Shown piece after piece: positions 1 through 64,000 of a stretch of DNA of 64,000 bases. Below the pieces are notes generated by a model, which saw only the letters and a list, made by a program, of their open reading frames with translations, ran no database searches and had not been told where the DNA came from. How positions within the stretch are numbered: the first letter of the stretch is position 1; each line of letters begins with the position of its first letter. A program made the translations under genes and the position numbers. Where the stretch lies: NCBI GenBank assembly GCA_048939995.1, contig JBHLOY010000002.1, positions 192,001 to 256,000 of the forward strand, in the 5' to 3' direction. Origin of the DNA: Promethearchaeota archaeon (GTDB taxonomy: Archaea > Asgardarchaeota > Lokiarchaeia > Sigyniarchaeales > SOKP01).

Positions 1-177
1 GGAATCTTAAAAAATCAATCTATATTTCTTCATTCAAAAATTACTATAATAATTTACTAATGACATCTACTCTGATTTATAGAAAATCACGAGAAATATC
101 TTATAGTATTTAAAACTGTTATATGTGTTTTTAAACCAATCCTAGAAATAATTATAATCCGAAATACTACCCTTACT

Positions 178-558
178 TCAAAGAGGCTTTTCTAGCTCAT
201 ATACTTCTGGAGTTTCAAACAGAACCACATCATGCTTGAAATAGGGATTGATTCTTCCTGATAGCTTTTTTGGAATTCTAATGTATCGAACACCAATCCC
301 ACGGAGGTCTACAAGTTCTCTTCTTTTTAATATGATTATAGATTCTTCTGTATAATATTCTCCTCCATTACTATTTATGTACGAGCTTAGTTCGCTAAGG
401 ATTTTTTTACAACCCTCCTTCTCGAGTAAATTCTTTCCATCTGGAGATGTTGTTTTAAGTAATATATAATTTGTCTCTTCATCTTGTCTTCTTTTTAACA
501 TGGTTTGTCCCTCAAGATTCTTGTATAAAATTTTTGACTTTAAAGTAATATAATTCAT
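178..558 (-). CDS. hypothetical protein
   Basis: 126-aa ORF, no recognised motif. Confidence 0.55.
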   Translation of the reverse strand: MNYITLKSKILYKNLEGQTMLKRRQDEETNYILLKTTSPDGKNLLEKEGCKKILSELSSYINSNGGEYYTEESIIILKRRELVDLRGIGVRYIRIPKKLSGRINPYFKHDVVLFETPEVYELEKPL

Positions 559-681
559 TTATTATTTTAAGTTATTGTTTTAAATTTAGGATTAAAAGAT
601 AATACTTCTAATTCGTATAATTTTTTTGCTTTACTTTATTTTTATATTCATTAATTACTTATTTTAATTGGGAATAGAAGT

Positions 682-1197
682 TTGAGAGAAGATTTAAGTG
701 ATTTTTCCCGAGAACAATTACTAGATTATATTGAGCATCTTTCTAAGATGTGGTTAGCGATCGATGGCACATGGTTTCAAGCTATTGAAAAAGAATACGG
801 CCTTGATAAAGCAATAGATATTGACGTTAAACAATGGAAAAGATTCACTATAATTGAAGCTAAAAGAATAATGGACTTACTTAGACTTCCTGAAAAAGGT
901 GGAATTCCTGCTTTAATTCAGGCACTCAAATTTAGGGTATATGCAAATATTAATGTACAAGAAATTATAGAAATATCAGAAAATCGATGCGTATTTCGAA
1001 TGAATAACTGTCGAGTTCAATATGCTAGAAAGAGTAGAAATCTTCCAGACTTTCCTTGTAAACCAGTTGGATTAGTAGAGTATGGTGATTTTGCAAAGAC
1101 TATAGACTCTCGAATTGAGACAAATTGTATTTCTTGTCCCCCAGATTCACATCCCGAAGAATATTACTGTGCTTGGGAATTTGTATTGGAAGAATAG
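682..1197 (+). CDS. DUF6125 family protein
   Basis: WLAIDGTWF...EA.R, CRVQ..R, FPCK, C..CPPD...CAWEF pattern; TTG start. Confidence 0.75.
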   Translation: MREDLSDFSREQLLDYIEHLSKMWLAIDGTWFQAIEKEYGLDKAIDIDVKQWKRFTIIEAKRIMDLLRLPEKGGIPALIQALKFRVYANINVQEIIEISENRCVFRMNNCRVQYARKSRNLPDFPCKPVGLVEYGDFAKTIDSRIETNCISCPPDSHPEEYYCAWEFVLEE

Positions 1198-1298
1198 CTA
1201 TTTTTTCTAATATAAGTTCATTGGAAATATCTAAATATATAGTATAAATTTAATTTGAATAACAATTTAAAGTAAATCAAAAATTAAGTGAAGTAACT

Positions 1299-2321
1299 AT
1301 GTTTGATAAATCCAATTGCGAAAATTGTGAAAAAATTGATTGTTTAACCCGCTGCCAATGGATAGAGTTTGCTAATGTAGAAGAAGCACGAGAAGAAAAG
1401 AATAAATTAATTAATGGAGAAAATTCTCGAGTATTATCAGAATGTGTGACTTGTTTTGCATGTGATGAATATTGTCCCTACAATTCTCATCCCTTTGATT
1501 TAATTACAGAACTACAAGAAAAATATAATTCTTTAGATATTAATCCAACAATTTTAGAAAATACCATTAAGCAATTTGCTCCCCATGAACAACTTCGATT
1601 AAAAGAAATTGATTCGAATAAATCAGTATTAAATAAATGTGGATTTGGAAAATTAAATGCTCAAAATATGGAAGGGAAGCTATTTGAAAATCTACAATAT
1701 GTAAGTGGGCTTGATTTTTTTTGTAATTTAATGTACCATCATTATGCTAAAGATTCCATGATTAAACAAAGAGCTCCAATAATCTTAAGTAATATTGAAA
1801 AGCAAGGTATTAAGGAGCTGATCTGTTACCATGATGAATGTTATGGCTTTTATGCTTCATATTGCCCCCGTAATAATATAACCTTACCAAAAGATTTCAA
1901 GGCTACTCATATTTATGAATATCTTTATAACTATTTGAAAGAACATAAGTCTGAGATAAATAAACTTAATATGAAAATCGCTTATCAGAGATCTTGTTCG
2001 AATCGATTTATCCCTGAGGTAGATGAATGGGCAGATAAGATTTTTGAATTAATAGGAGTTGAAAGAGTATCCAGAAAATATGATCGTGAGAACGCGATGT
2101 GTTGCGCTGGGATATTTGCAACTCTCGGTAAAAAACCCTTAATGCGCAAAGCTCAGAGTGAAAACATCGAAGATATGATAGAATATGGTGCTAAAGCATG
2201 TGTATATAATTGTCCTATGTGCAAAGAATCTCTTGGATCGAAAGCAGAAAGAAAAGGCTTAAAAAATTACTTATTAAGTGATTTATGTCGATTAGCATTA
2301 GGAGAAGAAATCACTTATTAA
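1299..2321 (+). CDS. Fe-S binding oxidoreductase, CCG-domain (HdrD/GlcF-like)
   Basis: CxxCxxxxC, CVTCFACDEYCP ferredoxin motif, MCCAG and CPMC CCG motifs. Confidence 0.8.
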   Translation: MFDKSNCENCEKIDCLTRCQWIEFANVEEAREEKNKLINGENSRVLSECVTCFACDEYCPYNSHPFDLITELQEKYNSLDINPTILENTIKQFAPHEQLRLKEIDSNKSVLNKCGFGKLNAQNMEGKLFENLQYVSGLDFFCNLMYHHYAKDSMIKQRAPIILSNIEKQGIKELICYHDECYGFYASYCPRNNITLPKDFKATHIYEYLYNYLKEHKSEINKLNMKIAYQRSCSNRFIPEVDEWADKIFELIGVERVSRKYDRENAMCCAGIFATLGKKPLMRKAQSENIEDMIEYGAKACVYNCPMCKESLGSKAERKGLKNYLLSDLCRLALGEEITY

Positions 2322-2445
2322 AATCATACAAACTCGGAAAAAATAGGGAAAAAATTAGGTAATCTTAAACAATAAAAAAAATTTTTATCTTAGAAAACAT
2401 AAAACAACCTAATAGTAAAATGAAAATTTATTTGGGAAATGTGTT

Positions 2446-2862
2446 ATGTCTGAAGAAGAAATTAGGACAAAAATTAGCGATTTAAAGGATGATATAACTC
2501 GTATCGAGGAAGACGCGACTAAAAAGGAAGCAAACGCGGAGAAAGAGATTGAAGAAGATTGGGATCATAAAATAAATGATACTAAGTCAAACCTAGAAAC
2601 TGCTGAAACGGACCTAAAAGAAGCGGTTGAAAAGTCAAACGAATGGTTTTCCAAGAAAAATAGGTTAACTGTGGAGGTTAAAGCGTATAAAAAGGAATAT
2701 GCTAACTTAATAAAAGGGAAAGATAAAGCTCTTAAAGATAAATTAACAAATATTGAAAAAGAAAAGAAAACCAAGATCAAAACAAAAGAGAAGGAAATTA
2801 GTACATTAGAGAAACAATTAGAAAAGCTAGAAAATGAAAAATTAAAGCAGAATTTAAGCTAA
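2446..2862 (+). CDS. coiled-coil hypothetical protein
   Basis: K/E-rich heptad pattern, 138 aa. Confidence 0.7.
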   Translation: MSEEEIRTKISDLKDDITRIEEDATKKEANAEKEIEEDWDHKINDTKSNLETAETDLKEAVEKSNEWFSKKNRLTVEVKAYKKEYANLIKGKDKALKDKLTNIEKEKKTKIKTKEKEISTLEKQLEKLENEKLKQNLS

Positions 2863-2912
2863 TCCCTTGATTTTTTATTAAAATTTTATTTTATAATTAC
2901 TATTTTTGAATA

Positions 2913-3467
2913 ATGATACTACTCATTGGTTTTGAAAAATTTGGTCAATATAGTCAAAATCCTAGTGAACAAATTGTAAGATCTTTTCCCGATAAGATTC
3001 AAAATCAAGTTTTTATAAAAAAAATTCTGCCAGTTAGTTGGAAAAGATGTATCACAATTTATAGAGACCTTATTAGAACAAGGAAATGCTCTTTGGTAAT
3101 ATTAACTGGAGTTTATACTGGTAAAACCATTTTAATTGAGAAATTTGGGTGGAATCTCGCGTTTGGATTGGATAATTATCATCAATTTAAATTAGGATTT
3201 ATTCGACTACCTAAACCAATTAGATTAAAATCAATTATAAACTTGGTAGATTTATTTAATCACCTCCCAGATCAGAATAATATTTTAATTTCAAGTTATG
3301 CAGGAAGCTATTTGTGTAATTTCTTATACTATTGGGCTTTATTCTTAGCACAAAAAAATTATCCAGTAATTTTCATTCACATACCAGCCAAATCTAATCT
3401 CGAAATTATAAAAGAAAGGATTTCTCAAATAATTGAGGCTCTAATTAATATCTTATTTATAAATTAA
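2913..3467 (+). CDS. pcp: pyroglutamyl-peptidase I (peptidase C15)
   Basis: GFEKFG..NPSE, AGSYLCN (catalytic Cys), FIHIP (catalytic His). Confidence 0.85.
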   Translation: MILLIGFEKFGQYSQNPSEQIVRSFPDKIQNQVFIKKILPVSWKRCITIYRDLIRTRKCSLVILTGVYTGKTILIEKFGWNLAFGLDNYHQFKLGFIRLPKPIRLKSIINLVDLFNHLPDQNNILISSYAGSYLCNFLYYWALFLAQKNYPVIFIHIPAKSNLEIIKERISQIIEALINILFIN

Positions 3468-3657
3468 GTGGCAATTTTTGCCCTTTTTCATTTAAAAAAT
3501 CTTTTGAGATGTCTTTTTGGATCTTTAACTCATCATATAACCAACTTAATAGTCGCAATTTAGCATTATAAAGTTCAATTTCCTCCTCAAACAATTCCAT
3601 GTTTAGTTCCCAAATCTGTATTGATATTGGATGATCTAAATTGCTTAGAAAATACAT
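3457..3657 (-). CDS. small hypothetical protein
   Basis: 66-aa ORF directly downstream of the same-strand gene at 3682-4638. Confidence 0.4.
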   Translation of the reverse strand: MYFLSNLDHPISIQIWELNMELFEEEIELYNAKLRLLSWLYDELKIQKDISKDFLNEKGQKLPLNL

Positions 3658-3681
3658 ATTTATTATTATAATATAAGGATA

Positions 3682-4638
3682 TTATTCACTTGTTCTATCT
3701 TTCAATTCCTTTAATTCGGGTATGGTGAAACGTGGAAGATTATATGTTGAGAATCTTTTATAGATCTGCTTTTTTTTACGTGATAGAAGCGTTTCATAGA
3801 GGTAAATAGGAATTGCAAGAAGCCCAGTTACGATAATTGGCAGGAAAAGCACAATTAATGGAGTCAAAATTGCTGGGTCAAAAAGTACTGGTGAGTTTAT
3901 AATTATCTCAAAAGTTAAAATTATCTGACGGATATAAGCAAATATTGTCGCAAGACCAGTATATGTCTCTAACACTTTAAAATATGAGAGATGTACACCC
4001 TCAATTACAGGAGTTCGACGTTGATCTGGAAAGGTTCTATATATCATCAACCCACTATCTTCTAAAAGCCAAATCGGCAGGAAAATAAGTGAGCAAAAAG
4101 ATGCGACAAAAAAAGTCATAAAAAATGTAGCCTCAGCAGTATAGAGTGGTAAGAGATCTGGATCATAAGTTGATGGTAAGACCATTCTAAACATTTGAGG
4201 AGGGACATTGAAAATTGATCTATATATTTGCATAATAATTATTGCTGTACTAAAGGTGAAAAGACTTAAAATTAATGCTCGATATAGAATTCGGCTAGAT
4301 TTGATATCGTTCTTCAAATCCAAAAATCCATATTCAGGTTTTTTCCTCAATATGAAAGATATCTTGTTTATTTTAAATAAAAGTTGGAGCAAATAAGGAG
4401 AAATAAAGTAAAAGATAAAATAGCACAATATAGGGAAAACGTAGAAAAGGATAATATCTGTATATATTGGACCAGGGAGTAGAGGAAGAAACCAACGTAT
4501 ATATTCAATTGGGATTAAATCTAAACTTGGATTATTAAAAGTTAGAATTCCTAAAATTAGAAAAGATACAAATACAATTAAAGAGAATAAAAAGCATATA
4601 AAAATAGGTAAATACTTCTTTTCCAAATATCTCACCAT
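3682..4638 (-). CDS. polytopic membrane protein of unknown function
   Basis: About 6 hydrophobic segments; WLLEDSGL motif. Confidence 0.75.
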   Translation of the reverse strand: MVRYLEKKYLPIFICFLFSLIVFVSFLILGILTFNNPSLDLIPIEYIRWFLPLLPGPIYTDIILFYVFPILCYFIFYFISPYLLQLLFKINKISFILRKKPEYGFLDLKNDIKSSRILYRALILSLFTFSTAIIIMQIYRSIFNVPPQMFRMVLPSTYDPDLLPLYTAEATFFMTFFVASFCSLIFLPIWLLEDSGLMIYRTFPDQRRTPVIEGVHLSYFKVLETYTGLATIFAYIRQIILTFEIIINSPVLFDPAILTPLIVLFLPIIVTGLLAIPIYLYETLLSRKKKQIYKRFSTYNLPRFTIPELKELKDRTSE

Positions 4639-4659
4639 TTAATTTAAATTTTTTTTTAT

Positions 4660-5076
4660 TTAATTTATTTTGAACTGATCTTTAATTTTATCAAGGTTAT
4701 AAGCGATATTCTCAATTGGTTCACCATCAATAACCATATCTATCTTCTCGATTAATTCTTTTGGAAATATTTCTACTTCTAAAATTTCATCCCTAAATTC
4801 TTTAAAATGATCTGTTACTACATAATCACTCGTGCTTCTTTTTGCATTAAACTCATTCATAACCAATTTTTCAAAAACATCAAGCACGTGGTTCATAATT
4901 TGACTTTCTAGTTGAATTACTTCTTGTTTAACATCATCAATCATATGGCCATATTTTTTATTGACTTCTGCCAAAGCCGCTTGTCGTTCTTCTTCAATTT
5001 TATCGATCTTCGGTTTAAGCTGGTGTTTTTTTCTTTCTAATTCTTCAAGTTTAGATTTGATATCTTTTACTGCCAT
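4660..5076 (-). CDS. coiled-coil hypothetical protein
   Basis: 138-aa ORF with N-terminal coiled coil. Confidence 0.7.
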   Translation of the reverse strand: MAVKDIKSKLEELERKKHQLKPKIDKIEEERQAALAEVNKKYGHMIDDVKQEVIQLESQIMNHVLDVFEKLVMNEFNAKRSTSDYVVTDHFKEFRDEILEVEIFPKELIEKIDMVIDGEPIENIAYNLDKIKDQFKIN

Positions 5077-5168
5077 AATTAATCTTCAAAATTTATTAAT
5101 TACCATTTTAAACTTAAAACTTACTTAAAAGTTTATTTGTAAAAATTAGATCAAAAATTTTTAATAAC

Positions 5169-6086
5169 TCATGATCTTTTTTTGTCTAAAAAATTTAAGA
5201 TTCCATTTATCGAATTTCTAATAAAAATCAATTCAAAGTCTTGACTCTTGTAGTCTAGTAACTTGATATTTGCAAAAAGCTTATCTATTTTTTCTAATTC
5301 TGAAATTATAATGTTATAAAACTTGGAATCATCCCGCAGGTGATTAAATTTCCCTATTACATCCACCCATATTGAAAGTTGATTTTTTGCTGTCTGTAAC
5401 ATTTTTTCAGCATTCTCTCTTTTTCCATAATGCGGATAACAGATTAAATAGTTCTTTAAATTTTCATTTAATAATTTTTGAATTGAAACCTTCCAGGAAT
5501 CATAATCAAAAGTCGGTGGTGTTGCTGGACGAAGATAGAACTTTCCTGCTAATTCTTTATGAGTTCCACCAATTTCACCTGCAAATAAAATGTTATTAAA
5601 TAAATATGACTGATGATGGGAAGCATGTCCTAAAGTTTCAATAATTTTGATGTTTTTCTCACCAACGTCAGGAAGGGTCACAAACCTTTCCTCTGGGATT
5701 GGAATTATATCTTCATAAATTTTAGCCATTTCACCTAATGTTTTAACACTAAGAGCCAATAATCTTTCAGGGTTTACTAGATGCTTGATTCCTCTCGGAT
5801 GACAAACAATTTTAGCAACAGGAAAATAGGATACTAATTTTCCCGTCCCCCCTGCATGATCCATATGTATATGGGTTAATATTATATACTTTAAGTCATT
5901 TTTTCCAATTTTTAAAGTATCTAGAGCTATTTTTAATGAATCTATTAATACAGAAGGACCTGGATCTACAAGAAAACTAAATGTGACATCTTTATAAATC
6001 CAAGTGCTAAGAAAGTTCTTGATCCCTAATTTTTCTAAATCTAAACGAACTTCATATAGATTATTAGTGATTTTAAAGATTTTCAT
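5169..6086 (-). CDS. metallo-beta-lactamase fold hydrolase
   Basis: VDPGP, THIHMDHAGG, GHASHH motifs. Confidence 0.9.
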   Translation of the reverse strand: MKIFKITNNLYEVRLDLEKLGIKNFLSTWIYKDVTFSFLVDPGPSVLIDSLKIALDTLKIGKNDLKYIILTHIHMDHAGGTGKLVSYFPVAKIVCHPRGIKHLVNPERLLALSVKTLGEMAKIYEDIIPIPEERFVTLPDVGEKNIKIIETLGHASHHQSYLFNNILFAGEIGGTHKELAGKFYLRPATPPTFDYDSWKVSIQKLLNENLKNYLICYPHYGKRENAEKMLQTAKNQLSIWVDVIGKFNHLRDDSKFYNIIISELEKIDKLFANIKLLDYKSQDFELIFIRNSINGILNFLDKKRS

Positions 6087-6104
6087 GAATAAGAGCAGCT
6101 TTAT

Positions 6105-7136
6105 TTATTTTAAGAGCGAAAAATTTGTGCGGATAGATTTTTCAGCATCTTTAATTATTATTTCGATTAAATCATTTACATCCTCAATAGAATCAATAAT
6201 TCCAATTGATTGACCTAATAATACTGCTCCTGTATCTATATCGCCATTATACACTCTGTCGTAAGCTCCTAGATCCTTTGCTACTTGTTCAGGTGTGATA
6301 GATTGCTCATAAGCAATCATTGCTTCTTTACTAGTTGGAGCTGGGTGTTCTAATGCATATTTATTTTTATATAATCGAATCGGTCCAAAAGCTCCTGTAA
6401 AAAGATCAGTATCCTGGGGGGTTCCAGGGGGTATTAAAGCTTTATATTTAGGATGGAACTCACTTTGTTTACTGGCTATAAATCTAGAACCCATTGCTAT
6501 TGCTCCTGCCCCGAGAGACAAAGCAGCAGCTAAAGCTTGTCCGGTAGCGAAACCACCACAAGCTATTTTAGGTAGATCTGGAAAATATTTGGTAACTTGT
6601 TGTAGTAAAACCAAAGTGGATACTTTTTCATAGGATTGATGTCCTCCTCCTTCAGTGCCAGTAACTACGATGCCATCTACTCCTGAATCAACACATTTCT
6701 TTGCTAACCATACGGCAGGGGCAACATGGAAATGTTTAACTTCAGATTTCTCTCTCAGGTCTTTAAAAGATTTTGACTCAGGAAGTAATTTAGAAGAACC
6801 TGCTGATGTTAACCAATACAAGCATTGTTCTCTCATTTTAGGGTTATTCATAACAATTTTTGGTAAATCGCTTATCATTTCAACAACACCTCTATTATTC
6901 CGAGAAGTCAAAATATTAAGCCCAAATGGTTTATCAGTGTGTTCTATCATATATTCTAAACTTTGCTTATGTTCTTTTACAGGGTCTGTTCCTACTATGT
7001 TCACATTGGATAATACTCCCAAACCTCCCGCTTCGCTTACTGCTAAAGCTAATTCTCGTGTAAAGAAAGGACCCATTGGAGCACTAAAGATAGGATGTTT
7101 TAACCCAAACATTTTGGTGATATTGGTTTCAATCAT
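6105..7136 (-). CDS. nitronate monooxygenase / FabK-like FMN-dependent enoyl reductase
   Basis: PIFSAPM, AVSEAGGLG, EGGGH, ACGG, MGSRF, GQSIG. Confidence 0.9.
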   Translation of the reverse strand: MIETNITKMFGLKHPIFSAPMGPFFTRELALAVSEAGGLGVLSNVNIVGTDPVKEHKQSLEYMIEHTDKPFGLNILTSRNNRGVVEMISDLPKIVMNNPKMREQCLYWLTSAGSSKLLPESKSFKDLREKSEVKHFHVAPAVWLAKKCVDSGVDGIVVTGTEGGGHQSYEKVSTLVLLQQVTKYFPDLPKIACGGFATGQALAAALSLGAGAIAMGSRFIASKQSEFHPKYKALIPPGTPQDTDLFTGAFGPIRLYKNKYALEHPAPTSKEAMIAYEQSITPEQVAKDLGAYDRVYNGDIDTGAVLLGQSIGIIDSIEDVNDLIEIIIKDAEKSIRTNFSLLK

Positions 7137-7267
7137 GATCCATTCACATTTAATTATACAATCTTAAAAGTTTAATATCTTATACTTATTAAAAATGATT
7201 TTTGAATATTTTTAAAATCAATTTAGTAAATTAATATTAAAAAAAAGTAGAATTTGAAAGGTATGGT

Positions 7268-8440
7268 TTAAACCATATTAATGAACTTACCTGATTTAAA
7301 CAAATCGCAAGGCGTGAGATAAGGTTTCCCTAACTTTTTGGATGTTTTTTCTAATATTTCTGTTAATTCTTTGAAGTTGTTTACTGCATTAGCCATAGGT
7401 CCGGGAAAGTTCATTCCTGCTAATATAGCCTCATCAATTACTTTCCAACTTTTAACAATTCCTTCTTCTAATATTCTACAACCTTCATTAGCATTAATTG
7501 CTTCAAAAATTCGATGATCGACTAACCCAGCTTTTTTGGACAAGTCAGGTTGAGGCCGACCCTTTGACCAATCATAAAAACCTTTACCTGTTTTTTTACC
7601 CAGTAAACCCTCATTATATTGCATAGTTAGTACTTTACCAGGTTGAAAATCAGGAGAAAGTTTCTCAGCATAATACAATCCGGCATGATATGCAATATCC
7701 CTTCCAGTAAAATCTGCTAATGTTAATCTAGACATTGGTGTGTTTGGAGATGATAAATCCGCATCGACCTGTTCCCAAGGTATTCCTTTTTCATATGCCA
7801 AATCAATAATGTAATTAGAATATATATTAGCCGGCGCAAGTACTCTATTTACAATAAACCCAGGACGATCCTTCAATACACAGGCCACAAATCTATCCCC
7901 TCTAAGGCAAGGTAAGTTTTTAGAAACCTCAATTCCAATATCCATCGTCTCTTCTGAAGATTTATCTCCTTTTATCACCTCGATCAATCGCATTAAAGGT
8001 GCAGGATTGAAAAAATGCATTCCTATTACATTTTCAGGCTTATCACATTTTTTAGCAATTTCTGTGATACTAATTGAGGATGTATTAGAAGCAAAAATAC
8101 AATGATCGGGAGAATTTTTAATAACATCCTTACATAAGTTTTGTTTAATATCCAGTTTCTCGACAACAGCTTCAATTACTAAGTCTGCATCTTTTACAGC
8201 TTTGATTAATTCTTTTTCTACTTTTAATTTTTTCATTAAATCTGTTGCTGTTAAACCTCTAGGCAATTTCCCTTTAGTTTCTAACTTCTCTAAACCAATT
8301 CTATTGTATTCTAAGCCTTGTTCAATTACTTCGTCAATTATATCAACTGCTATTACGTTATAACCTCCCAGTAAGCAAACTTGGGAAATACCTTTTCCCA
8401 TATCCCCAAAACCAAGCATCACAACATTTTTTACACTCAA
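7268..8440 (-). CDS. 3-hydroxyacyl-CoA dehydrogenase
   Basis: GFGDMGKG Rossmann motif, EAVVE, ASNTSS, GMHFFNP, PGFIVNR, GKKTGKGFY. Confidence 0.92.
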   Translation of the reverse strand: MSVKNVVMLGFGDMGKGISQVCLLGGYNVIAVDIIDEVIEQGLEYNRIGLEKLETKGKLPRGLTATDLMKKLKVEKELIKAVKDADLVIEAVVEKLDIKQNLCKDVIKNSPDHCIFASNTSSISITEIAKKCDKPENVIGMHFFNPAPLMRLIEVIKGDKSSEETMDIGIEVSKNLPCLRGDRFVACVLKDRPGFIVNRVLAPANIYSNYIIDLAYEKGIPWEQVDADLSSPNTPMSRLTLADFTGRDIAYHAGLYYAEKLSPDFQPGKVLTMQYNEGLLGKKTGKGFYDWSKGRPQPDLSKKAGLVDHRIFEAINANEGCRILEEGIVKSWKVIDEAILAGMNFPGPMANAVNNFKELTEILEKTSKKLGKPYLTPCDLFKSGKFINMV

Positions 8441-8595
8441 TTTTTTTCACGTTTATCATAATAAAAATAATGTGTAATATTGGAGAATAGATGTTAAAAA
8501 TCTTTTTAAAAAACTTTTCAAATTAGCAAGAAGTTGGTTAACTGGTTAATCTTTAAACGTAAGAAATAAAAATTATAACTAATATTAAATCTCAA

Positions 8596-9498
8596 ATGCC
8601 ATATAACAAAGTACCTGAACCAGTTGAAGGATTAAAATTCATTGATACTCATTGTCATCTTCCATTTCCCCGGTCTAAAAAGAGTGATAGGTTGCCATCA
8701 GATGAGCAACAATATCTTGATTATTTCAAAATGGGAGGATTATATCTAATAACTAGTTCAATAGATAATATTACACTTAATTTAATTCTAGATTTTGTTA
8801 AGGATAAAATGAATATAGGATTTACATGCGGTTGGGCACCTCAAACAGTTACCTACACTTCAAAAGCAAAATATGAGAACGAATGGAATAAATGGACTGA
8901 ATTTGTAAAGAAAAATCAAGAAAGATATATTGCTATAGGAGAAATTGGCTTAGATTTCCACCATGCACGAGAATTAGCAAAAAGAGAGGAACAGGTCAGA
9001 GAATTAAGAAAAATTTTCGAATTAACTGAATCATTTGAAAAGCCTTACGTCCTTCACGTTAGAAATGCTGCGGAACATGAATATGATAGAGAACATCCTA
9101 AACATAGGTATAATAAAAAAGATGGGGCTACTAAAGAAATCTTAAATATTATTAGAGAATTTAAATTGAATCCAAAGAAGATTCTTTGGCATTGCTTTTC
9201 TGGTCCGGATGAGTATGGAACTTTATTAGCTAAACAAGGATATACATTATCAGTTCCAAGCTCTGCTTATAGTAGCAAAAGATGGAGATGTGTGACTCAA
9301 AATGCTCCTTTAGAAGCTTTAGTAACTGAAACAGACAGTTATTTTCAACACCCTTATCTTAGGGGTCCTGTAAATGTCCCGTCGAATGCAAGATATTCTA
9401 TAGCTGCCATTGCTCATTCTCATAATGTATCGCAAAATTTAGTCAGTGAAATAACTATTTCAAATGCAAAAAGTTTTTTCACTATAGAATTTGGTTAA
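8596..9498 (+). CDS. tatD: TatD family nuclease/hydrolase
   Basis: DTHCH, GEIGLD, LHVR, WHCFSG, ETD motifs. Confidence 0.9.
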   Translation: MPYNKVPEPVEGLKFIDTHCHLPFPRSKKSDRLPSDEQQYLDYFKMGGLYLITSSIDNITLNLILDFVKDKMNIGFTCGWAPQTVTYTSKAKYENEWNKWTEFVKKNQERYIAIGEIGLDFHHARELAKREEQVRELRKIFELTESFEKPYVLHVRNAAEHEYDREHPKHRYNKKDGATKEILNIIREFKLNPKKILWHCFSGPDEYGTLLAKQGYTLSVPSSAYSSKRWRCVTQNAPLEALVTETDSYFQHPYLRGPVNVPSNARYSIAAIAHSHNVSQNLVSEITISNAKSFFTIEFG

Positions 9499-9585
9499 AA
9501 ACGCCTATTTTAGATAATTTAAAAACACAGCACAAAATTTGTCTGGATTTAATTATATTTCAAGATAAAAACATAATTGAGAAAT

Positions 9586-10099
9586 ATGAAAATTTGATTA
9601 CATATTCTAGTCAATCAGGAAATACAGAAAAAATAGCTAAAGCAATAAAGGATGGATTGCATAATCAAGATATTGAACTTAAAACTATTAATGAGACAAA
9701 CCCCAATGGGTTTATAAACTACAATTTAGTGTTTCTTGGTTCTGGAGTTTATGCAAGCAGAGAATATACCTCAGTTTTTAACTTGATGAAAAGAATCTCA
9801 AGATTCCCCCCCATTTTATCTATTTTTGTACCAACGCTAGTCCAAGATTTTATCAAACTCCATTTGAAAAAGTAACAAAAATTCTGGAAAAAAATGATTG
9901 TAACATTATAGGAGAATTTGATTGTATAGGGGAAAATAAAGTTATGTCTTTAGAAACAAGAATGGAGATGATAAAAAGGTTACCAACAGAAGAACAAGAA
10001 AAAGCATTGAAAGATATAAAATTAGCAGAAGGTCGACCCAATCAAATTGATACTGAGAATGCGAAAAAGTTTGCGGTATCAATATTAGACAGTTTTTAA
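9586..10099 (+). pseudogene. flavodoxin family gene with two frameshifts
   Basis: ATG at 9586 (MKI, frameshift, ITYSSQSGNTEKIA...LGSGVY); second shift at the C7 run near 9805-9812 continues FIYFCTNAS...GEFDCIG...GRPNQ..TENAKKFA to TAA 10099. Both shifts are in homopolymers, so sequencing error is possible. Confidence 0.75.
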
Positions 10100-10213
10100 T
10101 GAAAGATTATGATTTCCGTTATTAAATGATTATTTTTAAAATTTTTCATAATAATTAGACTAAATTTTATTTAAATATTAAGTAACAATTGATTTCCATA
10201 ATATAACCATAAA

Positions 10214-11452
10214 ATGGTGAAATTATTGAGAAAGAATGTCAAAGTATTAATTATCGCTTTAGTAGCCATACTTGGTGGTGGAGCAATAGCTTTTATTGTC
10301 ACTGGTTTTGCAACTTCTGGTACAATTAGTAATTCATTTACGTTTCATTATCAGAACCCTCCATTAGCAATAGAGGATCTAAACTTAAATGTGGATCTTG
10401 GAAGTCTAGATATAAAATATAATACTACAAATACTCCTTATATTGTTGAAATTGATGTAGATTTAACAATTTCAGGACTCTATATGACTGGTAGGCAATA
10501 TACCGATTTCTTCATACCTGCTTCTGAATGGTGGCAAAATACAACCTCTCCTTTAAATTTTGATATGGAGATAATTCAAGAAATCTGGTTTAACCCCGCA
10601 TTTTGGTTTAAATTATACGATATTAATGTAACTGTGACCCTTAGAACTGACGTTGTTTATGATATTAGTGGTTTAACTGGAACTGGATCGATTGAAATGA
10701 CAGTTCCTGATGATATTTCATTAAAAAATATTACTCTTTCCTCTGGTACGGGTTCAGTGTTGTTAAGCACTTCCAATAATGTGGAAATTGACGGAGATGT
10801 TGATTTAAAGAGTGGTACGGGAACTATTGGATTAGTAAGTAGTAGTGCCAATATCACAGGTACATTAATAGCAGAATCAGGTACGGGCAGTACATCAATA
10901 GATTTAGCAAATTCTAATTTGGGGGGTGATATTTCCTTAGGAGCAGGTACAGGCAATGTGGTCTTTTTGGTGAGGAAAACGATTTGTTTAGGAGGTTTAA
11001 CAGGAAATACGGGCACTGGAAGTGTCACTGTAAATTTTACAAACTCTGTTCTTGGAAAGAATATTGTTCTTGGTACTGGAACCGGAAAGATTGATATTAA
11101 GACATATAATATGAGTTACCTTGATAATAGTGCATGGACAATGTCCACAGGTACTGGTGAAATACATCTTCAGATTACACAACATGCAAGTATGAATGCA
11201 AATGTAACAGGTACACTAACGACTGGAACTGGAAAAATAGCCATCATCTATAGAGATAATAGTCCACTTATTGGCGCAAGCTTTTTTGGAGATACCGGTA
11301 CAGGCAATTTTATTCGTACTAATACTTTTGGTTTTGAACCAGAGACGTATAACCCTTGGAATTCTGAGGATTATGATTCTGCCACTTCGAAGTACGACTT
11401 TTCTGCTTCAACAGGTACTGGTAATATTGAAATCGAAGGGTTGAGTCTATAA
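10214..11452 (+). CDS. membrane-anchored DUF4097/adhesin-like beta-repeat protein
   Basis: N-terminal TM; about 12 (S/T)GTG repeats at roughly 19-21 aa spacing; N-domain homologous to the proteins at 26945, 31685 and 42418. Confidence 0.8.
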   Translation: MVKLLRKNVKVLIIALVAILGGGAIAFIVTGFATSGTISNSFTFHYQNPPLAIEDLNLNVDLGSLDIKYNTTNTPYIVEIDVDLTISGLYMTGRQYTDFFIPASEWWQNTTSPLNFDMEIIQEIWFNPAFWFKLYDINVTVTLRTDVVYDISGLTGTGSIEMTVPDDISLKNITLSSGTGSVLLSTSNNVEIDGDVDLKSGTGTIGLVSSSANITGTLIAESGTGSTSIDLANSNLGGDISLGAGTGNVVFLVRKTICLGGLTGNTGTGSVTVNFTNSVLGKNIVLGTGTGKIDIKTYNMSYLDNSAWTMSTGTGEIHLQITQHASMNANVTGTLTTGTGKIAIIYRDNSPLIGASFFGDTGTGNFIRTNTFGFEPETYNPWNSEDYDSATSKYDFSASTGTGNIEIEGLSL

Positions 11453-11489
11453 AATCTTCTTTATTTTTTTTTTTATAAAAAAAAAATTT

Positions 11490-12206
11490 TTACCAGCAAT
11501 ACATATCATATGTTGGTTTATCGCTTAGTTCTCCATCTTTAATCCAAATATTTTTCCCTAGAGGATGTTCACCAACTACTTGGGCAATACGAGGGTCATG
11601 AGTAACGATTATAATTGTTTTACTTTCCTCTTCTGCTAATTTAATTAATAGTTGCATGATGGACTTACCCGTTTCTGAATCTAAATTACCAGTTGGTTCA
11701 TCAGCTAAAATCACTTTTGGGTCATTAATTAAGGCACGAGCTATTGCTACTCTTTGAGATTCACCCCCTGATAATTTTCCGACTTTACTATGCGTTCTAT
11801 CTCCTAAACCCACCAGATTTAGTAAGTCTTGAGCACGTTCGCGGTCTTTATCCTTAATCCCATATGGAATTAAAGGGATAAGTACATTATTAATAACATC
11901 TACATTAGGCAATAAGTAAAAGCTTTGAAAAACAAACCCAATAGTCTCTTTACGGTAACGTGATAACTTACGTTCTGGCAACCTCCCTATATCTATTTCA
12001 TCAACTAAAACCTCTCCTGACGTAGGTTTATCCATAGCACCTAAAATATTCAATAAAGTGCTTTTACCACTTCCACTAGGTCCCATAACAGTGAAGATTC
12101 TTCCTCTTTCTATTTCTAAGTCTACCTGATTAAGAGCCTTAATTTCAGTTCTTTCCTCTCCATAAATTTTACTAACATTATTCAATTTAATAAGTGATAT
12201 ACTCAT
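11490..12206 (-). CDS. ABC transporter ATP-binding protein, LolD/MacB type
   Basis: GPSGSGKST, LSGGESQRVAIARAL, ADEPTGNLD, VTHD. Confidence 0.95.
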   Translation of the reverse strand: MSISLIKLNNVSKIYGEERTEIKALNQVDLEIERGRIFTVMGPSGSGKSTLLNILGAMDKPTSGEVLVDEIDIGRLPERKLSRYRKETIGFVFQSFYLLPNVDVINNVLIPLIPYGIKDKDRERAQDLLNLVGLGDRTHSKVGKLSGGESQRVAIARALINDPKVILADEPTGNLDSETGKSIMQLLIKLAEEESKTIIIVTHDPRIAQVVGEHPLGKNIWIKDGELSDKPTYDMYCW

Positions 12207-12214
12207 TCACCCCA

Positions 12215-13459
12215 CTATTCTCCTTTTAAAACCACTACTGGTCTAACTCTTGATGCTTTAATACCAGGATATAATCCTCCTAAAATTCCCAAACCTAAAG
12301 CATAAGCAATAACTTCCAAAACTCCTTCTAAGGTGACTATTGCTGAGGCTCCTCCAAATGGACTTGCACCACTTCCTAGAAGTAGAATTAGAATACTTCC
12401 AATACCCATTCCAATTAATGCCCCTAACAACCCCAAAGTAAGCGACTCATAAATTACATTCAAAAATATGTGTCGATTTTTCCACCCAGTTGATTTTAAT
12501 ATCGCAAATTCCTTCATACGGGCTGTAACTGACATAAGTTGTGTAACTATAATAGCCATCCCCCCCGCAAGCACCGTTATTATACCAATAATACCTGCAA
12601 AAGCATCAAAAACAGCAAATGTCTCTTCTATCGATTCGAAAAATGTAGAAAGCGCAATAGCGTTGATGAAAGTAGGCGAATATCCTCCTCCCTCTGAATA
12701 ATTATTGATCAGATCTGCAAAACTTTCAGTTTCTTCCGTAGTTTCGACATTAAACCTCAAATGGATTGAGCTATACTTTCCTGTCTCTTCTCCAGATAAA
12801 GCTAAGAAAGTCCAGACAGTTTGAATATCCGTATAAATATAATATTCCCTTGGGACAAAATCAGGAGCACCTATATCCTCTTCTTCATAAATGCCGACGA
12901 TAGTTAGGGTGGTGGTATTTATTTGACCTGGATCAAGGCTTATTGTTATTTTTGCTCCAATAGACACAGAAAGTTGAGCCACATCCAATAAACGATTATC
13001 AATTATAGCCTCGTTATTTCCAATAGTAAATACTCTCCCCTGCAATAATTTTGTACTTGGACCACCCCAATTTTGATCTAAGGTTGTATTTAAGCCTTTT
13101 AAAGTTAGAGTATCTGCCAAATTATTTAGTGGTGGGGATCCAGAATAGTTTGAAGTATAATAACGAGGTGCCTGAATTTCAATGTTATATTTTGTTATGA
13201 AGGCTCCTACGTCTGGAGTGCTATATAATTCATCAGGTAAACTTAAGGGCAAATGACTATTGGCACGCCCCTCAACGTCCTTTTCAATAATTTCTACTAC
13301 ACCAATAGTTTTTGACAGATTATCTTGAAATTGGGCACTGACTCCCGCTGTGAATGCTCCAATAACAAATACAAGTAATAAACCAAAACCAACACCGACA
13401 CTAGCCAAAATTGCAGTTCCCTTCTTTCTGAAAGCATTTTTTATACTAAATCTTAGCAT
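12215..13459 (-). CDS. ABC transporter permease, MacB/FtsX type
   Basis: One N-terminal TM, large extracellular domain, R.KEFAILKSTG, three C-terminal TMs ending YPG.KASRVRP. Confidence 0.92.
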   Translation of the reverse strand: MLRFSIKNAFRKKGTAILASVGVGFGLLLVFVIGAFTAGVSAQFQDNLSKTIGVVEIIEKDVEGRANSHLPLSLPDELYSTPDVGAFITKYNIEIQAPRYYTSNYSGSPPLNNLADTLTLKGLNTTLDQNWGGPSTKLLQGRVFTIGNNEAIIDNRLLDVAQLSVSIGAKITISLDPGQINTTTLTIVGIYEEEDIGAPDFVPREYYIYTDIQTVWTFLALSGEETGKYSSIHLRFNVETTEETESFADLINNYSEGGGYSPTFINAIALSTFFESIEETFAVFDAFAGIIGIITVLAGGMAIIVTQLMSVTARMKEFAILKSTGWKNRHIFLNVIYESLTLGLLGALIGMGIGSILILLLGSGASPFGGASAIVTLEGVLEVIAYALGLGILGGLYPGIKASRVRPVVVLKGE

Positions 13460-13690
13460 TACAACTCCACATCAAAAAGTTATATACACTAAATCATCTT
13501 TAGTTGAATAGTAATTTATTTAGGGAAATACGCTTCTTATTATTTCTCCTTTTGATCTATAAATTAAATTCAATCTTGATCCATCTAAAAGCTAGATTCC
13601 ATCTTTACGCTGAAACAAATAACAATCATGTTATTCGACTAAACCTGAGTATTTTTATCTTTTATTCATAAGAATAAAAAAGAAAAAAAT

Positions 13691-14191
13691 TTAGAATTTT
13701 GAACCACAGTAAGAGCAAAACACTGCAGATTCTTTTACTTTAGCTGTACCACAGTTTGGGCAATATTTTACGTTTCCTGCTGAGGGCTGACTTTGTCCAC
13801 CTTTTACTACTTCAGTATGAACCATCTCACCCGTAGATGATGAAAATTTACCGCGTAAAAGACCTCTCGACTTTAGATCTAATACAATTGCTTGCACATC
13901 TTTTATAGTAATTCCTGTTTTTGTACTAATTTGTTCTATGGTTGCAGAAGGATTTTCTTCGTATTCATACAAGACAGCTTTCCTTAACTTATCTTTATTA
14001 ACCCAGATAGTTATTTGTCCTATTATTATTGCAGCAGCAATCCCTAACCAGACGATTCCAAACCAATTGAATAGTTGTCCTTGAAGCGGTCTTATCAAAA
14101 CATCATTTATACCCCAATAAATAAATATTCCTGCAATAATTAGAGCACATATACTAATGCCAGCGGAATATTGGTTTTTTTCATACCTCAT
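13691..14191 (-). CDS. 2-TM protein with wHTH-like middle and C-terminal double zinc ribbon
   Basis: Two TMs, TIEQIS..TG...DVQ helix-turn-helix, CPNCG...CSYCG. Confidence 0.75.
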   Translation of the reverse strand: MRYEKNQYSAGISICALIIAGIFIYWGINDVLIRPLQGQLFNWFGIVWLGIAAAIIIGQITIWVNKDKLRKAVLYEYEENPSATIEQISTKTGITIKDVQAIVLDLKSRGLLRGKFSSSTGEMVHTEVVKGGQSQPSAGNVKYCPNCGTAKVKESAVFCSYCGSKF

Positions 14192-14241
14192 TGTAATTTC
14201 TCTTTAAAATTTTGTTATGTAATAATATTAAAAAAATGCAT

Positions 14242-15615
14242 TCAATCATCTAGCTCAAGCCACCATTCTCCTTGATACTTTCCTTTATAATTTCCTCCTT
14301 TAAAAAAGGGGCTTTTTGCCATTTTATATCTTAGAAATATACCATTATGATCTTTTACTTGTGAGAGCAAGTCCTTTTTAGTTATATTTGTATTAAAATT
14401 CTGTATAACAGTTTCAGCAAAATTAATTTCATCGAATCTACCTGTTCTAACGGGAGGACCCCATTTTGATGGTCCATAACAACCAGCACACGGGACATTA
14501 ACTTTAATACATAAAGATCCACATCCCGCATTAGTAACTGGTCCCAAGCAAACATAGCCTTGTTCTAAAAGACAATCTTCTTCATTCGGTAGGCCTTCGT
14601 AGTCTCGTTTAACTCTTGTAAGTTGAGCTCTATCTCTGATTCTAGAACAAGTATCACAAACTGTCGAGAAATTGTGCCAATCTGTAAGGAAATTCATATT
14701 TTTCGGAAATTGTGGTTTTCTTAAGATTTTGACAATTGCCTTTACAATATCTTCTGAACTTGAAGGCATTTCAGGTAGAACTGGTCCAACTTTTATTATA
14801 CTAGTAAGCATAGGAATATTTACGAATAAAGCAAAAAATTGACTTAAGATTCTTTTACTTTCGGAATTGAGACTTGCAAGATTTTTGCTCACTTCTTTCA
14901 ATTTCTCTATTCTAGTAGCGACTGTTTTAGAAGGTCCATGACAACCTACGCATGGAAACCCGTTATCAGGACATTTTTGAATACATCCCTTACTCGTTAT
15001 TGGTCCAAAGCATAGAGTTCCAGAATCAAGTATGCATTCAGTCTCATTTAAACTACATTCGGTACAGAAGGATAATTCTTCCATGGGAAAAGGTTTTTGG
15101 CCCAATAAATATAGTATATTACCCACCAAACGCTCCGTTCGAGGAGGACATCCCAGTATATACGCATCAACCTTAATGATTTCATCTGCACCTTTAAGAA
15201 ATTCTACATTTTCAGGTACATTGATAGTTGGAATTTTAGGATTTTCATCTGCTATGGATTCAGCTTCTATAAATTTTCGATGAAGTAATTCTTCTCTTGA
15301 CCAATTATTAGCTAAACCAAAGATTCCCCCCATACAAGCACAAGTACCAAAAGTTGTAATTATTTTGCATTTTGCTCTCATTAGTTGTAAATTCTCGACA
15401 TCTTTTACTGTTCGTGCAATACCTTCAATAAATCCAACATCTATTTCGCCATCTTTCCTCGCCTTTAAAGAATCGAGTTTATAGTCCAGTAATGCCGGCC
15501 AATAAACAATTTCTAATTCTGGTAAGATGGGTAATAATCCCAGATGTGCATTTAAAAGACTTTGGTGGCAACCCCAACAACTGGCTAATGCTATAAAAGC
15601 TATTTTAATTGACAT
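14242..15615 (-). CDS. mvhG: MvhG-like [NiFe] hydrogenase small subunit with duplicated C-terminal Fe-S domain
   Basis: ASCWGC, FGTCA..GG, LGCPP, two copies of C..C...C.L..G..C.GP.T..GC...C......PC.GC.GP; start reassigned to ATG 15615 (MSIKIAF). Confidence 0.82.
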   Translation of the reverse strand: MSIKIAFIALASCWGCHQSLLNAHLGLLPILPELEIVYWPALLDYKLDSLKARKDGEIDVGFIEGIARTVKDVENLQLMRAKCKIITTFGTCACMGGIFGLANNWSREELLHRKFIEAESIADENPKIPTINVPENVEFLKGADEIIKVDAYILGCPPRTERLVGNILYLLGQKPFPMEELSFCTECSLNETECILDSGTLCFGPITSKGCIQKCPDNGFPCVGCHGPSKTVATRIEKLKEVSKNLASLNSESKRILSQFFALFVNIPMLTSIIKVGPVLPEMPSSSEDIVKAIVKILRKPQFPKNMNFLTDWHNFSTVCDTCSRIRDRAQLTRVKRDYEGLPNEEDCLLEQGYVCLGPVTNAGCGSLCIKVNVPCAGCYGPSKWGPPVRTGRFDEINFAETVIQNFNTNITKKDLLSQVKDHNGIFLRYKMAKSPFFKGGNYKGKYQGEWWLELDD

Positions 15616-15806
15616 TTTTTCAATTATTTGTAGTGTTAAGATATAAGCTAAAATTACGTATCCATATAAAAATCTATACATCAGTACTTCCAAATTTGTA
15701 AGCTTAAGAGAATAATTATTCAAATTGTATGATTGGATTTTAAAATTAGACTAAAACGTAGATTATTTTCGTAAATTATTAATATATATTTTCTTTTTAA
15801 AATGAG

Positions 15807-16916
15807 ATGATTAATATGAGTGATGAAGATAAAATTTATAGAGAACTACAACAACATCTAGATGAATTACCAATAGGTTTTCCTGCCACAGAATCGGGAA
15901 TAGAAATACGTTTATTAAGACACTTTTTTTCTCCTGAAGAGGCAGCAATAGCAATGAAATTAAGTCGTAGGTTTGAACCTTTATCGGTGATTCATGAACG
16001 ATTGAAAGAAACTGGAATTTCAATTGAACAATTGGAAAAGTATTTAGATAGAATGGTGAGTAAAGGAGGGCTTCATGTAAAAAAGAATGGAGAGAAGTCC
16101 TATGCAAATGCAATGTTATCAATTGGTATGTATGAACATAAGGTAAACCAGTTTTCAGGTGAGTTCCTTGGTGATTTAGGTGGATATTTCATGGAGGAGT
16201 TTGGAAGAGAGTTTAGTCGTACTCAAATTCCCCAATTAAGAACGATTCCTATTGAAGAAAGTGTTTCTCGAGAACTTAATATTGCTCCTTATGATGAATT
16301 GGAGAAAATTATTCTTGGTTCCAAAGGTCCCTTTGCTGTACAGTATTGTGCATGTAGAACAACTAAGGAATTGATGGGTGATCCTTGTAAAACAACCTCC
16401 AGGAAAGAAACTTGTTTAACATTAGGTACAGAAGCACGAATGTACATTGATGAAGGATGGGCTCGAGAAGTAACTAGGGAAGAACTACTCGACATATTAC
16501 AACAAAATCAAGCTGATGGATTGGTCCTCCAACCAGGTAATTATTTAAACCCACAATTTTGGTGTAGTTGCTGTGGGTGTTGCTGTGGAATTTTGGGGAG
16601 GATAAAATTCCTTCCAAAACCCATTGATTTTTTTGCAACTAATTATCATGTTGTTATAGATTCTAGCACATGTACAGGGTGTGAAGCTTGCATTGAGCGT
16701 TGCCCAACTGGTGCATTGTCTATGGTAGAGAGCATTTCCTTGGTTAATTTAGATCAATGCATTGGTTGTGGACTATGTGTGCCAATTTGTTCCGAGGGAT
16801 CAATTCAACTAATAAAAAACGAGGAAGAAGTGATTCCTCCACAAACAAAAGAAGATTTACATGATAAGATTCTTGCGGAAAAAATTGAGCTAGTTCAAAA
16901 GGAGAAGGAGAAATAA
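15807..16916 (+). CDS. wHTH + CxCCxCCC + 2x[4Fe-4S] ferredoxin-domain protein
   Basis: CACR, CSCCGCCC, CTGCEACIERCP, CIGCGLCVPIC. Confidence 0.88.
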   Translation: MINMSDEDKIYRELQQHLDELPIGFPATESGIEIRLLRHFFSPEEAAIAMKLSRRFEPLSVIHERLKETGISIEQLEKYLDRMVSKGGLHVKKNGEKSYANAMLSIGMYEHKVNQFSGEFLGDLGGYFMEEFGREFSRTQIPQLRTIPIEESVSRELNIAPYDELEKIILGSKGPFAVQYCACRTTKELMGDPCKTTSRKETCLTLGTEARMYIDEGWAREVTREELLDILQQNQADGLVLQPGNYLNPQFWCSCCGCCCGILGRIKFLPKPIDFFATNYHVVIDSSTCTGCEACIERCPTGALSMVESISLVNLDQCIGCGLCVPICSEGSIQLIKNEEEVIPPQTKEDLHDKILAEKIELVQKEKEK

Positions 16917-16931
16917 GAAATTCTTATTTTT

Positions 16932-17198
16932 TTATTTTCTATATTTTTTAATTAAAAAATCAGTTAATTTTAGGATCAAAAAGAAGCTAAGAGTCCAAAC
17001 GATGACATCAAACAAGAAGGTAAGCCATGATATTTCAATTGGAGCTCCTGGATATATGACTTGACTCAGCCAATAGATTGGATAACCCCATTGTTGGCTT
17101 CCTAATAAAGATCCAATTGGATTAGGGATGAAACCTAAAACAACATTTAGGATGATCCCACTTAAAACTGAAATGAGAATAGTTATTTTATTTTCCAT
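16932..17198 (-). CDS. small 2-TM membrane protein
   Basis: Two hydrophobic helices flanking WGYP..W. Confidence 0.7.
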   Translation of the reverse strand: MENKITILISVLSGIILNVVLGFIPNPIGSLLGSQQWGYPIYWLSQVIYPGAPIEISWLTFLFDVIVWTLSFFLILKLTDFLIKKYRK

Positions 17199-17315
17199 GA
17201 AATTATCAAAAATCCACTCTTTATAAGTTTTTTAGATAATCTTTTAAAATTAAAAAAAGACTAAAAAAATATTTAAAAGGCAATACCAAATAATTTTTAT
17301 AACGAAATTTATTAA

Positions 17316-18818
17316 TTGAATTCTCAAAGCAGTGGAAAATTTATGATTGATCGTAAAATTGTAATTGAATTAGAACATGTTGTAGGAGAGAAATATGTTT
17401 CTGATCAACCAGAGATCCAATTCCTCTATCATTATGACTTTATAACAGCAGAACCTGAAGGCAAGTGTGATATTGCAATAATGCCTAATAATGCTGAGGA
17501 AGTTCAAGAAATAGTTAGAATTGCTAATAATTACAAGATTCCCGTCGTGCCATGGGTTTCTGGAATAAATTTTGGCTCTATAGCTACTCCTAGAAAAGGT
17601 GGAATAGTTGTAGATATGCGAAGAATGAATCGAGTGCTTGAAGTCAATGAAGATGATATGTATCTTGTTGTGGAGGGGGGAATAACTTGGGCAGATTTAA
17701 AAGGTTATTTAGATAAACACCTACCGAACTTTCGGGCAGGCATTACATTTTCTCCACCAGCTACAGGAGTCATTCCATCTTGTTTGTGTTATGGGATGTT
17801 TGATTTAGGAATGATTGGGGGAACCGGTGCAGAATTTATTAATGGCTTAGAAGTAGTTTTAGGGACGGGAGAGTTAATTAGAGTTGGTTCATGTAGCCTT
17901 ACTAATTATTGGTATGGTAGACAACCATTACCAGATCTTGCGGGTCTATTTATTGGCTGGGAAGGCACAACTGGTATTGTTACAAAAGCCTCAATAAAAA
18001 TATGGCCTAAATTACCTTACCGGACAGACTATGCAGTTATTGCACAAACTGTAGACATTGGTGCTCAGATGATGCTTAAACTTTCAAAAGCAGGTTTAGG
18101 AATTGTAGATCTATGTGCCTTGAATTTAGGTTGGAGCCAAGCTATGATGGGGTTTGATGAAAAACAAGTTGCGATTGATCCTGTTAAATTAGGGTTACCA
18201 GACTTCCTTGGATTAATTACAACGCAAGCATATACTAAAAATCAGCATGAGGCTCAATGCGAAGCAATTAATGGCATTTGTAAAGAATTTGGGGTAGATC
18301 CTCTGAAAATTGAGGAACAGATCAATAATTTTCCCGTAAATATGTTAGGTACTTTCATAGATTTGACACCCTCAACTGGAGGTGGCACCCCCATCCAATT
18401 ATGGGGATGTTGGAATTTTGCACGAGGTGGTGGTGGGGAATGGATTGGATCTTATTGTTCCACAAGGGATATTGTAAAATATTATCATTTATCAAGAGAA
18501 AAGTGCCTTAAATATGAGAAACCTCCACAATTCTATATGCGAATTTTATTTGGAGGTCATTATTGTGTTGCTCGTACTAATGTGTGTTTTAGTAAGGATG
18601 ATCCTGAAGATATAAAAAAAGCTCGAAATCTTTTGATGGAGATCCATGAAGCAGTAGAACAATTAGATGGTGTTGTGATGTATAAGCCACCTTTATGGGT
18701 AGTAGACATTTATAAAAAGAAAACACTTCCAGCTACCGCCAAACTGATAAAACGAATAAAAAAAATGTTAGATCCCAATGGGATAATGAATCCAGGACAA
18801 GGAATAGAGGGTGAATAA
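17316..18818 (+). CDS. FAD-binding oxidoreductase, GlcD/D-lactate dehydrogenase (VAO) family
   Basis: P..AEEVQEIV, GLEVVLGTG, GWEGTTGIVTKA, LDPNGIMNPG; start may be ATG 17343. Confidence 0.9.
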   Translation: MNSQSSGKFMIDRKIVIELEHVVGEKYVSDQPEIQFLYHYDFITAEPEGKCDIAIMPNNAEEVQEIVRIANNYKIPVVPWVSGINFGSIATPRKGGIVVDMRRMNRVLEVNEDDMYLVVEGGITWADLKGYLDKHLPNFRAGITFSPPATGVIPSCLCYGMFDLGMIGGTGAEFINGLEVVLGTGELIRVGSCSLTNYWYGRQPLPDLAGLFIGWEGTTGIVTKASIKIWPKLPYRTDYAVIAQTVDIGAQMMLKLSKAGLGIVDLCALNLGWSQAMMGFDEKQVAIDPVKLGLPDFLGLITTQAYTKNQHEAQCEAINGICKEFGVDPLKIEEQINNFPVNMLGTFIDLTPSTGGGTPIQLWGCWNFARGGGGEWIGSYCSTRDIVKYYHLSREKCLKYEKPPQFYMRILFGGHYCVARTNVCFSKDDPEDIKKARNLLMEIHEAVEQLDGVVMYKPPLWVVDIYKKKTLPATAKLIKRIKKMLDPNGIMNPGQGIEGE

Positions 18819-20064
18819 GATGTATGAAAGAAAAAATCTTGAATTTCTTAAAGGGAAAGGAATCACTAAGATAACTACTGTTCCTAATCTAAAAAAACTT
18901 AAAAATTATCAGAATTTAGATTATTATCGAGATATTCTTTATCAATGTGGGAAATGCGGAACTTGTAGAACAACTTACCAACAAGAATACTGGGCTCGTG
19001 TATGTCCCTCTGGAGAATTTGGAAAATTCGAAGCATATTATCTTGGTGGAAAAAATTTGCTTGCTTGGGGACTTAATACTGGTAGATTAACATGGACAGA
19101 GAATCTTGCAAGAATTTTCTATCAATGTTCAGTTTGTCAAGCATGTATACAGCAGTGTCAGATACCAGAAATCCATCATTATGCTGGAGAATGGTTAATG
19201 GCGATGAGAGAAGAGGCAGTGAATCAGGGAGTAGGTCCCATGCCTGAACATAAGTCTTATACTGATCATATTTTAAAGGAATATAATCCTTATATGGAAA
19301 ATCATCAAGATAGAATGCAATGGGTTCCTTCACATATAAAGCAATCAACTGAGTCAAGCACGGCATATTTTGTAGGTTGTACTTCAAGCTATCGCGAACA
19401 ATCAATAGCGATATCTACAGCAGAAATATTGAATATTGTGAATATTCCCTTCAAAATCTTAAAAGAAGAACATTGCTGTGGCTCTCCAGTATACATGATA
19501 GGTCAAACTGATATTGCAATGCAGAACGCGGAAAGAAATGTAAAAATATTTAAGGAGGAAGGAATTCAGAGAATAGTGACTTCGTGCGCTGGCTGTTATA
19601 GAATGTTAAAGGAGATATATCCTAAAAAATTTGGATTGGAACATAATTTTGAAATAACTCATTTACCAGAATTATTAATAGAAAGCATTAACAATGGAAA
19701 TTTAAAGTTTGAAAAAATGTTGCCAATGAAAGTAACTTATCATGATCCATGCCATTTAGGTCGTCATATGGGCATTTATGAAACACCGCGGCAGTTATTA
19801 GAAAAGATTCCAGGAACGAAACTTAAAGAAATGGTGAGAAATAGACATAATGCTTGGTGTTGTGGTTCTGGGGGTGGAGTTAGGTCCGCTTTTAAAGATT
19901 TATCTGAATTTGCAGCGCACGAACGAATTGAAGAAGCAATTGAAACAGAAGCAGAAGCTATAGTCTCATCTTGTCCGTTCTGTGTTAATCAATTTAAATT
20001 TAATAGTGATGGGAATAAAATTGCTGTTTATGATATTGCTGAGATAGTTAGAAAAGCTTTATAA
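18811..20064 (+). CDS. GlcF/HdrD-like Fe-S oxidoreductase subunit (two CCG domains)
   Basis: CGKCGTC, CSVCQAC, HCCG, YHDPCHLGR, WCCGSGGG, SCPFC; overlaps the preceding gene. Confidence 0.9.
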   Translation: MNKMYERKNLEFLKGKGITKITTVPNLKKLKNYQNLDYYRDILYQCGKCGTCRTTYQQEYWARVCPSGEFGKFEAYYLGGKNLLAWGLNTGRLTWTENLARIFYQCSVCQACIQQCQIPEIHHYAGEWLMAMREEAVNQGVGPMPEHKSYTDHILKEYNPYMENHQDRMQWVPSHIKQSTESSTAYFVGCTSSYREQSIAISTAEILNIVNIPFKILKEEHCCGSPVYMIGQTDIAMQNAERNVKIFKEEGIQRIVTSCAGCYRMLKEIYPKKFGLEHNFEITHLPELLIESINNGNLKFEKMLPMKVTYHDPCHLGRHMGIYETPRQLLEKIPGTKLKEMVRNRHNAWCCGSGGGVRSAFKDLSEFAAHERIEEAIETEAEAIVSSCPFCVNQFKFNSDGNKIAVYDIAEIVRKAL

Positions 20065-20081
20065 TCTTTTTTTTATTTATT

Positions 20082-21344
20082 TTAGGGAAATAATCCTCTT
20101 AATTCATGAGATCTCGCCATATTTGAGATAGCTATCATATATGCTGCATTACGAAGTGAAGTATTTCTTTGTTTTGCTAAATTCCATACTTTCTCAAAAG
20201 CTTCTATCAAGAGAGTTTTCATCTCCCGATTTACTCTTTCTAAATTCCAAAAATATGCATGCATGCTCTGAATATATTCAAAATATGAAACTATCATAGA
20301 GCCACTATTAGCTAAGATGTCTGGGATAACTAATATACCCTTTTTATTTAGAACTTTATCAGCCTTGGAGGTTACTGGACCATCAGCTCCTTCAAGAATT
20401 ATCTTACAATTAATATCATTTACATTTTTGCTTGTAATTTGATTTTCAATTGCAGCTGGTATTAAAATATCGCATTCTATTTTAAAGATATCCATAAGAC
20501 CGATCTGATTAATTCCTGACTCCTTAAATGTTTTAAGCTGATTTCCATTTTGTTTCCATGTTATGATATCATATAAGTTTTTACCTAACCCCTTTTCAGA
20601 ATATAGTCCTCCTGTACTATCTGAGACTGCTAATATTCGGCATCCTTTTTCATAAAGAATTTGAGCTATTACACTCCCTACTTTACCAAAACCTTGAATA
20701 ACAATATTCAACTTATTTAAATCGTACTTAAGCTTTTCAGATAAAGATTGTAATATATAGTACATACCCGTTCCAGCTGCTTCATTACTCCCAACAGTTC
20801 CACCTATTTCGATTGGTTTCCCTACAGCCACACTCGGGACTGACCTTCCTTTTTGCATTGAATACACATCCATCATCCAAGCCATGGTTTCTTCATTTGT
20901 ATTTACATCAGGAGCAAGTATATCTATATCATGACCTATCATGTTTATTATTTCAGCAGTATATCTACGAGTAAGTTTTTCTAGTTCAGTCCTAGATAAC
21001 TTCTTATAAGCTACACGCACGCCTCCTTTAGATCCTCCTAACGGTATTCCTAATAATGCATTTCTGAATGTCATTAGAAACGCTAAAGCCTTTACATCAT
21101 CAAGCGTTAAATCAGCCAGATATCTCACCCCTCCTATCGCTGGACCACGGAGAGTTGAATGATGAACACGAAAACCTTCGAAAATTTTAAGAGAACCATC
21201 ATCCATTATAATAGGAATCGATACTATCAACGAACGTTCTACACGTTTAAGATATTCTATGGTATTAGGACTTAACTTAATCAAATTTGCAGCAATATTT
21301 AATTGCTTTTTTCTAGTTTCATAAGGATTTGGTCTTGGAAGCAT
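20082..21344 (-). CDS. Glu/Leu/Phe/Val dehydrogenase family protein with altered substrate-binding residues
   Basis: GGSKGG, APDVNT, QGFGKVG, IPAAIE, PDILAN; but GPAIGG and MTFRNA instead of GPxKGG and MTxKxA. Confidence 0.9.
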   Translation of the reverse strand: MLPRPNPYETRKKQLNIAANLIKLSPNTIEYLKRVERSLIVSIPIIMDDGSLKIFEGFRVHHSTLRGPAIGGVRYLADLTLDDVKALAFLMTFRNALLGIPLGGSKGGVRVAYKKLSRTELEKLTRRYTAEIINMIGHDIDILAPDVNTNEETMAWMMDVYSMQKGRSVPSVAVGKPIEIGGTVGSNEAAGTGMYYILQSLSEKLKYDLNKLNIVIQGFGKVGSVIAQILYEKGCRILAVSDSTGGLYSEKGLGKNLYDIITWKQNGNQLKTFKESGINQIGLMDIFKIECDILIPAAIENQITSKNVNDINCKIILEGADGPVTSKADKVLNKKGILVIPDILANSGSMIVSYFEYIQSMHAYFWNLERVNREMKTLLIEAFEKVWNLAKQRNTSLRNAAYMIAISNMARSHELRGLFP

Positions 21345-21354
21345 ACTTTTCCAC

Positions 21355-22389
21355 CTATAAATTAATAAGACTATATTCTACAAACTTAAGAGGCTCTATA
21401 GCACATCCACTTGAATCTAATCCTCCTAATTCACTTAATAATTTTTCATCGAGGGGATTATCATTGAGCCATAAATCCTTTAATTTTAATAATGACTCTA
21501 AACCTTTAATTCTAGTAATTTTATTATTACCTAAGTCCAATGTCTCAAGTTCTTGAAGTGTTTCTAACCCTTTTATATTAGATATATTATTTCCGGAAAG
21601 AAATAATTTGTTTAATTTAGGCAATGAATACAAACCCCCTATTTGATTAATACTATTCTCTTTTAAATTTAATACTTGTAGGTTTGTACAATTCTCTAAT
21701 CCTTTTATTTCTTTAATCTTATTTGACGTAATCCAAAATGTTTCTAATTCTGGTAAAGAGGCTAATCCTTTCAATTCTTGGATTTCATTTTCATTTAGAT
21801 ACAATTCTTTTAATTCAACTAGGTTCTCTAATCCTTCTATATTTGTGATTTTGTTTCCTGCAAGGTTTAATACTTTTAGCTTCTTTAGAGATTCCAGACC
21901 TTCTAATTTTTTGATTTGATTTCCCGCAATCCAGAGCACCTCCAGATTACGCAAAGAATCAAGTCCTTTTAACTTATTAATTGAATTCCACGATAAATCT
22001 AACTTCTGCAGAGAATTTAATTTATCTAGTCCTTTTATGTCCTTAATTTGATTTCCTCTAAGATACAGTTCCTTCAAATTAGTAAGGTTTTCTAATCCTT
22101 TTATTTCTTTAATCTGATTTGAAGCTAAATGCAGAATTTCTAATTGTTCTAATTTTTGTAACCCAGAAATTTCAAAAATACTATTACTTCCAAGGTTTAA
22201 AGTAGTTAGGGAAGTTAAATGGTCTATATTTTTAATCTCTTTCAAATCATTTGAGCTTAGTTCTAAGTGTTTTATATCTATACTTTCTAGTCCCTTAATT
22301 TCAGAGATATTTGTTATACCTAATAAACCTAAGTCAAGAAAATCGTCTTTAATTTCATATTTCTCGCCTTCGATTTCTACATAATTCAT
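21355..22389 (-). CDS. leucine-rich repeat protein (SDS22-like 22-aa repeats)
   Basis: About 13 repeats of LxxLxLxxNxIxxIxGLxxLxx. Confidence 0.93.
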   Translation of the reverse strand: MNYVEIEGEKYEIKDDFLDLGLLGITNISEIKGLESIDIKHLELSSNDLKEIKNIDHLTSLTTLNLGSNSIFEISGLQKLEQLEILHLASNQIKEIKGLENLTNLKELYLRGNQIKDIKGLDKLNSLQKLDLSWNSINKLKGLDSLRNLEVLWIAGNQIKKLEGLESLKKLKVLNLAGNKITNIEGLENLVELKELYLNENEIQELKGLASLPELETFWITSNKIKEIKGLENCTNLQVLNLKENSINQIGGLYSLPKLNKLFLSGNNISNIKGLETLQELETLDLGNNKITRIKGLESLLKLKDLWLNDNPLDEKLLSELGGLDSSGCAIEPLKFVEYSLINL

Positions 22390-22485
22390 AAAATTCCCAC
22401 AATATGAAGTTAAATTTTAATAAAAATAGAAGCTCTGAAAAATATATTAATTCAGATAAAATTTATAATTTTTTCTTTCCAAAAC

Positions 22486-23469
22486 TTAATTTGATTTTAT
22501 ATTATAATTAGAAAAGTAATATTCAATATCATCTTCCATATTCAATACTTCAGAGATTACCTCAGAAAACTCCTCTTGTGAAATTTTATTCACATCAATA
22601 AATTTCTTTGCTATATCATAATATTTTTTCTGAATTTCTGGGTTTGAAAAGTTTTTTAATTTTGAGCTGAAAGAATATAAATTAGAGTAAACTTCCTTAT
22701 ATTGACCATAAATTATAGATCTACCAGATAAGGTATCCAAAGTCGATTGCAATGACTCTTTTGCTTGAGCTAAATAATATGTTAAACGAAGTTTATTATC
22801 ATAAATTTCATCCTTTAATAATTTTGCATTTTTTTGATATTCAACTAGAGCTTGATCATCTTCCAGATCCTCACAGAACTTAATGATCTCTTGACAAATA
22901 GTTAACTTTTTTATGATATTATTTTCAAATTCAAATTCTTTTATCGCATTTTCTCTTTTTTTCTTTATTTCTTCTATTTCTTCTCGTAACTTTTCTGATA
23001 ATTTTCCTTTCTGCGTCCAAATAGATTTTAAAATATCCCCCTGTTTTTCAATTAATAACATAGGATCGATAATTTTTTTATAAGAGAGTATTAGATTATT
23101 GATCTCCTCATCAAAATTTTCATAAAGTGTTCGATCTATACTATCTTTTTGAAATAAAGTTTTATAGTTCAATATTATTTTAATTAGACCAGAAAATAAT
23201 TTTTCCACAATTTTGTAATCTTCTTTATCAGCAATAATAATAATATCAATCAAATATTCTGGTATCGTCGTTGCGTAAGCATTAATTTCTCCTAAACCTA
23301 TAGTTTTTATGTCTTGAGATTGTTCTGGTATTACACTTGATATAAAAGTTTTTAAGGCGATATAAAAAGAACCAAATAATTCCATTGGTCTATTGCTTTT
23401 AGTTTGAAAATCTTTTTCATATAAAAGAGCCCCAGATTTAGATTGATAAAGAAATAGAAAATAAAGCAT
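22486..23469 (-). CDS. protein with N-terminal longin-like domain and helical C-terminus
   Basis: LFLYQSKSGALLYEKDF...LFGSFYIALKTF resembles the longin-domain start typical of Asgard proteins. Confidence 0.6.
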   Translation of the reverse strand: MLYFLFLYQSKSGALLYEKDFQTKSNRPMELFGSFYIALKTFISSVIPEQSQDIKTIGLGEINAYATTIPEYLIDIIIIADKEDYKIVEKLFSGLIKIILNYKTLFQKDSIDRTLYENFDEEINNLILSYKKIIDPMLLIEKQGDILKSIWTQKGKLSEKLREEIEEIKKKRENAIKEFEFENNIIKKLTICQEIIKFCEDLEDDQALVEYQKNAKLLKDEIYDNKLRLTYYLAQAKESLQSTLDTLSGRSIIYGQYKEVYSNLYSFSSKLKNFSNPEIQKKYYDIAKKFIDVNKISQEEFSEVISEVLNMEDDIEYYFSNYNIKSN

Positions 23470-23636
23470 TATAGTCTCCAGTTTACAATATTAAATTCAT
23501 TAAAACTTAATTCACAAATATTCATATATCTATTGTTTTATTAAATTATAAATAAATTGCCCTAAATGTATTCTATTTTTATTATATAATTTTAAATTTT
23601 AAAACATCCAGAAAATTCTCTTTATATGATATTATA

Positions 23637-23747
23637 ATGCTAATTTGTCAAACTTGTGGTACAATAATTTTTGGAAGGAAGGAAGGACATTATTACTGTA
23701 ATAATTGTGAAAAAATTACATATCACTTATCGTTTAGGTTTAAGTGA
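23637..23747 (+). CDS. zinc-finger microprotein (36 aa)
   Basis: Hand translation MLICQTCGTIIFGRKEGHYYCNNCEKITYHLSFRFK*; not in the ORF track. Confidence 0.65.
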   Translation: MLICQTCGTIIFGRKEGHYYCNNCEKITYHLSFRFK

Positions 23748-23953
23748 TAATCTATCAGATGATCTAATAAAGATATTAAGTCAGAATGAAATTTATACTA
23801 AAACTTTAGGTATAAGTGGACAACCCTGTGAGGGTGACTTTTCTCATTTATTTATCATTTTATTATTTTAATTATTAAGAATAAATTCTTGACACAAACA
23901 ATCTATTTGTTATAAATAGAATCTTTTTAATTTCTATTCAATCAGGATTTAAT

Positions 23954-24106
23954 ATGAAAGTAGTAGCCTGTAAGGAATGCGGATTTTCAATTGAAAATAA
24001 AGAACCTGGGCTTTATTATTGTGAAAATTGCTCAAAAAAAAAGAAATTTTTTAAAGTTCAAGCTTTTTGTGGATCTAAACCAGATAATGAACTTTATCAC
24101 CATTAA
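23954..24106 (+). CDS. zinc-finger microprotein (50 aa)
   Basis: Hand translation MKVVACKECGFSIENKEPGLYYCENCSKKKKFFKVQAFCGSKPDNELYHH*; same Cys spacing as the 23637 ORF. Confidence 0.68.
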   Translation: MKVVACKECGFSIENKEPGLYYCENCSKKKKFFKVQAFCGSKPDNELYHH

Positions 24107-24274
24107 ATTTAATCAAAGCCTTGAAGTCCCAATTATTATATACTGGGAGTTCTCGGTATATGATTTCTAAACTTATTAGTCATAAACTATCATTTAAACA
24201 TTTCCCTCAAGGAAAGTGAGAAATTTAGATTTTGAAAAATAGTTAAATTTTAAAAAAACTTCTTTTCTCATAGT

Positions 24275-24982
24275 ATGACAGACTCTTTATACATGGATGA
24301 CTCATATCTAAAAAGTTGGGATGCTATTGTGACCAGTGTGAAAGATCATAAATATGTAGTGCTTGATAAAACTGCATTTTATCCAAAGGGAGGAGGTCAA
24401 CCTCATGATGAAGGATATATAATAAAAAATGGGGATAGATATAGGGTTATATATGTAGGTAAATTTTCTGGAGAAATCAGCCATGAAGTTGACAAACCAG
24501 GATTAAAAGCTGGAGATGAGGTACACTGTGAACTGGATTGGGAAAGAAGATATATTTTCATGCGATATCATACAGCTTCGCATTTAATCTCTAATATTCT
24601 TTATAATAGAGCTAATGCGAAAATTACTGGTAATCAAATTGAACTGGATAAAACTCGGATGGACTTCTCAATGGAAAATTATTCACCTGAGAAATTGCGA
24701 GATTTTGTTGATGAAGCTAACAAAATTATTAAGCAAGATTTGCCAATTACAATTGATTATATGTCACAAAAAGAGGTTTTAAGTAAACCTGAGCTTGCAC
24801 GATTAGCTATGGGGCTGCCTGAAAAAATTGAAGAATATCGAATCGTAAGGATTGGAAATATAGATGAACAAGTTGATGGAGGAACACATATTAGAAGTTT
24901 GGCTGAAATTGGTCAAATAGAAGTCATTAGAACCGTAAATAAAGGAAAAGATAATAGAAGAATTTACTTTATCCTTAAATAA
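24275..24982 (+). CDS. alaX: alanyl-tRNA editing protein AlaX-M
   Basis: TAFYPKGGGQPHD, MRYHTASHL, DGGTH. Confidence 0.92.
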   Translation: MTDSLYMDDSYLKSWDAIVTSVKDHKYVVLDKTAFYPKGGGQPHDEGYIIKNGDRYRVIYVGKFSGEISHEVDKPGLKAGDEVHCELDWERRYIFMRYHTASHLISNILYNRANAKITGNQIELDKTRMDFSMENYSPEKLRDFVDEANKIIKQDLPITIDYMSQKEVLSKPELARLAMGLPEKIEEYRIVRIGNIDEQVDGGTHIRSLAEIGQIEVIRTVNKGKDNRRIYFILK

Positions 24983-25156
24983 TTGACTAAGAATCTTATT
25001 TTAATCTGTAAGTTAGAGATTGATCAATTTTATAATACTTTAAAGAGATTTTTATTTTAATTCGTAATTTAGTTATCTTAGATGATCAAAAAACTTAATT
25101 ATGAATTAATCTGATTATTTTTTATCCAATAACATATCTTTTACTTTATAGTTAAA

Positions 25157-26944
25157 ATGGGTGTAAACCAGGACGAACCAAAGAAAAAAACTCCTAAAAA
25201 AGTAATTATATCATTAAGAAAACATCCAGTTATAGTGTATGGAATAATCGGTGTTCTGGCTGTAGCTGGTGTAGTTGGTGGCATCTATCTTTTTACTACT
25301 CCCAATGATTATCCTGACTTGATTATTGGTACAAATTATGGGATTATAGTATCTCTTGATCCCTTTGATAATAATACTCCAATGAATCATGATATTACAA
25401 GTCAAATTGCTGAAGGTTTATTTGATTATGCGACAGCAAGCGACAATTCTCAGCTTATTCATAATTTAGCTATAAGTCATACTTGGAGTAATGATTATTT
25501 AAACCTTACTTGTAATCTTAGGCAAGGCGTCAAATTCCATGACGGAACTGCTTTAAATGCTGCATCAGTTAAATGGAATTTTGATCGAATATGTAATCTT
25601 ATGGATCTTAATATGAGCACAAGTTTTGCTAATGATTTTTGGTTATTTCCAAAAGAAAAAAGACTGGAAAATGATGGAAAAAGAATTCTCAATGAAACGC
25701 AAATTATAAATGATTATACCATTCGTTTCATACTAAACAGTCCTTATACTCCATTTCTTGATTTATTAGCTTCTATATATGCATATATATATTCTCCAAC
25801 ATCTACTCCTTATGATGATTTTATTCCCTTGAGTGGACCAATAATTGGAACTGGTTCTTTCATTTATGAAGGTTATATAGAGAATGAAAAAATTATCTTA
25901 TCCTCAAATCCTTTCTATTGGAGAGGGCAACCTAAGATAAATAAATTAATTTTTCTAATCCTTAATAAGACCGCTCGCTATGAAGCTTTATTATCAAGGG
26001 ACATTTCAATGCTTTGTGGTTATAATCATCGATATGATGCAACATCTGATTCTATTTATTATGATGATTCCATTGATGTAGATTCATTTTTTAATCACCC
26101 TTCTGTTATAGTTCAAGAAGGACCACCTCTTTTCCAATTTACATATCTAATCATGAACAATGAATTGATCAATGTAACAATGAGAAAAGCAATTTCTTAT
26201 GCTCTTAATTATTCGTTAATAATCGATGAATTAATCAATGGACATGGAATAAGGGCGAAATCTCCAATCCCAGAGGGGATGCAATACTCAAACTTAACGG
26301 ATATTAACTATCCACACCATAATGTCTCCAAAGCAAGGCGTGTTTTGAAAGATGCAGGATGGCCTGGAACTTTTTCTTTATCTGCTAATAATAATGTTTC
26401 AGTTGGAAATGAGTGGGAAAATTTGGTTACAAATAATACTCCTCTAGAAACATATAATTTTACCTACACAGCTTCAGAAGGTTCCTTTTTATCACAGATT
26501 TTTTTTCCCTTACTAGCAGATGACCTTAAACAAATAGGAATTAAATTAGAACCAGCTATAATTACACGGGCTGAATGGCATGCAATCGTTCATGAAATAG
26601 GTGGTTATCATTTAAACATGATCAATTTTGCTTTATTAGATACTAACGGACCAAAATTCAATGATCCATCCACTATTATACAAGATTTATATTTAAGTGG
26701 AGGTTTTGACAATCTTGGTCAAGTTAACGACACTTTGGTCGAATCATGGATGGAACAGGTGTTAGGAGAACCTGATGAAAAATTAAGATCACAAATCTAT
26801 TATAATATTCAAAAACATCTAGTTGAAGAAGTTTTTCCATCTTGCTGTCTTTATCGGAAAAATTATTTAAGTATTTTCAGATCTAACCTAAGAGGATGGC
26901 AAGTCCACCAGTTTAAGTCAAATTATAAGGACATTTTTTTTTAA
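25157..26944 (+). CDS. family-5 (OppA/DppA-like) solute-binding protein, N-terminal TM anchor; copy 1
   Basis: LRQGVKFHDGT..NA..V.WN.DR, IGTG.F, NP.YW, MRKAISYA. Confidence 0.9.
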   Translation: MGVNQDEPKKKTPKKVIISLRKHPVIVYGIIGVLAVAGVVGGIYLFTTPNDYPDLIIGTNYGIIVSLDPFDNNTPMNHDITSQIAEGLFDYATASDNSQLIHNLAISHTWSNDYLNLTCNLRQGVKFHDGTALNAASVKWNFDRICNLMDLNMSTSFANDFWLFPKEKRLENDGKRILNETQIINDYTIRFILNSPYTPFLDLLASIYAYIYSPTSTPYDDFIPLSGPIIGTGSFIYEGYIENEKIILSSNPFYWRGQPKINKLIFLILNKTARYEALLSRDISMLCGYNHRYDATSDSIYYDDSIDVDSFFNHPSVIVQEGPPLFQFTYLIMNNELINVTMRKAISYALNYSLIIDELINGHGIRAKSPIPEGMQYSNLTDINYPHHNVSKARRVLKDAGWPGTFSLSANNNVSVGNEWENLVTNNTPLETYNFTYTASEGSFLSQIFFPLLADDLKQIGIKLEPAIITRAEWHAIVHEIGGYHLNMINFALLDTNGPKFNDPSTIIQDLYLSGGFDNLGQVNDTLVESWMEQVLGEPDEKLRSQIYYNIQKHLVEEVFPSCCLYRKNYLSIFRSNLRGWQVHQFKSNYKDIFF

Positions 26945-27949
26945 TTAATAATTATTTTTTAAATCTAATTCCAAAAAAAGTCCATTTGAATTATTAAATA
27001 AAAGATTGAAGTTACATTCAGTAAGATAATCATAAGATTTTAAATAATAAACATTTAGTACTGATGCCGGAGAATGATCAAATCCTTCAACCCCATCGAG
27101 AAGCCGAGGAAAACCAAGATCATTTGGATTGTAATATAATATAAAATATGCACCAACATCTAGGTCATCATCTTCATACTTAAAGTGAATATTTCCAATT
27201 TTATGGGAAATAATCCCTGAAATATTAGCTTTCATGTTATTATGTTGAAATATATCAATAAATATGTCACCCTCCCTAGTAGAAAGGAATAAAGAAATAT
27301 TTTGATTAAGTTGTAAGTTATAGGACTTAAAAAATAAATCTCCCTCATCTTGAATTATTCCTGTGATATTACCTTTTAAAATACAATATGAAAAATCAAA
27401 TTGAATATCACCTTTATAAAGATTAACTATTATATTCTCCACAGAAATGCCAAACGGAACGATTATCTGAGTATCTCCTTGAACTCTAACTCTAATATCT
27501 ATATCACAAATCACATTTGCACTGAGAAAAATTAAGATTTGAATGACTTCAAGCAAGGATAATACCTCTATTAGGCTTAATTCTGGCTTGATTCTCATTG
27601 TAAAATTTACATACTCACTTGTATTTTGCCAATTAAAATCAAAATAGTCTAAATATGATTTTCCTGCTAAGCCTGAACCAATCATTTCAATATTTATATC
27701 TAATTTCGCATAATAATTAACTGGATTTACAATGTATTCTATTTCAACATCTCCTATGTCAATATCAATATTTAGTTCTTCCATATTTGAGGAACTGCTA
27801 GGATTATAAAAATATTGTAAAGTTTTATTGATATTACCGGATGTCGCAAGATTTGTTGAGAGAATGACGATAGGTAAGGAAAAAATGATGCTGAAGCTAA
27901 ATATAATCCCTAAAATGATAACTCTAATAGATTTATTTCGCATCATCAA
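26945..27949 (-). CDS. membrane-anchored DUF4097-like surface protein
   Basis: N-terminal TM; ELNIDIDIGDVEIEY and GD/GN beta repeats; paralog of 31685, 42418 and 10214. Confidence 0.75.
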   Translation of the reverse strand: MMMRNKSIRVIILGIIFSFSIIFSLPIVILSTNLATSGNINKTLQYFYNPSSSSNMEELNIDIDIGDVEIEYIVNPVNYYAKLDINIEMIGSGLAGKSYLDYFDFNWQNTSEYVNFTMRIKPELSLIEVLSLLEVIQILIFLSANVICDIDIRVRVQGDTQIIVPFGISVENIIVNLYKGDIQFDFSYCILKGNITGIIQDEGDLFFKSYNLQLNQNISLFLSTREGDIFIDIFQHNNMKANISGIISHKIGNIHFKYEDDDLDVGAYFILYYNPNDLGFPRLLDGVEGFDHSPASVLNVYYLKSYDYLTECNFNLLFNNSNGLFLELDLKNNY

Positions 27950-28055
27950 TTCTTCACATTAATAGGGCAAAAAACTTAAATAAATAATCAATTAATGATA
28001 TAGGGAAGAATATTATTTAAATCAAATCTCTAGGTATTAATTAAGTCTAACAACA

Positions 28056-28080
28056 TTCGAATTTTGGGTGAAGTCTCGAA
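28056..28080 (+). promoter_or_regulatory. 25-bp palindromic operator, copy A
   Basis: ttcgaattttgggtgaagtctcgaa, followed by gtcaaatct. Confidence 0.7.
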
Positions 28081-28153
28081 GTCAAATCTTTGATTTTGCA
28101 TTAAAGGCTAGCTTTTCTATAAGAGATAACTAGCTGGTTTTGGGTGCAAAAAA

Positions 28154-28193
28154 TTCGGACTTTGTGTGAAGTTTCGAAGCTAATTCTAAAAAT
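28154..28193 (+). promoter_or_regulatory. operator copy B plus TCTAAAAAT box
   Basis: ttcggactttgtgtgaagtttcgaa-gctaat-tctaaaaat, upstream of 28296. Confidence 0.8.
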
Positions 28194-28295
28194 TAATTGG
28201 TAGGATAAATTCTAATTGGCACTAATTTAACTACTGAAATTGTTGCCTTAACCAATTTAAATAAAAAAACAATCACAGAAAAAAGGTTTAAAAAA

Positions 28296-29609
28296 ATGAA
28301 AATGAAAACAAAATCAGGTATACTTATTGGAATTTTTACAATAGCAATGATAATCGGAGTTTTTACTTTGATAATTGGACCAGTCCGCGCTGATTCACCT
28401 ACTTTTATAGTATTTCCATCAGGTGGAGATGATACCGCAAACATCCAAACAGCATTCAATGATGCTATTGCAGCAGGACCAGGAAGCATAGTTCAATTGA
28501 CTTCAGGACAATTTTACACGAACGCTATTTTTGTTGAAAATTTCTATGGTACGTTTAAGGGGGCAGGCAAGCACAGTACTAAAATTGATGTACTTAAAGG
28601 TTTGGATAATACATTAGAGGGAGTAGTTGGTCCTGGTGGACCTTATTTATTTACGTTTGTAGGAGGAGATGTACACATCTCGGATTTAACTTTTGATATT
28701 ACACCTTATATGCCTGCTGAACCATGGGAAGATCCAGAATACCCATCATACGATTTAATATCAATTATCTTACTAACTGGCGAAACTAATTCCCGAATCG
28801 AAAATGTCAAATATATTGGACATGAAGGTACACTAGTTAATCCATTAGGAATAGGCTTTAATGTTAGAGTAGGAGTTGAATATCACTTTGGAACGGGAAA
28901 ACACATTATTACTAAATGTGACTTTGATTCGATATGGGGGGCTATTTCAGCATATGGATTATCTAATGTTGAAATGAAAATTTCATCAAATACAATTAAA
29001 GGAGGTAACTTCGGAGTAATTAATATGGATAATATCAATTCAAAATTTGAGATTACTTATAATGAAATAGAGACAATGTTTATATATGGCATATGGGCAT
29101 GGCAAGCAGGAATTATAGTTCCACCTACCCCTTCCCAGTGGAAAATAACTCATAATACTATAAGAGTGTCAAATCTTGCGGATGGTATAGGTTTAATGGA
29201 TGATCTACCTGAGAAATCACTTGAAGCAGTTGTCTCCCATAATAAGATTACTTTAGATAATACAATGTGGGGAGGCATTTGGACAGCGGGGATGCGGGAT
29301 ACTTTTATCTCTAACAATATCATTCGCGGTACAGGAGACTATGGCATTGCATGTGCTTTTCCCGAAAACAACTTATTGCTTGGAAACAATGTCCAAAATG
29401 TGGATGCCTCATGGGCTCCCATTGTCTTGATTTATGCAAGCGAATGTGTAATAGTTGGAGGATCTACAAAAACAAATGTCCTGGATATTGCTGGTTCCAA
29501 TAATATCATAGTTGGGATGAATAATATACAAGGCAATTCACCAGGCCCAGAAATCCAAGAAGCAATGGAACAAAAGAGGGAACTTATTCATTTGTTCCCG
29601 AAATTTTAA
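28296..29609 (+). CDS. secreted right-handed beta-helix (pectin-lyase/NosD-like) protein
   Basis: Signal peptide ending VRA-D, GGDDTANIQTAF motif, repeated ISxNxI / HNxI / GI turns. Confidence 0.8.
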   Translation: MKMKTKSGILIGIFTIAMIIGVFTLIIGPVRADSPTFIVFPSGGDDTANIQTAFNDAIAAGPGSIVQLTSGQFYTNAIFVENFYGTFKGAGKHSTKIDVLKGLDNTLEGVVGPGGPYLFTFVGGDVHISDLTFDITPYMPAEPWEDPEYPSYDLISIILLTGETNSRIENVKYIGHEGTLVNPLGIGFNVRVGVEYHFGTGKHIITKCDFDSIWGAISAYGLSNVEMKISSNTIKGGNFGVINMDNINSKFEITYNEIETMFIYGIWAWQAGIIVPPTPSQWKITHNTIRVSNLADGIGLMDDLPEKSLEAVVSHNKITLDNTMWGGIWTAGMRDTFISNNIIRGTGDYGIACAFPENNLLLGNNVQNVDASWAPIVLIYASECVIVGGSTKTNVLDIAGSNNIIVGMNNIQGNSPGPEIQEAMEQKRELIHLFPKF

Positions 29610-29643
29610 CAAAACCTATTTCCTTTTCCATATATTTGTAATA

Positions 29644-29703
29644 AAATAGAAAATGGAGGATAAATAAAAGCTTAATCCTCCAATTCTATTTCTTTTTTTT
29701 TTT
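29644..29703 (+). terminator. conserved 3' hairpin plus T-tract, copy 1
   Basis: aaatagaa-aa-tggaggat...atcctcca-a-ttctattt followed by T11. Confidence 0.7.
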
Positions 29704-29855
29704 AATTAATCAGGCTATAATGAGGGGTTTTGGAAGTTTTAATCAATAGGCGATCAAAAGTTTTAATTACGAAACTATCTAATTATGATTTTATAAGAAT
29801 ATGAAATCTGATAGATCGATTTTATTACTTAAAAATAGATTAACTGAAAATTAAA

Positions 29856-31637
29856 ATGTCTTTAGACAATAAAGGTTCAAAGAAAAAAATTCCTAAAAAG
29901 AAAGTTAGAGTAATAAAGAAAAAACCAGTTGCAGTTTTTGGAATAGTTGCTGCTGTGGCCATAGCAGGGATTATTGGTGGAATAACTATCTTTTTATATT
30001 CACCAGAGGAAAAAATTATATATATCTCATTCACAGATTTAGCTGCAGCTCAATCTGGTATTGATCCTCTTATAACCTGGGTTCCAGCTGATTATGAGAT
30101 ACTTAATCAAGTTGCTGAAGGTTTATTTACCCATGATTCAGCTAATCAACAATCCCAAATAATTCATAACCTTGCTATAAATCATTGGAGGAATGATAAT
30201 GCTACAGAATATACCTTTGAACTGAGACAAGGGGTTCAGTTCCATGATGGAACACTATTTAATGCAGCAGTGGTTCAATGGAATATTGATAGAATATACA
30301 CTTTAATTGAAAATGGTAAAATGCACTTTACTTCAAAACAGTTCTGGTTATTTTCCGATGGGACATGGATTATAAACCGTACTGAAATTATTAATAATTA
30401 TAATATAAAGTTTGTATTAAACAAACCTTATATCCCTCTTACTGCATTATTAGCTTCTGTTAATTCATTTATGGTTTCACCTACCTCAACACCTCAAAAC
30501 GATTTTATTCCACTAAACGGAACATTAATCGGAACTGGTCCTTATTTGTATGACGTTTGGAATAAGGATTATAATTTAGTACTCTCTTCCAATCCAAATT
30601 ACTGGGGCGGTAAACCTCAAATTGATAAGTTGATTTTCAAAGATTATGTAACTCCAGAAGATAAATTTGAAGCATTGATTTCTGGAGAACTTTCAATGTT
30701 AAGTGGTTACAATGAAATACACTCTCATGGTCATTATTGGGATTCCCTTGGAATTTATGATAATGATGTCCTGAATACTTTTATGAATGATCCTGATATT
30801 ATAGTAGAAGAAGGTCCTTCAGCGACCTATTTTGAATACTTACTGATGAACAATGAATTAATTAATGCAACTATGAGAAAAGCAATCTCTTACGCTTGTA
30901 ATTATTCAGCTTATATAGATAAGTGGTTAAGCGGTCATGGAATGAGACTTAGATCTCCTATTCCGGAAGGAATTTTATACTCAAACTCAACCGGTATTGA
31001 TGTTCCCTATTATAATATTTCTATAGCGCGACAAACTTTAAAAGAAGTGAATTGGAACGGATTAGCTAGTGCTTTACCTGCTGATGATAACATTTCTGCA
31101 GGTAATGAATGGGAACAATTGATAATTGACGGAACACCTTTAGCTACTTATAATTTTACATACATTAGTGGTATGCTAAATGGTATAGTTTTTTTAAATA
31201 TAACAAAAGAAAATCTTAGACAAATTGGAGTAAAAGTAGAAGCTGTTCCACTTTCTCCTGGAGAATATATACAAATTTTTTGGGAAACACCTCCTTATCA
31301 CTTAAATATGATTGAACTTTCACATATGGGGTATATTACAAGATTTAATGATCCTTGTAGTATTATCAACATTTTATGTTCAAATAAAGCTTTAGATTTA
31401 AATTATTGTCAAATAAATGATACTTTAGTTCAGCAATGGATGGAAGAGGCTCTAGGCGAAACCAATGAGGCTATAAGAGAACAGTTATATTATCAAATTC
31501 AAAAGCGTTTAATTGAAGAGGTTTTCCCGATGTGTTATCTGATTGCAAGAAATTGTTTTAAAATTTATAGATCCAATTTAAAAGACTTTGAGTTTAACCA
31601 TTTTAATCCTGTTTACAAAGATATCTACTTTATTTGA
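29856..31637 (+). CDS. family-5 solute-binding protein; copy 2
   Basis: LRQGVQFHDGT, IGTGPY, NPNYWG, MRKAISYA. Confidence 0.9.
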   Translation: MSLDNKGSKKKIPKKKVRVIKKKPVAVFGIVAAVAIAGIIGGITIFLYSPEEKIIYISFTDLAAAQSGIDPLITWVPADYEILNQVAEGLFTHDSANQQSQIIHNLAINHWRNDNATEYTFELRQGVQFHDGTLFNAAVVQWNIDRIYTLIENGKMHFTSKQFWLFSDGTWIINRTEIINNYNIKFVLNKPYIPLTALLASVNSFMVSPTSTPQNDFIPLNGTLIGTGPYLYDVWNKDYNLVLSSNPNYWGGKPQIDKLIFKDYVTPEDKFEALISGELSMLSGYNEIHSHGHYWDSLGIYDNDVLNTFMNDPDIIVEEGPSATYFEYLLMNNELINATMRKAISYACNYSAYIDKWLSGHGMRLRSPIPEGILYSNSTGIDVPYYNISIARQTLKEVNWNGLASALPADDNISAGNEWEQLIIDGTPLATYNFTYISGMLNGIVFLNITKENLRQIGVKVEAVPLSPGEYIQIFWETPPYHLNMIELSHMGYITRFNDPCSIINILCSNKALDLNYCQINDTLVQQWMEEALGETNEAIREQLYYQIQKRLIEEVFPMCYLIARNCFKIYRSNLKDFEFNHFNPVYKDIYFI

Positions 31638-31684
31638 CATATCCTCTGAATTAAAAGGCTTAGCAAATAAAATAAGAGACTTAT

Positions 31685-32686
31685 TTAATAATTATGGAGT
31701 TCTAGTTCTTCATAAATACCAATTGGAAAATTAAACATCCAATGATAATTATATAATGAGGGATAATCATCAGAAGTTATATGATAAACATCTGTCCCGT
31801 TTACTGCGATCACATTGTATGCAAAACCTATAAGCTCAGCAATTTTTTGATTAATAGCATAATCATCTGGGTGTACATGTAATATAAAGTATGCTCCAAC
31901 CTCAGCGGTATTGTCTCTATAAGTCAATAGATAATTACCCGTAATTATTGTGATATTCCCAGTTACATTAGCATTAGTAGCTTTATTCTGAGAGATTTCA
32001 ATATATACATCACCATCATTAGTATAAAGGGACCAATTGCAATTTTGCGTGTATTCCACATCATAACTTCTTACTTTTATATCCCCTGTGTTTTGAATAA
32101 TTCCAGAAATATTTCCTTCTAGAATACAATAAAAGAAGTCATATTGAATATTACCTTTCATCAAATTGGTTATGATATTTCCAACTGAGACCCCAAGAGG
32201 AATAGTTGCTTTAGAGCTTCCTCTAATATCAACCATAGTATTGATATCATAAAGTACATCAGCTTTAAGTGCTACGATTATATCAACATTTTTTATCAAA
32301 GATAAAATATCACCTTGCTTTATGCCTTTTTTTAACTCCATTGTAAAATTTACAATAGTGCTTGTATTTTGCCAAAGGATATCGAAATAATCTATATGCG
32401 ATTTTCCAACTAAACCTCGACCAATCATTTCAATATTTATATCAATTTTTGCACAATAACTTATTGGATCTGTTATATATTCAATTTCAACTTCTCCTAT
32501 ATCGATATCAATATTCAGTTCATTCAAAAATGAAGGTGAGCTAGAATTGTAATAGAATTGAAGAGATTCATCTATTCTGCCATAAGATGAGAGACTTATT
32601 GAAAAAATAACAATGGGCGTCGAAAAAATGATAATTAAACTGAATATAAGCATTATAATGATAATTCTAATATCCTTCCTTACCAT
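31685..32686 (-). CDS. membrane-anchored DUF4097-like surface protein
   Basis: ELNIDIDIGEVEIEY; close paralog of 26945. Confidence 0.75.
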   Translation of the reverse strand: MVRKDIRIIIIMLIFSLIIIFSTPIVIFSISLSSYGRIDESLQFYYNSSSPSFLNELNIDIDIGEVEIEYITDPISYCAKIDINIEMIGRGLVGKSHIDYFDILWQNTSTIVNFTMELKKGIKQGDILSLIKNVDIIVALKADVLYDINTMVDIRGSSKATIPLGVSVGNIITNLMKGNIQYDFFYCILEGNISGIIQNTGDIKVRSYDVEYTQNCNWSLYTNDGDVYIEISQNKATNANVTGNITIITGNYLLTYRDNTAEVGAYFILHVHPDDYAINQKIAELIGFAYNVIAVNGTDVYHITSDDYPSLYNYHWMFNFPIGIYEELELHNY

Positions 32687-32802
32687 TGTTAAATCTTTCC
32701 AAGAGTAGATAACAAAATTACAAATAATGATATAGGTGAGAATACTATTTAAACCAATCCGTAAAATGCCTTGCTAAAGCGGGTTTTAGTATACTTATAA
32801 TA

Positions 32803-32843
32803 TTCGAACTTTGAGCGAAGTTTAGAAGCTATTTCTAAAAATA
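32803..32843 (+). promoter_or_regulatory. operator copy C plus TCTAAAAATA box
   Basis: ttcgaactttgagcgaagtttagaa-gctatt-tctaaaaata. Confidence 0.8.
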
Positions 32844-33047
32844 GATACCATGTTTAGTTAAACCATTGTCTAAAGTTTTTGTGTGTTACAATGTGTTTCT
32901 TTGTTTTGCTAAAATATTGTAAAAGACCCTACCAATTAATCATTCTTTTTTTTTAGTATTTTTTCTTGAGCATAATTTTTTTATATACATAACCCTTATA
33001 AGCTAATTATTAGAATACTATTATTGTGGTGATTCCACCCAATTCTC

Positions 33048-34049
33048 TTGATTAATTTTGATCTTATTGAACGTTTTTTTTCGTCTATTGCAATAGTAGT
33101 AATAATTTTTTGTTTTATATTTTATTTTTCTCAAGGGCGTAAGAAAGAGGTTCTACATGAAAAAATTTTGATGTATAGTTTTGCAAGTTTTTGGCTCAGT
33201 ATTTCTTTAGCAAGAATATTTTATTATTTTTCTGACATTTTTTTAGAGGGAACTTACTCAGGTGATTTAAGCACACTTATTGAATCATATGATCTCTTAA
33301 ATTATATTATTCTTTACTTTTATCTATATTCTCATATATATATTTTAATAAGTATTATAGCATTAAGTGTTATGTTTATATGGTTTTCAATAAAGTCAAA
33401 AAAAGAATTTCAGCTAGTTTCCTCAGTAGTAGCCATTGGATTTACAATATTTTTAATAGGATGGGTTTTTGAAACGACGGCATTAAAGCAATTAAACCTT
33501 ATACCTCCAGCATTACCATCTATTTTTATAATAGTAGGAACCATAATTGCAACGATACCTCTAATTGTGGATATTGAGTTTTTTTCAAGCAAATTAATTA
33601 ATTGGTTAGTTTTAATTTCAATTGTTTTGATTTTACTTTTTTTTAGTTTAACCATTTTTACGAATCTCCCATTAGTACTTTTAAGTCAGATTATAATCTT
33701 AATTTCAACCTCTGTTTTAATTATGGTGATCATTTTTGTGGCATTTTACATAATCAAGAGAATTAAAGTATCAGAAGTTCAGGAAATAGTTCCAAAGGAG
33801 GAACTTAAAGATTTTATAAAGACTTTTATGAAGCCTGCTACCATTACAATCGAGGAAATTCAATTATATAAAGAGAAAGGATTATGTTTGGTGTGTAAGA
33901 GTAAAGTCACACGATTAAATTATGTCTGTCCCAAATGCTATGCATTATATTGTTTAAAATGCTCAAGAGCATTAACTAATTTAGAAAATAGTTGTTGGGT
34001 CTGTGAAACCCCCTTTGATGAATCTAAACCTATGAAAAAGTCTAAATAG
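33048..34049 (+). CDS. multi-pass membrane protein with C-terminal C8 RING-like zinc finger (candidate E3)
   Basis: About 7 hydrophobic segments; CLVC-x10-CPKC-x4-CLKC-x10-CWVC-ETPF. Confidence 0.72.
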   Translation: MINFDLIERFFSSIAIVVIIFCFIFYFSQGRKKEVLHEKILMYSFASFWLSISLARIFYYFSDIFLEGTYSGDLSTLIESYDLLNYIILYFYLYSHIYILISIIALSVMFIWFSIKSKKEFQLVSSVVAIGFTIFLIGWVFETTALKQLNLIPPALPSIFIIVGTIIATIPLIVDIEFFSSKLINWLVLISIVLILLFFSLTIFTNLPLVLLSQIIILISTSVLIMVIIFVAFYIIKRIKVSEVQEIVPKEELKDFIKTFMKPATITIEEIQLYKEKGLCLVCKSKVTRLNYVCPKCYALYCLKCSRALTNLENSCWVCETPFDESKPMKKSK

Positions 34050-34074
34050 AATAATTAATAGGAAGGTAAAGCTT

Positions 34075-34284
34075 ATGATTGAATTATTAATATTGCTGCT
34101 TCTAATATTTTTAGCAATCCCTTATATTATATTGTCTTTTATAACATTCTGGGTATATAAAGATGCAAAAAAAAGAGATATGAATGTATTTGCTTGGATT
34201 TTGGTAATTTGGTTAATACCATTCTTTATTGGGTTGGTCATTTATTTAAAGATTAGAATACAATATTCTGTCACGAGATTATAA
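34075..34284 (+). CDS. small PLDc_N-like 2-TM membrane protein
   Basis: WVYKDAKKR....W......P..G...YL pattern. Confidence 0.75.
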   Translation: MIELLILLLLIFLAIPYIILSFITFWVYKDAKKRDMNVFAWILVIWLIPFFIGLVIYLKIRIQYSVTRL

Positions 34285-34303
34285 TATTTTCATAATTTCT
34301 AAT

Positions 34304-34450
34304 TTACTTACATTCTTTGGAATCTTGTTCAATAAAAAATTTTAAGACTTTATCATTTGGAGGGCGATGTTCTGGAATTTTTTTTGCTTCAATTTTCAAA
34401 AATCTTAACTCTTCACTATTGTAATTATGGGTTTTGCTTTTTTTAGTCAC
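34304..34450 (-). CDS. possible small protein (48 aa)
   Basis: Hand translation from GTG: MTKKSKTHNYNSEELRFLKIEAKKIPEHRPPNDKVLKFFIEQDSKECK*. Confidence 0.35.
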   Translation of the reverse strand: MTKKSKTHNYNSEELRFLKIEAKKIPEHRPPNDKVLKFFIEQDSKECK

Positions 34451-34549
34451 CTGATTTCACTCAAAATTTCCGTTAAATTATACTTATATTAATTAATGTT
34501 AATAACTATAATAAAATTAATTACATTTATGTAAGCAATATTAATTTCG

Positions 34550-35566
34550 ATGTTAAAGCCTCCTCAAATCTTATTTACCGGAGAAAATGGTGTTGGTAAA
34601 ACAACTATCTTGAATTTATTTCCAGAAGATATTATTTTAGAATTAGACGATAACTTTAATGAAATTTTTCAAAAGCAAGTTAATATTACTGGATTCAAAG
34701 GTATAGAACATTGTATTTTAAGAGAAATTGATTTAAGAGAATTAGTAGACAATTTTTTTTCTTTTCAAAAACTACTACAGGCTCTTGATATCATTCTCAT
34801 TGTAACTGATTCAACTGAACGAAATATTAAATATACTTATAATTTATTTTCTGAATTGAAATATAAATTACCTAAAATTGATTTTTATATAATTGCTAAT
34901 TTTCAAGACAGAAAGTCAATTTCAATGCCCATAGAAAAAATTGAATCTATATTAAAAGAGAAGGTTTTTGGATATTCGGCCATCCAAGAGGATTCAAAAG
35001 ATTCTATGACTGAAATTATTAAAGAGATTTTAGAAATTTCAATTATTAAAAAACAAGGAAAAAAGCTTTCATTTGATAAAATTGATTACAATACAATTTG
35101 GTCAGACATCGAAGAAGCAAGATTGTTGGAAAAGAAAGGAGACCATTATGCGGCATCAAAAAAATTCTCAATTGCTGGATCTAAATTTAAAATACTAAAT
35201 TCAAATGAGGAAAAAGAAGAATTTAAAGCGTTATACAATTTATGTAAGGCTTGGGAGTGTATAGAATTAGCTGAAGAATATGAGGATGTTTCGAAGTTTG
35301 CTGAAGCTGTGAAATTTTTTGATCAAGCAATTGAATCTCTATATGATGAGAAATTAAAATTTTTAGTATCCGCTAATTTAGCACATTGTGAAGCTTTAAA
35401 ATTAGGAATGGAGTCAGATACATCAGATCAACTACATATTAAAGAAAAATTATATTTAGAAATAATCGATTTAATTAACAAAGCAGTTAATTTATATAAA
35501 AGAGGAGGTTTTGAAAAAGAAGCGGAATTTGCTTTAACTACCTTGAATAAATTAAAGAGCCTTTAA
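34550..35566 (+). CDS. degenerate Ras/Arf-like small GTPase fused to TPR-like helical domain
   Basis: GENGVGKTT P-loop, VTDST, ANFQD (G4-like), YSA (G5-like); no DxxG; C-terminal helical repeats. Confidence 0.75.
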   Translation: MLKPPQILFTGENGVGKTTILNLFPEDIILELDDNFNEIFQKQVNITGFKGIEHCILREIDLRELVDNFFSFQKLLQALDIILIVTDSTERNIKYTYNLFSELKYKLPKIDFYIIANFQDRKSISMPIEKIESILKEKVFGYSAIQEDSKDSMTEIIKEILEISIIKKQGKKLSFDKIDYNTIWSDIEEARLLEKKGDHYAASKKFSIAGSKFKILNSNEEKEEFKALYNLCKAWECIELAEEYEDVSKFAEAVKFFDQAIESLYDEKLKFLVSANLAHCEALKLGMESDTSDQLHIKEKLYLEIIDLINKAVNLYKRGGFEKEAEFALTTLNKLKSL

Positions 35567-35619
35567 TTGAGTAAATTTAAAATTTTAGTAAAATATCTTA
35601 AAACATTACAGGAATCAAA

Positions 35620-36114
35620 TTGACGTTATTCGAAAAAGATTTTCTATTTCCAGTATACATCGATAAAAATACTTTAAATCATATTGATGAATTATGCAAA
35701 AATTCTGATAGAGAACTTTTTGGCTATTTAATTGGTTTAATTTTAAAATGGAAAAAGAATAAATATATTATTATAAAAGAACAGATTTATATTAAAAATA
35801 CAGTTAGAAGTAATAAATTTAACACATCCCAAATTGAAGGAACTGCTGGAAAATACGAACAGGAATTTCAAAAGTTGAAACATAGTATGAGGAACGAGAA
35901 TTTACGAGTTGTAGGATGGTGGCATTCCCATATCAATTTAGGGTGCTTCTTATCCTTAACTGATATTCATACACAAGAATATTTTTTTCCTGAACCTTAC
36001 CAAGTTGCATTAGTAGTTGATCCTATTCGAGAGGAATACAAATTTTTTACATTAGATGCAGGCTCAAAAAAGAAATACAAAACGCTAAGTTATGCTATTA
36101 TATCTTCAACTTAA
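35620..36114 (+). CDS. JAB1/MPN/Mov34 (Rpn11-like) metalloisopeptidase
   Basis: ELFGYLIG, VVGWWHSH...FLSLTD, VALVVDP JAMM motif. Confidence 0.92.
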   Translation: MTLFEKDFLFPVYIDKNTLNHIDELCKNSDRELFGYLIGLILKWKKNKYIIIKEQIYIKNTVRSNKFNTSQIEGTAGKYEQEFQKLKHSMRNENLRVVGWWHSHINLGCFLSLTDIHTQEYFFPEPYQVALVVDPIREEYKFFTLDAGSKKKYKTLSYAIISST

Positions 36115-36131
36115 CAATTTAGTTTATATCT

Positions 36132-37013
36132 ATGCGTAAGAAAGAAAATCAAGGAATTAAAGTGATTGGAACGGATTCCATAGATTCAGATAGATTCGAT
36201 CGCCAAAAGAGAATTATTGGTTGGGATCAAACTATTATTTCTAATGCGACAATTATGGTAATTGGTGCTGGAGCTACTGGAAATGAAGTTATAAAAAATT
36301 TAGCTTTAGTCGGAGTTGGAAAGATATTTTTAATTGATTATGATTTCATTGAAACTTCAAATTTAAGTCGTTGTGTGTTGTTTAACCCTAAAGTAGCAAA
36401 GGATAAAGAATACAAAGCAGATGTTATTAAAGATGTGTGTAGAGACTTAAATCCTGATGTCGAAGTTGTTTCAATTAAAAAAGACTTAAATTCAATAGAT
36501 AAAACTCTTTATAGCAAGTGTGATGTAATATGTTCTTGCTTAGATAATCTTGAAGCACGGATAGAAGCTAACAATTATGCATATTATAATCGAATTGCTT
36601 TTGTTGATTCTGGGATCGACGAATTTTTTGGTTCAGTTCAAGCAGTATATTCAGAAGTTGAAAATTCAGCTTGTTTGCAATGCGGTATATCAGAAAAGGA
36701 TTTGGATTTAATGTGGAAAAAATTTTCTTGCACTGGAGAGGAATTAAGGTCTGAAGAAGGTGAAACCACAAATAAAATAGCAACAATCATTACGACTACT
36801 TCAATAATAAGCGGTATTCAATCTCAGCAGGTTTTAAAATTTTTACTTGGAATTAAATATTATAAGGAAGATAAAAAATGGAATCCTTATATTGGAGCAC
36901 CATTGGTTGGTAAGCAATTAATTTATAATGGCCTAACAAACAGTTTCAACATTATTGATAAAATAAAAGATCCAAATTGTTGGACTTGCTCATACAAAAA
37001 ATCTAAGATTTAA
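36132..37013 (+). CDS. ubiquitin-like activating enzyme E1 (ThiF/UBA family)
   Basis: RFDRQ, GAGATG, DYDFIETSNLSR, CLDN..AR, CLQC, FSC (catalytic Cys), CWTC. Confidence 0.93.
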   Translation: MRKKENQGIKVIGTDSIDSDRFDRQKRIIGWDQTIISNATIMVIGAGATGNEVIKNLALVGVGKIFLIDYDFIETSNLSRCVLFNPKVAKDKEYKADVIKDVCRDLNPDVEVVSIKKDLNSIDKTLYSKCDVICSCLDNLEARIEANNYAYYNRIAFVDSGIDEFFGSVQAVYSEVENSACLQCGISEKDLDLMWKKFSCTGEELRSEEGETTNKIATIITTTSIISGIQSQQVLKFLLGIKYYKEDKKWNPYIGAPLVGKQLIYNGLTNSFNIIDKIKDPNCWTCSYKKSKI

Positions 37014-37030
37014 ATTAGGAGGAAATATGG

Positions 37031-37558
37031 ATGCCAGAATTACCCTTTGAGATATGGAAAGAAAGAGTAAATAATGAGATAAAGATCCTAAGAAATATTA
37101 GCCTCATTGAAAATAAATCTATAGCATGGCATGATAATAGTGTAGAATTATGGATTAATTTAAGTGCCTTTGGATTCGTTAAAAGAGAAATTGAAGGAGT
37201 TATCAATGTAAAACCTCAGATGAATCACCGAATTCTCATTAAAATAAATAGATCCTTTCCATATCCAGGAGGGATTGATTTTGCTTGGTATTCAGAAATA
37301 TTTCACCCAAATATCCATCCCATTGAATTAAAAGGATTGAAAACTATAGGCACAGGTTATATTTGTTTAAATATTTTAAGACAATGGACAAAATTATCAG
37401 ATTTGGAAACTACAGTTAAATCCCTTGAAAAATTAGTAGAGAATCCCAATCCAGAGGATCCTCTTCAATATGATATTTGTATTGAAGCTGCTGAATTCTT
37501 TAAAAGAAATTCAATTCAAGAACTTAAAAAGATTTATAAAAAAGAAAATTATATTTAA
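37031..37558 (+). CDS. ubiquitin-conjugating enzyme E2
   Basis: FPY..., IFHPNI, GYICLNIL..W, L..L...PNP.DPL. Confidence 0.92.
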   Translation: MPELPFEIWKERVNNEIKILRNISLIENKSIAWHDNSVELWINLSAFGFVKREIEGVINVKPQMNHRILIKINRSFPYPGGIDFAWYSEIFHPNIHPIELKGLKTIGTGYICLNILRQWTKLSDLETTVKSLEKLVENPNPEDPLQYDICIEAAEFFKRNSIQELKKIYKKENYI

Positions 37559-37824
37559 GAATTAAAAAACAAACCTCCAATAACTTTTGTCCATAACATC
37601 AAAATATCATATTCTTTTAACCCAAATTTATGAATTGCCTCCCTAATTGATATTGCATTCGGTAATTCCTTTTCCTTATACACTAAAGCATAAGAACGTT
37701 GTTCTGAACTTATAAAACCCATATGTTTAACAACAATTTCTATAATACGCTCTATTATATGATGTTCCTTTACATCTAACTTTATTCTTTTGCCTGTTCT
37801 GGTATCTTCTATTGATAATTTCAT
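37555..37824 (-). CDS. ubiquitin-like protein with GG and 5-residue C-terminal propeptide
   Basis: beta-grasp pattern, GLKEYDIL.L, ends TKVIGG-LFFNS; convergent with E2. Confidence 0.85.
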   Translation of the reverse strand: MKLSIEDTRTGKRIKLDVKEHHIIERIIEIVVKHMGFISSEQRSYALVYKEKELPNAISIREAIHKFGLKEYDILMLWTKVIGGLFFNS

Positions 37825-37875
37825 TTTTTTTTTTTAATTTTTCTTTTAAAGACAAATAAATTTATTCAACTAATC

Positions 37876-37915
37876 ATTTTTAGATTTGAGTTCGAAACTT
37901 TTCACAAAGTTCGAA
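37876..37915 (-). promoter_or_regulatory. operator copy D plus TCTAAAAAT box upstream of the Ubl gene
   Basis: Minus strand reads ttcgaactttgtgaaaagtttcgaa-ctcaaa-tctaaaaat, ending 52 nt before the Ubl ATG. Confidence 0.82.
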
Positions 37916-37922
37916 TTAGAGA

Positions 37923-39218
37923 TTATTCTTGTTCTTTCAACTTTTTATTAATTTCATCCAATATTTTATATTTTGGAAAATCTTTTAAAATTGAGGTTAA
38001 AATGGTTTTTTCTCTTTTTATTCTGTTATAATCCTCTAATTTTAGGTTAATTATATTTTGGAAAGCTAAACCCTTAAACTTGTCTACTAAATCATCTGAA
38101 ATTGTCTCTTTTTGATATTTCCCGAATAAGAAATTGATGTAATCTGGTACAAATTTCTTTAGAGGTGATTTTATATTTCTATCAAAGAGTTTATCAGAAA
38201 TATCATTTAAAATATTGTCTAATAAATCTACGGTTTGTGAATTTCTTTCTTCTTTAGAAATATCAGGTTGTAATCTTTTGAGATAACTAAACTTTAGAAT
38301 GTTCTCATCTATAATTAAATGCAACATTTTATCAATTTTGTCATCCTCTCGAAAATAATATACCACTTCATCATTAAGTCTTAAATTGAAAAATTTTGTA
38401 TCATATAAATCCTCTTCAGTAATCTTTTGCGTACAAAAAGTAAGTGTAGCTAGTTTAATATTATATTTAAGAGAAAAATTTTCTTGTGAAATATATTCTG
38501 GATATCGACTTGGATGATTTATAGAAAGAAATAATAATATTTTATAAAAATCTTCTTTTGATGGGAGTATATTCTCAATGAAGCTATAATTCAAATGATT
38601 GATTAAATCTAGAAATAAAATTTCAATTTGGCTATCTTCAACATTCTGCTCTTTAAGAAACCTTCTGACGTTTTCTTTGATACTTTCTATTTTATCTATT
38701 TCTTCTTCTAAAACTGATTGATAATCTAATTGGTATCTTTTCAGCATTTTATTATATCGTTCCTCACCTATTCTAGTGATTCTGTATTCCATGTTTTCAC
38801 TATCAACAAAACCTTTTTTCATTAAAAGATTTAAATATTTTGATAGAGAATTATGATTGAGAGAAAGAGGTTTTTCAATAAAATCTGACCACTTTAAATA
38901 GTCGTTATTAAATAACATCCACAAGATGATATGAGCATAATTTCTCTTGTTTAAAATGATCTCTGGAGGATATCTTAATTTTCTCTCAAATGAATCTTTA
39001 AATTTTAAATCTATATATCTTTTTTTACCTTCAGCAGTAGCTAGATAAACTCCTTTACTCTTTTTCTCAACATATCCGTTTGAAATTAATAATTTCATGT
39101 ATTTAGACAATGTAGCTAAGCTGATTTCTAACGGCTCATCTAAAAAGACAGACCAATTACATTCCTCATTATTATTAAGCATCCAGAGGATTATATATTC
39201 AAAATCTTTCTTCTCCAT
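37923..39218 (-). CDS. tandem winged-helix DNA-binding protein (candidate regulator)
   Basis: Two repeats of IILWML.NN...WS.F...PL.....LSKY...L...G.V......Y..T..G. Confidence 0.8.
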   Translation of the reverse strand: MEKKDFEYIILWMLNNNEECNWSVFLDEPLEISLATLSKYMKLLISNGYVEKKSKGVYLATAEGKKRYIDLKFKDSFERKLRYPPEIILNKRNYAHIILWMLFNNDYLKWSDFIEKPLSLNHNSLSKYLNLLMKKGFVDSENMEYRITRIGEERYNKMLKRYQLDYQSVLEEEIDKIESIKENVRRFLKEQNVEDSQIEILFLDLINHLNYSFIENILPSKEDFYKILLFLSINHPSRYPEYISQENFSLKYNIKLATLTFCTQKITEEDLYDTKFFNLRLNDEVVYYFREDDKIDKMLHLIIDENILKFSYLKRLQPDISKEERNSQTVDLLDNILNDISDKLFDRNIKSPLKKFVPDYINFLFGKYQKETISDDLVDKFKGLAFQNIINLKLEDYNRIKREKTILTSILKDFPKYKILDEINKKLKEQE

Positions 39219-39427
39219 GCCTGATGGGTTAATTAAATCTTCTGGAGGATAATTGATTTTTTTAGCACAGATTTTATTTATACACCTATTATTATTTCTT
39301 TATTTTAATTTTCAATTAAATTTTGAGTAATCTCGCTTATATATAAGATATAACAAATATGTTTAAAAAATTTCATTTAAAAATAAAAATCCTCATATTC
39401 AATATTTTTTATTTAAATAACTCAAAC

Positions 39428-39452
39428 TTCGGATTATATGCAAAATTCCGAA
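39428..39452. promoter_or_regulatory. operator variant, copy E'
   Basis: ttcgga-N13-tccgaa, same 25-bp length, between the regulator and 39596. Confidence 0.55.
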
Positions 39453-39481
39453 CTGTTTCTTGGAATAATAAGTGGAAGATA

Positions 39482-39522
39482 TTCTAAGTTCGCTAAAGGT
39501 TTCGAACTTAAATCTAAAAATA
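39482..39522 (+). promoter_or_regulatory. operator copy E plus TCTAAAAATA box
   Basis: ttctaagttcgctaaaggtttcgaa-cttaaa-tctaaaaata. Confidence 0.72.
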
Positions 39523-39595
39523 AAGATTAAGCATAATAACCAATTGACACAAATTTGCCAAAAAAGAAAAAGAAAAAAAAAAAAGATGAAAAAAA

Positions 39596-40366
39596 ATGAA
39601 TAGAAATAACCTATCTAAATTGATTCTCTTAACCTTTCTGATGTTCGCTATTTTCAGTTTTATACCAGTAGTTGCAGCAAGCTCAGGTAATGCAACCAAA
39701 AGACCATTAGATGATTGGTTAGATCCGAATTACGCTGCTTTCCCGTGGGGCGAAGAAAATTGGGCTTTTTATGACTTTTGGAGCCCTTATTCTGGTTTAG
39801 TGACGAAGATGGGGTTACCTTGGCCTTTGGCTGGCTTCGGCCCATTTGTTAACGACATGATATACGAAAATAGTTTAGTAATAGGAGATACTATAATTGA
39901 TGGTAATATTAAAGAACGAGCATTAAACGATGGAACTGCTTTAATAACCCTGCAATTAAATGTGAAAAACGCTCCATGTTCAGTTTATGATTACTTCGAT
40001 TTTATTCTTTACTGTCTTGGGGCTGCTCCTTACCCTCAAGCCGTATTGGGAGATGGAATTGATGGGTATATCGATTATACCGTGTTAGTTAAATTTTATA
40101 TCCCTGAACCTGGAGCAGAGCTACCAAATGTATTTGATATGTGGTATTATTATGTCTCGATTAATATTCACGGTATTGGTTATGGAACATTAACAGAACG
40201 TGCAGTTGAGCTCGGTTTTGCCGAAACTGCTGGTGCACCAGGAATGGTAGAACTTCATCACATAGCCCTTTTTAAGCCTGATTTCAAAGAAACTCATCCT
40301 AAATATGATCCATTTTATGGTGATTTATGGCCAGTTGACTCCGTTGAAGTTTATGAATTGAGTTAG
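39596..40366 (+). CDS. secreted protein of unknown family (paralog of 43681)
   Basis: Signal peptide; RPLDDW, NVKNAP, HGxGxGT, HPxY, LWxVD shared with 43681. Confidence 0.8.
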   Translation: MNRNNLSKLILLTFLMFAIFSFIPVVAASSGNATKRPLDDWLDPNYAAFPWGEENWAFYDFWSPYSGLVTKMGLPWPLAGFGPFVNDMIYENSLVIGDTIIDGNIKERALNDGTALITLQLNVKNAPCSVYDYFDFILYCLGAAPYPQAVLGDGIDGYIDYTVLVKFYIPEPGAELPNVFDMWYYYVSINIHGIGYGTLTERAVELGFAETAGAPGMVELHHIALFKPDFKETHPKYDPFYGDLWPVDSVEVYELS

Positions 40367-40422
40367 AAGCAGATTAATGGAGAGAAATACCAAGTGAGGG
40401 TTGAAATTTTTAAATAATAATA

Positions 40423-40508
40423 TAGAACAAGGAGGAAAAAGATTAGAATAATGGCTTCTCGAATGACCACATCCAAACCACTATTCCTCCATTCTTTTTT
40501 TTTTTTTT
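40423..40508 (+). terminator. conserved 3' hairpin plus T-tract, copy 2
   Basis: tagaa-caa-ggaggaa...ttcctcc-a-ttct then long T run. Confidence 0.62.
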
Positions 40509-40643
40509 AAAATATTCTTTTTAATTTTTGCTTCTTTTTAGATTCTGATAAAATTATATCTTAAATCTGATTATCATAGACAGAAAAGTTTAAAAATAGA
40601 ATCAACTAATCTTCAAGTTATACATAAATGTGAATTCTATTAA

Positions 40644-42356
40644 ATGATTAAAATGATAGAAAAAGCTTCTTCTAAAAAAAGATTTCCTAATATCAAAGAA
40701 TTCAAGAAAATAATCATAGTTGGAGGGTCAATAATAAGCTTAGCGATAGTTGGGATTATAAGTGGAATTATTATTATGGGAGATATCCCGCAAGGAGGTA
40801 TTCTTAAAGTAGGTATAACTAAACCTATTGGAGAAATTGACCCTCTTATGTATAGCTTTTCTTCAGAAGAAATAGTAATTAATCATGTTACCGAGACGTT
40901 ATTTGATAATATTTATATAGGTGGTAAATCTCAAACTCTTCCTCATCTAGCATTAGATGGAAATTGGAGTTCGGACTACCTAAATTTCACATGCACACTT
41001 AGAAAGAATGTCATGTTCCATGACGGAACGCCATTTAATGCTGCAGCCGTTAAATGGAACTTCGATAGAATTCCTCAAATTATCGATCCATCACTTCCAG
41101 ATTGGTATTGGTGGGCTTACCTATTTCTTTTACCAGATGGGCGCTGGATTGTAAATAAAACTCTAGTCTTAGATTCCCATATTGTAAAATTTGTTTTAAA
41201 TGATGTTTTTGTACCTTTTCGAGAATTATTAACTCATAGTACTACAAGTATTTTATCACCATCATCAACCCCTGCGGATAAACCCCTAAATATACACATT
41301 GATAATTTAGTTGGAACCGGTCCTTTTATATATGATGGTTATGAACCTAATGTCAATATGTCATTATCTCCTAATCAGAATTACTGGGGAGCAAAACCTA
41401 AAATTGATGAGGTAATTTTAAAGTTTTATTCTCCAACTAATCGTACTAATCGTATTAATATTTTATGGAATGCGCTTTTAGCAGGAGAAATTCATATAGT
41501 AGACCGAGATTTTATTAAGTTTTTAATAATGTACTATCCAGACCGATCTATCGAACTCCTTAAAGGAGTTGCAGGAATTACAGTTCAACAAAAGCCTACT
41601 ATAAGCAATTATTATGTTTTTTTTTATCCTAAACTTGTTAATAGTACAATGAGAAAGGCAATATCTTATGCAATTAACTATTCTAATATACTTGAAATAG
41701 TTCCTAACTCTATAACAGCCAGATCCCCAATTCCAGAAGGTATCTCTTACTCTAACATTACTGGTATTGACATTCCTTATTATAACATTTCAAAGGCGAG
41801 ACAGATGTTAATTGACGAAGGTTGGCCTGGAACAGCGGGTTTAACGGCAAATGACAATATTACAGCAGGAAACGAATGGGAACAATTAGTAACTAATGGA
41901 TCCCCTCTTGCAATATATAATTTATCTTATTATACAGAGAATCCATACAATGAATTACCACCAATTCCTTTTCCAGAAAATCTTAAACAAATTGGAGTCA
42001 ATGTATCATGTCGATCAATTTGGAGTGGTGCTCCGTCTCAACTTGAAACATTAATGTGGATGTATGACTATAACGATCCACACACTGGTATTATGATGGA
42101 TTATCATTCAAAATGGACTTTATGGACCGACTTTAATGTTAGTGTATTAGATGAATTGATAGAAGAAGGAATTAAGGAGATAAACCCTGTTTTAAGAGAA
42201 GCGATATACTATAATATTCAAAAACTTATAATCGAGGAAATTTGTCCTGTTATATTTACTCTCTCTCCACGAAATTTAGATATATATGCATCAAATTTAA
42301 TGGACTGGCAAATTTATCCATTCAAAATAGTATTTAAAACAGTTCACTTCGTCTAA
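40644..42356 (+). CDS. family-5 solute-binding protein; copy 3
   Basis: LRKNVMFHDGTPFNA, VGTGPF, NYWG, MRKAISYA. Confidence 0.9.
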   Translation: MIKMIEKASSKKRFPNIKEFKKIIIVGGSIISLAIVGIISGIIIMGDIPQGGILKVGITKPIGEIDPLMYSFSSEEIVINHVTETLFDNIYIGGKSQTLPHLALDGNWSSDYLNFTCTLRKNVMFHDGTPFNAAAVKWNFDRIPQIIDPSLPDWYWWAYLFLLPDGRWIVNKTLVLDSHIVKFVLNDVFVPFRELLTHSTTSILSPSSTPADKPLNIHIDNLVGTGPFIYDGYEPNVNMSLSPNQNYWGAKPKIDEVILKFYSPTNRTNRINILWNALLAGEIHIVDRDFIKFLIMYYPDRSIELLKGVAGITVQQKPTISNYYVFFYPKLVNSTMRKAISYAINYSNILEIVPNSITARSPIPEGISYSNITGIDIPYYNISKARQMLIDEGWPGTAGLTANDNITAGNEWEQLVTNGSPLAIYNLSYYTENPYNELPPIPFPENLKQIGVNVSCRSIWSGAPSQLETLMWMYDYNDPHTGIMMDYHSKWTLWTDFNVSVLDELIEEGIKEINPVLREAIYYNIQKLIIEEICPVIFTLSPRNLDIYASNLMDWQIYPFKIVFKTVHFV

Positions 42357-42417
42357 TATATGCCAAGCACATTGGTCTAAAAAACCATAAAAAAATTAAA
42401 AAATTTTTAACATAAAT

Positions 42418-43467
42418 TTATTCAATATAGGGTATACTTGTCAGATCCATGTCAAAATTTCCCTCTAGGATTTCAAACCTGATATTGTAATAATACTTAA
42501 CGATGTTAAGTAGTAAATCATCTGATGTAAAATAAAAAATACCCTCATATGTAGTATGTGCAATACGATTGAAATCAAAACCCTTTACAAGCGGACAGAT
42601 CAGACCAGGAACCTGCAATACACAAGTAGGAAATCCACTTTTATCCATGAATTCCCCTCCGTAGGGAATTTCAAGCATTGCACCAATATCAGCGCTACTA
42701 TCCTCATAAAGAACAAATATCTCTCCATTATTAACTTTGAATATCCCTGTTATGTTAGCACCAATATCTCTATATTGAAGAACTTCAATATCTATATTAC
42801 CCTCTCTAATGTTTATGTCCCAACTACTATTTTGAGCATATTGTACATCATTTGACTTGAAAATTAAATTTCCATCATTTATATTTCCAATTATGTTTCC
42901 TTGAATTGAACAGTGCTCAAAATTATACAAAATATTTCCATTGGAGACGTTTGTTAATAAATCTCTAAAGGAAACGCCATAAGGAATAGTTATTTCAAAG
43001 TTTCCTTTAGTTAGATTGGTAATAATATCAAATACAATATCTTTTCTAATATTTACAACGATGCTTATTTCTTTCTTTAACCAATATAGTGGATTAAACC
43101 AATCATCTGATATTATCTCCATTCTAAAATCTACTGGAAAACTTGAATTGTTCCAAGAAATGTTTAAATAATCATTGTACGATTGACCTGCTAAATTTTC
43201 CCCAATCAAGGCAATATTTACGTCTATTAACACGTAATAATCAACTGGGGGATCAATATATCTTATTTCTACATTTCCCTCATCAGCGTTAATGTACAAC
43301 TTTTCAATAGATGCTGGTGAGCTTGGTTCATAAGTAAAAGAACAAGATTCGTAAATATGGTCATACAATGAAGACCTGAATGATAATAATTGGATTGGAA
43401 TAATTATTATAAGGGAACCCCATAAAATAACCAATATAGCTACTCCAATAACAATTTTTTTCGCCAT
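42418..43467 (-). CDS. membrane-anchored DUF4097-like surface protein
   Basis: IEKLYINADEGNVEIRY and repeated GN turns; paralog of 26945 and 31685. Confidence 0.75.
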   Translation of the reverse strand: MAKKIVIGVAILVILWGSLIIIIPIQLLSFRSSLYDHIYESCSFTYEPSSPASIEKLYINADEGNVEIRYIDPPVDYYVLIDVNIALIGENLAGQSYNDYLNISWNNSSFPVDFRMEIISDDWFNPLYWLKKEISIVVNIRKDIVFDIITNLTKGNFEITIPYGVSFRDLLTNVSNGNILYNFEHCSIQGNIIGNINDGNLIFKSNDVQYAQNSSWDINIREGNIDIEVLQYRDIGANITGIFKVNNGEIFVLYEDSSADIGAMLEIPYGGEFMDKSGFPTCVLQVPGLICPLVKGFDFNRIAHTTYEGIFYFTSDDLLLNIVKYYYNIRFEILEGNFDMDLTSIPYIE

Positions 43468-43587
43468 TTTTAAATCTATTAATTACAAACAATTAATTCT
43501 ACAATCAATTAGATAAGGTAATTATCTATTTAAATTAATCCCTCAACACTTTTTTTTTTTGACCCTAAAACAGTACAAATTTTAAAA

Positions 43588-43628
43588 TTCGAACTTTGCG
43601 CGAAGTTTCAAAGTCAAATCTAAAAATA
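43588..43628 (+). promoter_or_regulatory. operator copy F plus TCTAAAAATA box
   Basis: ttcgaactttgcgcgaagtttcaaa-gtcaaa-tctaaaaata. Confidence 0.82.
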
Positions 43629-43680
43629 AGATTGTCGACCAAATATCAATCACAGCAATTTAAAAAAAAAGTGAAATCAA

Positions 43681-44478
43681 ATGAACAAAACATATAGAGG
43701 ACTTTTATCAATAACATGTTTAGCAATTTTTGGGATTTTAATCATGGGCGCTATACCAGCAGTACAGGGAGCCTCTTCGATTCAAAGGCCACTTGATGAT
43801 TGGTTTTATGATGTCTTTGGTTTCGATATGAATTATCATGTAGGAGGTTGGGTTGATGGATATCAGGTAAGACCTCAAGGCATAGATTATGATACGACTA
43901 CTGATGAGTGGATCTATCAACCGATTTGGGAATGTACATATGATGGCTATATCCTTGATAGAGATATGCATGATGGCCGACATATGATTACAGTTAATAT
44001 TAACGTCAAAAATGCTCCAGTTATCGTTGCTCCACCTTTTGGGAGTGGAGGATACTATTGGGTCTTCCAAGGTACTATGAATTATAATTATGAATATAAA
44101 TTCATAGTAGATCTAGCAGAATGGGCTTGGTGGTTGATTTTTTTGGAATTTGATGATGATGGCTTTGATGAAAATGGAAATATCCTGTTACCTAGATGGG
44201 ATATACCTATGGTTTATGGCTCAATCTTCGGATTTGAATTCATTTCAGTGCATTTTCATGGCGAAGGAGAAGGAACAATAGTCAATTACTGGGATGAATC
44301 CTGGGTGGGAAATGGAGATCGTATTTGGGAACCAGATGAATCAGCAAAATTGAGTACCAATATGCTTGGACTTGTAAAGGATGATTTTAAACTAGATCAT
44401 CCCAATTATTGGCCCTCTGAATATTCTAGTATACCTTGGAGTGTATTATGGGCAGTTGACTTTGTAAAATTACATTAA
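43681..44478 (+). CDS. secreted protein of unknown family (paralog of 39596)
   Basis: Signal peptide; acidic and aromatic-rich; motifs shared with 39596. Confidence 0.8.
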   Translation: MNKTYRGLLSITCLAIFGILIMGAIPAVQGASSIQRPLDDWFYDVFGFDMNYHVGGWVDGYQVRPQGIDYDTTTDEWIYQPIWECTYDGYILDRDMHDGRHMITVNINVKNAPVIVAPPFGSGGYYWVFQGTMNYNYEYKFIVDLAEWAWWLIFLEFDDDGFDENGNILLPRWDIPMVYGSIFGFEFISVHFHGEGEGTIVNYWDESWVGNGDRIWEPDESAKLSTNMLGLVKDDFKLDHPNYWPSEYSSIPWSVLWAVDFVKLH

Positions 44479-44508
44479 ATTGCTAAAAGAAATTGCTTTC
44501 AATATTAT

Positions 44509-44594
44509 ATATAGAACTGGAGGATTATGACTAAAGAGAGGGCGTTCCAAGAGACTTTATTATAATTCCTCCTTTTCTATATTCCTTTTTTTTT
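44509..44594 (+). terminator. conserved 3' hairpin plus T-tract, copy 3
   Basis: atatagaa-ct-ggagga-ttatga...ttataat-tcctcc-tt-ttctatat then T9. Confidence 0.7.
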
Positions 44595-44630
44595 CTATGT
44601 AAGATAAATTTAATATGTTAAGTTAAATAA

Positions 44631-45182
44631 TTGAAATTGATGATACATATTACTTATTTCGTTCATGGTACTTCTATTCATAACAAGAAAGGAATAGTTG
44701 CTGGATGGAAGGGTAGTAAACTTTCTAATAAAGGTAAAAAACAAGCAAAAAAATTAGGATTTTTAGTATCTGATAAAAAATTTGATGTAATTTTTAGCTC
44801 AGATTTAACAAGAGCTATTGAAACCGCTAAATTAGTCTTCTCGAATAAATACAGTATAATTGAAGACAAAAGGTTACGAGAAATTAATTTTGGAGATTAT
44901 ACCAATTTAAGAGTTGCACTATTAAAACCTAAACAAATTAATTATATAGATAATCCGTTTCCTTCTGGTGAAAGCTATAAGGATGTAGAAACCAGGATGG
45001 CAGATTTTCTTAATTTTTTAAAAAATGATTATCAAAATAAACATGTAGTTATTGTGGCACACCAAGCACCCCAGTTAGCTTTAGAAGTGTTATTAAATAA
45101 TAAAACTTGGATTCAAGCCTTCAATGAAGATTGGAGAGTTAAAGGGGAATGGCAACCAGGGTGGGAATATATAATTAATTAA
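44631..45182 (+). CDS. histidine phosphatase (PGM) family protein
   Basis: FVHG, SSDLTRA.ETA, LREINFG, GESY, VAH. Confidence 0.88.
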   Translation: MKLMIHITYFVHGTSIHNKKGIVAGWKGSKLSNKGKKQAKKLGFLVSDKKFDVIFSSDLTRAIETAKLVFSNKYSIIEDKRLREINFGDYTNLRVALLKPKQINYIDNPFPSGESYKDVETRMADFLNFLKNDYQNKHVVIVAHQAPQLALEVLLNNKTWIQAFNEDWRVKGEWQPGWEYIIN

Positions 45183-45205
45183 TGATCTTTCTTTTTGATG
45201 ATTTT

Positions 45206-46156
45206 TTAGATATTGAATCCATCGTCAAAATCATCAAACTCATCCTCATCGATTTCAACATCAAATCTCTCTACTTCCTTTTCTTTAAGCTTTTTCTTAA
45301 GTTCTCTTCGTTCTTTGTGGGTTTGATCATAACGTTTAATGTAGACTTTTTCATATTTTTCCCGTAGTTTCTCTACACTCTCAACTTGTCCAATTTTATC
45401 TTGTAATCCATCTTCAAAAAACCAATTCCTTTTAAATTCTTTAGCTGGAATCCCAACATAAATATAATTGTCTTTTAGTATTTGCCCTACTGTTGTAACT
45501 GAATTAGCTGCTAGTACACTTCGTTTTCCAATATGAGTTCCTGGCATTACTATTGCATGTGAACCGATTCTGACATCATCTTCGATTACAGTCTTGCGAA
45601 TAATTAGTAAATTGCCTATAATAACGCTAGATTGGATTATAGCCCCTTGACCAACAACGCAATTCTTTCCGAACTCTATAAATTCTGTATCCACCCAACC
45701 TTCAAAGAGCGAATTTGAAAACTTGGTTTTAACAGAGAAGACTTTAAAACAAACATTATCTAAAAAGGGGAACGGAAATTTATGTGCCAACCAAAAAGGA
45801 AATCTCTTAATTGTGCTTCTCAGGCTCCAATAACGATAGTCTTTATCAGATCGATGCCTAAGGAAAGTCCCTTGACGTGGTTTATGAATTGCATTTACTA
45901 TTACAAGAATAATTTTTGCAAAAAAGATAGCAGAAAATACCGCAGTAACATACATAACAAAACATAAGAGTGGTAAAAAAGTATAGAAATGAATTGGTCT
46001 TACATAATCCCATAACCATTGCCAATATGCCCAAAATTCAAGCAAAATTGGCAAAATTGAAGCCCAAATTATAATAATATAAAATGTTAAATATCGTTTC
46101 TTCACTAAAACCGTCGGTAAGAACGGCCCTACCCTCATCGTATTCGGAACTGACAT
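45206..46156 (-). CDS. TM + left-handed beta-helix acyltransferase-like protein, module C
   Basis: Two TMs, HKP..G.F.R...D.DYRYW, hexapeptide repeats, Y.GIPA. Confidence 0.82.
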   Translation of the reverse strand: MSVPNTMRVGPFLPTVLVKKRYLTFYIIIIWASILPILLEFWAYWQWLWDYVRPIHFYTFLPLLCFVMYVTAVFSAIFFAKIILVIVNAIHKPRQGTFLRHRSDKDYRYWSLRSTIKRFPFWLAHKFPFPFLDNVCFKVFSVKTKFSNSLFEGWVDTEFIEFGKNCVVGQGAIIQSSVIIGNLLIIRKTVIEDDVRIGSHAIVMPGTHIGKRSVLAANSVTTVGQILKDNYIYVGIPAKEFKRNWFFEDGLQDKIGQVESVEKLREKYEKVYIKRYDQTHKERRELKKKLKEKEVERFDVEIDEDEFDDFDDGFNI

Positions 46157-46162
46157 ACTTTT

Positions 46163-48055
46163 TCAATCCTCCTTTGTTTTTACTAACTTAAGTTTATCCT
46201 CATCAATATTTACATCATGCTCTACTTCAAACTTCTCAGAATCGTCAACTTCTCTCTTTATTATGATATCCCGTCGTTCTTCAGCATATTTGTTCTCTTT
46301 CAACTTAATTGCTGGAATTCCAAAATATACCCATGCAGGTTCTAGAATTTGATTGACTGTGGTACTTGAAATTGCACCGATGACAGAATCATTCCCCATA
46401 ATTGTTCCTGGGGCTATAGTTGTATGGCCACCCACTAAGACGTAATCTCCAAATATTACCGGCTTTACAATTAAATATTTGCCAACAATCATCGAGGACA
46501 TGATTGTAGCACCTTGACCTATCAAATTCTTTCTTCCAAATGTGATAAATTCACCATCACACCACGCATCATTAAGATGACTCGAGAAATCCATTTTAGT
46601 ACCAAACCATCTAAATGCTAGTACATCTAACCAAGGAAGTGGAGAATTTCTTAAAAGCCACAAAGCAATTTTCTTTAATTCTGTACGAAGAAGCCAAAAT
46701 TCATAGTCCATATCTCTGAGTTGAGCCAGAAAGATTCCCTCCTTAGGATGGTGGATTAGATTTACAAGAATTAATAATAATTTGCTAAAAAGTAAAACTC
46801 CAAGAATAAATATGTATGACATAAAAAGAATTGCTATTGGAAGATATAAAAGTGAGTTTATATGAAAATCATATAGATATAAATGCCATCCTTTTGTTAA
46901 TTCATACCAAAACAAGCAAATAAACAGGCCTGTCAACCATAAGATTGGCAAGTATACTGCTAAGAATTTAATATTGACTCTACTTATTGCACTTGTTGTA
47001 GTAAAATCCAAAGCAAGATCTTCACTTTTTAGATTATCAATATCAATATGTTCAAGATCATCAACATCATGCAATTCTTCTTCTAAGTCTTCCTCTTCTT
47101 CAAATTCCTCTACTTTGATAAGAGATTCTTTTTCATTTTCTTTCATTTTTTCTTTTTTCTTTTTCTTGATATAATTTTCTGGATTTTCGTTTTTTATTAA
47201 ATCTTCTTCAGTTAACCCTAACCAATTCATAATCTTTTTCTTAAAAATCTTTCTCAGAGGAAGACCAAAATAATAATTGTTTTCTCCCTTGAGAACGCTA
47301 TGTGCATTAGTAGATGACAATGGAAGTAAATAAGCATCGCTTTTAATCTCAGAACCTGGTCCAATCTGATTCATAGCAGCAAGAGTAACATTGTCTCGCA
47401 AATAAATTCGAAAATAATTAATATTACCAAATATTCCAGTAAGAATGTGACTAGCTAATGTCGAATTAACTCCTATATAGCAGTTTTTGCCCACGTCTAT
47501 AAACTTATCGGACCCTACCGACTCTTCTATTGTTGTACCCTTCCCTACCTTAGAATCAATCTGCCTAAGATACCACTTTGATATCCAAGGAAATGCTCCT
47601 TTATTAAAAACATTTTTCCCGTATTTATAAATAAAACTCCTTAAATGGTAATAGTTTGCAGTTTTACTCTTAATATTTCTGGGGATAATCCCATCTTTTG
47701 AAGGAGAAATCTTTTCTGTAATTGCCCAAAAAATTCGTGTGATGATTCCTATCAAAAGTAACCTAACCAAATAGCAGGCTATTATGACTAAGGGCATACA
47801 TAATAGAGAAAGTAAAGGTCCTAACTCCGTAAATATGGAAATGAAATTAGCCGTTTCCAAAAAATTAGGGAGAAAAATGAAGAGAACATAAGCAAAGAAT
47901 ATGAAGCCGGGTACTAGCCAAGAACCATAATAAATAATTAAAAAAATCGTAATATAGAGATGAAATTGAAGGCTAACTTCTTCCTTAACCACTTCTTCTT
48001 CATTATTATTATCTGAATCTTCATTCTTTCCTGAATCTTCAGACATTGTTTTCAT
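46163..48055 (-). CDS. fused TM-LbH modules A+B
   Basis: Two TM+hexapeptide units joined by an acidic linker. Confidence 0.82.
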   Translation of the reverse strand: MKTMSEDSGKNEDSDNNNEEEVVKEEVSLQFHLYITIFLIIYYGSWLVPGFIFFAYVLFIFLPNFLETANFISIFTELGPLLSLLCMPLVIIACYLVRLLLIGIITRIFWAITEKISPSKDGIIPRNIKSKTANYYHLRSFIYKYGKNVFNKGAFPWISKWYLRQIDSKVGKGTTIEESVGSDKFIDVGKNCYIGVNSTLASHILTGIFGNINYFRIYLRDNVTLAAMNQIGPGSEIKSDAYLLPLSSTNAHSVLKGENNYYFGLPLRKIFKKKIMNWLGLTEEDLIKNENPENYIKKKKKEKMKENEKESLIKVEEFEEEEDLEEELHDVDDLEHIDIDNLKSEDLALDFTTTSAISRVNIKFLAVYLPILWLTGLFICLFWYELTKGWHLYLYDFHINSLLYLPIAILFMSYIFILGVLLFSKLLLILVNLIHHPKEGIFLAQLRDMDYEFWLLRTELKKIALWLLRNSPLPWLDVLAFRWFGTKMDFSSHLNDAWCDGEFITFGRKNLIGQGATIMSSMIVGKYLIVKPVIFGDYVLVGGHTTIAPGTIMGNDSVIGAISSTTVNQILEPAWVYFGIPAIKLKENKYAEERRDIIIKREVDDSEKFEVEHDVNIDEDKLKLVKTKED

Positions 48056-48209
48056 CTGATTTAAGTTTGAAATGTATAAATAAATTGGTAATTAATTTTT
48101 ACTTAAAATTACTACACTATATTTATAATAGTTATTTTTTTTATCTTTTAAAGTTATATGTGTTAACATTTTCATGATTTTTTTGGATTTATAATAAGTT
48201 TCATCTGGA

Positions 48210-48614
48210 ATGAACATGAAAAGCATGAAAGAAATATGTAAAAATTGTGGAATCTGTTGTCAGAACACAGAAATGTTGTTATCAGAACAAGACATTCGGT
48301 TAATTGAAGAGAAATTGTTGAATATAACTAGAAATGATTTTACAGAATTAAATGAAAGAGGAATGCATCAATTAAAAAATAAAAATAGTCATTGTGTCTT
48401 TTTGGATAATAGCTCAAAAATGTGTACTATATACAAAATCAGACCCCAAGGTTGCAGATTTTATCCCATAGTATATGACTATAATAAAAAAGTGTGCCTT
48501 TATGATAGAGACTGCCCAAGGGTTAAAAAATTTTACTTAGATGACTATAAATTCAAAAAAGTATGCGAAAAAATTAAAAATTTTATTAAATCGGGATTAA
48601 AAGTTAAATTATAA
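48210..48614 (+). CDS. YkgJ family zinc/Fe-S cysteine cluster protein
   Basis: CKNCGICC, CVFLD, CTIY..RP..CR.YP. Confidence 0.88.
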   Translation: MNMKSMKEICKNCGICCQNTEMLLSEQDIRLIEEKLLNITRNDFTELNERGMHQLKNKNSHCVFLDNSSKMCTIYKIRPQGCRFYPIVYDYNKKVCLYDRDCPRVKKFYLDDYKFKKVCEKIKNFIKSGLKVKL

Positions 48615-49608
48615 AAATGCTTTTAATGTGATCTCTATTTCTATAAGAATTAAATGCCTCTGAGAATTTTACTAAAGGAAATTCTTTCGAAATTAGATTT
48701 TTAACTTTAATCTTGCCCAACTTTATAGCTTCTATTGCTTTTTCGAAAGGACCACATCTGCTTGTATACAATATAATCTCTCTTACAACCAAATCTGTTA
48801 AATTTATCATTGAATCTAACCCATGTGTGCTCTTTATATGAATTTTACCTCGCGTTCTAGTAGAGGCAATGATGTCAGAAATTGCATTTGGATTTCCAGT
48901 AGCATCCAAAGTTATGTCCGCTCCTAAATTATTTGTAACTTCTTTAATGTAATTGGGTATGTTTTTTACTTGTAAACGGTTTATAAGAGTTTTAGCCCCT
49001 AAGTTTTTTGCTAATTTGAGTTTTGTTTCAGACCCATCAATTATAATTACTTCAAGGCCTTTAAGAATAGCGATTTGAGTAATTAATAAACCCAATTTCC
49101 CCGCACCAAAAATCGCTATAGTTCGATCCTGATTCCCTATAGGCATCATTTCAAACGTCTGATAAGCCGCGGCTAAGGGTTCGATAAAGGAAGCTTCCTT
49201 AAATGAAATATTTTCAGGAACTTCATGTAATAAATAGGAATCGACTGCAATATAATTAGCGAAAGCCCCATCAATGTCGATTCCTATAGCTTTTCGCGAT
49301 ACACATTGGGAGAAAATCTTCTGTTGACAAAAATTACAATCAAAATCAATGTTAGCATTTATTTCAGAGGTAACTTTTTTCCCCAGCCACTTAGTACTAA
49401 CTTTCCTTCCTAGCTCTACAATTTCGCCTGAAAATTCATGCCCCAAAACAATTGGTACAGGTGTACTTAACTCTCCTTTTGAGATTGCTAAATCAGTTCC
49501 ACATATTCCCGCAACTTTAACTTCAATTAAAACTTGATTAGCATTGATCTTAGGCTTTTGAAATTCTTTTAATGCTAATTCTTTTCCATCGAATACTATG
49601 GCTTTCAT
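48604..49608 (-). CDS. zinc-dependent medium-chain alcohol dehydrogenase
   Basis: GICGTD, GHEFSG, EPLAAA, GAGKLG, SRCGPF. Confidence 0.9.
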   Translation of the reverse strand: MKAIVFDGKELALKEFQKPKINANQVLIEVKVAGICGTDLAISKGELSTPVPIVLGHEFSGEIVELGRKVSTKWLGKKVTSEINANIDFDCNFCQQKIFSQCVSRKAIGIDIDGAFANYIAVDSYLLHEVPENISFKEASFIEPLAAAYQTFEMMPIGNQDRTIAIFGAGKLGLLITQIAILKGLEVIIIDGSETKLKLAKNLGAKTLINRLQVKNIPNYIKEVTNNLGADITLDATGNPNAISDIIASTRTRGKIHIKSTHGLDSMINLTDLVVREIILYTSRCGPFEKAIEAIKLGKIKVKNLISKEFPLVKFSEAFNSYRNRDHIKSIFII

Positions 49609-49770
49609 AATTTATAGAGTAATTTTAATATTATAAATAAAAAAATTTAATTTCTCAAATTAATATTAAGATTCAGATAAAGCATTTTTATGTAAAATAA
49701 GCCTTACTTACTTTAATTATCTTTATTTTATATCTATTAGAATTCTATTAAATATTATAAAAGTGATTTC

Positions 49771-50307
49771 ATGCAAAAAACTATATTAACATGGGAAATT
49801 ATTGGTATGGTCTTTATTACTTTTTTAGGATCTTTTCTCCATTTCCTCTTTGAATTATCAGGATATTTTCCACCGATTGGAGCGATAGCCGCAGTAAACG
49901 AAAGTGTATGGGAACATTTAAAACTTGGATATTGGCCATTAGTACTTTATTCTTTAATTGAGTATCGATTTATTAGAGATAAGTCAAATAATTTTGTAAT
50001 CGCAAAGGCAGTTGCTGCTTTTGTAATACCTGTCGTAATTATTGTGTTCTTTTACTCGTATACCGCAATTCTAGGGACTGATTTACTATTCTTGGATATT
50101 TTTAGCTTTGTTTTAGCAATTATAATTGCTCAATTAGTCAGTTATAAAATTTTAACTTTACCTAAAATCTCAAATGCGTACACCATTATTTCTTGGATAT
50201 CAATTATCACACTTGGAATCTTATTTGTAGTATTTACTTATTTTCCGCCTTACTTTCCTCTTTTTGAAGATCCAATAACAAATTCCTATGGAATTGTAAT
50301 TCACTAA
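49771..50307 (+). CDS. DUF6512-like membrane protein
   Basis: LHF.FE, VNESVWEHLKL, FTY.PP...LF.DP. Confidence 0.75.
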   Translation: MQKTILTWEIIGMVFITFLGSFLHFLFELSGYFPPIGAIAAVNESVWEHLKLGYWPLVLYSLIEYRFIRDKSNNFVIAKAVAAFVIPVVIIVFFYSYTAILGTDLLFLDIFSFVLAIIIAQLVSYKILTLPKISNAYTIISWISIITLGILFVVFTYFPPYFPLFEDPITNSYGIVIH

Positions 50308-50396
50308 TAGCCATTAGTTCTATATTCAAATCAATTTACTTTTTTAATTCTTTTACATATATAATTATCTGAAATAAAATTTATTTGATTTAACTC

Positions 50397-52037
50397 ATGA
50401 ATTCATTTGATTTTGATAAAGAGGTCCAAAAGTATTTTAATCGCTCATATTCTGATATAAAATGCGTAGATTGGGAAAAATGGTTAGATGTATCAAGCAG
50501 AGAAGAATATGAGGATTTATCGTTAAAATTATCTGGTTTATCCTCAGTTGATGGGCTTTTTGAGAAAATGCGTACCGAATTAACCGACTCAAAGCAAATA
50601 TCCTTGAATTTAGCAACATTTCTAAACAATTTTGATGATTCAAATATTCCAATATTATGTCATACTTCTGGGACGACTAATAGTGAGATTTCAGCTTTAA
50701 AATGGTTTAACATGTCTAGAGATATAGTTAAAAGAACTTGGGCCCCTGGTATGCAAGCTATTTTTGAATCGAGTGGTTTAAATAGAAGATTATCTGCAGT
50801 AATATTTGTTCCATCACGAATTAAAATAGATGGACTTCAATCATACGAGGGGCAAAAATATCTGTCTTTATATTCGTCAGAATTTTCACAGAGAGTTATG
50901 CTTTCACTAATAAAACCACAAAACTATAGCTTTTATGAGTATAAGAATTCAAAGAATTTGGAGGTTATTTCTAAAATTTTAAGTTTGGAAAAAATAGCTG
51001 TTATCTCTGCTCCCGCAATAACAATCTTAGGATGGGCAGATTTAGAAAAATTCCAAATTGGTTTAAGGAAATCTCTAGAAGATTTACCAGAAGAAAAAGT
51101 TCCAATTCTAGATGAATTATTAACAATTATTGAAAAAAAAGGTATAGAACAGGCATCTGAAATTATTCAAAAGAGACTCTCTGAAAAATTATCTAACGCG
51201 ACCCTAATATTTAGTATAAGTTCTCTTTCTGAACATAATTGGTCTATGATACGTAAATTTATGAGATGGGAAGAAGGTGGAGAACGATTTACTAATCTTT
51301 ATGTAGCCTCTGAGATTGGCCCATTTGCAGCTAGTATTTCAAAAGGAGATTTTAGGCTTTCACGTATGAATAGAATGTATGTTTTTCCCCTTACTTTGCC
51401 TGTCCTCGAATACGGAAACAAAAAAATGCGTATTTCCGAAATTTCAGATCAAACTGGTAAGCTCTTCATTTCAAGAATGGGTGATTCAAAGGCTTTAATA
51501 AATATAGATATTGGAGATATAATTACTGTCAGGAATTCAAATGGTCTACCCCAGATCGATGGAAACATCATTAGATCAAGCTTTCAGTTAAAATATGAAG
51601 TAAAATTATCAAACAAGGTTGAAATTCCAAATAAATTTAGGATTTTAGCTGGAGATTTTTTTTCCTTAAAAAATTTAATAATCAAACAACCGAGAAATTT
51701 GTTAAATTGTCTAAAAGCTAATTGTGAACTAGAAACTGATGCATTATTACTTCTACCAAAGGATGATCAGAGTTGGGATTTAGTTCTACCAGGAGATTTG
51801 AAATCAAACTGTATTAATGAAAAAAAAATATTTGAAATTATCTCAAAATGTCCAACTCAAGCAGATATTTATCAAGCACTCATAAACAATTCAATTAATC
51901 TAAAATTTATAGAAGATCAACCTGTTGATTTTTTGGCTACACGAGAAGAAATATTAAAGAAAGTAAGAGAAGGTCAAATGCCCAAGGGTATTTTAAAGAA
52001 GTGGCCCTTATATGTGATTTCCACTAGAAATCAATAA
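50397..52037 (+). CDS. GH3/PaaK-like adenylate-forming (ANL) enzyme
   Basis: HTSGTT P-loop, YVASEIG, IDIGDII match the three ATP-binding motifs of GH3/PaaK enzymes. Confidence 0.65.
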   Translation: MNSFDFDKEVQKYFNRSYSDIKCVDWEKWLDVSSREEYEDLSLKLSGLSSVDGLFEKMRTELTDSKQISLNLATFLNNFDDSNIPILCHTSGTTNSEISALKWFNMSRDIVKRTWAPGMQAIFESSGLNRRLSAVIFVPSRIKIDGLQSYEGQKYLSLYSSEFSQRVMLSLIKPQNYSFYEYKNSKNLEVISKILSLEKIAVISAPAITILGWADLEKFQIGLRKSLEDLPEEKVPILDELLTIIEKKGIEQASEIIQKRLSEKLSNATLIFSISSLSEHNWSMIRKFMRWEEGGERFTNLYVASEIGPFAASISKGDFRLSRMNRMYVFPLTLPVLEYGNKKMRISEISDQTGKLFISRMGDSKALINIDIGDIITVRNSNGLPQIDGNIIRSSFQLKYEVKLSNKVEIPNKFRILAGDFFSLKNLIIKQPRNLLNCLKANCELETDALLLLPKDDQSWDLVLPGDLKSNCINEKKIFEIISKCPTQADIYQALINNSINLKFIEDQPVDFLATREEILKKVREGQMPKGILKKWPLYVISTRNQ

Positions 52038-52122
52038 TCAATTGTCTGATTAATAAGTTATAAAAAAACAATATAAATTCCTTTTTGCCTTAAATTATAA
52101 GTAAAATAGAATGGTTTTCAGA

Positions 52123-52596
52123 ATGAAAGATAAATTCAATCTCGTTGGTACAAAGATTACTGAATTTGAATTACCAAATTCTCGAGGAGAAACAAAAAAT
52201 ATTCGAGGTTTACAAGGACAAAATGTGGTCCTTGTACTATTTAGGAGTAAAAACTGACCTTATGCAAAAGCTCATGCTCAGAAACTTAGTAAAGAATATG
52301 ATAAGTTTAAAGATTATAACGCAACACTTTTTACCATTTTACCTGATGATTTTGAGAGTGCTCAAATATTTGAAAAAAATTTTGCAAAGAATGTATACCC
52401 CATATTCTATGATGATACAAAAAAAGTTAATAAAATGTTAAAACAGGAAGTTAAACCTTTAAAACTAGGAAGAATGCCAGCCCTTCTTATTATAGATAAA
52501 GAAGGAATTATCAGATATGCATACTACAGCGATTCGATGTCAGATATCCCCGAGAATGAAGTTGTATTTGAAGTACTCAAAAATCTTAATAAATAA
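52123..52596 (+). CDS. peroxiredoxin-like (AhpC/TSA) protein with in-frame UGA, probable selenoprotein
   Basis: Hand translation ...EFELPNSRGE...VVLVLFRSKN-TGA(52255-52257)-PYAKAH...YPIFYD...MPALLIIDKEGIIRY...; frame stays open for 112 more codons; alternative in-frame ATG at 52111. Confidence 0.8.
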
Positions 52597-52806
52597 TATG
52601 ATTTGGTATGAATAAAATATAAAAAATTGTTGAATTTTATTCTAATAAGTTAGCCATACTTTACCAAATCAACCAATATTTTTACTTTAGAAATAGGAAC
52701 ACTTCTTAAATCTGGATTTGGGAGAAAAAGTATACTGCTGTTAAGCTAGTCAAATTTATTATAGTTATAACTATAATTTTAACTATAATTTATTCTTATA
52801 TATGAC

Positions 52807-53700
52807 TTATTTCAAAAAACGTGGATCACTTTCGAGAAATTTAATAGCCTTTAAGACACTTTTTTCCTTATCTTTTATCTCTAACATAATATCAAAATCA
52901 AATTTTTTAGTCTTTTTAATAAATTCTTTAAAGTGGTTAAGATTGACATTATCAGCATGCGTAGGTTTTCCTTTTTTGGGGTGTTGAGAGCTATAATGTA
53001 CAATTGGTTTTCCATCAATAGCCTTCCAAGTTTGAAGGGAAAGTTTAAAGGCACCTTGAAGAGAAAGGCCTGAATTAAAGCATTCATGATGATACACATC
53101 TAATATGAGAGGAATACCTTCAGTCTCACTAATCTTAACACATTCGCTTAAATTATAATTTTTGTCATCATTTTCAATCACATATCTCTTTTTAATCGAA
53201 GATTCCAATGTTTTATAAACTTTTTTAAATCTATTAATACTTGCACTTTTATCGCCATATACACCACCTATGTGGGTCATTATTTTAGCTGTCGAATCTA
53301 ATCTAAGTAAATCTAACACATTAGTATGATATTGTAATTCTTTAATACTATTTGCGACCACATTTGCATTTTTTGAATTTAAAACCGTATACTGTCCAGG
53401 ATGCATAGTTATTCTCATTTTATTCTGTTTAATATATTTCCCAATTTCTCTAAACTTAAGCTTGAAATAATCTTGCCAATCAAATTTCATAATTGGGTGC
53501 GAAGCAAATGGAATCAAATCAGATGTTATTCTAAAGAAAAATATTTTATTCTCACAATTATATTTAAGAATTTGGAGTAAGCAGTCCAAATTCCCTCCAA
53601 TAGTATTAATAAGTCGTTCTTCGGAATAATTCTTTAAGCGAAAGGTTCTACTACTCCTACATTTTAAACTTAAATTAATGCAGGGATATCCAATTTTCAT
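52807..53700 (-). CDS. uvsE: UV damage endonuclease
   Basis: IGYPC, FFRITS.LIP.ASHP, MHPGQY..LNS, H.GG, ENDD, D.YHH, HAD, MLE.K.KE. Confidence 0.95.
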   Translation of the reverse strand: MKIGYPCINLSLKCRSSRTFRLKNYSEERLINTIGGNLDCLLQILKYNCENKIFFFRITSDLIPFASHPIMKFDWQDYFKLKFREIGKYIKQNKMRITMHPGQYTVLNSKNANVVANSIKELQYHTNVLDLLRLDSTAKIMTHIGGVYGDKSASINRFKKVYKTLESSIKKRYVIENDDKNYNLSECVKISETEGIPLILDVYHHECFNSGLSLQGAFKLSLQTWKAIDGKPIVHYSSQHPKKGKPTHADNVNLNHFKEFIKKTKKFDFDIMLEIKDKEKSVLKAIKFLESDPRFLK

Positions 53701-53715
53701 TCTAATCGATTTTTT

Positions 53716-54567
53716 CTAGCCTTTTGAAATTATTTTATCTTTTCTCCTAGTATAAAGCTCTTCATATTTCTTTCCTAACTGCTCCATATCATGTTTTTGT
53801 TCAGCAATCACTTCTTCCAATCCTTCCTCAAAAAATACGTCTTTTTTATACTTTCTCGCAGGAGCGCCAAGATAAACCCATCCTTCTTCTAATTCCTGCC
53901 CAACAGTTGTAAGTGAGCTAGCAGCTAATACACAATTCTTATGAATGTGAGTTCCTGGCATAACAACAGAATGGACGCCGATCCTTACATTATCCTCGAT
54001 GATTGTTTTTCTAATAATCAGTAAGTTCCCAATGATTGTAGCAGATTGGATAATACTTGCTTGGCCACAAACTACGTTTTTTCCAAATTCTATAAACTCT
54101 GTATCACACCATGACTCAAAAAGTGAATTTGAAAGAGTTGTCTTAACTCCAAAGAATTTAAAGCAGAGATTATCTAAGAAAGGAAGCGGAAACTTATGAG
54201 CAACCCATATTGGCCACTTTTTAATAGTATTTCGAATACTCCAATAACGATAGTCACGATCCATTGGATCTCTAAGAAATGTGCCTTCACGAGGCTTATG
54301 CAGAAGATTAGCGCAAATTAATAAAAACTTAGCAATTAATAACGATGAAAAAACCAGTGAAACATACATAGTGAATATTAAAAGTGGTAGAAAAATAAGA
54401 AAATGCACAAACCTAGTCGTGTATAATGAACTCCAATACCACCAAAATTCGAACTGGATCACAAAAAGACTAAACCAAATTTCAAAGATGTATAGGATTA
54501 AATATTTTTTCTTTACTAATACTAGACTTGTATGAGGTCCTACCCGAAAATTTCCTGGTACAGACAT
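53716..54567 (-). CDS. TM-LbH module C (standalone)
   Basis: Paralog of 45206 (MSVP..RVGP, DYRYWS.R.TIK). Confidence 0.82.
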   Translation of the reverse strand: MSVPGNFRVGPHTSLVLVKKKYLILYIFEIWFSLFVIQFEFWWYWSSLYTTRFVHFLIFLPLLIFTMYVSLVFSSLLIAKFLLICANLLHKPREGTFLRDPMDRDYRYWSIRNTIKKWPIWVAHKFPLPFLDNLCFKFFGVKTTLSNSLFESWCDTEFIEFGKNVVCGQASIIQSATIIGNLLIIRKTIIEDNVRIGVHSVVMPGTHIHKNCVLAASSLTTVGQELEEGWVYLGAPARKYKKDVFFEEGLEEVIAEQKHDMEQLGKKYEELYTRRKDKIISKG

Positions 54568-55460
54568 TAATCCTCTTCTTCGTGATTATAATTATTATTT
54601 AATAAATTTTTTTTTTCATCATCGATATTAACTTCATGTTCAACTTCAACACTTGTTTCTTCTTCAACATCCCTCTTAAAAATTCTATCTCGTCTTTGTT
54701 GTGCATACTTGTTTGGTTTATACTTCATTGCCGGAAGTCCAAGATAGATCCAGCCAGGTTCTAAAAATTGGTTATAATTTGTATTTGTAAATGCGCCACT
54801 TACGGATTCTTCTCCAAAAATAGTGCCAGGAGAAACATTAGAAACTCCTCCTACTACCGTATAATCTTCAAAAATTACCTTCTTTATAATCAAATATTTT
54901 CCAACAACCATAGAGCTCATAACTATACTTCCTTGGCCTATAGTTATTTTCCTGCCGAACTTAATAAAATCTGTATCTACCCATGCATCTTGAAGATGAC
55001 TAGAGAAATCCATATGGACACCAAACCATCTAAAACCCCACATTACAATCCAGGGCAATGGACTATTTGTCATCAGCCATAATGCTAACTTCTTTAACTC
55101 GATTCGCAATCGCCAAAACTCAAAATCAGTATTCCCGGGCTCTGCTCTAAATACTCCCTCTTTTGGCTTATGTATCATATTTACGATTAATAAACATGCC
55201 TTTGAAAAAATTGCTATACCAAAAATAAAAATAAAGTATAATATAAAAAGCCAAAATGGAATCAGCAGCATACTAGCAATCCAATTATTTAGATATCGAG
55301 AAACATCAAAAAACACAGTAATTGCCATATATCCACTAATCCACAAAATTGGAATGTATAGAACAAGAAATTTCCAACTTATTCTACTTATTGCACTACT
55401 GGTGATAAAATCAATTGTATAGTCTATTTTATCATTTGTTTCGTCTTTAGCTTCACTCAT
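54567..55460 (-). CDS. TM-LbH module B (standalone)
   Basis: DF.TSSAISR, EFW..R.ELKK, MDFSSHL.DAW, MSSM.VGKYL; homologous to the C-halves of 46163 and 57468. Confidence 0.82.
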   Translation of the reverse strand: MSEAKDETNDKIDYTIDFITSSAISRISWKFLVLYIPILWISGYMAITVFFDVSRYLNNWIASMLLIPFWLFILYFIFIFGIAIFSKACLLIVNMIHKPKEGVFRAEPGNTDFEFWRLRIELKKLALWLMTNSPLPWIVMWGFRWFGVHMDFSSHLQDAWVDTDFIKFGRKITIGQGSIVMSSMVVGKYLIIKKVIFEDYTVVGGVSNVSPGTIFGEESVSGAFTNTNYNQFLEPGWIYLGLPAMKYKPNKYAQQRRDRIFKRDVEEETSVEVEHEVNIDDEKKNLLNNNYNHEEED

Positions 55461-55470
55461 CTTGCAAACT

Positions 55471-56352
55471 TCACCTTACTTTTTCCTCATTTTTCTTATC
55501 TCTGAGCTTTTCTGCCTTTTCAAAATCTGCTTCAGTTATATCTAAATAGTCTATTACTTTTTTTTTAAAGATACGACGCAATGGAGCACCAAAATAGTAA
55601 TTATCACCTTTTAGGATGTTAAATTTAGTCGCGCCACTCATCGGTAATAACCATGAGTTATCGTTTACTTCTGAACCAGGGCCAACACAATTAAATGCAC
55701 CAGCAGTAACATTATCACCAATTTTAACTCTAAAATAAGAAATATTACCAAATATCCCTTCTACAGCATGAGAACTGATCGCTCCTCCTATCCCAAAATA
55801 ACAATTCTTCCCAATAGTGACGAATCTATCAGCGCCTACATTCTCTTCGAGAGTAGTTCCTTTTCCGATTATATTGGTTCCAATAAAATTGTAAAGCCAC
55901 GTGATTAGCCAAGGAAAAGGACCTCTTATTATAGAATTTTTTGGATATTTTATAACAAAACTTCGAATATGATAATAATTTGCCGTTTTACTAGGAATGT
56001 TTCTAGGGATAATTCCATCCTTAGAAGGTGAAATTTTTTCAGTTGTCCTCCAAATACCTCGTGTGATAAGGGCCATGAAAAACACATGAACTAAATAACA
56101 TAATATGATTATCAATGGCATAAAAATTGAAGCTAAAAGCGGTTCCAGTCGCGTAAACAGCAAAATGAATTTATTTTCTTGCAAAAAATATGGTGAATAG
56201 AATAACATGACATACAGCATGAAAATAATTGCTGGAATAATGAACGACCCAAAATAAATTATGAAAAATAAAATCATATACCAATGAAACTGGAGATTTA
56301 TTTCTTCCTTAGCGATTCCTTTATCAGTTTCATTTATTTGAGTGGTTTTCAT
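55471..56352 (-). CDS. TM-LbH module A (standalone)
   Basis: SPSKDGIIPRNI, YYH.RSF, SHAVEGIFGNI; homologous to the N-halves of 46163 and 57468. Confidence 0.82.
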   Translation of the reverse strand: MKTTQINETDKGIAKEEINLQFHWYMILFFIIYFGSFIIPAIIFMLYVMLFYSPYFLQENKFILLFTRLEPLLASIFMPLIIILCYLVHVFFMALITRGIWRTTEKISPSKDGIIPRNIPSKTANYYHIRSFVIKYPKNSIIRGPFPWLITWLYNFIGTNIIGKGTTLEENVGADRFVTIGKNCYFGIGGAISSHAVEGIFGNISYFRVKIGDNVTAGAFNCVGPGSEVNDNSWLLPMSGATKFNILKGDNYYFGAPLRRIFKKKVIDYLDITEADFEKAEKLRDKKNEEKVR

Positions 56353-56530
56353 CTCTTAACTTATGCACATTTTTTTAAAGTTATCATAGAAATAATTATA
56401 TGAATATTATTATGAGTTCTTTGACTATTTATTATGATATAATTTAAAAATTTCCACACTATTGATTTTAGGAATAATATATTAAGAAAAAATAAAAGGT
56501 TAAATATTATATTTTATTAAAAATTTTGAA

Positions 56531-57367
56531 TCAATCTTTAGGTTTTTCTTTTTTAGGAAACCATGGTATAAATGAGCTAGTTCTCTTCTTGTATGCGGCA
56601 TATTCTTCATTCCCTTCGAATCTCTTATCTAATAATCGTACTCCTGATACTTTTATTATTTGAAACGTAATATATGCAGGGCCAATAAATGTTATAAATC
56701 CGAATGGGACAGCTAATGCTATTACAAAGAGACCCCACCATTGAGTTACTTCTCCAAAATAATTAGGATGTTGCGAATATTTCCATACACTTTTAGTCAT
56801 AATTCTGTTCTTGTTAGCTGGATTTTGCAAAAATTTATAAAGGGAATAATCTGCGATAGTTTCAAAGAGAAATCCTATTAACCAGATTATTGATCCTAAC
56901 CATAAAGTTACTCCTCCAAAATCTAATAAATTGGTTACAGGAGGATTGGCACTTATATTTACAAACCATACAGGGATACAAACGAGAAAAACTATAATTC
57001 CTTGGAATAAATAGACTTTAAAGAGACTTTTTAGAGCAACATTTTTTTTCCAACGTTCACGCATTGCTTTATATCGATAATCTTCAGGTTTTCCTCTATT
57101 TCTTATAAAAACATAGGTTGCTAGCCTAATCGCCCAGATTAATACTAATATCGTTACTATAATTTGACGAATGCAATAACTTGACGTGAATACCAGATTA
57201 AGTATAAGGCTTGTTAATGCAACAACAAAATAAGCAGGGCCATAAAATATGTCCATGATTGCATTATTTCTTTTTATTGTTCCGACTATAAAAGCAATGA
57301 ATATGTATATAAATAGTGCTAATGCTGAGTATCCAATTGTTGTTAACATAATTTCAATAGTTGTCAT
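56531..57367 (-). CDS. DUF1295 family (steroid 5-alpha-reductase-like) membrane protein
   Basis: WAIRL, EDYRY, E..AD, W.YSQHPNYFGE, YK.RTS.FIPW. Confidence 0.9.
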   Translation of the reverse strand: MTTIEIMLTTIGYSALALFIYIFIAFIVGTIKRNNAIMDIFYGPAYFVVALTSLILNLVFTSSYCIRQIIVTILVLIWAIRLATYVFIRNRGKPEDYRYKAMRERWKKNVALKSLFKVYLFQGIIVFLVCIPVWFVNISANPPVTNLLDFGGVTLWLGSIIWLIGFLFETIADYSLYKFLQNPANKNRIMTKSVWKYSQHPNYFGEVTQWWGLFVIALAVPFGFITFIGPAYITFQIIKVSGVRLLDKRFEGNEEYAAYKKRTSSFIPWFPKKEKPKD

Positions 57368-57467
57368 AAAAAATACGATTAAATATTAAAATCTTAAAAG
57401 ATGATTATTTGGAAAATATTTATAGTTTATATCTATTAAATAAAGATTTTAAGATTTTTTTTAGGAG

Positions 57468-59288
57468 CTACAGCTTTTTTTTTTTATCCTCTTCGATGTT
57501 TACTTCATGTTCAACATGAAACTTAACTTCTTCATCTACATCTTTTTTAACAATGATGTCCCTTCTCGTTTCGGCATATTTGTTCGGTTTTAGCTTTATT
57601 ACTGGTATTCCTATATAAATGTAGCCTGGCTCTAAAACTTGGTTTAGTGTGGTAATAGAGATAGCAGCAACAACCGTATCCTTTCCAACGATTGTTCCAG
57701 GGGCAATAGTTGTGTGACCTCCTACTAAAGCATAGTCATCTAGAATTATCCTAGAAATTATTAGATATTTCCCGATTACCATTGAGCTCATCAGATTTGC
57801 GCCTTGCCCAATCATTACTTTTCTCCCAAAATAGATAAACTCGCCATCGCACCATGCATCATATAGATAACTTGAATAATCCATTTTGATTCCAAACCAC
57901 TTAAAAGCAAGAGCATCAGCCCAAGGGATAGGGCAATTTCGCATTAGCCATAAAACAACTTTTTTTAACTCAGTACGCAAAAGCCAAAATTCGTAGTCCA
58001 TATCTCTGAGTTGAGCCAAAAAAATTCCTTCCCTAGGGCGATGAAATAAATTGACGAGGATGAGAAACAACTTACTATATAAAAAACAACCTAAAATGAA
58101 AGCAAAATATAGGAAGAATAACAGTGCGGGTAAGAAAAATACGAAGAGGATAGGGTTGGTTACGAACACTGTGTAGGTATAAAATAGGATCCCAACTTGT
58201 AATCCGCTAATCCAGAAGATAGGGAGATAAACTGCCAGAAATTTAATATTAATTCTACTAATTGCTGAGCTAGTAGTAAAATCAACAGTTAAATCTAATT
58301 CTTCATTTTTGATATCATCCTTCTGTTCTTCTTTTAATAATGGATTAGATTCACCTTGAAATTCGTTTAAGATTTTTTTCTTTTTATGCTTCTTGGATTT
58401 TTTATCAGGCACTAAAGTTTTTAAAGAAATCTTATTTTTATCCAATTCTTCTTGCGTTAAATTAAGATATCTCATGACTTTTTTATCAAATATACGTCTT
58501 AAGGGAATTCCGAAATAATAATTATGTTCTCCCTTTAGAACGCTATGCTTAGTGGCAGATGCCAAAGGTAATAGATAAGAATTATCTTTAATCTCTGTTC
58601 CAGGACCAATCTGATTGATCCCTGCTGTGGTAACATTATCTCCAACGTTGATTTGAAAGTATGCGATATTGCCAAAAATTCCTTCTACTAAGTGAGTAGC
58701 TAACGTCGAGCCTACAGCAAAATAACAATTTTTTCCTACAATTCCGAATTTATCATTTCCAACAGATTCCTCAAGTGTACTTCCCTTTCCAATAACCATT
58801 GAACCCACAAAATTAAATAGCCAATTAGAGAGCCATGGAAATAGTCCCTTAACGAACAAGTTCTTAGGATACTTAATGAGAAACGATCTAAGATGATAAT
58901 ATTTCTCAGTTTTACTTCTAATGTTACGTGGAATAATGCCACTTTTACTGGGGGACTTCTTTTCAGTATATCTCCATATTAAACGAGTGATTATTGCGAC
59001 AAATAATAATCTAATAAGGTAACATATAATCAAGACAATTGGCATCGTCAGAAATGCAATTAGCGGCTCAAGTTCGGTAAAAAGACTAACAATATCGGGT
59101 ATAGCTAAAAATTTTGGCAAAAAGAAAGCAAAAACATAGAACATAAATAGAGCGATGGGAACGAGAAAGGATGCTAAATAGATTGTTAATAAAATGACTA
59201 TAGCTGAAAAATATTGAACGCTTAGTTCTTCCCTCTGTACGGGAGGTTTTAACAGTTTAGATGCTTTTACTTGGGGTCTTGATTCCAT
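57468..59288 (-). CDS. fused TM-LbH modules A+B (second copy)
   Basis: Full-length paralog of 46163 with a basic/acidic linker. Confidence 0.82.
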   Translation of the reverse strand: MESRPQVKASKLLKPPVQREELSVQYFSAIVILLTIYLASFLVPIALFMFYVFAFFLPKFLAIPDIVSLFTELEPLIAFLTMPIVLIICYLIRLLFVAIITRLIWRYTEKKSPSKSGIIPRNIRSKTEKYYHLRSFLIKYPKNLFVKGLFPWLSNWLFNFVGSMVIGKGSTLEESVGNDKFGIVGKNCYFAVGSTLATHLVEGIFGNIAYFQINVGDNVTTAGINQIGPGTEIKDNSYLLPLASATKHSVLKGEHNYYFGIPLRRIFDKKVMRYLNLTQEELDKNKISLKTLVPDKKSKKHKKKKILNEFQGESNPLLKEEQKDDIKNEELDLTVDFTTSSAISRINIKFLAVYLPIFWISGLQVGILFYTYTVFVTNPILFVFFLPALLFFLYFAFILGCFLYSKLFLILVNLFHRPREGIFLAQLRDMDYEFWLLRTELKKVVLWLMRNCPIPWADALAFKWFGIKMDYSSYLYDAWCDGEFIYFGRKVMIGQGANLMSSMVIGKYLIISRIILDDYALVGGHTTIAPGTIVGKDTVVAAISITTLNQVLEPGYIYIGIPVIKLKPNKYAETRRDIIVKKDVDEEVKFHVEHEVNIEEDKKKKL

Positions 59289-59694
59289 ATAAAATATAGT
59301 CCTTTATCAATTATACTTTTTAATTAAGAAAAGATGTAATTTGTACTTTTACTAAATAAAATTATTATTTCAATAAAAACCTCTTTTACATTTCTTCTTT
59401 ATTTATAAAATTTAAAATAAAACGCTAAGCATCGACAAAAAAATAAGTAACCCTTAATTTCCATAATAGTGAAAAATATAAGAGTAAAATATTACCTATA
59501 TCATGAATTATTTTAAGATAATATTGTCAAAAACAGATAACCCTAATCAATCTCTTAATAAACATTATACCATAATTTTATATTATCATAAATCATTAAG
59601 TTCTAGTTAGGTTAAGGCAAATAAAATTATTAAATTATAATAAAAGCCGATAAAATTCAAATATTGATTGTAATCAAGCTTATGGAGGAATTAA

Positions 59695-61935
59695 ATGTCA
59701 GATAATTCTTTTTCATTGATGGATCTGCTTCCCAAATATGTTATTAATTCTAAAGGGGAAAAGAAAAAATTTGAGGAAGAGAATATTGCTAAAATCTTAA
59801 ACAAAGAAACTGGCTTGGATATACATATCGCCGAGAATGTTGCTGAAGATGTGATAAGGAAAATCATTGGTCTTGGGATTGAAGAGATTCGAACTAATTA
59901 TATCCGGGAATTAGTTTGCGTAGAATTAACTCGACGTGGATTAAACAAGCACAGAAATCTATTTGCACGTGCAATTAATTTAGAAAATATCTCATTTAAA
60001 TTAGATGAGAAATTCTTAAAAAAGTACAAAAATAAGCAACCTAATTGGGGCCCACTTGGATATATAACCTATAAAAGAACTTACGCACGAATTATTGAGG
60101 AAGAGAATCGAAAAGAAGAATTTTGGGAAACTATCCGTCGTGTCATTGAAGGATGCTATTCAATACAAAAGGAACATTGTATGAAATTGAGTTTACCTTG
60201 GAGTGATGAGAAAGCGCAGAGATCAGCCCAGAAAATGTTCGAAAAGGTTTGGAATTTCAAGTTCTTACCCCCTGGAAGAGGACTCTGGATGTCAGGAACT
60301 GAATTCGTCCAAAAAAATGGATCTATGTCTTTAAATAATTGTGGATTTGCTTCTACCGAAGACATTAATCGAAAATATTCGAAGGCTTTCGAATTTGTAA
60401 TGGATGCCTTGATGTTAGGTGTAGGCGTTGGATTTGACACTAAAGGAGCAGGTAAAATATTAATAAAAAAACCAAAAGAGGATAATTTTGATTTTCAAAT
60501 ACCAGATAGTAGAGAAGGATGGGTTGAGAGTCTAAGATTAGCTTTAGAAGCATATTTCTTAGGAAAGCAAATCCCAAATTATGATTTTTCACTCATTCGT
60601 CCTGCTGGAGAGCCAATCCGAGGATTTGGGGGTATTGCATCAGGACCAGGGCCGCTAAAAGAAATGTTAGAAGATATCAGAAACGTTTTAGAGAAAAGAA
60701 TCGGAAAACCTATTACTTCGGTTGATATCGTTGATATTATGAATTACATAGGTAAATGTGTCGTTGCTGGGAATGTGCGACGTAGCGCAGAAATTGCATT
60801 AGGTGATCCTACAGATTTAGAATTTGTTACTTGTAAACAAGATGAAAAAGCATTATATTCTCATAGGTGGGCCAGTAATAATAGTGTATTTGCTGTAAAA
60901 GGAATGGATTATTCATTTGTTGCCAATCAGATTGCCGTAAATGGTGAACCGGGTATTTTTTGGCTTGAGAACGCGAGGGACTATTCAAGGATGGGAGATT
61001 CTCCTGATTTCAAAGATAAGCAAGCCGCAGGAGTTAATCCATGCGGAGAACAAACTCTTGAATCATTTGAACTTTGTTGTTTGGTAGAAACTTTTCCTTC
61101 TAATCACGAAACTTATGAGGAATTCCAAGAAACATTGAAGTATGCCTATCTTTATGGAAAATCTGTTACATTGGTGAATACGCATTGGCCTGAAACGAAT
61201 GCAGTAATGCTTAAGAATAGACGAATGGGAATCTCCCAAACGGGTATAGCTGAAGCTTTTGTAAAACATGGGAGGCGGAAAGTGATTGAATGGTCTGATC
61301 GAGCTTATAAATATCTACGAGAATTAGATGAAGAATATTCGAATTGGCTTTGCATTCCCAAAAGCCTTAAGATTACTACTATTAAGCCCAGTGGCACCGT
61401 TAGCCTATTACCAGGTGTTACCCCAGGTATTCATTATCCTCATTCAGAATATTATATTCGGAGAATCAGATTATCAAAAAATTCTGATTTAATAGAACAA
61501 ATTCGCAATGCTGGATATCATATTGAAGAAGATCTATATTCTCCCAATACCGTAGTTGCAGAATTCCCTATCAAAGAGAAATATTATGACAGATCAAAAA
61601 AAGAAGTTTCAATCTGGGAACAAGTAGCTAATGCAATCGATTATCAATCAAAGTGGTCGGATAATCAAGTATCTATTACAGTTACATTTAATCCTGAAGA
61701 AAAAGAAGAAATAAAACGGGTTTTAGAGTTTTGTGAAGATAAGTTGAAAAGTGTAAGTTTTTTACCATTAGAAGAGCATGGTTATAAACAAGCTCCTTAT
61801 GAGGAAATCACTAAAGAACAATATAAAGAAAGAACTTCCAAAATAACTCCTTTGAACCTTAATGATACAAGAGACAGAGCCATTGGTGAGAAATTTTGTG
61901 ATTCTGAGACATGTGAAGTAAGGTTTGATTTATAA
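59695..61935 (+). CDS. nrdJ: class II (adenosylcobalamin-dependent, RTPR-type) ribonucleotide reductase with N-terminal ATP-cone
   Basis: TYKRTYAR, PPGRGLW, LNNC, VVAGNVRRSA, NPCGE, TTIKPSGT, C-terminal FCDSETC; VINSKGEKKKF ATP-cone-like start. Confidence 0.92.
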   Translation: MSDNSFSLMDLLPKYVINSKGEKKKFEEENIAKILNKETGLDIHIAENVAEDVIRKIIGLGIEEIRTNYIRELVCVELTRRGLNKHRNLFARAINLENISFKLDEKFLKKYKNKQPNWGPLGYITYKRTYARIIEEENRKEEFWETIRRVIEGCYSIQKEHCMKLSLPWSDEKAQRSAQKMFEKVWNFKFLPPGRGLWMSGTEFVQKNGSMSLNNCGFASTEDINRKYSKAFEFVMDALMLGVGVGFDTKGAGKILIKKPKEDNFDFQIPDSREGWVESLRLALEAYFLGKQIPNYDFSLIRPAGEPIRGFGGIASGPGPLKEMLEDIRNVLEKRIGKPITSVDIVDIMNYIGKCVVAGNVRRSAEIALGDPTDLEFVTCKQDEKALYSHRWASNNSVFAVKGMDYSFVANQIAVNGEPGIFWLENARDYSRMGDSPDFKDKQAAGVNPCGEQTLESFELCCLVETFPSNHETYEEFQETLKYAYLYGKSVTLVNTHWPETNAVMLKNRRMGISQTGIAEAFVKHGRRKVIEWSDRAYKYLRELDEEYSNWLCIPKSLKITTIKPSGTVSLLPGVTPGIHYPHSEYYIRRIRLSKNSDLIEQIRNAGYHIEEDLYSPNTVVAEFPIKEKYYDRSKKEVSIWEQVANAIDYQSKWSDNQVSITVTFNPEEKEEIKRVLEFCEDKLKSVSFLPLEEHGYKQAPYEEITKEQYKERTSKITPLNLNDTRDRAIGEKFCDSETCEVRFDL

Positions 61936-62031
61936 TCTAGATTTTAATAAAAAAAAAGTTATTAATAAGGAAAAAAAGATTAAAATTCTTCCTTCTCAAA
62001 GCGTATCATGCCCAAAAAAATATAAACTGAA

Positions 62032-62478
62032 TTAAATATATCTCGGTTTGTCTTTAGTTTCATTATAATAAGATTCAACTCCTATCTCTTTCATTCTATT
62101 ATTCATTTTTAGCCATCTTCGTTTAAGGTGTGGATCAAAATTAGTCTTGTCGCATGGAAATTCATCGCATTGAAAACAAAAATCAACCCTTTTCTCCTTA
62201 GAACAATCTTTAACTTGACAATCGGGGTAAATACAAGTTCCTTTTCTACAGCCATTGCAATTTTCTTTCGTGAAATAGGAAAGCAATTCTTTAAAAGAAG
62301 GATAATGTTTAAAGATGGGAAGAAAAGAAGAAAATCTTTCAGCATATACATCAAAAGAACCTAGTAAATTCAGAAGGGATGTGCTATTTTTCCGTATTTC
62401 TCCATTAGAATGAGCATAACATTTGTAGCAATTAAGCCCGCAAGGAGCAAGTCTTTCTAAAATTTCCTCATATTTCAT
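62032..62478 (-). CDS. DUF3795 family Cys-rich protein
   Basis: APCGLNC..C, C.GCR, C....C, CFQC.EFPC. Confidence 0.85.
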   Translation of the reverse strand: MKYEEILERLAPCGLNCYKCYAHSNGEIRKNSTSLLNLLGSFDVYAERFSSFLPIFKHYPSFKELLSYFTKENCNGCRKGTCIYPDCQVKDCSKEKRVDFCFQCDEFPCDKTNFDPHLKRRWLKMNNRMKEIGVESYYNETKDKPRYI

Positions 62479-62660
62479 AGTTTATTCCTCATTTCTATTT
62501 TTTAATTATCAATATATAATTAATGATTAATTAAAATTATAAATTGGAAAAAACTTCTTCTGATTAATAAGAATTTAAAGTAAAAATTAAAAACTATCCA
62601 AGAAATGTAATTTTTATTAATTAAGAATTTTATAAATTATGTTAAAATGAGTGATTTTTA

Positions 62661-63596
62661 ATGTCTGAAGAAGATCCAGTTGAAGAATTAGAACAATTGG
62701 CAGAAGAAAAAGAAGTAAGAGCTAAGCCAAGGACTACTCCAACAAAGAAAAAGGCAAAGAAGAAAACAACCACTCCTACAACAGCTGAAGGAGAAGTGAA
62801 AGCTACTAAACAAATTGTATTTAAGAAGATGCTTGTTAATTTTTGGCGTACTCGCCTTCATGATGAAGAACTAGGAGTCCATCAACAGTTGAAGTATCAA
62901 GCAAAAACTAGATGGTATTCCAAGAATTTTGATATGGAAGGTGATATTGAAGAGGATAATGAAAAGAAATATATAATAGCTTTTAGTAAAGAGCAATGGG
63001 AAGAATCTCCTTTAGAAGAGAAACGATTAGTTTGCCGCTTCTTTACAACTATGGAAGAATCATTGGAAAGTCGACCTAAAGGGGGAACTTTCAGGGGAGG
63101 CATTGAATTAAGTATTGCACATTCATTAATACAAAGCTATGAGATAAAACATGCTGCTCCTGTTTTTATAATGCAAATCCCTGGAACGATTAATTTAGTG
63201 AGATTAGTAAGAGGTTGGAGATTAATTGGAACCCGTTGGTCATTTCCTCTTTTACCCGAAGAAAAAGGCGATGAACTTCAAATAGTACGTGCAAGAGGTG
63301 TTGTCGGACCAGGCAGAAACTACAAAATCTACATAGGGAAAAAATTGATTGCTAGAATTGATGGTCATCCAATACAAAAAGAATTTGAAATCGAAATCTA
63401 TGATGAAGATTATGCAAAAGATAAAACCTTTCGTACTTATATGATTTTATTCGGGTGTGCTTGTAATTTTATGGACGGTGCTGATAAAATCATTAAAAGA
63501 CTTTATAAAAAGATGAAAAACACAGGAAGTAGCACCTATAAGCCTCCTAAGAACGAATTAGATCTTTTTAGGAATCCAAGAATGATGCGCAGATAA
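62661..63596 (+). CDS. hypothetical protein, possible LURP-one/tubby-like C-terminal region
   Basis: Low-complexity N-terminus; NYKIY...IARID.....FEIEI pattern. Confidence 0.55.
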   Translation: MSEEDPVEELEQLAEEKEVRAKPRTTPTKKKAKKKTTTPTTAEGEVKATKQIVFKKMLVNFWRTRLHDEELGVHQQLKYQAKTRWYSKNFDMEGDIEEDNEKKYIIAFSKEQWEESPLEEKRLVCRFFTTMEESLESRPKGGTFRGGIELSIAHSLIQSYEIKHAAPVFIMQIPGTINLVRLVRGWRLIGTRWSFPLLPEEKGDELQIVRARGVVGPGRNYKIYIGKKLIARIDGHPIQKEFEIEIYDEDYAKDKTFRTYMILFGCACNFMDGADKIIKRLYKKMKNTGSSTYKPPKNELDLFRNPRMMRR

Positions 63597-63644
63597 AATA
63601 TATTGACAAATTATAAAAAAATTTTTATTTTTTATATTTAAAAT

Positions 63645-64000
63645 TTAAGGTACATACTTTTTCTTCCATGCCTTATACCCTTTTGTTTCTTTTCCTCGAT
63701 AAATAGCAATTTTTCCGGTTTCTTTTTCATATGTTTTCTGTAAGGTCTCCTCGTCAGCATCTCTTAATTCTTCACGTTTAATTTCTTCTTCAATTTCATA
63801 TTCTTCCTCTATTCTTTTGACCCTCTTCAATACGGCATAAACGGCATGATTCCAAAGAGCGAAACCTATATATACTAAACCTACAATTATCAGAAGTATT
63901 ATACCAATAAGCAAAACCCATTCTCCCCAATTAAAATTAATAATAACAAATACCCATAATTCTCCAATCCAATTCCACAGGAATGAAGGTATAATGACAA
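63645..64000 (-). CDS. membrane protein, 5' end beyond window
   Basis: Frame of the 63645-63914 ORF stays open to the window edge with Trp-rich hydrophobic sequence; C-terminal YEKETGK.AIYRGKETKGY. Confidence 0.7.
   Translation of the reverse strand, partial: VIIPSFLWNWIGELWVFVIINFNWGEWVLLIGIILLIIVGLVYIGFALWNHAVYAVLKRVKRIEEEYEIEEEIKREELRDADEETLQKTYEKETGKIAIYRGKETKGYKAWKKKYVP

Follow-up and report, generated by a model that had tools for sequence, protein, structure and literature searches.

How did a ubiquitin-like operon come to lie within repeated genes for surface proteins, and are the secreted proteins encoded between these repeats exchanged by a dedicated system? The locus is found in a window of 64,000 nucleotides (the whole stretch of DNA that was analyzed) from a Loki-type Asgard archaeon (Promethearchaeota archaeon), where a gene island with three duplicated surface-protein pairs surrounds the operon. 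An earlier note saw here a cassette system for variable secreted products. The observation itself is confirmed, and the interpretation is partly supported. The island is probably lineage-specific, with two kinds of module, convergent S–T pairs and short operator-driven units, wrapped around the ubiquitin-like operon. The best reading, which we favor with some reservation, is that of a lineage-specific regulon and gene island that evolves by duplication, deletion and ORF replacement. The differences in secreted proteins among related species look like ordinary gene turnover in a local regulon, with no dedicated cassette-swapping machine.

Pairs of solute-binding and Toastrack-like proteins

Three paralogous, convergent gene pairs are present, all of them real ORFs, as the earlier note had claimed. 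Each consists of a solute-binding protein (S) on the plus strand and a Toastrack-like protein (T) on the minus strand: SBP1 (25157–26944) with T1 (26945–27949), SBP2 (29856–31637) with T2 (31685–32686), and SBP3 (40644–42356) with T3 (42418–43467). SBP1, SBP2 and SBP3 match Pfam SBP_bac_5 (PF00496) at 194, 164 and 176 bits (E = 4.7e-57, 5.9e-48 and 2e-52), the gathering cut-off being 32.4. They resemble the Opp/Dpp family 5 proteins in this strong match over the whole domain and in an N-terminal membrane anchor, as in SBP1, which is usual for archaeal binding proteins. However, they are orphans that lack adjacent permease and ATPase genes, and their partner gene encodes a Toastrack protein. 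No PF00528 match is found in the window (C17:192001–256000), the nearest on contig C17 being at 379 kb; the BPD_transp_1 genes of this genome are on other contigs or distant on C17. All ORFs from 24 to 46 kb have been assigned, and they include no ABC importer operon with adjacent permease and ATPase.

T is a membrane-anchored protein with an N-terminal TM helix. The label “DUF4097-like” in the earlier note holds by fold, but not by Pfam for T1–T3 themselves, which have no Pfam match at E ≤ 0.01 and do not reach the PF13349 (Toastrack, DUF4097) gathering score; a weak PF13349 match occurs in 2 of the 22 T-family members (best E 0.0016). The AF2 model of T1 (pLDDT 88) matches the “putative adhesin” structure 4qrk in Foldseek with an E-value of 2.5e-8 and a probability of 1.0, followed by 3pet (1.1e-4), 3lyc, 4opw and 4ygu, with probabilities of 0.93–1.0 over all five structures. 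The modeled fold is thus a single-stranded β-helix like that of solved DUF4097-type “putative adhesins”. Toastrack/DUF4097 proteins belong to bacterial envelope-stress systems (LiaG, PspC-associated; PMC11237479). T shares with these proteins the anchored β-helix, the “putative adhesin” fold match and the weak PF13349 similarity, but it has no Psp or Lia partners, its gene converges on that of an orphan SBP and diverges from one encoding a multi-TM RING-like protein, and its family is restricted to Promethearchaeota.

The S–T pairs were multiplied by tandem duplication. The SBPs are 48% (1/2), 37% (1/3) and 37% (2/3) identical, and the corresponding values for T are 47%, 37% and 39%; since the two proteins diverged in step, the pair was duplicated as a unit. 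The array of paralogs is syntenic in the nearest species, G010. Each gene pair forms a first kind of module with its own conserved promoter, copied by tandem duplication. Conservation of the T promoters, claimed in the earlier note, is borne out: the promoter regions of T1 (27989–28025, minus strand, with the TATA element GTTTAAATA as read on that strand) and T2 (32721–32757) are 86% identical across 37 nt, and nearly every T ortholog of the relatives is preceded by a GTTTAAATA...ATATA core.

The operator and the genes behind it

A 45-nt palindromic operator with TATA box occurs in six copies in the 3.75-Mb genome, all inside one 16-kb stretch. Its consensus is ATTCGAACTTTG-N4-AAGTTTCGAAG-N-TAAATCTAAAAAT, with the TATA box immediately next to it. 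An nhmmer search of the whole genome gave E-values of 7e-8 to 2.5e-11 for these six and no seventh copy, the next match having an E-value of 0.06. Two plus-strand copies in tandem precede the gene for a β-helix protein, BH: one at 28053–28095 (1.6e-9), with an intact palindrome and a degenerate TATA and conserved in G010, and the BH promoter at 28152–28195 (5.3e-11). Two further plus-strand copies are the promoters of CargoA (39480–39522; 7.3e-8) and CargoB (43586–43629; 2.5e-11), and one on the minus strand (37875–37917; 1.3e-10) lies 52 nt upstream of the ubiquitin-like gene. The remaining copy (32801–32843, plus strand; 6.1e-10) stands alone with no ORF behind it, and is missing from the corresponding place in G010, G021, G041 and G043. 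Each unit has its own operator/TATA, 52–102 nt ahead of the start codon. The earlier note placed such an element after each pair, which is true of all three pairs, but the copy at 39480 follows the candidate regulator instead. The copies that it described are real; those of the ubiquitin-like gene and the tandem second copy of BH had been left out.

The slots behind these operators were said to hold a β-helix protein once, an unrelated family twice and nothing once, and so they do. BH (28296–29609, plus strand) is a right-handed β-helix protein (Pfam Beta_helix 1.3e-7, NosD 1.4e-4) with a signal peptide in its translation. CargoA (39596–40366, plus strand) is a secreted member of an Asgard-only family, with 48 homologs, none of which has any Pfam domain. 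Its AF2 model (pLDDT 84) predicts a curved β-sheet without a fold match in the PDB (Foldseek E > 0.6; best VIA Z 6.0). CargoB (43681–44478, plus strand) is a distant paralog of CargoA (23% identity, E 6e-12). The BH and Cargo families are not homologous.

A hairpin of the form TAGAA..GGAGGA...TCCTCC..TTCTAT followed by a T-run is found 3′ of all three genes, on the plus strand. The form after BH (29647–29703) has a short loop, as it does behind all BH orthologs, while those after CargoA (40423–40508) and CargoB (44512–44594) are long with a conserved interior, so that the hairpin type tracks the ORF. Behind the solo operator there is only a T-run (32944–32952); likeness to the hairpin 3′ arm is not significant there (score 26–28 vs. 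19.5 ± 3.3 for shuffles). The second kind of module would thus run from the operator and a weak TATA through a leader and a signal-peptide protein to a hairpin/T-run terminator. Both arms are invariant in sequence over unrelated cargo types, with no compensatory changes, which a plain terminator does not explain, leaving room for a site recognized by a protein or a recombinase.

The operon itself comprises, by Pfam, genes for the multi-TM RING-like protein, a small TM protein, a GTPase/TPR protein, JAB, E1 (ThiF) and E2 (UQ_con) at 33048–37558 on the plus strand, and the ubiquitin-like modifier at 37555–37824 on the minus strand (TUG-UBL1, E 1e-3). T is divergent from the RING-like gene in all relatives where both were recovered. 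Eukaryote-like ubiquitin operons are described from archaea, in Caldiarchaeum (PMC5654768) and in Asgard (PMC9192718), and the clustering of RING-like, JAB, E1, E2 and ubiquitin-like genes is the same here. The words “solute” and “promoter” are absent from the Asgard study, where “gene cluster” refers to Ub/ESCRT genes only; it thus does not describe the flanking S–T pairs, the common operator or the units for secreted proteins.

Next to the modifier gene, at 37923–39218 on the minus strand, is a candidate regulator with two tandem winged-helix (wHTH) domains and a C-terminal helical region of some 260 aa (Pfam HTH_45 in two stretches, HTH_34 and MarR). The ubiquitin-like gene is always directly downstream of this double winged-helix protein, and the order wHTH–operator–Ub is conserved in 11 genomes. 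The operator is present in 18 of 135 family genomes (2 of 13 genera), and a reversed-pattern control gave no matches across the 135. In 21 strong copies, the consensus is conserved, including its TATA-proximal part, and the readable downstream genes in all genomes encode the ubiquitin-like protein or a signal-peptide protein. One palindromic site thus recurs at a fixed TATA distance in several units, in relatives too, beside a DNA-binding protein, and since the ubiquitin-like gene adjacent to that protein is driven by it as well, it is best regarded as a regulon element. By adjacency and co-occurrence, the wHTH protein is the putative ligand of the operator. It would switch on the modifier gene together with a variable set of secreted and surface proteins, and the operator-driven genes are predicted to be co-expressed. 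Activation is more likely than repression, since the TATA that follows the site is a poor one.

One archaeal regulon with a single regulator and a shared operator is that of TrmB/TrmBL1 and the Thermococcales glycolytic motif, where activation goes with a site upstream of TATA. The present locus shares with it a palindromic site fixed beside the BRE/TATA of several units, a regulator gene close by and solute-binding protein genes in the neighborhood. However, the protein here combines two tandem wHTH domains and a long helical tail in a single chain, it would act on a ubiquitin-like modifier and on secreted proteins instead of sugar metabolism, and its putative regulon is limited to one 16-kb locus, with binding by the regulator a prediction.

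Variable secreted proteins among relatives

In G010, the same genes occupy the same slots in full synteny, at 83–99% aa identity. The expectation that cargo varies between relatives therefore fails in the nearest species, but it holds among the more distant operator-bearing genomes. Cargo was compared in the 18 family genomes with the operator at two anchors, one following AlaX and the other in divergent orientation to the wHTH regulator. All compared genomes are MAGs and several loci stop at contig breaks, so that some “absent” cargo may be merely unassembled. What stands at the anchors is BH, a NosD-type β-helix protein, a member of the Cargo family, some other unrelated ORF or a remnant consisting of the signal peptide only. 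After AlaX, the operator is followed by BH in G018, G048 and G052, by a CargoB-like gene in G042, by U189 in G111, and in G041 by U238 with a second operator unit carrying a CargoB-like gene. G049 retains operator, leader, signal peptide and hairpin but has lost the mature portion of the ORF by deletion, so that the signal peptide is fused to the hairpin. Divergent from the regulator are CargoA in the window’s genome and G010, BH in G041, a NosD-type β-helix in G042, G111 and G124, another Cargo subfamily in G107, and nothing but a weak solo operator in G043.

Within SBP subclade b1 (SH-aLRT 100), BH lies upstream in G043 and a Cargo gene in G041 and G042. The Cargo unit of G042 has a BH-type 48-nt leader after its TATA (score 26 vs. 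shuffles with mean 6.1, sd 2.3 and maximum 19). One ORF has thus been replaced in place, with Cargo where a sister genome has BH, operator and leader conserved and orthologous SBPs downstream. Between these two genomes, the hairpin type switches with the ORF, and homology restarts only at the SBP promoter. The idea that flanks are kept while cargo is exchanged therefore stands for the operator and leader in this one replacement, but not for the hairpin.

In relatives, the repeating unit is [op-X-hairpin-S-T] and not [S-T-op-X-hairpin], and larger blocks have moved as well: BH-hp-S2-T2 is left of the ubiquitin operon in the window’s genome, whereas G041 has it on the right. On the favored reading, the protein in the operator-driven units would turn over at the scale of species to genus by ordinary recombination among repeated promoters, terminators and paralogous S–T genes: blocks would be duplicated and translocated, internal parts deleted, and in at least one case an ORF replaced while operator and leader stayed. 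Against this reading, the 1.8 kb surrounding op-CargoA-hairpin (39300–41100) are 98–99% identical to G010, vs. 70–95% elsewhere, which hints at a recent interspecies exchange of precisely this kind of unit or at assembly cross-talk.

Other readings of the locus

Neither of the findings that the earlier note named as reducing the locus to simple tandem duplication, cargo fixed across relatives or homologous cargo families, holds outright. Such a history, with three copies made of a single ancestral [operator-cargo-hairpin-S-T] unit, which then diverged without any exchange of cargo, would account for the parallel divergence of S and T, the homology of CargoA and CargoB and the unchanged cargo and gene order in G010. 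It is nevertheless unlikely, and already contradicted by the G042/G043 comparison, where BH and Cargo stand behind a homologous leader; BH and Cargo also differ in fold while sharing operator and hairpin stems, and at least four unrelated ORF types are found behind the operator across genomes. Quite unlikely, too, is that the secreted protein X works with the following S–T as an enzyme or ligand-releasing factor with a binding protein and a membrane partner, such co-adapted triads being inherited as blocks and “swaps” being exchanges of whole blocks. X-hairpin immediately precedes S, in the same orientation, in the window’s genome, G010, G041, G042, G043, G044, G018, G107, G111, G137 and G012, and BH-hp-S2-T2 shifted as a single block. 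However, pairs without X exist (RING-proximal in G043, G021 and G044; S1–T1 in the window), as does an X unit without a following pair (CargoB in the window), and BH is upstream of three SBP subclades while one subclade has two different X.

A true cassette system, in which a dedicated enzyme would use hairpin or operator as a recombination site for secreted-protein ORFs, is very unlikely, and the term used in the earlier note is not supported: the hairpin is no fixed flank, S–T follow the hairpin in the recurring unit of relatives, whole blocks move and the operator also serves the ubiquitin-like gene. The likeness to integrons (attC, IntI) is in the array of short units with an imperfect hairpin at the end, invariant arms and variable interior behind unrelated ORFs, and in ORF content that differs between relatives at fixed anchor positions. 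Two adjacent units in G042 even have near-identical operators and hairpins with different ORFs (a NosD β-helix and a Cargo member), and the near-identical tract shared with G010 fits as well. However, the only tyrosine recombinase of the genome (one PF00589 match) is on contig C7 and the contig of the locus has no integrase; none was seen in relatives’ loci, as annotated against the window locus’s own proteins. The units, unlike promoterless cassettes that share a single promoter, carry their own promoters. The hairpin has a constant orientation and a T-run after it like a terminator, also lies behind Cargo paralogs that are dispersed over the genome and use another promoter, and does not have attC core sites as arms (TAGAA..GGAGGA / TCCTCC..TTCTA). 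The single mappable replacement has its 3′ junction beyond the hairpin, and the two closest species have the same cargo. That MAG repeats produced a chimeric or falsely repeated locus is, finally, extremely improbable. All genomes are MAGs and the tract shared with G010 could be cross-assembled, but the paralogs, at 37–48% identity, are too diverged for collapse or false duplication, and G010 shows the same order on a 78.5-kb contig that was assembled independently, while over 10 other MAGs have related ones.

The operator and its candidate regulator

The locus lies on contig C17 (window C17:192001–256000) of a 3.75 Mb genome (38 contigs, G+C about 30%), and the proteins of the window have homologs only in Promethearchaeota/Lokiarchaeia-type MAGs. 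Between 33 and 38 kb it encodes a multi-TM protein that carries a RING-like finger at its C-terminus, together with a JAB protease, a ThiF-type E1 and a UQ_con E2, with an 89-aa ubiquitin-like protein on the opposite strand; the modules described here therefore flank an Asgard ubiquitin operon on both sides. This link to the Asgard ubiquitin system is the main interest of the locus, which is most likely a regulon combined with a gene island. Local regulons and islands of tandem paralogs are already known, and what is new here is a variant of them. Scanned with Rfam (gathering threshold) and for tRNAs, the window gave no match.

The operator is an imperfect palindrome on two TTCGAA hexamers, with the consensus ATTCGAACTTTG-N4-AAGTTTCGAAG-N-TAAATCTAAAAAT (21 strong copies from seven genomes), which directly abuts a weak TATA-like box and stands 52–102 nt from the start codon. 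An HMM run against the whole genome found six copies, all within 28.0–43.7 kb (E 7e-8 to 2.5e-11), and nothing else. The earlier note had correctly placed the operator before the beta-helix protein BH (28296–29609), where two copies stand in tandem, a copy without a gene after T2, and copies before the secreted proteins CargoA (39596–40366) and CargoB (43681–44478), but it overlooked a sixth, minus-strand copy that drives the ubiquitin-like gene. Immediately upstream of this copy is the gene for a protein of 431 aa that has two winged-helix domains in tandem (wHTH; 37923–39218, minus strand), and the order wHTH–operator–ubiquitin-like gene is retained in 11 genomes. The operator has fixed associates, namely the ubiquitin-like gene, the wHTH gene and proteins with a signal peptide, and is confined to this locus and two genera: allowing up to 3 mismatches, it is present in 18 of the family's 135 genomes (2 of 13 genera), and a reversed control pattern in 0 of 135. 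When metagenomes were scanned with the operator's right half, 16 loci came up; all are chance AT-rich sequences that lack the left half-site, and none passed the operator HMM.

The wHTH protein presumably binds the operator and would act as an activator, since the site is located just upstream of a poor TATA box. The ubiquitin-like modifier and the secreted proteins would be made together, from transcripts predicted to start about 25 nt after the CTAAAAAT box and to end at the hairpin/T-run 3' of the cargo. Expression of the ubiquitin-like gene, BH, CargoA and CargoB should thus co-vary, and that of the S and T genes, described below, should not. The candidate regulator and its operator offer one handle on Asgard ubiquitin function, and the set of secreted and surface proteins apparently co-controlled with the modifier gene offers a second.

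The operator copy without a gene (region 32801–32975) is found in this genome only. About 100 nt free of any ORF come next, then a T9 run, and beyond these stands the TTTTTTTATATA promoter that belongs to the RING gene itself and that the nearest species, G010, has also kept; the operator copy may give rise to a short transcript or to read-through into the RING operon. Elsewhere in the genome, contig C37 encodes, at about 24400–24700, a peptide that closely resembles the N-terminus of wHTH, about 160 nt from the sole weak extra operator match (E 0.06), and this may be a paralogous regulator.

The ubiquitin operon itself differs between relatives. In several of them (loci L046 in G043, L041 in G044, L081 in G021, L085 in G018, L091 and L094), the stretch from the GTPase/TPR gene to the ubiquitin-like gene lacks JAB, E1 and E2, and RING, wHTH, operator and ubiquitin-like gene are kept; the conjugation enzymes of these genomes must therefore be encoded elsewhere or have been lost. 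One relative (G024) carries a Ras-family small GTPase (Pfam Ras 3.4e-41; L038, 3382–3933) between AlaX and the S-T pair. In G041 and G042, the gene for a free-standing AMP-binding (adenylating) enzyme of 609 aa separates the last T gene from those for the hexapeptide-repeat membrane proteins (L053, 6727–8556; G041, 21208–23037).

Orphan binding proteins and their Toastrack partners

Three convergent pairs of an orphan solute-binding protein (S; SBP1–3) and a membrane-anchored partner (T; T1–T3) are present at 25157–27949, 29856–32686 and 40644–43467, as the earlier note had proposed. SBP1–3 match SBP_bac_5 strongly, and each has an N-terminal hydrophobic anchor. T1–T3 have no Pfam match of their own, and two of 22 members of the T family touch PF13349 (Toastrack DUF4097). 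The AF2 model of T (pLDDT 88) opens with an N-terminal helix and continues as a single-stranded beta-helix, and its closest PDB structures are DUF4097-type “putative adhesins” (4qrk, E 2.5e-8); the label “DUF4097-like” is correct at the level of the fold. Identities of S and T run parallel across the three pairs (48/47%, 37/37% and 37/39%). The two genes have diverged in step, and the pair was therefore duplicated as a unit.

In each of the ten genomes from which both were obtained, operator-less ones included, an S-T pair immediately precedes the multi-TM RING-like gene, and its T gene is divergent from RING (window region 31685–34049; relatives' loci L031–L038, L041, L043, L046 and L048). 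No cargo is as well conserved as this adjacency. Whatever gene precedes them, the SBP genes of the S1/S2 clade have an upstream motif of their own in common, GATCAAAAACCTTAATTAYGAA..TCTAATT, in the window (24978–25156 and 29720–29855) and in relatives. With conserved promoters of their own and no transporter partner, the S-T pairs probably work at the membrane, next to the RING-like protein, and not in import; a parallel exists in bacterial Toastrack proteins, which are involved in envelope-stress signalling (PMC11237479). The conserved pairing beside a membrane RING-like protein is a third handle on ubiquitin function.

The 300 nt upstream of T2 are nearer to the T1 type (0.67–0.70) than to the upstream region of T2 in G010 (0.53). 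Gene conversion from T1 is suggested by this, and remains a suggestion since the T2 coding region carries no signal of conversion. A fourth, more distant T paralog of 412 aa is found at 10214–11452 (region 10214–13459), where it is convergent with a MacB/FtsX-type ABC exporter (permease and ABC ATPase). In many genomes of the genus, no T relative other than this type occurs.

Turnover of the secreted proteins

The earlier note had read the locus as a cassette-like surface module with a swappable slot for secreted proteins and took variation of the cargo between strains as the mark of exchange. On that measure, G010 speaks against exchange: on its 78.5-kb contig, the genes and their order are those of this genome (67–99% aa identity), the cargo included, and only the solo operator after T2 is lacking. 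In more distant genomes that bear the operator, however, the contents differ at both anchor positions.

Directly after AlaX, where this genome and G010 have the S1-T1 pair, the operator precedes BH in G018, G048 and G052, a CargoB-like gene in G042, and in G041 the gene U238 followed by a second operator and a CargoB-like gene. U238 is unrelated to Cargo (hhalign probability 0.7%). In G111, the gene behind the operator at this position, U189, resembles Cargo in the signal peptide only. Divergent from wHTH, this genome and G010 have CargoA, G041 has BH, G107 another Cargo subfamily, G043 a weak solo operator, and G042, G111 and G124 a beta-helix of the NosD type that is anchored at its C-terminus (Pfam NosD 6.5e-25; against BH only E 0.04). 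Two further stretches, G010:C110:36001–50000 and G045:C3:1–11000, contributed no additional information. CargoA has no match in Pfam, Foldseek or the ESM Atlas, and only Z ≤ 6 in VIA-align.

G049 retains a decayed unit after AlaX (L073, 1250–1545, reverse strand), in which a Cargo-like signal peptide, preceded by operator, leader and start codon, passes directly into a long hairpin, the mature part being deleted; empty units thus arise by internal deletion. The entire S-T/ubiquitin block is absent between the AlaX and hexapeptide-repeat genes of this genome.

In relatives, the recurrent order is [operator-X-hairpin-S-T], X being whichever protein fills the slot, after which T is divergent from the RING-like gene or another pair follows. 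The phase assumed previously, [S-T-operator-X], applies here and in G010 and is seen nowhere else. Whole blocks move: BH-hairpin-S2-T2 (82/79/61% identity) lies to the left of the ubiquitin operon here and to its right in G041. Within a block, X itself can change too. In SBP subclade b1 (SH-aLRT 100), BH is upstream in G043 and a Cargo gene in G041 and G042, and in the Cargo unit of G042 the first 48 nt behind the TATA box can be aligned to leaders of the BH type, not to those of other Cargo genes (score 26 against G043; shuffles mean 6.1, sd 2.3, max 19). Homology on the 3' side restarts only at the conserved SBP promoter, so that the segment replaced between G042 and G043 includes the hairpin.

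Hairpins and the means of exchange

The strict hairpin motif, TAGAA..GGAGGA...TCCTCC..TTCTAT with a T-run, has four copies in the genome, after BH, CargoA, CargoB and a Cargo paralog on contig C28. Looser hairpins lie 3' of the remaining dispersed Cargo paralogs (C26, C28b, C6 and C38), three of which (C26, C28b and C6) have a different promoter with a TGATCA palindrome. BH orthologs always have a short-loop hairpin, and Cargo genes a long form with a conserved interior. The form of the hairpin tracks the type of gene, and hairpins also occur at dispersed, differently promoted paralogs; the hairpin therefore belongs to the gene and not to the slot. An alignment of 12 long copies yielded just the two basal stems, which are invariant in sequence and without compensatory change, and there is thus no covariation to show an RNA structure. 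The empty slot after 32843 has a T-run only, with a likeness to the hairpin 3'-arm not above that of shuffles.

The variation of cargo behind a conserved control element is real, and to that extent the swappable-slot interpretation is supported. It does not make the locus a cassette system, however: ordinary recombination in an island rich in repeats accounts for it. No recombinase near the locus is at hand, and PF00589 is represented in the genome by a single gene on contig C7. It is improbable, though conceivable, that operator and leader on one side and the hairpin on the other bound a genuine expression slot in which ORFs for secreted proteins, possibly from the 3' side of a retained signal peptide, are exchanged by a recombination that recognises the hairpin arms. 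Such a specific mechanism keeps its small probability because the arms are unchanged across unrelated cargo and because a tract of about 1.8 kb (39300–41100), covering operator, CargoA, hairpin and the 5' end of SBP3, is 98–99% identical to G010 (L032), compared with 70–95% over the remaining syntenic 28 kb, intergenic DNA included. Its origin may be recent recombination or cross-talk in the assembly of the MAGs. A true expression slot would imply a diversifiable Asgard secretome that is switched on together with a ubiquitin-like modifier. The turnover of cargo from species to species separates the constrained parts of the locus (operator, S-T pair and RING adjacency) from a freely varying secreted component, the pattern expected of proteins that face partners or the environment.

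The hairpin was also considered as a MITE and rejected, as it has only about nine copies, always just 3' of one set of genes and in a single orientation. The Cargo-family paralogs at C26:8198, C28:281953 and C6:12727 share the promoter ATGTTAAATATTA followed by a TGATCA..GATCA palindrome, found nowhere else in the genome. This arrangement resembles a second small regulon, one that serves the Cargo protein family.

Follow-up and report, generated by a model that had tools for sequence, protein, structure and literature searches.

A predicted tandem winged-helix regulator and its operators at a locus for ubiquitin-like and secreted proteins in an archaeon of the Promethearchaeia

One inverted repeat recurs at this locus before a gene for a ubiquitin-like protein (Ubl) and before genes for secreted proteins, which raises the question of what the repeat does and which protein acts on it. 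In the window (the whole stretch of 64,000 nucleotides that was analysed), all seven copies of the 25-bp palindrome reported in a first-pass annotation are found where it placed them, the minus-strand copy spanning 37891-37915. Five of them have TCTAAAAAT exactly 6 nt behind (at 28185, 32834, 39513 and 43619 on the plus strand and 37884 on the minus strand); the one further exact TCTAAAAAT in the window, at 54760, has no palindrome beside it. As annotated, the units precede three secreted-protein genes (28296, 39596, 43681), the Ubl gene (37824, opposite strand) and one empty slot. We consider it probable, on comparative evidence, that the whole forms an activator-operator regulon.

With a matrix built from 14 sites of other genomes, this genome and its closest sister left out, the copies at 28154, 37915, 43588, 32803, 39482 and 28056 take ranks 1-6 among 7.5 million positions. 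These six score 24-50 bits, and the maxima in five locally shuffled genomes are 15-17 bits. The copy at 39428 passes as a bare operator alone (rank 5); that at 39482 scores poorly as a bare operator (rank 68) and needs its TATA to score strongly. The scan confines the sites to 16 kb of the 3.75 Mb genome, which is not the behaviour of a genome-wide motif. Flanks of the copies share ∼22-50% identity, as against 52-88% within the operator, and because the flanks are unrelated the copies are not merely segmental duplicates. The sites are as follows.

28056-28080, plus strand: auxiliary operator, 98 bp 5′ of the main site, with a degenerate TATA position; rank 6 of the genome.
28154-28193, plus strand: operator (28154-28178), BRE-like spacer (28179-28184) and TATA-like box (28185-28193) for the beta-helix gene.
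32803-32842, plus strand: operator, BRE and TATA all present; no target directly behind.
37876-37915, minus strand: Ubl operator (37915-37891), BRE-like spacer and TATA-like box (37884-37876); rank 2.
39428-39452, plus strand: auxiliary operator, 54 bp 5′ of the main site, without TATA.
39482-39521, plus strand: unit of the 39596 gene, with operator (left arm degenerate), BRE-like spacer and TATA-like box.
43588-43627, plus strand: unit of the 43681 gene, with operator, BRE-like spacer and TATA-like box.

Two of the seven copies (28056 and 39428) are thus best read as auxiliary operators; that at 28056 is also present in the sister genome, and auxiliary sites 44-98 bp upstream are seen again in relatives.

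In the complete unit, a quasi-palindrome of 25 bp is followed by a BRE-like spacer of 6 nt and then by the TATA-like TCTAAAAAT. The consensus first proposed, TTCGAA-nn-TT-N5-AA-nn-TTCGAA, holds in its outer arms TTCG/CGAA, which pair about position 13 (88-100% in 57 sites), but its inner part was misregistered: the same 57 sites give AACTT-N6-AAGTT, offset half a base from the outer arms. Positions written there as 'nn' are partly fixed (C7 in 53/57, T8 and T19 each in 57/57), and the centre of the repeat is the most variable part of the alignment. The spacer consensus is G-C-T-A-A-A, which we take to match the archaeal BRE, RNWAAW; the operator ends at the first BRE base. That the operator stands beside a TATA-like box was borne out: in an operator-only scan the TATA word lies at +6 in 65 sites and at no other offset, being missing in 14 sites, mostly auxiliary, and four paralogue clades show matching geometry. 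The word is nearly invariant before unrelated genes and differs from the paralogue word ACTATA(T/A)AT and, at invariant positions (C33 in 57/57), from the archaeal consensus TWTATATA used for comparison (PMC5512572). Neither tRNA leaders nor start-anchored k-mers yielded a host TATA/BRE consensus against the AT-rich background, so the term 'weak TATA' refers to other archaea and to the paralogues. Pyrimidine-purine steps peak at position 60/61 (0.54) and again at 48/49 (0.63), which makes the predicted start-site signal soft; the former peak and the ORF distances are compatible, from sequence only, with a start ∼25 nt from the TATA centre.

The genes concerned are the following.

28296-29609, plus strand: target, 437-aa secreted right-handed beta-helix protein (Pfam Beta_helix, E=1e-7).
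33048-34049, plus strand: multi-pass membrane protein with a Cys-rich, RING-like finger at the C-terminus; counted as context and not among the regular targets.
34550-37558, plus strand: genes for a degenerate GTPase (helical C-terminus), JAB, E1 (ThiF) and E2 (UBC); context, without operator.
37555-37824, minus strand: target, ubiquitin-like protein with Gly-Gly at 83-84 and a 5-residue tail.
37923-39272, minus strand: predicted regulator gene, tandem winged helix-turn-helix (wHTH); first ATG at 39218.
39596-40366, plus strand: target, secreted beta-sheet protein of 256 aa whose family is uncharacterised (pLDDT 92.6).
43681-44478, plus strand: target, 265-aa secreted protein, a distant paralogue of the 39596 protein (23%, BLASTP).

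The beta-helix protein has an N-terminal hydrophobic segment, and the motif precedes 10 of its homologues. Among Ubl homologues the Gly-Gly is kept in 19/19 and the tail in 7, and the motif precedes 17; the match to TUG-UBL1 is weak (E=0.001, below cut-off). Fold searches with the 39596 protein gave generic beta-sheet matches only (best Z 5.8), which does not imply a new fold, and an Atlas feature search gave no match. The RING-like assignment of the 33048 protein comes from a zf-C3HC4_3 hit below cut-off (E=0.001), and its orthologues mostly lack the site. The GTPase-JAB-E1-E2 genes are convergent with Ubl, and the linked enzymes are of ubiquitin type (ThiF 6e-45, UQ_con 3e-10, JAB 5e-11). 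Oligopeptide-binding-like proteins are also encoded in the island.

Slots are filled by different genes in different genomes. Behind the 32803 unit, which is missing from the sister genome, there is no SD-led ORF; a 21-codon ORF there was rejected as a target, having no ribosome-binding site. A related genome (L058) has a secreted-protein gene behind a site in the corresponding slot, and the 32803 unit is probably the relic of such a gene, since lost.

Across the order, the pattern occurs in 35/154 genomes, as against 6 matches in total for the reversed control. Scoring with the matrix ascribes 10 of the 35 to chance and leaves 25 Promethearchaeia (Loki) genomes with true sites (38-55 bits versus <20), counts that are not independent because the genomes are kin. 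Nearly all sites (51/56) lie 35-145 nt before a same-strand Ubl gene (17) or a signal-peptide gene from one of five families (34). The proposal of a local regulon of Ubl and secreted proteins is upheld in many genomes, a common site standing before six unrelated target families at ∼20 loci.

Which protein would bind the site? The annotation had named the wHTH gene, and its occurrence agrees: 21/21 genomes with the short tandem-wHTH protein carry the motif, and 0/13 Ubl genes away from that regulator have a site. In four clades of TPR-fused paralogues the 25-bp element is related to this one but distinct in sequence, and the paralogues' own TATA word again stands 6 nt behind it. Held-out matrices applied to this genome locate the sites of every clade next to the matching paralogue; in one clade 41/42 units have an ORF 44-69 nt behind them, versus 2.8 in shuffles. 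Where a different paralogue adjoins, the target families are kept and carry the operator of that paralogue's clade, an argument for a recognition code that draws on just five clades. There is no other recurrent DNA-binding gene in the islands. As exceptions, four genomes (G075, G111, G108, G110) have true sites without a detected short regulator: one site lies where a contig ends, another precedes a truncated gene and two have no target, and in G111 an intact target lies behind the site. A few related elements also sit away from any member of the regulator family. Comparative evidence thus supports the adjacent short wHTH protein as the predicted binder. The sites noted on both sides of its gene are indeed there, but autoregulation is not indicated by them, since the units on either side are directed outwards, one to Ubl and the other to the 39596 gene; the Ubl operator starts 7 nt past the regulator stop codon.

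The regulator (∼430-450 aa) has two N-terminal winged helices, a third winged-helix-like unit at residues ∼245-290 and a helical C-terminus, with no TPR. The annotated coordinates matched, except that the gene probably begins 54 nt earlier, at an ATC (39272) behind a GGTG ribosome-binding site; ATT, ATC or ATA stands at the predicted start codon in 18/18 orthologues, and paralogues have an ATG nearby. Each wHTH repeat folds as a winged helix and weakly matches HTH_45/HTH_34, MarR, ArsR and Lrs14-type profiles, with NCBIfam scores all below cut-off. No Lrp HTH or RAM domain was found with Pfam and NCBIfam, and the whole chain matched no solved structure at E<=0.001. The whole-chain fold search gave only weak multi-winged-helix matches, RPC62 among them (E 1.5e-3, TM 0.15), which we do not read as homology. 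Within the 251 genomes of the phylum searched, the regulator family is confined to one family of Promethearchaeia.

In the mechanism we favour, the short tandem-wHTH protein would bind the 25-bp site, presumably as a dimer, with an outer TTCG arm taken by one winged helix and the inner AACTT box by another. Once bound, the regulator would contact TFB or TBP at the adjoining BRE and TATA, the latter non-consensus. It would in this way jointly turn on Ubl and whichever secreted-protein genes fill the slots of a variable island, these repeats being the operators of a small local regulon and transcription starting ∼21 nt past the TATA word, with predicted 5′ ends near 28214, 39542 and 43648 on the plus strand and 37855 on the minus strand. 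That the protein activates rather than represses we infer from position only.

A repressor on the same operator, occluding the BRE until a signal frees the promoter, is unlikely. The site ends at the first BRE base, where a dimer on 25 bp could block TFB, the auxiliary upstream sites would suit cooperative repression, and the weak profile matches are to MarR, ArsR and Lrs14-type regulators, many of which repress. Archaeal repressors, however, usually overlap BRE/TATA or sit downstream (PMC5512572), whereas this operator lies upstream, with an exact spacing that repressors do not need, constant over five clades, and with a TATA word that departs from TWTATATA at invariant positions. We also think it quite improbable that the 40-bp unit is an extended core promoter for a TFB paralogue or an unlinked factor, with the wHTH gene a passenger. 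The genome does have seven TFB genes and one complete TBP, and the near-invariant TATA word before unrelated genes, the related elements away from family members and the four motif-positive genomes without a detected regulator would fit; but such a promoter would not explain sites limited to 16 kb of 3.75 Mb, or an operator that changes with the adjacent paralogue while the targets stay constant, and no other DNA-binding gene recurs.

Slot contents that vary between genomes, with one slot empty, could also suggest that secreted-protein cassettes are shuffled through recombination sites or element ends; mobile-element ends were a refuting case named by the annotation. This is very improbable: the islands have no recombinase or transposase (the sole tyrosine recombinase of the genome is on another contig), flanks are unshared, the least conserved centre offers no matching crossover core, and every site is directed at a start codon, at a distance typical of promoters. 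Dyad symmetry and a GC content of 31% might instead point to RNA hairpins or chance products of an AT-rich genome, which we hold to be extremely improbable, given that shuffles never reach the site scores, that inner positions are unpaired in the outer register, without compensatory changes, and that the sites lie upstream of the predicted start and have no Rfam match. A bacterial sigma-70 scan was at chance level and no terminator was found; a likeness to the eukaryotic heat-shock element (GAA repeats) was dismissed on spacing.

The activator reading has known counterparts. Archaeal activators that bind just upstream of BRE/TATA at deviant promoters include Ptr2 (M. jannaschii), TFB-RF1/PF1088 (P. 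furiosus), EarA (M. maripaludis) and the ara-box factor of Sulfolobus (PMC5512572). Our locus shares with the Ptr2/TFB-RF1/EarA type a site immediately 5′ of the BRE, fixed spacing, sometimes several sites, a core promoter that is non-consensus relative to other archaea, and a regulator gene near or divergent from its target; this likeness is positional, and recruitment of TBP or TFB is here a proposal. The comparison with Ptr2 made by the annotation therefore holds for the position of the site but not for the protein, which is not of the Lrp family: it shows no detected Lrp/AsnC homology, and has two or three winged helices per chain and a 25-bp offset dyad. Each repeat shares profile and winged-helix fold with Sso10a/HTH_45, MarR and Lrs14, although Sso10a is a small chromatin protein, unlike this regulator. 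The RRNPP regulators of Firmicutes combine HTH and TPR with adjacent peptide genes, and the TPR-fused paralogues here face genes for 22-30-aa peptides; TPR-like tails occur in the paralogues only, peptide types are scattered on the TPR tree, and the focal regulator has neither TPR nor peptide gene. Archaeal ubiquitin systems are described in Caldiarchaeum subterraneum and as Asgard E1/E2/RING cascades (bioRxiv 10.1101/2023.07.25.550441). As in those, a predicted Gly-Gly Ubl is clustered with E1, E2, JAB and a RING-like gene; unlike in those, an operator of its own stands before Ubl, which runs convergent to the enzyme genes, and the island has no ESCRT genes. Many islands retain Ubl without E1/E2.

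In our view this is a predicted regulator family with its regulon, both new, of a type already known in archaea. The literature searched, which took in few subscription papers, holds no prior description of this system, no regulon or binding site for Asgard archaea and no transcriptional regulator for archaeal ubiquitin-system genes. A site upstream of BRE/TATA is standard for archaea, and the distribution of the system is patchy inside a single uncultured family; both make it less surprising. Gene regulation is almost undescribed in Asgard archaea, among which the closest relatives of eukaryotes are found, and a predicted regulator, its site and its targets now come together. The five paralogue-operator pairs are a natural test of specificity, and the predicted tie of Ubl expression to secreted proteins gives a lead on the role of non-ESCRT Asgard ubiquitin systems. 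More speculatively, and with little confidence, the island may be a membrane-to-gene circuit: surface binding proteins and the membrane RING protein would signal through Ubl conjugation to the sensor-less regulator, inducing the secreted proteins, with E1/E2 conjugation reversed by JAB and gated by the degenerate GTPase, and with the regulator also inducing Ubl as feedback. If true, this would be ubiquitin-controlled transcription in an Asgard archaeon.

All seven inverted repeats that the first-pass annotation had reported within 28056-43628 were found at their positions, five of them with the TATA-like word TCTAAAAAT exactly 6 nt downstream. In a genome scan with a scoring matrix trained on other genomes only, six repeats took ranks 1-6 among 7.5 million positions, repeat sites scoring 24-50 bits versus a peak of 15-17 bits in locally shuffled genomes; the copy at 39428 ranks fifth when scored as a bare operator. 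The motif is not common genome-wide, with no comparable match elsewhere in the 3.75-Mb assembly. The surrounding features are:

25157-27949, 29856-32686 and 40644-43467: triplicated convergent pair, a membrane-anchored family-5 solute-binding-like protein and an uncharacterised membrane-anchored protein
28296, 39596 and 43681: secreted-protein genes
37555-37824, minus: ubiquitin-like (Ubl) gene
37923-39218, minus: short tandem-wHTH regulator
45206-48055 and 53716-59288: six paralogues, membrane proteins whose acyltransferase domains are of a hexapeptide-repeat-like kind; in many relatives they lie at the island's flanks

The uncharacterised protein possibly has a fourth relative, at 10214-11452 next to an ABC exporter. 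Three operator copies are located in the triplicated module; outside the 40-bp unit the copies share no related sequence, so the unit itself is conserved. The slot at 32803 is indeed empty and reads as a relic, because no credible ORF follows the unit and a secreted gene occupies the corresponding slot in one relative.

Scanning the order gave the pattern in 35 of 154 genomes, 25 of them with true sites. The consensus from 57 sites is TTCG-AACTT-N6-AAGTT-Y-CGAA, then G-C-T-A-A-A, which fits the archaeal BRE, then TCTAAAAAT. The outer arms are centred on base 13 and the inner boxes on 12.5, the right box varying more than the left. In an operator-only scan the TATA word stood at +6 in 65 sites and at other offsets in none; 14 sites lack it, most of them auxiliary copies such as 28056 and 39428, placed 44-98 bp ahead of a complete unit. 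Of the 56 sites followed by a gene, 51 have a target on their own strand 35-145 nt further on: a Ubl gene in 17 cases and, in 34, a signal-peptide gene belonging to one of five families. One target is a beta-helix protein; the 39596 family has a confident predicted beta-sheet model, for which a search gave no clear structural match. Another target family, absent from the window (locus L040, 8515-9171, and homologues), has a C-terminal sorting segment similar to Loki-CTERM (E=0.003, below the cut-off). That the repeats are operators is nearly certain, and the regulon is real and conserved.

The tandem-wHTH gene had been proposed as the regulator. The motif is present in 21/21 genomes encoding it, a weak point alone since gene and motif share an island; in four genomes with true sites a search detected no regulator. 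Collapsed islands (L053 in G110, L054 in G108) retain their operators, the target being absent or truncated, and the search detected no short regulator in them. This genome has seven longer paralogues with TPR-like tails, which the short regulator lacks. Four paralogue clades each have a related 25-bp element in a divergent intergenic region, followed after 6 nt by ACTATA(T/A)AT; TCTAAAAAT therefore occupies the TATA position. Held-out matrices recovered each clade's sites in this genome beside its own paralogue, including three before three genes on contig C38. Targets vary by clade (secreted proteins, 70-86-aa proteins or 22-30-aa peptides), and in one clade an ORF, usually with a ribosome-binding site, lies 44-69 nt behind 41/42 units versus 2.8 in shuffles, independently supporting the promoter reading. 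The strongest point is that in islands with TPR-type paralogues, homologues of the same secreted families stand behind that clade's operator, not the short regulator's, and 0/13 Ubl genes away from the short regulator have a site. This swap, the co-occurrence and the Ubl controls make the short protein very probably the regulator. The operator left arm also tracks the first recognition helix (TTCGAACT in the two K-Y clades, which are not sisters on the tree; TCGGAA(C/T)T in R-H/Y clades), a suggestive, not statistical, correspondence across five clades.

The sites on C38 (11717, 15258, 16692) make up a second regulon, with three sites before secreted-protein genes and two TPR-type paralogues next to them; a further palindrome there lies downstream of TATA in a repressor-like position. 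The targets of one clade encode basic peptides of 22-30 aa (L002, L090-L117, L131, L145, L146; C37 near 24340). Two peptide types often follow each other in tandem, each with its own promoter, and their coding nature is supported by third-position bias and synonymous excess. Small Ras/Rab-like GTPase genes adjoin 4/7 paralogues here (C37, C38, C1) and many in relatives (L181-L200). Family-like operator and TATA units far from any paralogue (C19 89853, C11 61378, C11 145386, C3 19346) are possible distal targets.

The conservation pattern of the sites, matrix scores against shuffles and an Rfam search that gave no match exclude RNA structure or chance as the origin of the repeats. Recombination sites, or the mobile-element ends that had been considered, are unlikely, with no linked recombinase, a variable repeat centre and promoter-like placement. 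An extended promoter specific to one TFB is possible in a genome with seven TFB paralogues (these, the one complete TBP and a 431-codon frame in which a single domain is TBP-like lie on C5, C11, C17 and C19), but would leave the operator swap unexplained. Bound protein could possibly also repress by occluding the BRE; the spacing fixed in five clades and the invariant departures from TATA consensus favour activation instead. Given the operator and regulator readings, activation is probable; all three together are rather likely. Most likely a regulator dimer would occupy the operator and, at a core promoter that is poor by itself, recruit TFB or TBP, a mode of action described from upstream sites for Ptr2, TFB-RF1, EarA and the ara-box factor (PMC5512572).

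Besides two winged helices, whose recognition helix is invariant, the 37923-39218 product has a third unit that is winged-helix-like, and its tail is helical. Its ATG at 39218 is found only in this genome and a sister genome. Translation probably begins at 39272 (minus), a weak codon: at the place of the paralogues' ATG, some 10 nt after a GGTG, 18/18 orthologues carry ATT, ATC or ATA, and in many of them an in-frame stop immediately precedes it. Units do flank the gene on both sides, as first noted, but both point away and make no case for autoregulation. The island also encodes solute-binding-like surface proteins, those of the triplicated pair included, for which no permease genes were found, and a membrane RING-like protein, a degenerate GTPase, JAB, E1 and E2. 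A ubiquitin-based input to the regulator is speculation, because none of these genes has an operator before it and E1/E2 are absent from many islands.

Among 251 genomes of the phylum searched, the regulator family was found in one family only, and the literature searched gave no paper describing it or its site. The short regulator does not belong to the Lrp family, and a membership test places it outside the RRNPP regulators. Its assignment is well supported, and the regulon would work like known archaeal activator promoters.

Follow-up and report, generated by a model that had tools for sequence, protein, structure and literature searches.

A ubiquitin-like conjugation kit of a separate archaeal clade, and the predicted control of its modifier gene, in a Lokiarchaeia-type family

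Introduction

Published work on archaeal ubiquitin, within the literature that we searched, covers the canonical operon and its link to ESCRT. Here, we analyzed a 64,000-nucleotide stretch of a Promethearchaeota archaeon genome (contig JBHLOY010000002.1, the window below) in which a ubiquitin-like (Ubl) conjugation kit from another clade, whose E1 is simpler, is encoded at 33048–37915 and the modifier gene lies on the opposite strand from the enzyme genes. Does this kit belong to a known conjugation system, and is its modifier controlled apart from its enzymes? A sequence-only reading had proposed an ISG15-like stress or defence pathway in which the modifier is switched on together with secreted proteins.

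Results

Gene and domain analysis bore out the gene set and strands that had been claimed for this region. The plus strand encodes a JAMM/JAB metalloprotease (35620..36114), a minimal E1 (36132..37013), and an E2 (37031..37558), and the Ubl gene is on the minus strand (37555..37824). The JAB, an Rpn11-like JAMM whose best PDB match is 6FJV (E 7e-8), has an intact motif (E32/H102/H104/S112/D115) and is predicted to act in Ubl maturation and removal. The 293-aa E1 is a single adenylation domain with GAGATG, two CxxC motifs, and Cys200 in the crossover loop; it terminates 7 residues past the last CxxC, whereas canonical E1s have 394–410 aa, and inspection of its domains found no helical Cys domain, C-terminal ubiquitin-fold domain, or inactive adenylation domain. 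The E2 contains HPN92–94 and Cys112, with an insertion of ∼10 residues ahead of this cysteine. These catalytic residues are conserved across relatives (21 JAB, 33 E1, and 38 E2 sequences), and the 89-aa gene encodes a β-grasp protein. The claim of a complete Ubl conjugation cascade in an Asgard archaeon is supported.

The comparison with Asgard ubiquitin by phylogeny was run on the E2, which fell outside the canonical Asgard/Caldarchaeales group: in an unrooted tree it is part of a separate archaeal clade (support 98/91) that is split from the canonical E2s (100/94). The closest outside relative of the E1 is a Caldarchaeales E1 (34.5% identity, E 4e-64). The E1, E2, and Ubl each lead to one and the same outside relative, a Caldarchaeales operon for an E1, a Ubl-GG-E2 protein, and a JAB, and therefore travel as a set. 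The kit belongs to a separate archaeal clade, distinct from Bil, from Bub, and from the canonical ubiquitin system of Asgard archaea and Caldiarchaeum. A minimal E1 that still feeds an E2 is possibly an intermediate between MoeB/SAMP-type and canonical E1s. The kit is present in 69 of the 135 genomes of the archaeon's family; because these genomes are kin, the locus and motif counts given here are not independent. Contig C23 of the same genome contains another JAB-E2-E1-Ubl cluster.

The kit could be an inducible antiviral pathway, akin to ISG15 or Bil, in which infection switches on the Ubl and the tag goes onto viral proteins. Its four-gene content equals that of Bil, its E1 lacks a ubiquitin-fold domain as BilD does, the E2 has a loop near the cysteine like that of BilB, its occurrence in the family is patchy, and Bub operons are likewise accompanied by dedicated regulators. 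However, the E1 does not have the IAD-AAD-CYS architecture, and the genes flanking the loci encode peptide-binding proteins, surface proteins, and metabolic functions. PADLOC analysis of 40 flanking proteins gave three isolated generic matches and no defence link, a profile search found no WYL or CapH-type domain in the winged-helix regulator described below, and in many genomes the island sits next to one particular alanyl-tRNA editing gene, which is not what a mobile defence element would show. No copy of the Ubl turned up in a search of viruses and phages. The defining features of Bil and Bub fail here, the antiviral part of the earlier proposal is not upheld, and we regard this explanation as improbable.

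The Ubl has a predicted ubiquitin fold (pLDDT 87) and matches NEDD8 and ubiquitin at E about 1e-6 with merely 18–25% identity; the value given beside this measure for the canonical archaeal ubiquitin CsUb is 31%. By profile, it is closer to the Caldarchaeales fusion Ubl (E 7.6e-6) than to the canonical Calditenuis ubiquitin (E 0.27), in agreement with the statement that it is not close to canonical ubiquitin. A predicted E1-Ubl complex scored 0.02, which speaks neither for nor against an interaction. The end of the protein, GG-LFFNS, was read correctly for this genome (84 aa up to Gly-Gly, then five residues), but the LFFNS tail is not conserved among homologues, 29 of 120 of which have GG as their C terminus. 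Each of the 17 operator-linked copies retains Gly-Gly, which 11 of them already expose, so JAMM cleavage, which had been put forward as a requirement, is needed for the tailed Ubl here and dispensable in many operator-linked copies. Similarly, the 4-bp overlap of the E2 and Ubl stops is real in this genome (TTAA common to both, 37555–37558) but is not conserved, and both it and the tail are local accidents; at a 98% identical locus (L001), the Ubl stops at GG and a 26-bp gap separates it from the E2 gene. The convergent arrangement of E2 and Ubl was found in 45 of the 45 loci compared among relatives.

Three plus-strand genes precede the enzymes. The first (33048..34049) encodes a polytopic membrane protein with at least six transmembrane (TM) segments and a C-terminal C4C4 finger (Cys280–319), and is accompanied by a gene for a 69-aa two-TM protein (34075..34284). 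This protein had been called RING-like; the membrane protein and its finger are confirmed, and structural matches of the finger are similarly weak for the RING and PHD types (RNF4, p44, PHD fingers). Its relatives adjoin the Ubl in both locus types, and a C4C4 or small TM gene is directly upstream of the operator-less Ubl in 26 of 44 cases; the C4C4 protein is a candidate membrane E3 or substrate receptor. The third gene (34550..35566) encodes, as had been noted, a pseudo-GTPase, with an intact P-loop, degenerate G3 (REID) and G4 (NFQD) motifs, and TPR-like helices; it corresponds to a shortened longin-GTPase(-TPR-nitrilase) protein. In 18 of 20 loci this gene precedes JAB, and it is also kept next to enzyme-less Ubl copies; its product is a candidate substrate or partner of the pathway.

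The operator-linked Ubl might instead be mainly non-conjugating and work by binding to the pseudo-GTPase or the C4C4 protein. At 12 loci, the Ubl remains with the GTPase, small TM, and C4C4 genes while JAB, E1, and E2 are gone, and in a 99% complete genome with an operator-linked Ubl (G089), the queries used found no E1 or E2 of this clade. Against this stand the Gly-Gly end of every operator-linked copy, the presence of an E2 of this clade in 19 of 21 regulon genomes (often at a different locus), and the adjacent, intact enzyme genes in this window. We therefore hold a mainly non-conjugating role to be quite unlikely and treat the Ubl as the tag of a conjugation pathway.

The claim that the Ubl has its own operator/TATA unit was confirmed by a scan for the motif, a 27-bp palindrome followed by a TATA-like box. 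Six copies (36–56 bits) are present in the 3.75-Mb genome, all inside 16 kb; the next-best match scored 16 bits, and shuffled sequence gave 0–2 matches above 12. The Ubl unit (37876..37916, minus strand) is 51 nt ahead of the Ubl start, with the palindrome at 37890–37916 (core TTCG-N17-CGAA) and the TATA-like sequence AAATCTAAAAAT, a box assigned from its sequence; calibration on tRNA genes (only nine) was uninformative. A sigma-70 promoter scan, a model not apt for archaea, performed at chance level. On the plus strand, the motif scan placed an operator pair (28055..28193) ahead of a gene for a secreted right-handed β-helix protein (28296..29609), a second pair (39427..39521; palindrome only at 39427–39453, full unit at 39481–39521) ahead of a gene for a secreted 256-aa protein (39596..40366), and a copy (43587..43627) ahead of the gene for its secreted 265-aa paralogue (43681..44478). 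The 256-aa protein is β-rich and confidently modelled (pLDDT 94), and searches of the PDB and the Atlas gave no clear match to its fold (best Z 6.0, TM <0.5). A genome-wide regulon was rejected, because the sites are only six and all local.

Across relatives, 25 of the 135 family genomes carry the motif, in local clusters (reversed controls, 0). Among 70 operator sites, 21 are ahead of a Ubl gene, 42 are ahead of genes for secreted or surface-type (signal-peptide) proteins, and none precedes a JAB, E1, E2, or GTPase gene, which substantiates the proposal that the Ubl shares its operator with secreted-protein genes and not with its enzymes. A further copy (32802..32842, plus strand) faces the C4C4 gene from 205 nt upstream, with a T-tract at ∼32944. 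It was rejected as a conserved enzyme promoter: only in this genome does a copy face the C4C4 gene, and it is missing in the nearest relative; G089 has an operator and a surface-protein gene at the same slot, and this copy is probably the relic of a lost surface-protein gene.

Between the Ubl operator and the second operator pair is a minus-strand gene for a 431-aa tandem winged-helix (wHTH) protein of a short clade without a TPR tail (37923..39218). Its tree, in which some rows were trimmed in the second helix-turn-helix, was used only for the short/long split, and an Atlas search gave generic wHTH matches (<0.9). The short-clade gene occurs in 21 genomes, all 21 of which carry the motif, and 110 genomes have neither; for this reason, the protein is the likely regulator. 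It probably binds the operator and regulates the Ubl, and the operators between its gene and the 256-aa gene probably mark autoregulation. Sites that directly adjoin a non-consensus BRE/TATA on its upstream side are a typical feature of archaeal activators (PMC5512572), and the predicted position of the Ubl operator relative to the TATA-like box fits an activator-dependent promoter, so that activation is the somewhat likelier sign of its action.

About 50 of the 69 enzyme-bearing genomes lack the operator and regulon, and the regulation is therefore lineage-specific. In most family genomes, the same enzymes come with an operator-less Ubl, some genomes hold both kinds of copy, and the two kinds part on one branch of the Ubl tree (support 90/69). 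This absence from most systems would be expected if the operator belonged to surface-protein cassettes behind which the Ubl was placed by rearrangement, its regulation being incidental. Operator cassettes do undergo duplication and swapping and can persist as relics, as at 32802, and the GTPase-JAB-E1-E2/Ubl block appears inverted relative to G059/G080. However, the operator-Ubl pairing persists at 21 distinct sites in two genera, with Ubl identity down to ∼60%. The Ubl and the regulator each keep their own operator where another gene lies between them (G114, G121, G136, and G347), and the Ubl remains operator-linked where no regulator is adjacent (G108 and G133). Incidental placement thus has little probability in our judgment. 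A role of the motif as a recombination site or RNA hairpin, suggested by an imperfect palindrome clustered in 16 kb next to swapping cassettes, is very unlikely given its constant orientation toward a start codon about 3–200 nt away, the fixed TATA-like box behind it, complementarity limited to the outer bases, a freely varying spacer, co-occurrence with a DNA-binding protein clade, and no integrase among the listed families.

Discussion

On balance, we favor the conclusion that this locus gives one Lokiarchaeia-type family a second, non-canonical Ubl conjugation pathway, in which control acts on the supply of the tag. By analogy with the C. subterraneum pathway, JAB would remove the tail after Gly84 and later reverse conjugation; the E1, probably a homodimer, would adenylate the tag and then carry it on Cys200; and the E2 would receive it on Cys112 and hand it to target lysines. 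At the sequence level, the GTPase-JAB-E1-E2 genes form an operator-less unit, presumably expressed constitutively. The wHTH protein would bind the palindrome, which directly precedes a weak TATA box, and would most likely be an activator of the Ubl and of secreted and surface-anchored proteins alike. The pathway would likely operate at the cell envelope, in surface remodelling or an envelope-stress response; the C4C4 protein would be the E3 or receptor, and the pseudo-GTPase a substrate or partner. This last step as a whole is the weakest, with slightly less than an even chance of being right.

A more ambitious and rather doubtful version is a signal-induced second modifier, in which the tandem winged-helix activator switches on a dedicated Ubl paralogue and surface proteins while the minimal E1/E2 and a polytopic membrane E3 tag a small-GTPase-like or membrane target. 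If true, both inducible Ubls and ubiquitin signalling through membrane receptors would have an archaeal forerunner here. Tag-supply control itself would mean that separately controlled modifier paralogues, usually deemed a eukaryotic trait, occur in Asgard archaea, and the regulator-operator pair provides a concrete predicted regulon. Given the 50 operator-less genomes, the regulation could also be a quirk of a local lineage, and the significance would then be lower.

Comparison with known systems

The ubiquitin operon of Caldiarchaeum subterraneum and Asgard archaea encodes ubiquitin, E1, E2, a small RING protein, and an Rpn11-like JAMM (PMC5654768, PMC6043591). The kit resembles it in its GG-tailed pro-Ubl, Rpn11-like JAMM, Cys-based E1, HPN/Cys E2, and nearby zinc-finger protein. 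It differs in its separate E2 clade, in an E1 without the helical Cys or C-terminal ubiquitin-fold domain, in a membrane C4C4 protein in place of the small RING-H2, and in a distant Ubl that is convergent with the E2 under its own operator rather than part of one operon with E1 and E2. The second Caldarchaeales operon (L017–L020), on which we found no paper, is the nearest kin for E1, E2, and Ubl and has the same minimal E1; in that operon, Ubl and E2 form one fusion protein and are therefore made in equal amounts, whereas the Ubl here has a free gene with its own predicted control.

BilABCD likewise combines Ubl, E2, JAB, and E1, with no ubiquitin-fold domain in the E1 and an extra loop in the E2, but it is a single operon with demonstrated anti-phage activity, and BilD pairs an inactive with an active adenylation domain and adds a Cys domain of 80 aa (10.1101/2023.09.26.559546), unlike the single-domain E1 here. 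In Type I Bub, a Ubl-E2 fusion is cut by JAB and the operon is regulator-associated; Bub also features Tyr/Ser oxyesters, a JAB-E1 fusion, and BubE (DUF6527) (10.1101/2024.11.21.623953). The Caldarchaeales members of the clade share the Ubl-E2 fusion, and regulator association is shared as well, whereas Cys200 and Cys112 are conserved here in place of the E1 tyrosine and E2 serine. No cluster protein matched BubE (PF20137), and the genes are separate, with no JAB-E1, Ubl-E2, or E2-E1 fusions.

Unlike in SAMP/UbaA systems, an E2 is always adjacent, and the E1 scores 80 bits with the UbaA model against a cut-off of 450. ISG15 has tandem Ubl domains and is induced on infection along with its E1, E2, and E3. 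That co-induction makes the ISG15 analogy weak. The modifier here is a single Ubl domain, and the enzyme genes lack the operator. A literature search, covering few subscription journals, returned nothing relevant on an ISG15-like system in Asgard archaea. Yeast UBI4 is a stress-induced polyubiquitin gene that is added to constitutive copies and enzymes. With regulator and tag unrelated, what the kit has in common with UBI4-type genes is by analogy only: the logic of an extra, regulated modifier gene.

A predicted Ubl conjugation cluster with variable modifier tails

The window is part of contig C17 in a genome of 3.75 Mb (30.5% GC), and its closest homologues bear Promethearchaeota or Lokiarchaeota labels, which makes the source an Asgard archaeon of Lokiarchaeia type. 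Gene calls and domain searches bore out all of the gene positions in the sequence-only reading: genes for a C4C4 membrane protein (33048-34049), a GTPase (34550-35566), JAB (35620-36114), E1 (36132-37013), and E2 (37031-37558) on the plus strand, and a convergent, minus-strand Ubl gene (37555-37824). A gene for a small transmembrane (TM) protein (34075-34284) also lies on the plus strand within this span. The JAB protein has E32 and H102-x-H104-x7-S112-x2-D115, the E1 has GAGATG, two CxxC motifs, and Cys200, and the E2 has HPN and Cys112; these catalytic residues are kept across relatives (21 JAB, 33 E1, and 38 E2 proteins). The 89-aa Ubl has a predicted beta-grasp fold (pLDDT 87) and is, as first noticed, distant from canonical ubiquitin, its NEDD8/ubiquitin matches being only 18-25% identical. 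We conclude that the cluster is real, its function, inducibility, and targets being putative.

Two details of the Ubl gene hold in the window but are not general. The E2 and Ubl stops overlap by TTAA in the window but not in L001, a 98%-identical relative, where the Ubl terminates at GG and 26 bp separate it from E2. Likewise, the GG-LFFNS tail is present but unconserved, as 29 of 120 homologues are GG-terminal and the others have unrelated short tails. Such random tails would fit trimming by JAB, as demonstrated for the JAMM protein CsRpn11 (PMC6043591). The same genome carries a second cluster on contig C23 (190485-195816: JAB, E2, E1, and two Ubls with Ala-Gly ends instead of Gly-Gly), and additional E1s and JABs elsewhere.

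The Ubl shares an operator motif with surface genes

A 41-bp motif has six copies in the genome, all intergenic and all between window positions 28055 and 43627. These score 36-56 bits and the next genomic match 16; shuffles yield 0-2 matches above 12 bits. In the motif, a 27-bp palindrome, whose outer bases are complementary around a freely varying spacer, is followed by AAATCTAAAAAT, which may be a weak TATA box, since two weak variants elsewhere in the genome have canonical TATATA there. A strict pattern search found the motif in 25 of 135 family genomes, clustered in every one, and in none when sequences were reversed.

Among 70 distinct sites, 21 stand before a Ubl gene, 42 before genes for signal-peptide-like proteins (15 beta-helix, 15 of a Loki-CTERM-like-anchor family, 9 of a 256/265-aa family, and 3 other), and 7 have no gene in range; none of the 70 precedes JAB, E1, E2, or GTPase genes. 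These counts agree with the proposal that the Ubl has its own operator/TATA unit (37876-37916, minus strand), common to secreted genes, and a predicted operator regulon is well supported. The copy at 32802 is oriented toward the C4C4 gene; the nearest relative lacks it, a T-tract follows it, and in the relative genome G089 its slot is occupied by an operator and a surface gene, features from which it reads as a probable relic.

A secreted beta-rich family has eight genomic paralogues, with an operator at only two (39596-40366 and 43681-44478). The secreted 256-aa protein gave a confident predicted model and no known fold match in structure searches. Three cassette copies (25157-27949, 29856-32686, and 40644-43467) each contain a plus-strand gene for a family-5 solute-binding protein convergent with one for a single-TM, 333-349-aa protein, with no adjoining permease; this cassette accompanies the regulon in relatives. 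On the minus strand, positions 45206-59288 hold modules of paralogous membrane proteins in repeated copies (direct repeats D1, D5, D7, and D10).

A tandem winged-helix protein is the candidate regulator

The gene immediately upstream of the Ubl operator (37923-39218, minus strand) encodes a tandem winged-helix (wHTH) protein of 431 aa, and operators also occur in its own upstream region. The genome has eight tandem-wHTH paralogues, and the short ones form one clade (100/100). This clade is present in 21 of 135 genomes, 21/21 of which have the motif; four genomes have the motif without it and 110 have neither, counts that are not independent because the genomes are kin. We infer that the wHTH protein binds the operator. 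Activation would be the likelier sign, as the operator lies just upstream of a putative non-consensus TATA and sites of archaeal activators are typically just upstream of non-consensus BRE/TATA boxes (PMC5512572).

Seven longer paralogues (634-988 aa; C37:24513, C28:293322, C28:312951, C28:319705, C38:11799, C38:16779, and C1:1152) are possibly a family of local regulons. Several lie next to small GTPases or to members of the secreted family, C37:24513 is preceded by a variant palindrome that has a canonical TATA, and a 613-aa relative at locus L076 contains TPRs.

Ubl loci are of three types

In the majority of loci (type A), longin-GTPase, JAB, E1, and E2 genes are convergent with an operator-less Ubl gene; a C4C4 or small TM gene precedes operator-less Ubls in 26 of 44 cases. 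In type B (12 loci), C4C4, small TM, and short GTPase genes are convergent with an operator-linked Ubl next to the regulator, and JAB, E1, and E2 are all missing. The window and genomes G010, G087, and G138 hold hybrids with features of both. Many genomes contain both A and B (G018, G021, G057, G059, G082, G088, G106, and G133), and E2 is present in 19 of 21 regulon genomes; G089 has a type B locus, and searches of that genome detected neither family E1 nor E2. Operator-linked Ubls all fall on one side of one branch of the Ubl tree (90/69, from few columns). They are GG-terminal in 11/17 cases versus 4/44 for operator-less Ubls, an excess that would be expected if these copies are produced apart from JAB. 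We propose that the enzymes would be produced from a unit without an operator, that the wHTH protein would switch tag supply jointly with surface proteins, and that conjugation would take place near the membrane.

The GTPase is the best candidate for a substrate or partner of conjugation. In 18 of 20 loci its gene comes before JAB, and it remains beside type B Ubls; the protein retains the P-loop and has REID in place of DxxG. A long form at L004:3747-6389, with JAB immediately after, combines a longin-like domain, a degenerate GTPase domain, a TPR-like domain, and a nitrilase (CN_hydrolase) domain at its C terminus. The C4C4 membrane protein is a candidate E3, its finger matching RING and PHD structures equally weakly; a stand-alone 69-aa copy of the finger lies at C11:490041-490250 of the source genome.

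Distribution and relatives of the family

The window-type E2 is present in 69 of 135 genomes of the source family and in two of three checked from another family of the order (f4), and a search at E 1e-12 found none in the other Asgard families sampled. Locus L002, labelled Hodarchaeota, has the gene order of G138:C11, which is placed in the source family; depositor phylum labels look unreliable. The nearest outside relatives are Caldarchaeales loci containing E1, a Ubl-GG-E2 fusion, and JAB, in genomes that also carry the canonical operon. In an unrooted tree, one clade (98/91) unites the window E2 with these fusions and with further archaeal E2s, of which many have a Ubl fused to them or encoded next to them, and canonical Asgard, Caldarchaeales, and C23 E2s lie outside it. 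The E1 (34.5% identity to the Caldarchaeales fusion-locus E1, E 4e-64) and Ubl (profile E 7.6e-6 to the fusion Ubl versus 0.27 to canonical ubiquitin) point the same way. The literature covered, which leaves out most subscription journals, contained no description of this clade or motif.

Archaeal Ubl-GG-E2 fusions at L017-L020 and L123-L126 adjoin JAB and, in Caldarchaeales, a minimal E1; their architecture resembles BubAB but, unlike BubAB, their E2 has a cysteine. Other same-clade fusions (P0168 at L121:5234-6696, P0144, P0170, P0176, and P0185) lack Gly-Gly and the catalytic cysteine and adjoin a small GTPase and DUF835. Larger proteins at L085:7911-9539 and L086:2-1297 have internal, apparently tandem window-type Ubl domains.

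Comparison with known Ubl systems

The window E1 is minimal, without the helical Cys domain or the ubiquitin-like C-terminal domain found in the C. subterraneum E1 (PMC5654768). Membership in the bacterial Bil or Bub systems was not borne out: the window E1 has no inactive adenylation domain like that of BilD, and motif and domain searches found neither Bub chemistry nor BubE in the window cluster. Bub operons occur with CapW or CapH in loci that are mobile or defence-related, whereas the window island is found repeatedly beside an alanyl-tRNA editing gene in relatives.

A defence role, suggested earlier for an ISG15-like pathway, is possible but unsupported: PADLOC gave only generic JAB and E1 matches in the cluster and three isolated generic matches among 40 flanking proteins, and the genes on either side have metabolic and transport roles. 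The enzymes of the ISG15 pathway are co-induced with ISG15, the reverse of the window layout; stress-induced polyubiquitin genes are a closer analogy than ISG15.

Follow-up and report, generated by a model that had tools for sequence, protein, structure and literature searches.

A candidate membrane-embedded C4C4 RING-type E3 ligase encoded beside an accessory ubiquitin-like conjugation cluster in Lokiarchaeia

The window analysed here is a 64,000-nucleotide stretch of a Promethearchaeota archaeon genome (assembly GCA_048939995.1, contig JBHLOY010000002.1, positions 192,001 to 256,000 of the forward strand). It carries genes for the conjugation of a ubiquitin-like modifier (Ubl) and, upstream of them, a gene for a polytopic membrane protein with a cysteine-rich finger at its C-terminus, which we refer to as TM-RING. 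The features of this region, by position in the window, are:

29856..32686, convergent pair upstream: a membrane-anchored family-5 solute-binding protein (29856-31637, plus strand; SBP_bac_5, 164 bits) and a 333-aa single-TM protein (31685-32686, minus strand)
32802..32843, plus strand, dyad operator (TTCGAACTTTGAGCGAAGTTTAGAA) with TCTAAAAAT; it points toward TM-RING, the start of which lies about 205 nt downstream; repeat family D2
33048..34049, plus strand, TM-RING gene, encoding a polytopic membrane protein of 333 aa with a C4C4 finger of predicted RING fold at its C-terminus (ORF and translation)
33063..33770, plus strand, predicted seven-helix TM domain, residues 6-241 (AF2 helices, positive-inside count)
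33795..33884, plus strand, cytoplasmic lead-in to the finger (KEELKDF..TKPxxITEEEVxxxKEK), kept in A1 and A2; two helices predicted
33885..34004, plus strand, C4C4 zinc finger of predicted RING fold, residues 280-319; putative ligands C280, C283, C294, C297, C302, C305, C316 and C319
34075..34284, plus strand, 69-aa two-helix membrane protein, 25 nt downstream of TM-RING
34550..35566, plus strand, P-loop GTPase-like protein with TPR-like helical repeats (weak Pfam/NCBIfam matches: AAA_24, small_GTP, TPR_IF140-IFT172)
35620..36114, plus strand, JAB/MPN metalloprotease for Ubl processing or deconjugation (PF01398, 43 bits, cutoff 22.5)
36132..37013, plus strand, E1-like ThiF-family activating enzyme, 293 aa (PF00899, 153.7 bits, above the gathering score)
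37031..37558, plus strand, E2-like conjugating enzyme with HPN motif, Cys112 and FPYPGG loop 4 (PF00179, 40.5 bits, cutoff 27)
37555..37824, minus strand, ubiquitin-like modifier, 89 aa, ending in IGG and then the five-residue tail LFFNS (translation; weak TUG-UBL1 match)
37876..37917, minus strand, the same dyad and TATA-like unit as at 32802..32843, upstream of the Ubl gene; inverted-repeat pairs I1-I4
37923..39218, minus strand, tandem winged-helix regulator (HTH_45, HTH_34 and MarR matches), conserved in synteny

The JAB, E1 and E2 genes that the initial annotation had placed downstream of TM-RING all passed the Pfam gathering scores. In the alignment of E2 orthologues, F76-P77-Y78-P79, H92-P93-N94, C112 and W119 were invariant, and the helix-1 residues K10/R12 were retained together with W119 and the loop-4 P-Y pair, the mutation of which abolished the RING-dependent reaction in the Caldiarchaeum E2 (PMC5654768). 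The Ubl gene is present in the genome in a single copy, and the GTPase-TPR gene accompanies the Ubl block also in other genomes. The 69-aa two-helix protein, the gene of which lies directly downstream of TM-RING in nearly all orthologous loci, is probably a partner subunit of the TM-RING protein. No other RING gene was found within the cluster, and neither Cdc48 nor retrotranslocation partners were seen in the locus. The canonical ubiquitin operon is also present in this genome (G000:C23); TM-RING would serve a second, divergent Ubl system, and not the canonical operon.

The dyad, of the form TTCGAAC..GTTTCGAA, was found in five copies in a genome-wide scan (3.75 Mb, up to three mismatches), all of them in this region, while the reversed-pattern control gave none. 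This operator is common to the TM-RING and Ubl genes and unique to the locus; it also precedes the genes of secreted proteins. The tandem winged-helix protein is a candidate for its binder.

The TM-RING ORF starts with a TTG codon, at a position consistent with that of homologues beginning with M-(I)-F-D-P-L-E-R-F-F. A word-indexed search returned 124 homologues, and relatives amounted to 815 clusters at 50% identity; in both sets all sources are archaeal or Promethearchaeota where named. The full protein matched no Pfam or NCBIfam family above threshold. About seven TM helices followed by an eight-cysteine finger ending in ETPF had been read from the sequence initially, and that description held: the full-length AF2 model has helices at residues 6-32, 36-65, 83-116, 119-141, 156-173, 181-204 and 209-241, and the C-terminal pattern is exact. 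Since lysines and arginines are concentrated in the predicted inside loops (4, 3, 1 and more than 3, as compared with 0, 0, 1 and 0 in the outside ones), the N-terminus is predicted to lie outside, and the finger with the C-terminus in the cytoplasm. The outside loops have only 14-17 residues and form no ectodomain. Attempts to name the TM domain with the use of Pfam, NCBIfam and the ESM Atlas ended with "hypothetical protein" or nothing. A Foldseek search with the TM bundle gave no informative match, with TM-scores to rhodopsins of about 0.26 and a weak row for Pex 7t92 within the range of the common helical-bundle arrangement. The best VIA-align matches of the bundle, CD97 and ADGRL3 (Z 10.2, 153-155 residues), cover five helices (model residues 1-175) and are below the tool's helical-bundle bar, and the match to HRD1 8kes_A (Z 7.5 over 125 residues) is within the helical-bundle noise range.

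The finger is separated from the last TM helix by residues 240-261, a linker of low pLDDT, and by the lead-in helices (residues 2-10 and 19-28 of the AF2 finger model). Its pattern, C-x2-C-x10-C-x2-C-x4-C-x2-C-x10-C-x2-C (CLVC-x10-CPKC-x4-CLKC-x10-CWVC, then ETPF), agrees with the RING superfamily spacing C-x2-C-x(9-39)-C-x(1-3)-[CH]-x(2-4)-[CH]-x2-C-x(4-48)-C-x2-C. In a set of 45 finger sequences, 32-82% identical to that of the window, seven of the cysteines are present in every sequence and the eighth in 44, the one substitution being His, itself a zinc ligand. As the ligands stay invariant among fingers so far diverged, the pattern is more than chance. Near-invariant besides the ligands are W317, E313, N314, Y301 and K284. 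The V282 site is occupied by Val (41) or Ile (4), the L309 site, four residues after C6, by Leu (40), Met (2), Ile (2) or Val (1), and W317 is present in 45 of 45. Judged by the in-register profile alignments, V282, L309 and W317 would occupy the classical RING contact positions for E2. The Trp after C7 is found where Pro is usual. A linchpin Arg or Lys after C8 is conserved in active RINGs, where it locks E2~Ub in the closed state; it is missing directly after C8 in this finger family, where Glu (14), Asp (12), Asn (12), Gly (2), Gln (2) and Leu (1) were counted in the 45 sequences. When paralogues were compared, the fingers were 45-65% identical and the TM parts less than 30%, as would be expected of copies that all bind the same partner. 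The protein also has the conserved lysines K284 and K327 and a Lys-rich tail.

The AF2 model of the finger (mean pLDDT 84.8, core 92-95) has strands at residues 42-44 and 51-53 and a helix at 54-63, that is, a beta-hairpin followed by a helix. The top Foldseek matches of this model were all RING domains (TRIM37, BMI1/RING1B, HRD1, Rad18, IDOL, Cbl; probability up to 0.99). Among the top 50 of 48,161 chains compared by VIA-align, about 49 were RING/U-box domains (Z 3.8-5.2, 47-60 residues), the sole exception, at rank 40, being a ribosomal protein with a zinc ribbon. Such Z values (4-5) are modest, which is normal for a domain of 50 residues, and the query was a predicted model without zinc. 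Because the model matched almost only RING/U-box domains in two independent fold searches, a cross-brace RING-like fold is favoured over two independent zinc ribbons, which neither the AF2 model nor either fold search supported. Such a structure prediction was among the checks proposed in the initial annotation, and its outcome is in agreement with the RING-like finger claimed there. A profile search against PDB sequences gave RNF4 (E 1.1e-5), p44 (1z60, 1.2e-3) and TRIM37 (1.4e-3), as well as RING2/BMI1 and MDM2, and the profile was in register at all eight ligands with RNF4, TRIM37, MDM2 and the canonical small RING protein of the same genome. The likeness to the NOT4 and TFIIH p44 RINGs noticed at the outset was recovered, as both are among the matches (8ebs with Z 4.8, in addition to 1z60, and CNOT4 1ur6 with Z 4.0). 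A specific kinship to CNOT4 or p44 was rejected, these matches being weak and no better than those to ordinary RINGs. RING folds in non-ligase roles, namely TFIIH p44, the cellulose synthase zinc finger and GATOR2/SEA, are present among the finger matches.

None of the Pfam RING models reached its gathering score, the best on the window protein being zf-C3HC4_3 with 19.2 bits against 27. The best E-values among the 45 family members were 3.3e-6 for zf-C3HC4_3 and 3.2e-4 for zf-RING_2; the C1_2 and DZR models scored alike. Prok-RING_1 (PF14446, gathering score 29.1 bits) was not passed, and matched 16 of the 45 members weakly (best E 6.6e-5). Likewise, DZR (PF12773) and DZR_2 (PF18912) were sub-threshold on the window protein (11.8 and 17.5 bits against 27.3) and also on the 43 and 38 of the 45 members, respectively, which they matched (best 7e-5).

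Synteny with E1/E2 in other genomes, suggested earlier as a test of the linkage, was checked in 28 orthologous loci. TM-RING lies within 10 kb of the Ubl gene in 23 of them, and in 15 of those 23 E2, E1 or JAB is there too. The block occurs in both orientations, and two more loci are cut off by the end of the contig. Eight loci retain Ubl, GTPase-TPR and the regulator without E1, E2 or JAB within 10 kb. The solute-binding gene and the single-TM gene are upstream of TM-RING in most orthologous loci; the orphan solute-binding genes pointed out around TM-RING do belong to the conserved neighbourhood. Moreover, a second scaffold, in which the same finger is carried by a TM domain of about 350 aa that is not homologous, adjoins Ubl-E2-E1-JAB in 6 of 12 loci. 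Most of the distant finger paralogues are unlinked to the cluster. Among 41 genomes of the single finger-bearing GTDB family, which are not independent samples, 16 have both the finger and this E2 type, 20 have neither, 4 have the finger only (all 72-89% complete) and 1 has the E2 only; presence and absence of the two agree within genera g1, g6, g54 and g56. In 9 of the 17 E2-bearing genomes a finger gene is within about 4 kb of this E2. With the linkage conserved across inversions, a second TM scaffold linked and finger and E2 co-occurring, the possibility that the adjacency to JAB-E1-E2 arose by chance, which had been raised initially, was rejected.

It had also been supposed that TM plus finger proteins are common in Lokiarchaeia. 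This is true inside one GTDB family, in which 18 of 25 genomes of the phylum sample have the finger, but not elsewhere (0 of 126 genomes in 26 other families). This range is based on GTDB families, the NCBI labels of homologous MAGs (Thor-, Hod-, Hermod-, Odinarchaeota) being set aside.

Caldiarchaeum subterraneum encodes in its archaeal ubiquitin operon a small soluble RING E3, srfp, the R69A variant of which shows the need for the linchpin (PMC5654768), and the ESCRT-ubiquitin operon of Helarchaeia encodes a soluble RING E3 as well (bioRxiv 10.1101/2023.07.25.550441). Like them, TM-RING is encoded beside genes for Ub/Ubl, E1-like, E2-like and JAB/Rpn11 proteins, and like srfp it is hydrophobic after C1 and in the central helix, at the sites of the experimentally important I30 and W58. 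However, the two known E3s are small soluble RING-H2 proteins (C3H2C3) with a linchpin Arg (R69), whereas TM-RING is C4C4, has no linchpin, carries Trp after C7 and has seven predicted TM helices. The ligand spacing is near-identical to that of Prok-RING_1 and of the 94-aa zinc-ribbon-RING protein of the same genome (G000:C6:94914-95198), C-x2-C-x12-C-x2-C-x4-H-x2-C-x10-C-x2-C. This soluble 94-aa protein passes Prok-RING_1 with 30.9 bits, and hhalign placed its eight ligands in register with those of the finger, with a probability of only 22%. In contrast to both, TM-RING has Cys and not His as ligand 5 and is a polytopic membrane protein, not a small soluble one. The all-cysteine cross-brace predicted for the finger is shared with CNOT4 (1ur6) and the C-terminal domain of TFIIH p44/Ssl1 (1z60, 8ebs), although these act in unrelated contexts, a deadenylase complex and a transcription factor. 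CNOT4 and p44, too, have four residues between the fourth and fifth ligands, and the p44 profile alignment agrees.

In its design, a multi-pass domain with a cytoplasmic RING, TM-RING resembles Hrd1/SYVN1, Pex2/10/12, MARCH/Doa10 and plant ATL proteins, and the finger fold matches include the RING domains of HRD1 and Pex. As in the eukaryotic TM-RING families, the membrane parts vary among the many paralogues while the finger stays constant. Nevertheless, homology of the TM domain to eukaryotic polytopic RING E3s was not detected by fold search, and the likeness is taken as an analogy of design and not membership. In the archaeal ubiquitin systems known from earlier work the RING ligases are, to our knowledge, small and soluble, and ubiquitylation by membrane-embedded ligases, as in ERAD, endocytic down-regulation and peroxisomal import, is seen as something elaborated by eukaryotes. 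All archaeal RING E3s found in a full-text literature search were soluble, and no paper on this protein type was found, which need not mean that it is unpublished. TM-RING is the probable membrane-bound ligase of its Ubl kit, and proteins of this type have until now been reported mainly from eukaryotes.

We consider it rather probable that TM-RING is a membrane-embedded C4C4 RING-type E3 ligase, or an E3-like E2-docking subunit, of the accessory Ubl system of one Lokiarchaeia family. The seven TM helices would anchor it in the cytoplasmic membrane, probably with the help of the 69-aa protein, and the flexible linker and the two short helices after it would lead to a cross-brace zinc finger in the cytoplasm. 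E1 (36132) would activate the JAB-matured Ubl (37555-37824) and hand it to E2 (37031), and the finger could engage E2~Ubl via V282, L309 and W317. In this way the charged E2 would be drawn to the membrane, and lysines of nearby membrane proteins, or of TM-RING itself, might be modified.

The alternative that survives best, although we think it unlikely, is that the finger is a RING fold but not a ligase, acting as a docking, oligomerisation or Ubl/E2-sensing module, while the membrane protein serves the Ubl system as target, anchor or regulator; it would, for instance, bring GTPase-TPR or JAB to the membrane, or be a substrate. The missing linchpin would fit such a role, as would the presence among the best matches of p44, the GATOR2/SEA RINGs and the cellulose synthase zinc finger 1weo, which belongs to a polytopic membrane protein (Z 5.1). 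So would the eight loci with no E1/E2 nearby, and K284, K327 and the Lys-rich tail could be modification sites. However, the three E2-contact positions are hydrophobic and essentially invariant, the finger family, dispersed paralogues included, is found where this E2 type occurs (16 of the 20 finger-bearing genomes), and the cluster contains no other E3 candidate. Moreover, C4C4 RINGs can be active ligases, as is the case with CNOT4, one of the fold matches of the finger.

A ligand-gated "receptor E3", in which the 7TM bundle senses an extracellular signal, perhaps via the orphan solute-binding proteins, and switches the ligase on, seems improbable; it would refine the E3 ligase explanation and not exclude it. 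It draws on the solute-binding gene and its single-TM partner upstream, next to which this window has no ABC transporter genes, on the operator shared by the secreted-protein and TM-RING genes, and on the closest structural matches of the TM bundle, which are adhesion and other GPCRs. Yet the similarity to GPCRs is limited to five helices below the helical-bundle bar and is not found by Foldseek, and the outside loops are short. As for the eight cysteines forming two independent ribbons, a generic metal-binding tail unrelated to Ubl transfer, the symmetric C-x2-C-x10-C-x2-C halves permit it on paper and the widespread sub-threshold DZR/DZR_2 matches speak for it, but the RING-like placement of a beta-hairpin and a helix between ligand pairs 2-3 and 3-4 in the model, the near-uniform RING/U-box matches, the register with known RINGs, and the Ubl linkage and co-occurrence that a generic ribbon would leave unexplained make it very hard to sustain.

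If TM-RING is indeed a membrane RING genetically linked with an E1, E2, Ubl and JAB of its own in Lokiarchaeia, this design would predate eukaryogenesis, and the locus would offer a compact five- or six-gene system for reconstituting membrane-protein ubiquitylation. More tentatively, and with somewhat less confidence than in the ligase itself, one may propose a prokaryotic family of polytopic membrane RING E3s, in which Lokiarchaeia joined an active C4C4 finger to giant surface proteins and to two or more multi-pass scaffolds that are unrelated. All copies would depend on one accessory E2/Ubl, so that the arrangement "one E2, many membrane substrate-receptors", on which eukaryotic membrane ubiquitylation is built (Hrd1, MARCH, ATL-like), would have arisen in Asgard archaea, and the co-regulated solute-binding and secreted proteins may tune it. 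A large paralogue family was expected in the genome studied here as well, but TM-RING is its only intact member, accompanied by a decayed fragment (C1 changed to F, no TM part, no start codon). Elsewhere in the family the finger reaches as many as 17 copies in one genome, and these numbers, with the patchy joint gain and loss of finger and E2, constitute a natural experiment on E3 diversification around one E2.

The gene at 33048-34049 (+) was confirmed as a 333-residue ORF with the start codon TTG, which coincides with the homologue starts M-(I)-F-D-P-L-E-R-F-F. Its translation matched exactly the cysteine pattern and ETPF end given in the initial annotation: residues 280-319 read CLVC-x10-CPKC-x4-CLKC-x10-CWVC and are followed by ETPF. 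The count of about seven membrane helices before the finger was also correct, as the full-length AlphaFold model (38 homologues as input) contained seven (6-32, 36-65, 83-116, 119-141, 156-173, 181-204, and 209-241); a linker modelled with low confidence (240-261) and a pair of short helices then lead to the finger. The loops on one side of the membrane have 4, 3, 1, and more than 3 Lys/Arg residues and those on the opposite side 0, 0, 1, and 0, which by the positive-inside rule puts the N-terminus outside. The finger is thereby predicted to be on the cytoplasmic side, in the same compartment as E1, E2, and Ubl.

A word-indexed search found 124 homologues of this TM-RING protein, and exhaustive phmmer found 815 clusters at 50% identity (E up to 1e-3). 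In a finger-only alignment of 45 sequences from 40 loci (32-82% identity to the window finger), seven ligand cysteines were invariant, and the eighth was Cys in 44 sequences and His, which is a zinc ligand too, in one. Positions W317, E313, N314, Y301, and K284 were near-invariant as well. By this measure, the pattern is not a chance run of cysteines. Taken from sequence alone, the finger is ambiguous. Pfam gave only sub-threshold matches for the window protein (zf-C3HC4_3, 19.2 bits versus a gathering score of 27), and weak matches among family members were to C1_2, DZR, ANCHR B-box, zf-RING_2, and Prok-RING_1. A profile search of PDB sequences was more one-sided than Pfam in pointing to RING: RNF4 (1.1e-5), TFIIH p44 (1.2e-3), and TRIM37 (1.4e-3) were followed by RING2/BMI1, MDM2, and PCGF proteins, with ligands in register.

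AlphaFold modelled the finger region (mean pLDDT 84.8; 92-95 across the finger) with the RING layout, a beta-hairpin and then a helix between ligand pairs. Every informative rank of a Foldseek search against the PDB was a RING (TRIM37, BMI1/RING1B, HRD1, Rad18, UHRF1, IDOL, and Cbl), with probabilities up to 0.99 and E-values of about 0.03, as is usual for a 50-residue domain. VIA-align, a method not dependent on Foldseek, was run against 48,161 representative chains and placed a RING or U-box in about 49 of the top 50 (Z 3.8-5.2 over 47-60 residues), among them Nse1, the cellulose synthase zinc finger, Prp19, APIP6, GATOR2, RNF213, p44, HRD1, TRIM37, RNF4, TRAF6, CNOT4, and Pex. At the level of prediction, from a model that contains no zinc, the RING-like finger is thus upheld over the two independent zinc ribbons that the initial annotation had given as its refutation.

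Contig 23 of the genome carries a canonical Ub-E1-E2-JAB operon as well (locus L079:5323-9570, -), which encodes ubiquitin (PF00240), a 410-aa E1, an E2 (UQ_con, 89 bits), JAB, and a 376-aa protein without assignment. The window set, with its divergent E2 (40 bits), short 293-aa E1, JAB, and a Ubl barely matching Pfam, is therefore a second, accessory system. The only intact C4C4-finger carrier in the genome is the window 7TM protein. The sole other match is a decayed fragment (contig 11, G000:C11:489954-490190; L078:9877-10251; frame ..ITEEEASISKEKKIFLVCKSK..) in which Phe replaces C1 and which lacks both a TM domain and a usable start codon; it is a probable pseudogene left over from a paralogue. 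Canonical small RING proteins are encoded elsewhere in the genome. One of 94 aa, a soluble zinc-ribbon + RING protein (G000:C6:94914-95198; L080:6914-7198), passes Prok-RING_1 and zf-RING_2, and its spacing, C-x2-C-x12-C-x2-C-x4-H-x2-C-x10-C-x2-C, is nearly that of the window finger but differs by His at ligand 5. It aligned to the window finger by hhalign with all eight ligands in register at a probability of only 22%, and may be of the type from which the C4C4 finger arose.

The synteny of the finger gene with E1/E2 proved to be conserved in other genomes. Among 77 loci from species-representative genomes, searched with the window's twelve neighbouring proteins, 28 had a full-length TM-RING orthologue (45-90% identity), and in 23 of these a Ubl gene and/or JAB-E1-E2 was located within 10 kb of it. 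The enzymes were present in 15 of the 23; in the other eight, only the winged-helix regulator and the GTPase-TPR protein accompanied Ubl. Of the five remaining loci, three show no linkage and two are cut off by a contig edge. Some loci have the Ubl-E2-E1-JAB-GTPase block oriented as in the window, nine have it inverted, and one has it on the upstream side, indicating that the linkage has outlived rearrangement. Directly 3' of the orthologues there was almost always a gene for a 69-aa two-helix membrane protein, and the usual 5' neighbours were a solute-binding protein and its single-TM partner. The same finger is borne by a second membrane scaffold (about 350 aa, different helices, without detectable similarity), whose genes adjoin Ubl-E2-E1-JAB in 6/12 loci; thus, the association tracks the finger and not any one membrane domain. 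Distant paralogues, about 30 in number, with two extra helices (roughly 390 aa) and about 30% identity, were mostly unlinked. The second scaffold (..GLREEP.. before the finger) also occurs in tandem arrays of 2-4 genes in loci L060, L066, and L077, in the last of which four finger genes flank the Ubl-E2-E1-JAB block:
2821-3876, second-scaffold finger gene
4258-5208, second-scaffold finger gene
9323-10390, second-scaffold finger gene
10655-11695, second-scaffold finger gene

In a 151-genome phylum sample, the finger was limited to one GTDB family (18/25 genomes versus 0/126 in 26 other families). Finger and window-type E2 were both present in 16 and both absent in 20 of 41 genomes of this family, which are related and so not independent samples; four had the finger only (all 72-89% complete), and one, a 700-contig assembly, the E2 only. 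Presence and absence agreed within four genera (g1, g6, g54, and g56), implying several joint gains or losses. In 9/17 E2-bearing genomes, the E2 had a finger gene no more than about 4 kb away, and in most others it was near a contig end. E2-bearing genomes had 1-17 finger genes over many contigs, and those without E2 had zero at the search threshold used. Such co-distribution would be expected if the finger depends functionally on the E2/Ubl system. NCBI titles (L002, L004, L014, L017, L025, and others) label finger-bearing MAGs as Hod-, Odin-, Hermod-, or Thorarchaeota; as all finger genomes of the GTDB-based sample fall in one family, these deposited labels look unreliable. Related genomes, including ones without the accessory E2, also encode small ORFs (70-85 aa) that match the finger-profile core weakly (E 1e-8 to 1e-10) and may form a small zinc-finger family of their own; examples are:
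G103:C31:21037-21192, small ORF
G145:C10:239024-239176, small ORF
G127:C135:6199-6348, small ORF

The TM-RING and Ubl genes, and several secreted-protein genes, are preceded by a 41-49-nt unit, a dyad TTCGAACTTTG-N-G-N-GAAGTTTCGAA followed by TCTAAAAAT:
28048-28194, dyad unit
32795-32843 (41-nt unit, 32802-32843), dyad unit directed at the TM-RING gene
37876-37917, -, dyad unit in front of the Ubl gene
39474-39522, dyad unit
43580-43628, dyad unit

In the 3.75-Mb genome, the dyad had five copies at ≤3 mismatches, all inside one 16-kb region, and the reversed dyad had none. The units look like a locus-specific regulon, whose candidate binder is presumably the tandem winged-helix protein encoded at 37923-39218. 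On the evidence of the synteny, the second scaffold, the phyletic pattern, and the shared operator, the adjacency is not chance, which removes that caveat of the initial annotation.

Most economically, the finger would act as the E3 of the accessory Ubl system. The Caldiarchaeum system needs the E2 P-Y pair and RING Ile and Trp (PMC5654768). In the finger, hydrophobic residues occupy the classical E2-contact positions with essentially no variation (V282 after C1, L309 at C6+4, W317 after C7), and accessory E2 orthologues retain helix-1 K10/R12, loop-4 F-P-Y-P-G-G, the HPN motif, Cys112, and W119. Across paralogues, the finger is far more conserved than the membrane parts, which fits many membrane proteins having one partner in common. 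Alternatively, the finger could be a non-catalytic RING-fold module attached to the same Ubl system. RING folds without ligase function exist, and p44, cellulose synthase, and GATOR2 are among its fold matches. Moreover, it departs from a standard RING in having an acidic or polar residue instead of the linchpin Arg/Lys after C8 and Trp instead of Pro after C7, and it passed no curated RING model. Given these deviations and matches, we consider a true E3 or E2-docking role reasonably probable, and the non-catalytic module rather unlikely. Two independent zinc ribbons have little probability, as they would be at odds with the predicted RING fold and both the Foldseek and VIA-align results.

Eukaryotes have polytopic RING ligases. 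Archaeal ubiquitin operons are already known to encode soluble RING E3s, and these have been reconstituted (PMC5654768; bioRxiv 10.1101/2023.07.25.550441). Since no archaeal Ubl locus with a multi-pass membrane RING protein was described in the full-text literature searched, we class the unannotated finger family and its architecture, which belong to a distinct accessory system, as new.

The proposed receptor character of the protein did not find support: the outside loops are short, family searches gave no assignment for the TM bundle, and its best structural neighbours, GPCRs (Z about 10, five helices covered), were within the tool's generic helical-bundle range. We keep it as a hypothesis only, sustained by the conserved transporter-less membrane-anchored solute-binding proteins and the shared operator.

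Locus L028 (82-5538) encodes an 1818-aa giant that ends in a divergent finger with His as ligand 2 (C-x2-H); its single TM helix near the C-terminus suggests that it is presumably a surface protein. Membrane-anchored family-5 solute-binding proteins of the window have unusually Lys-rich cytoplasmic N-terminal tails (e.g., KGSKKKIPKKKVRVIKKKP) before a single TM (29856-29960 and 40644-40740). These tails could be modified by a membrane ligase, or their Lys content could have no cause other than the AT richness of the genome and the positive-inside rule.
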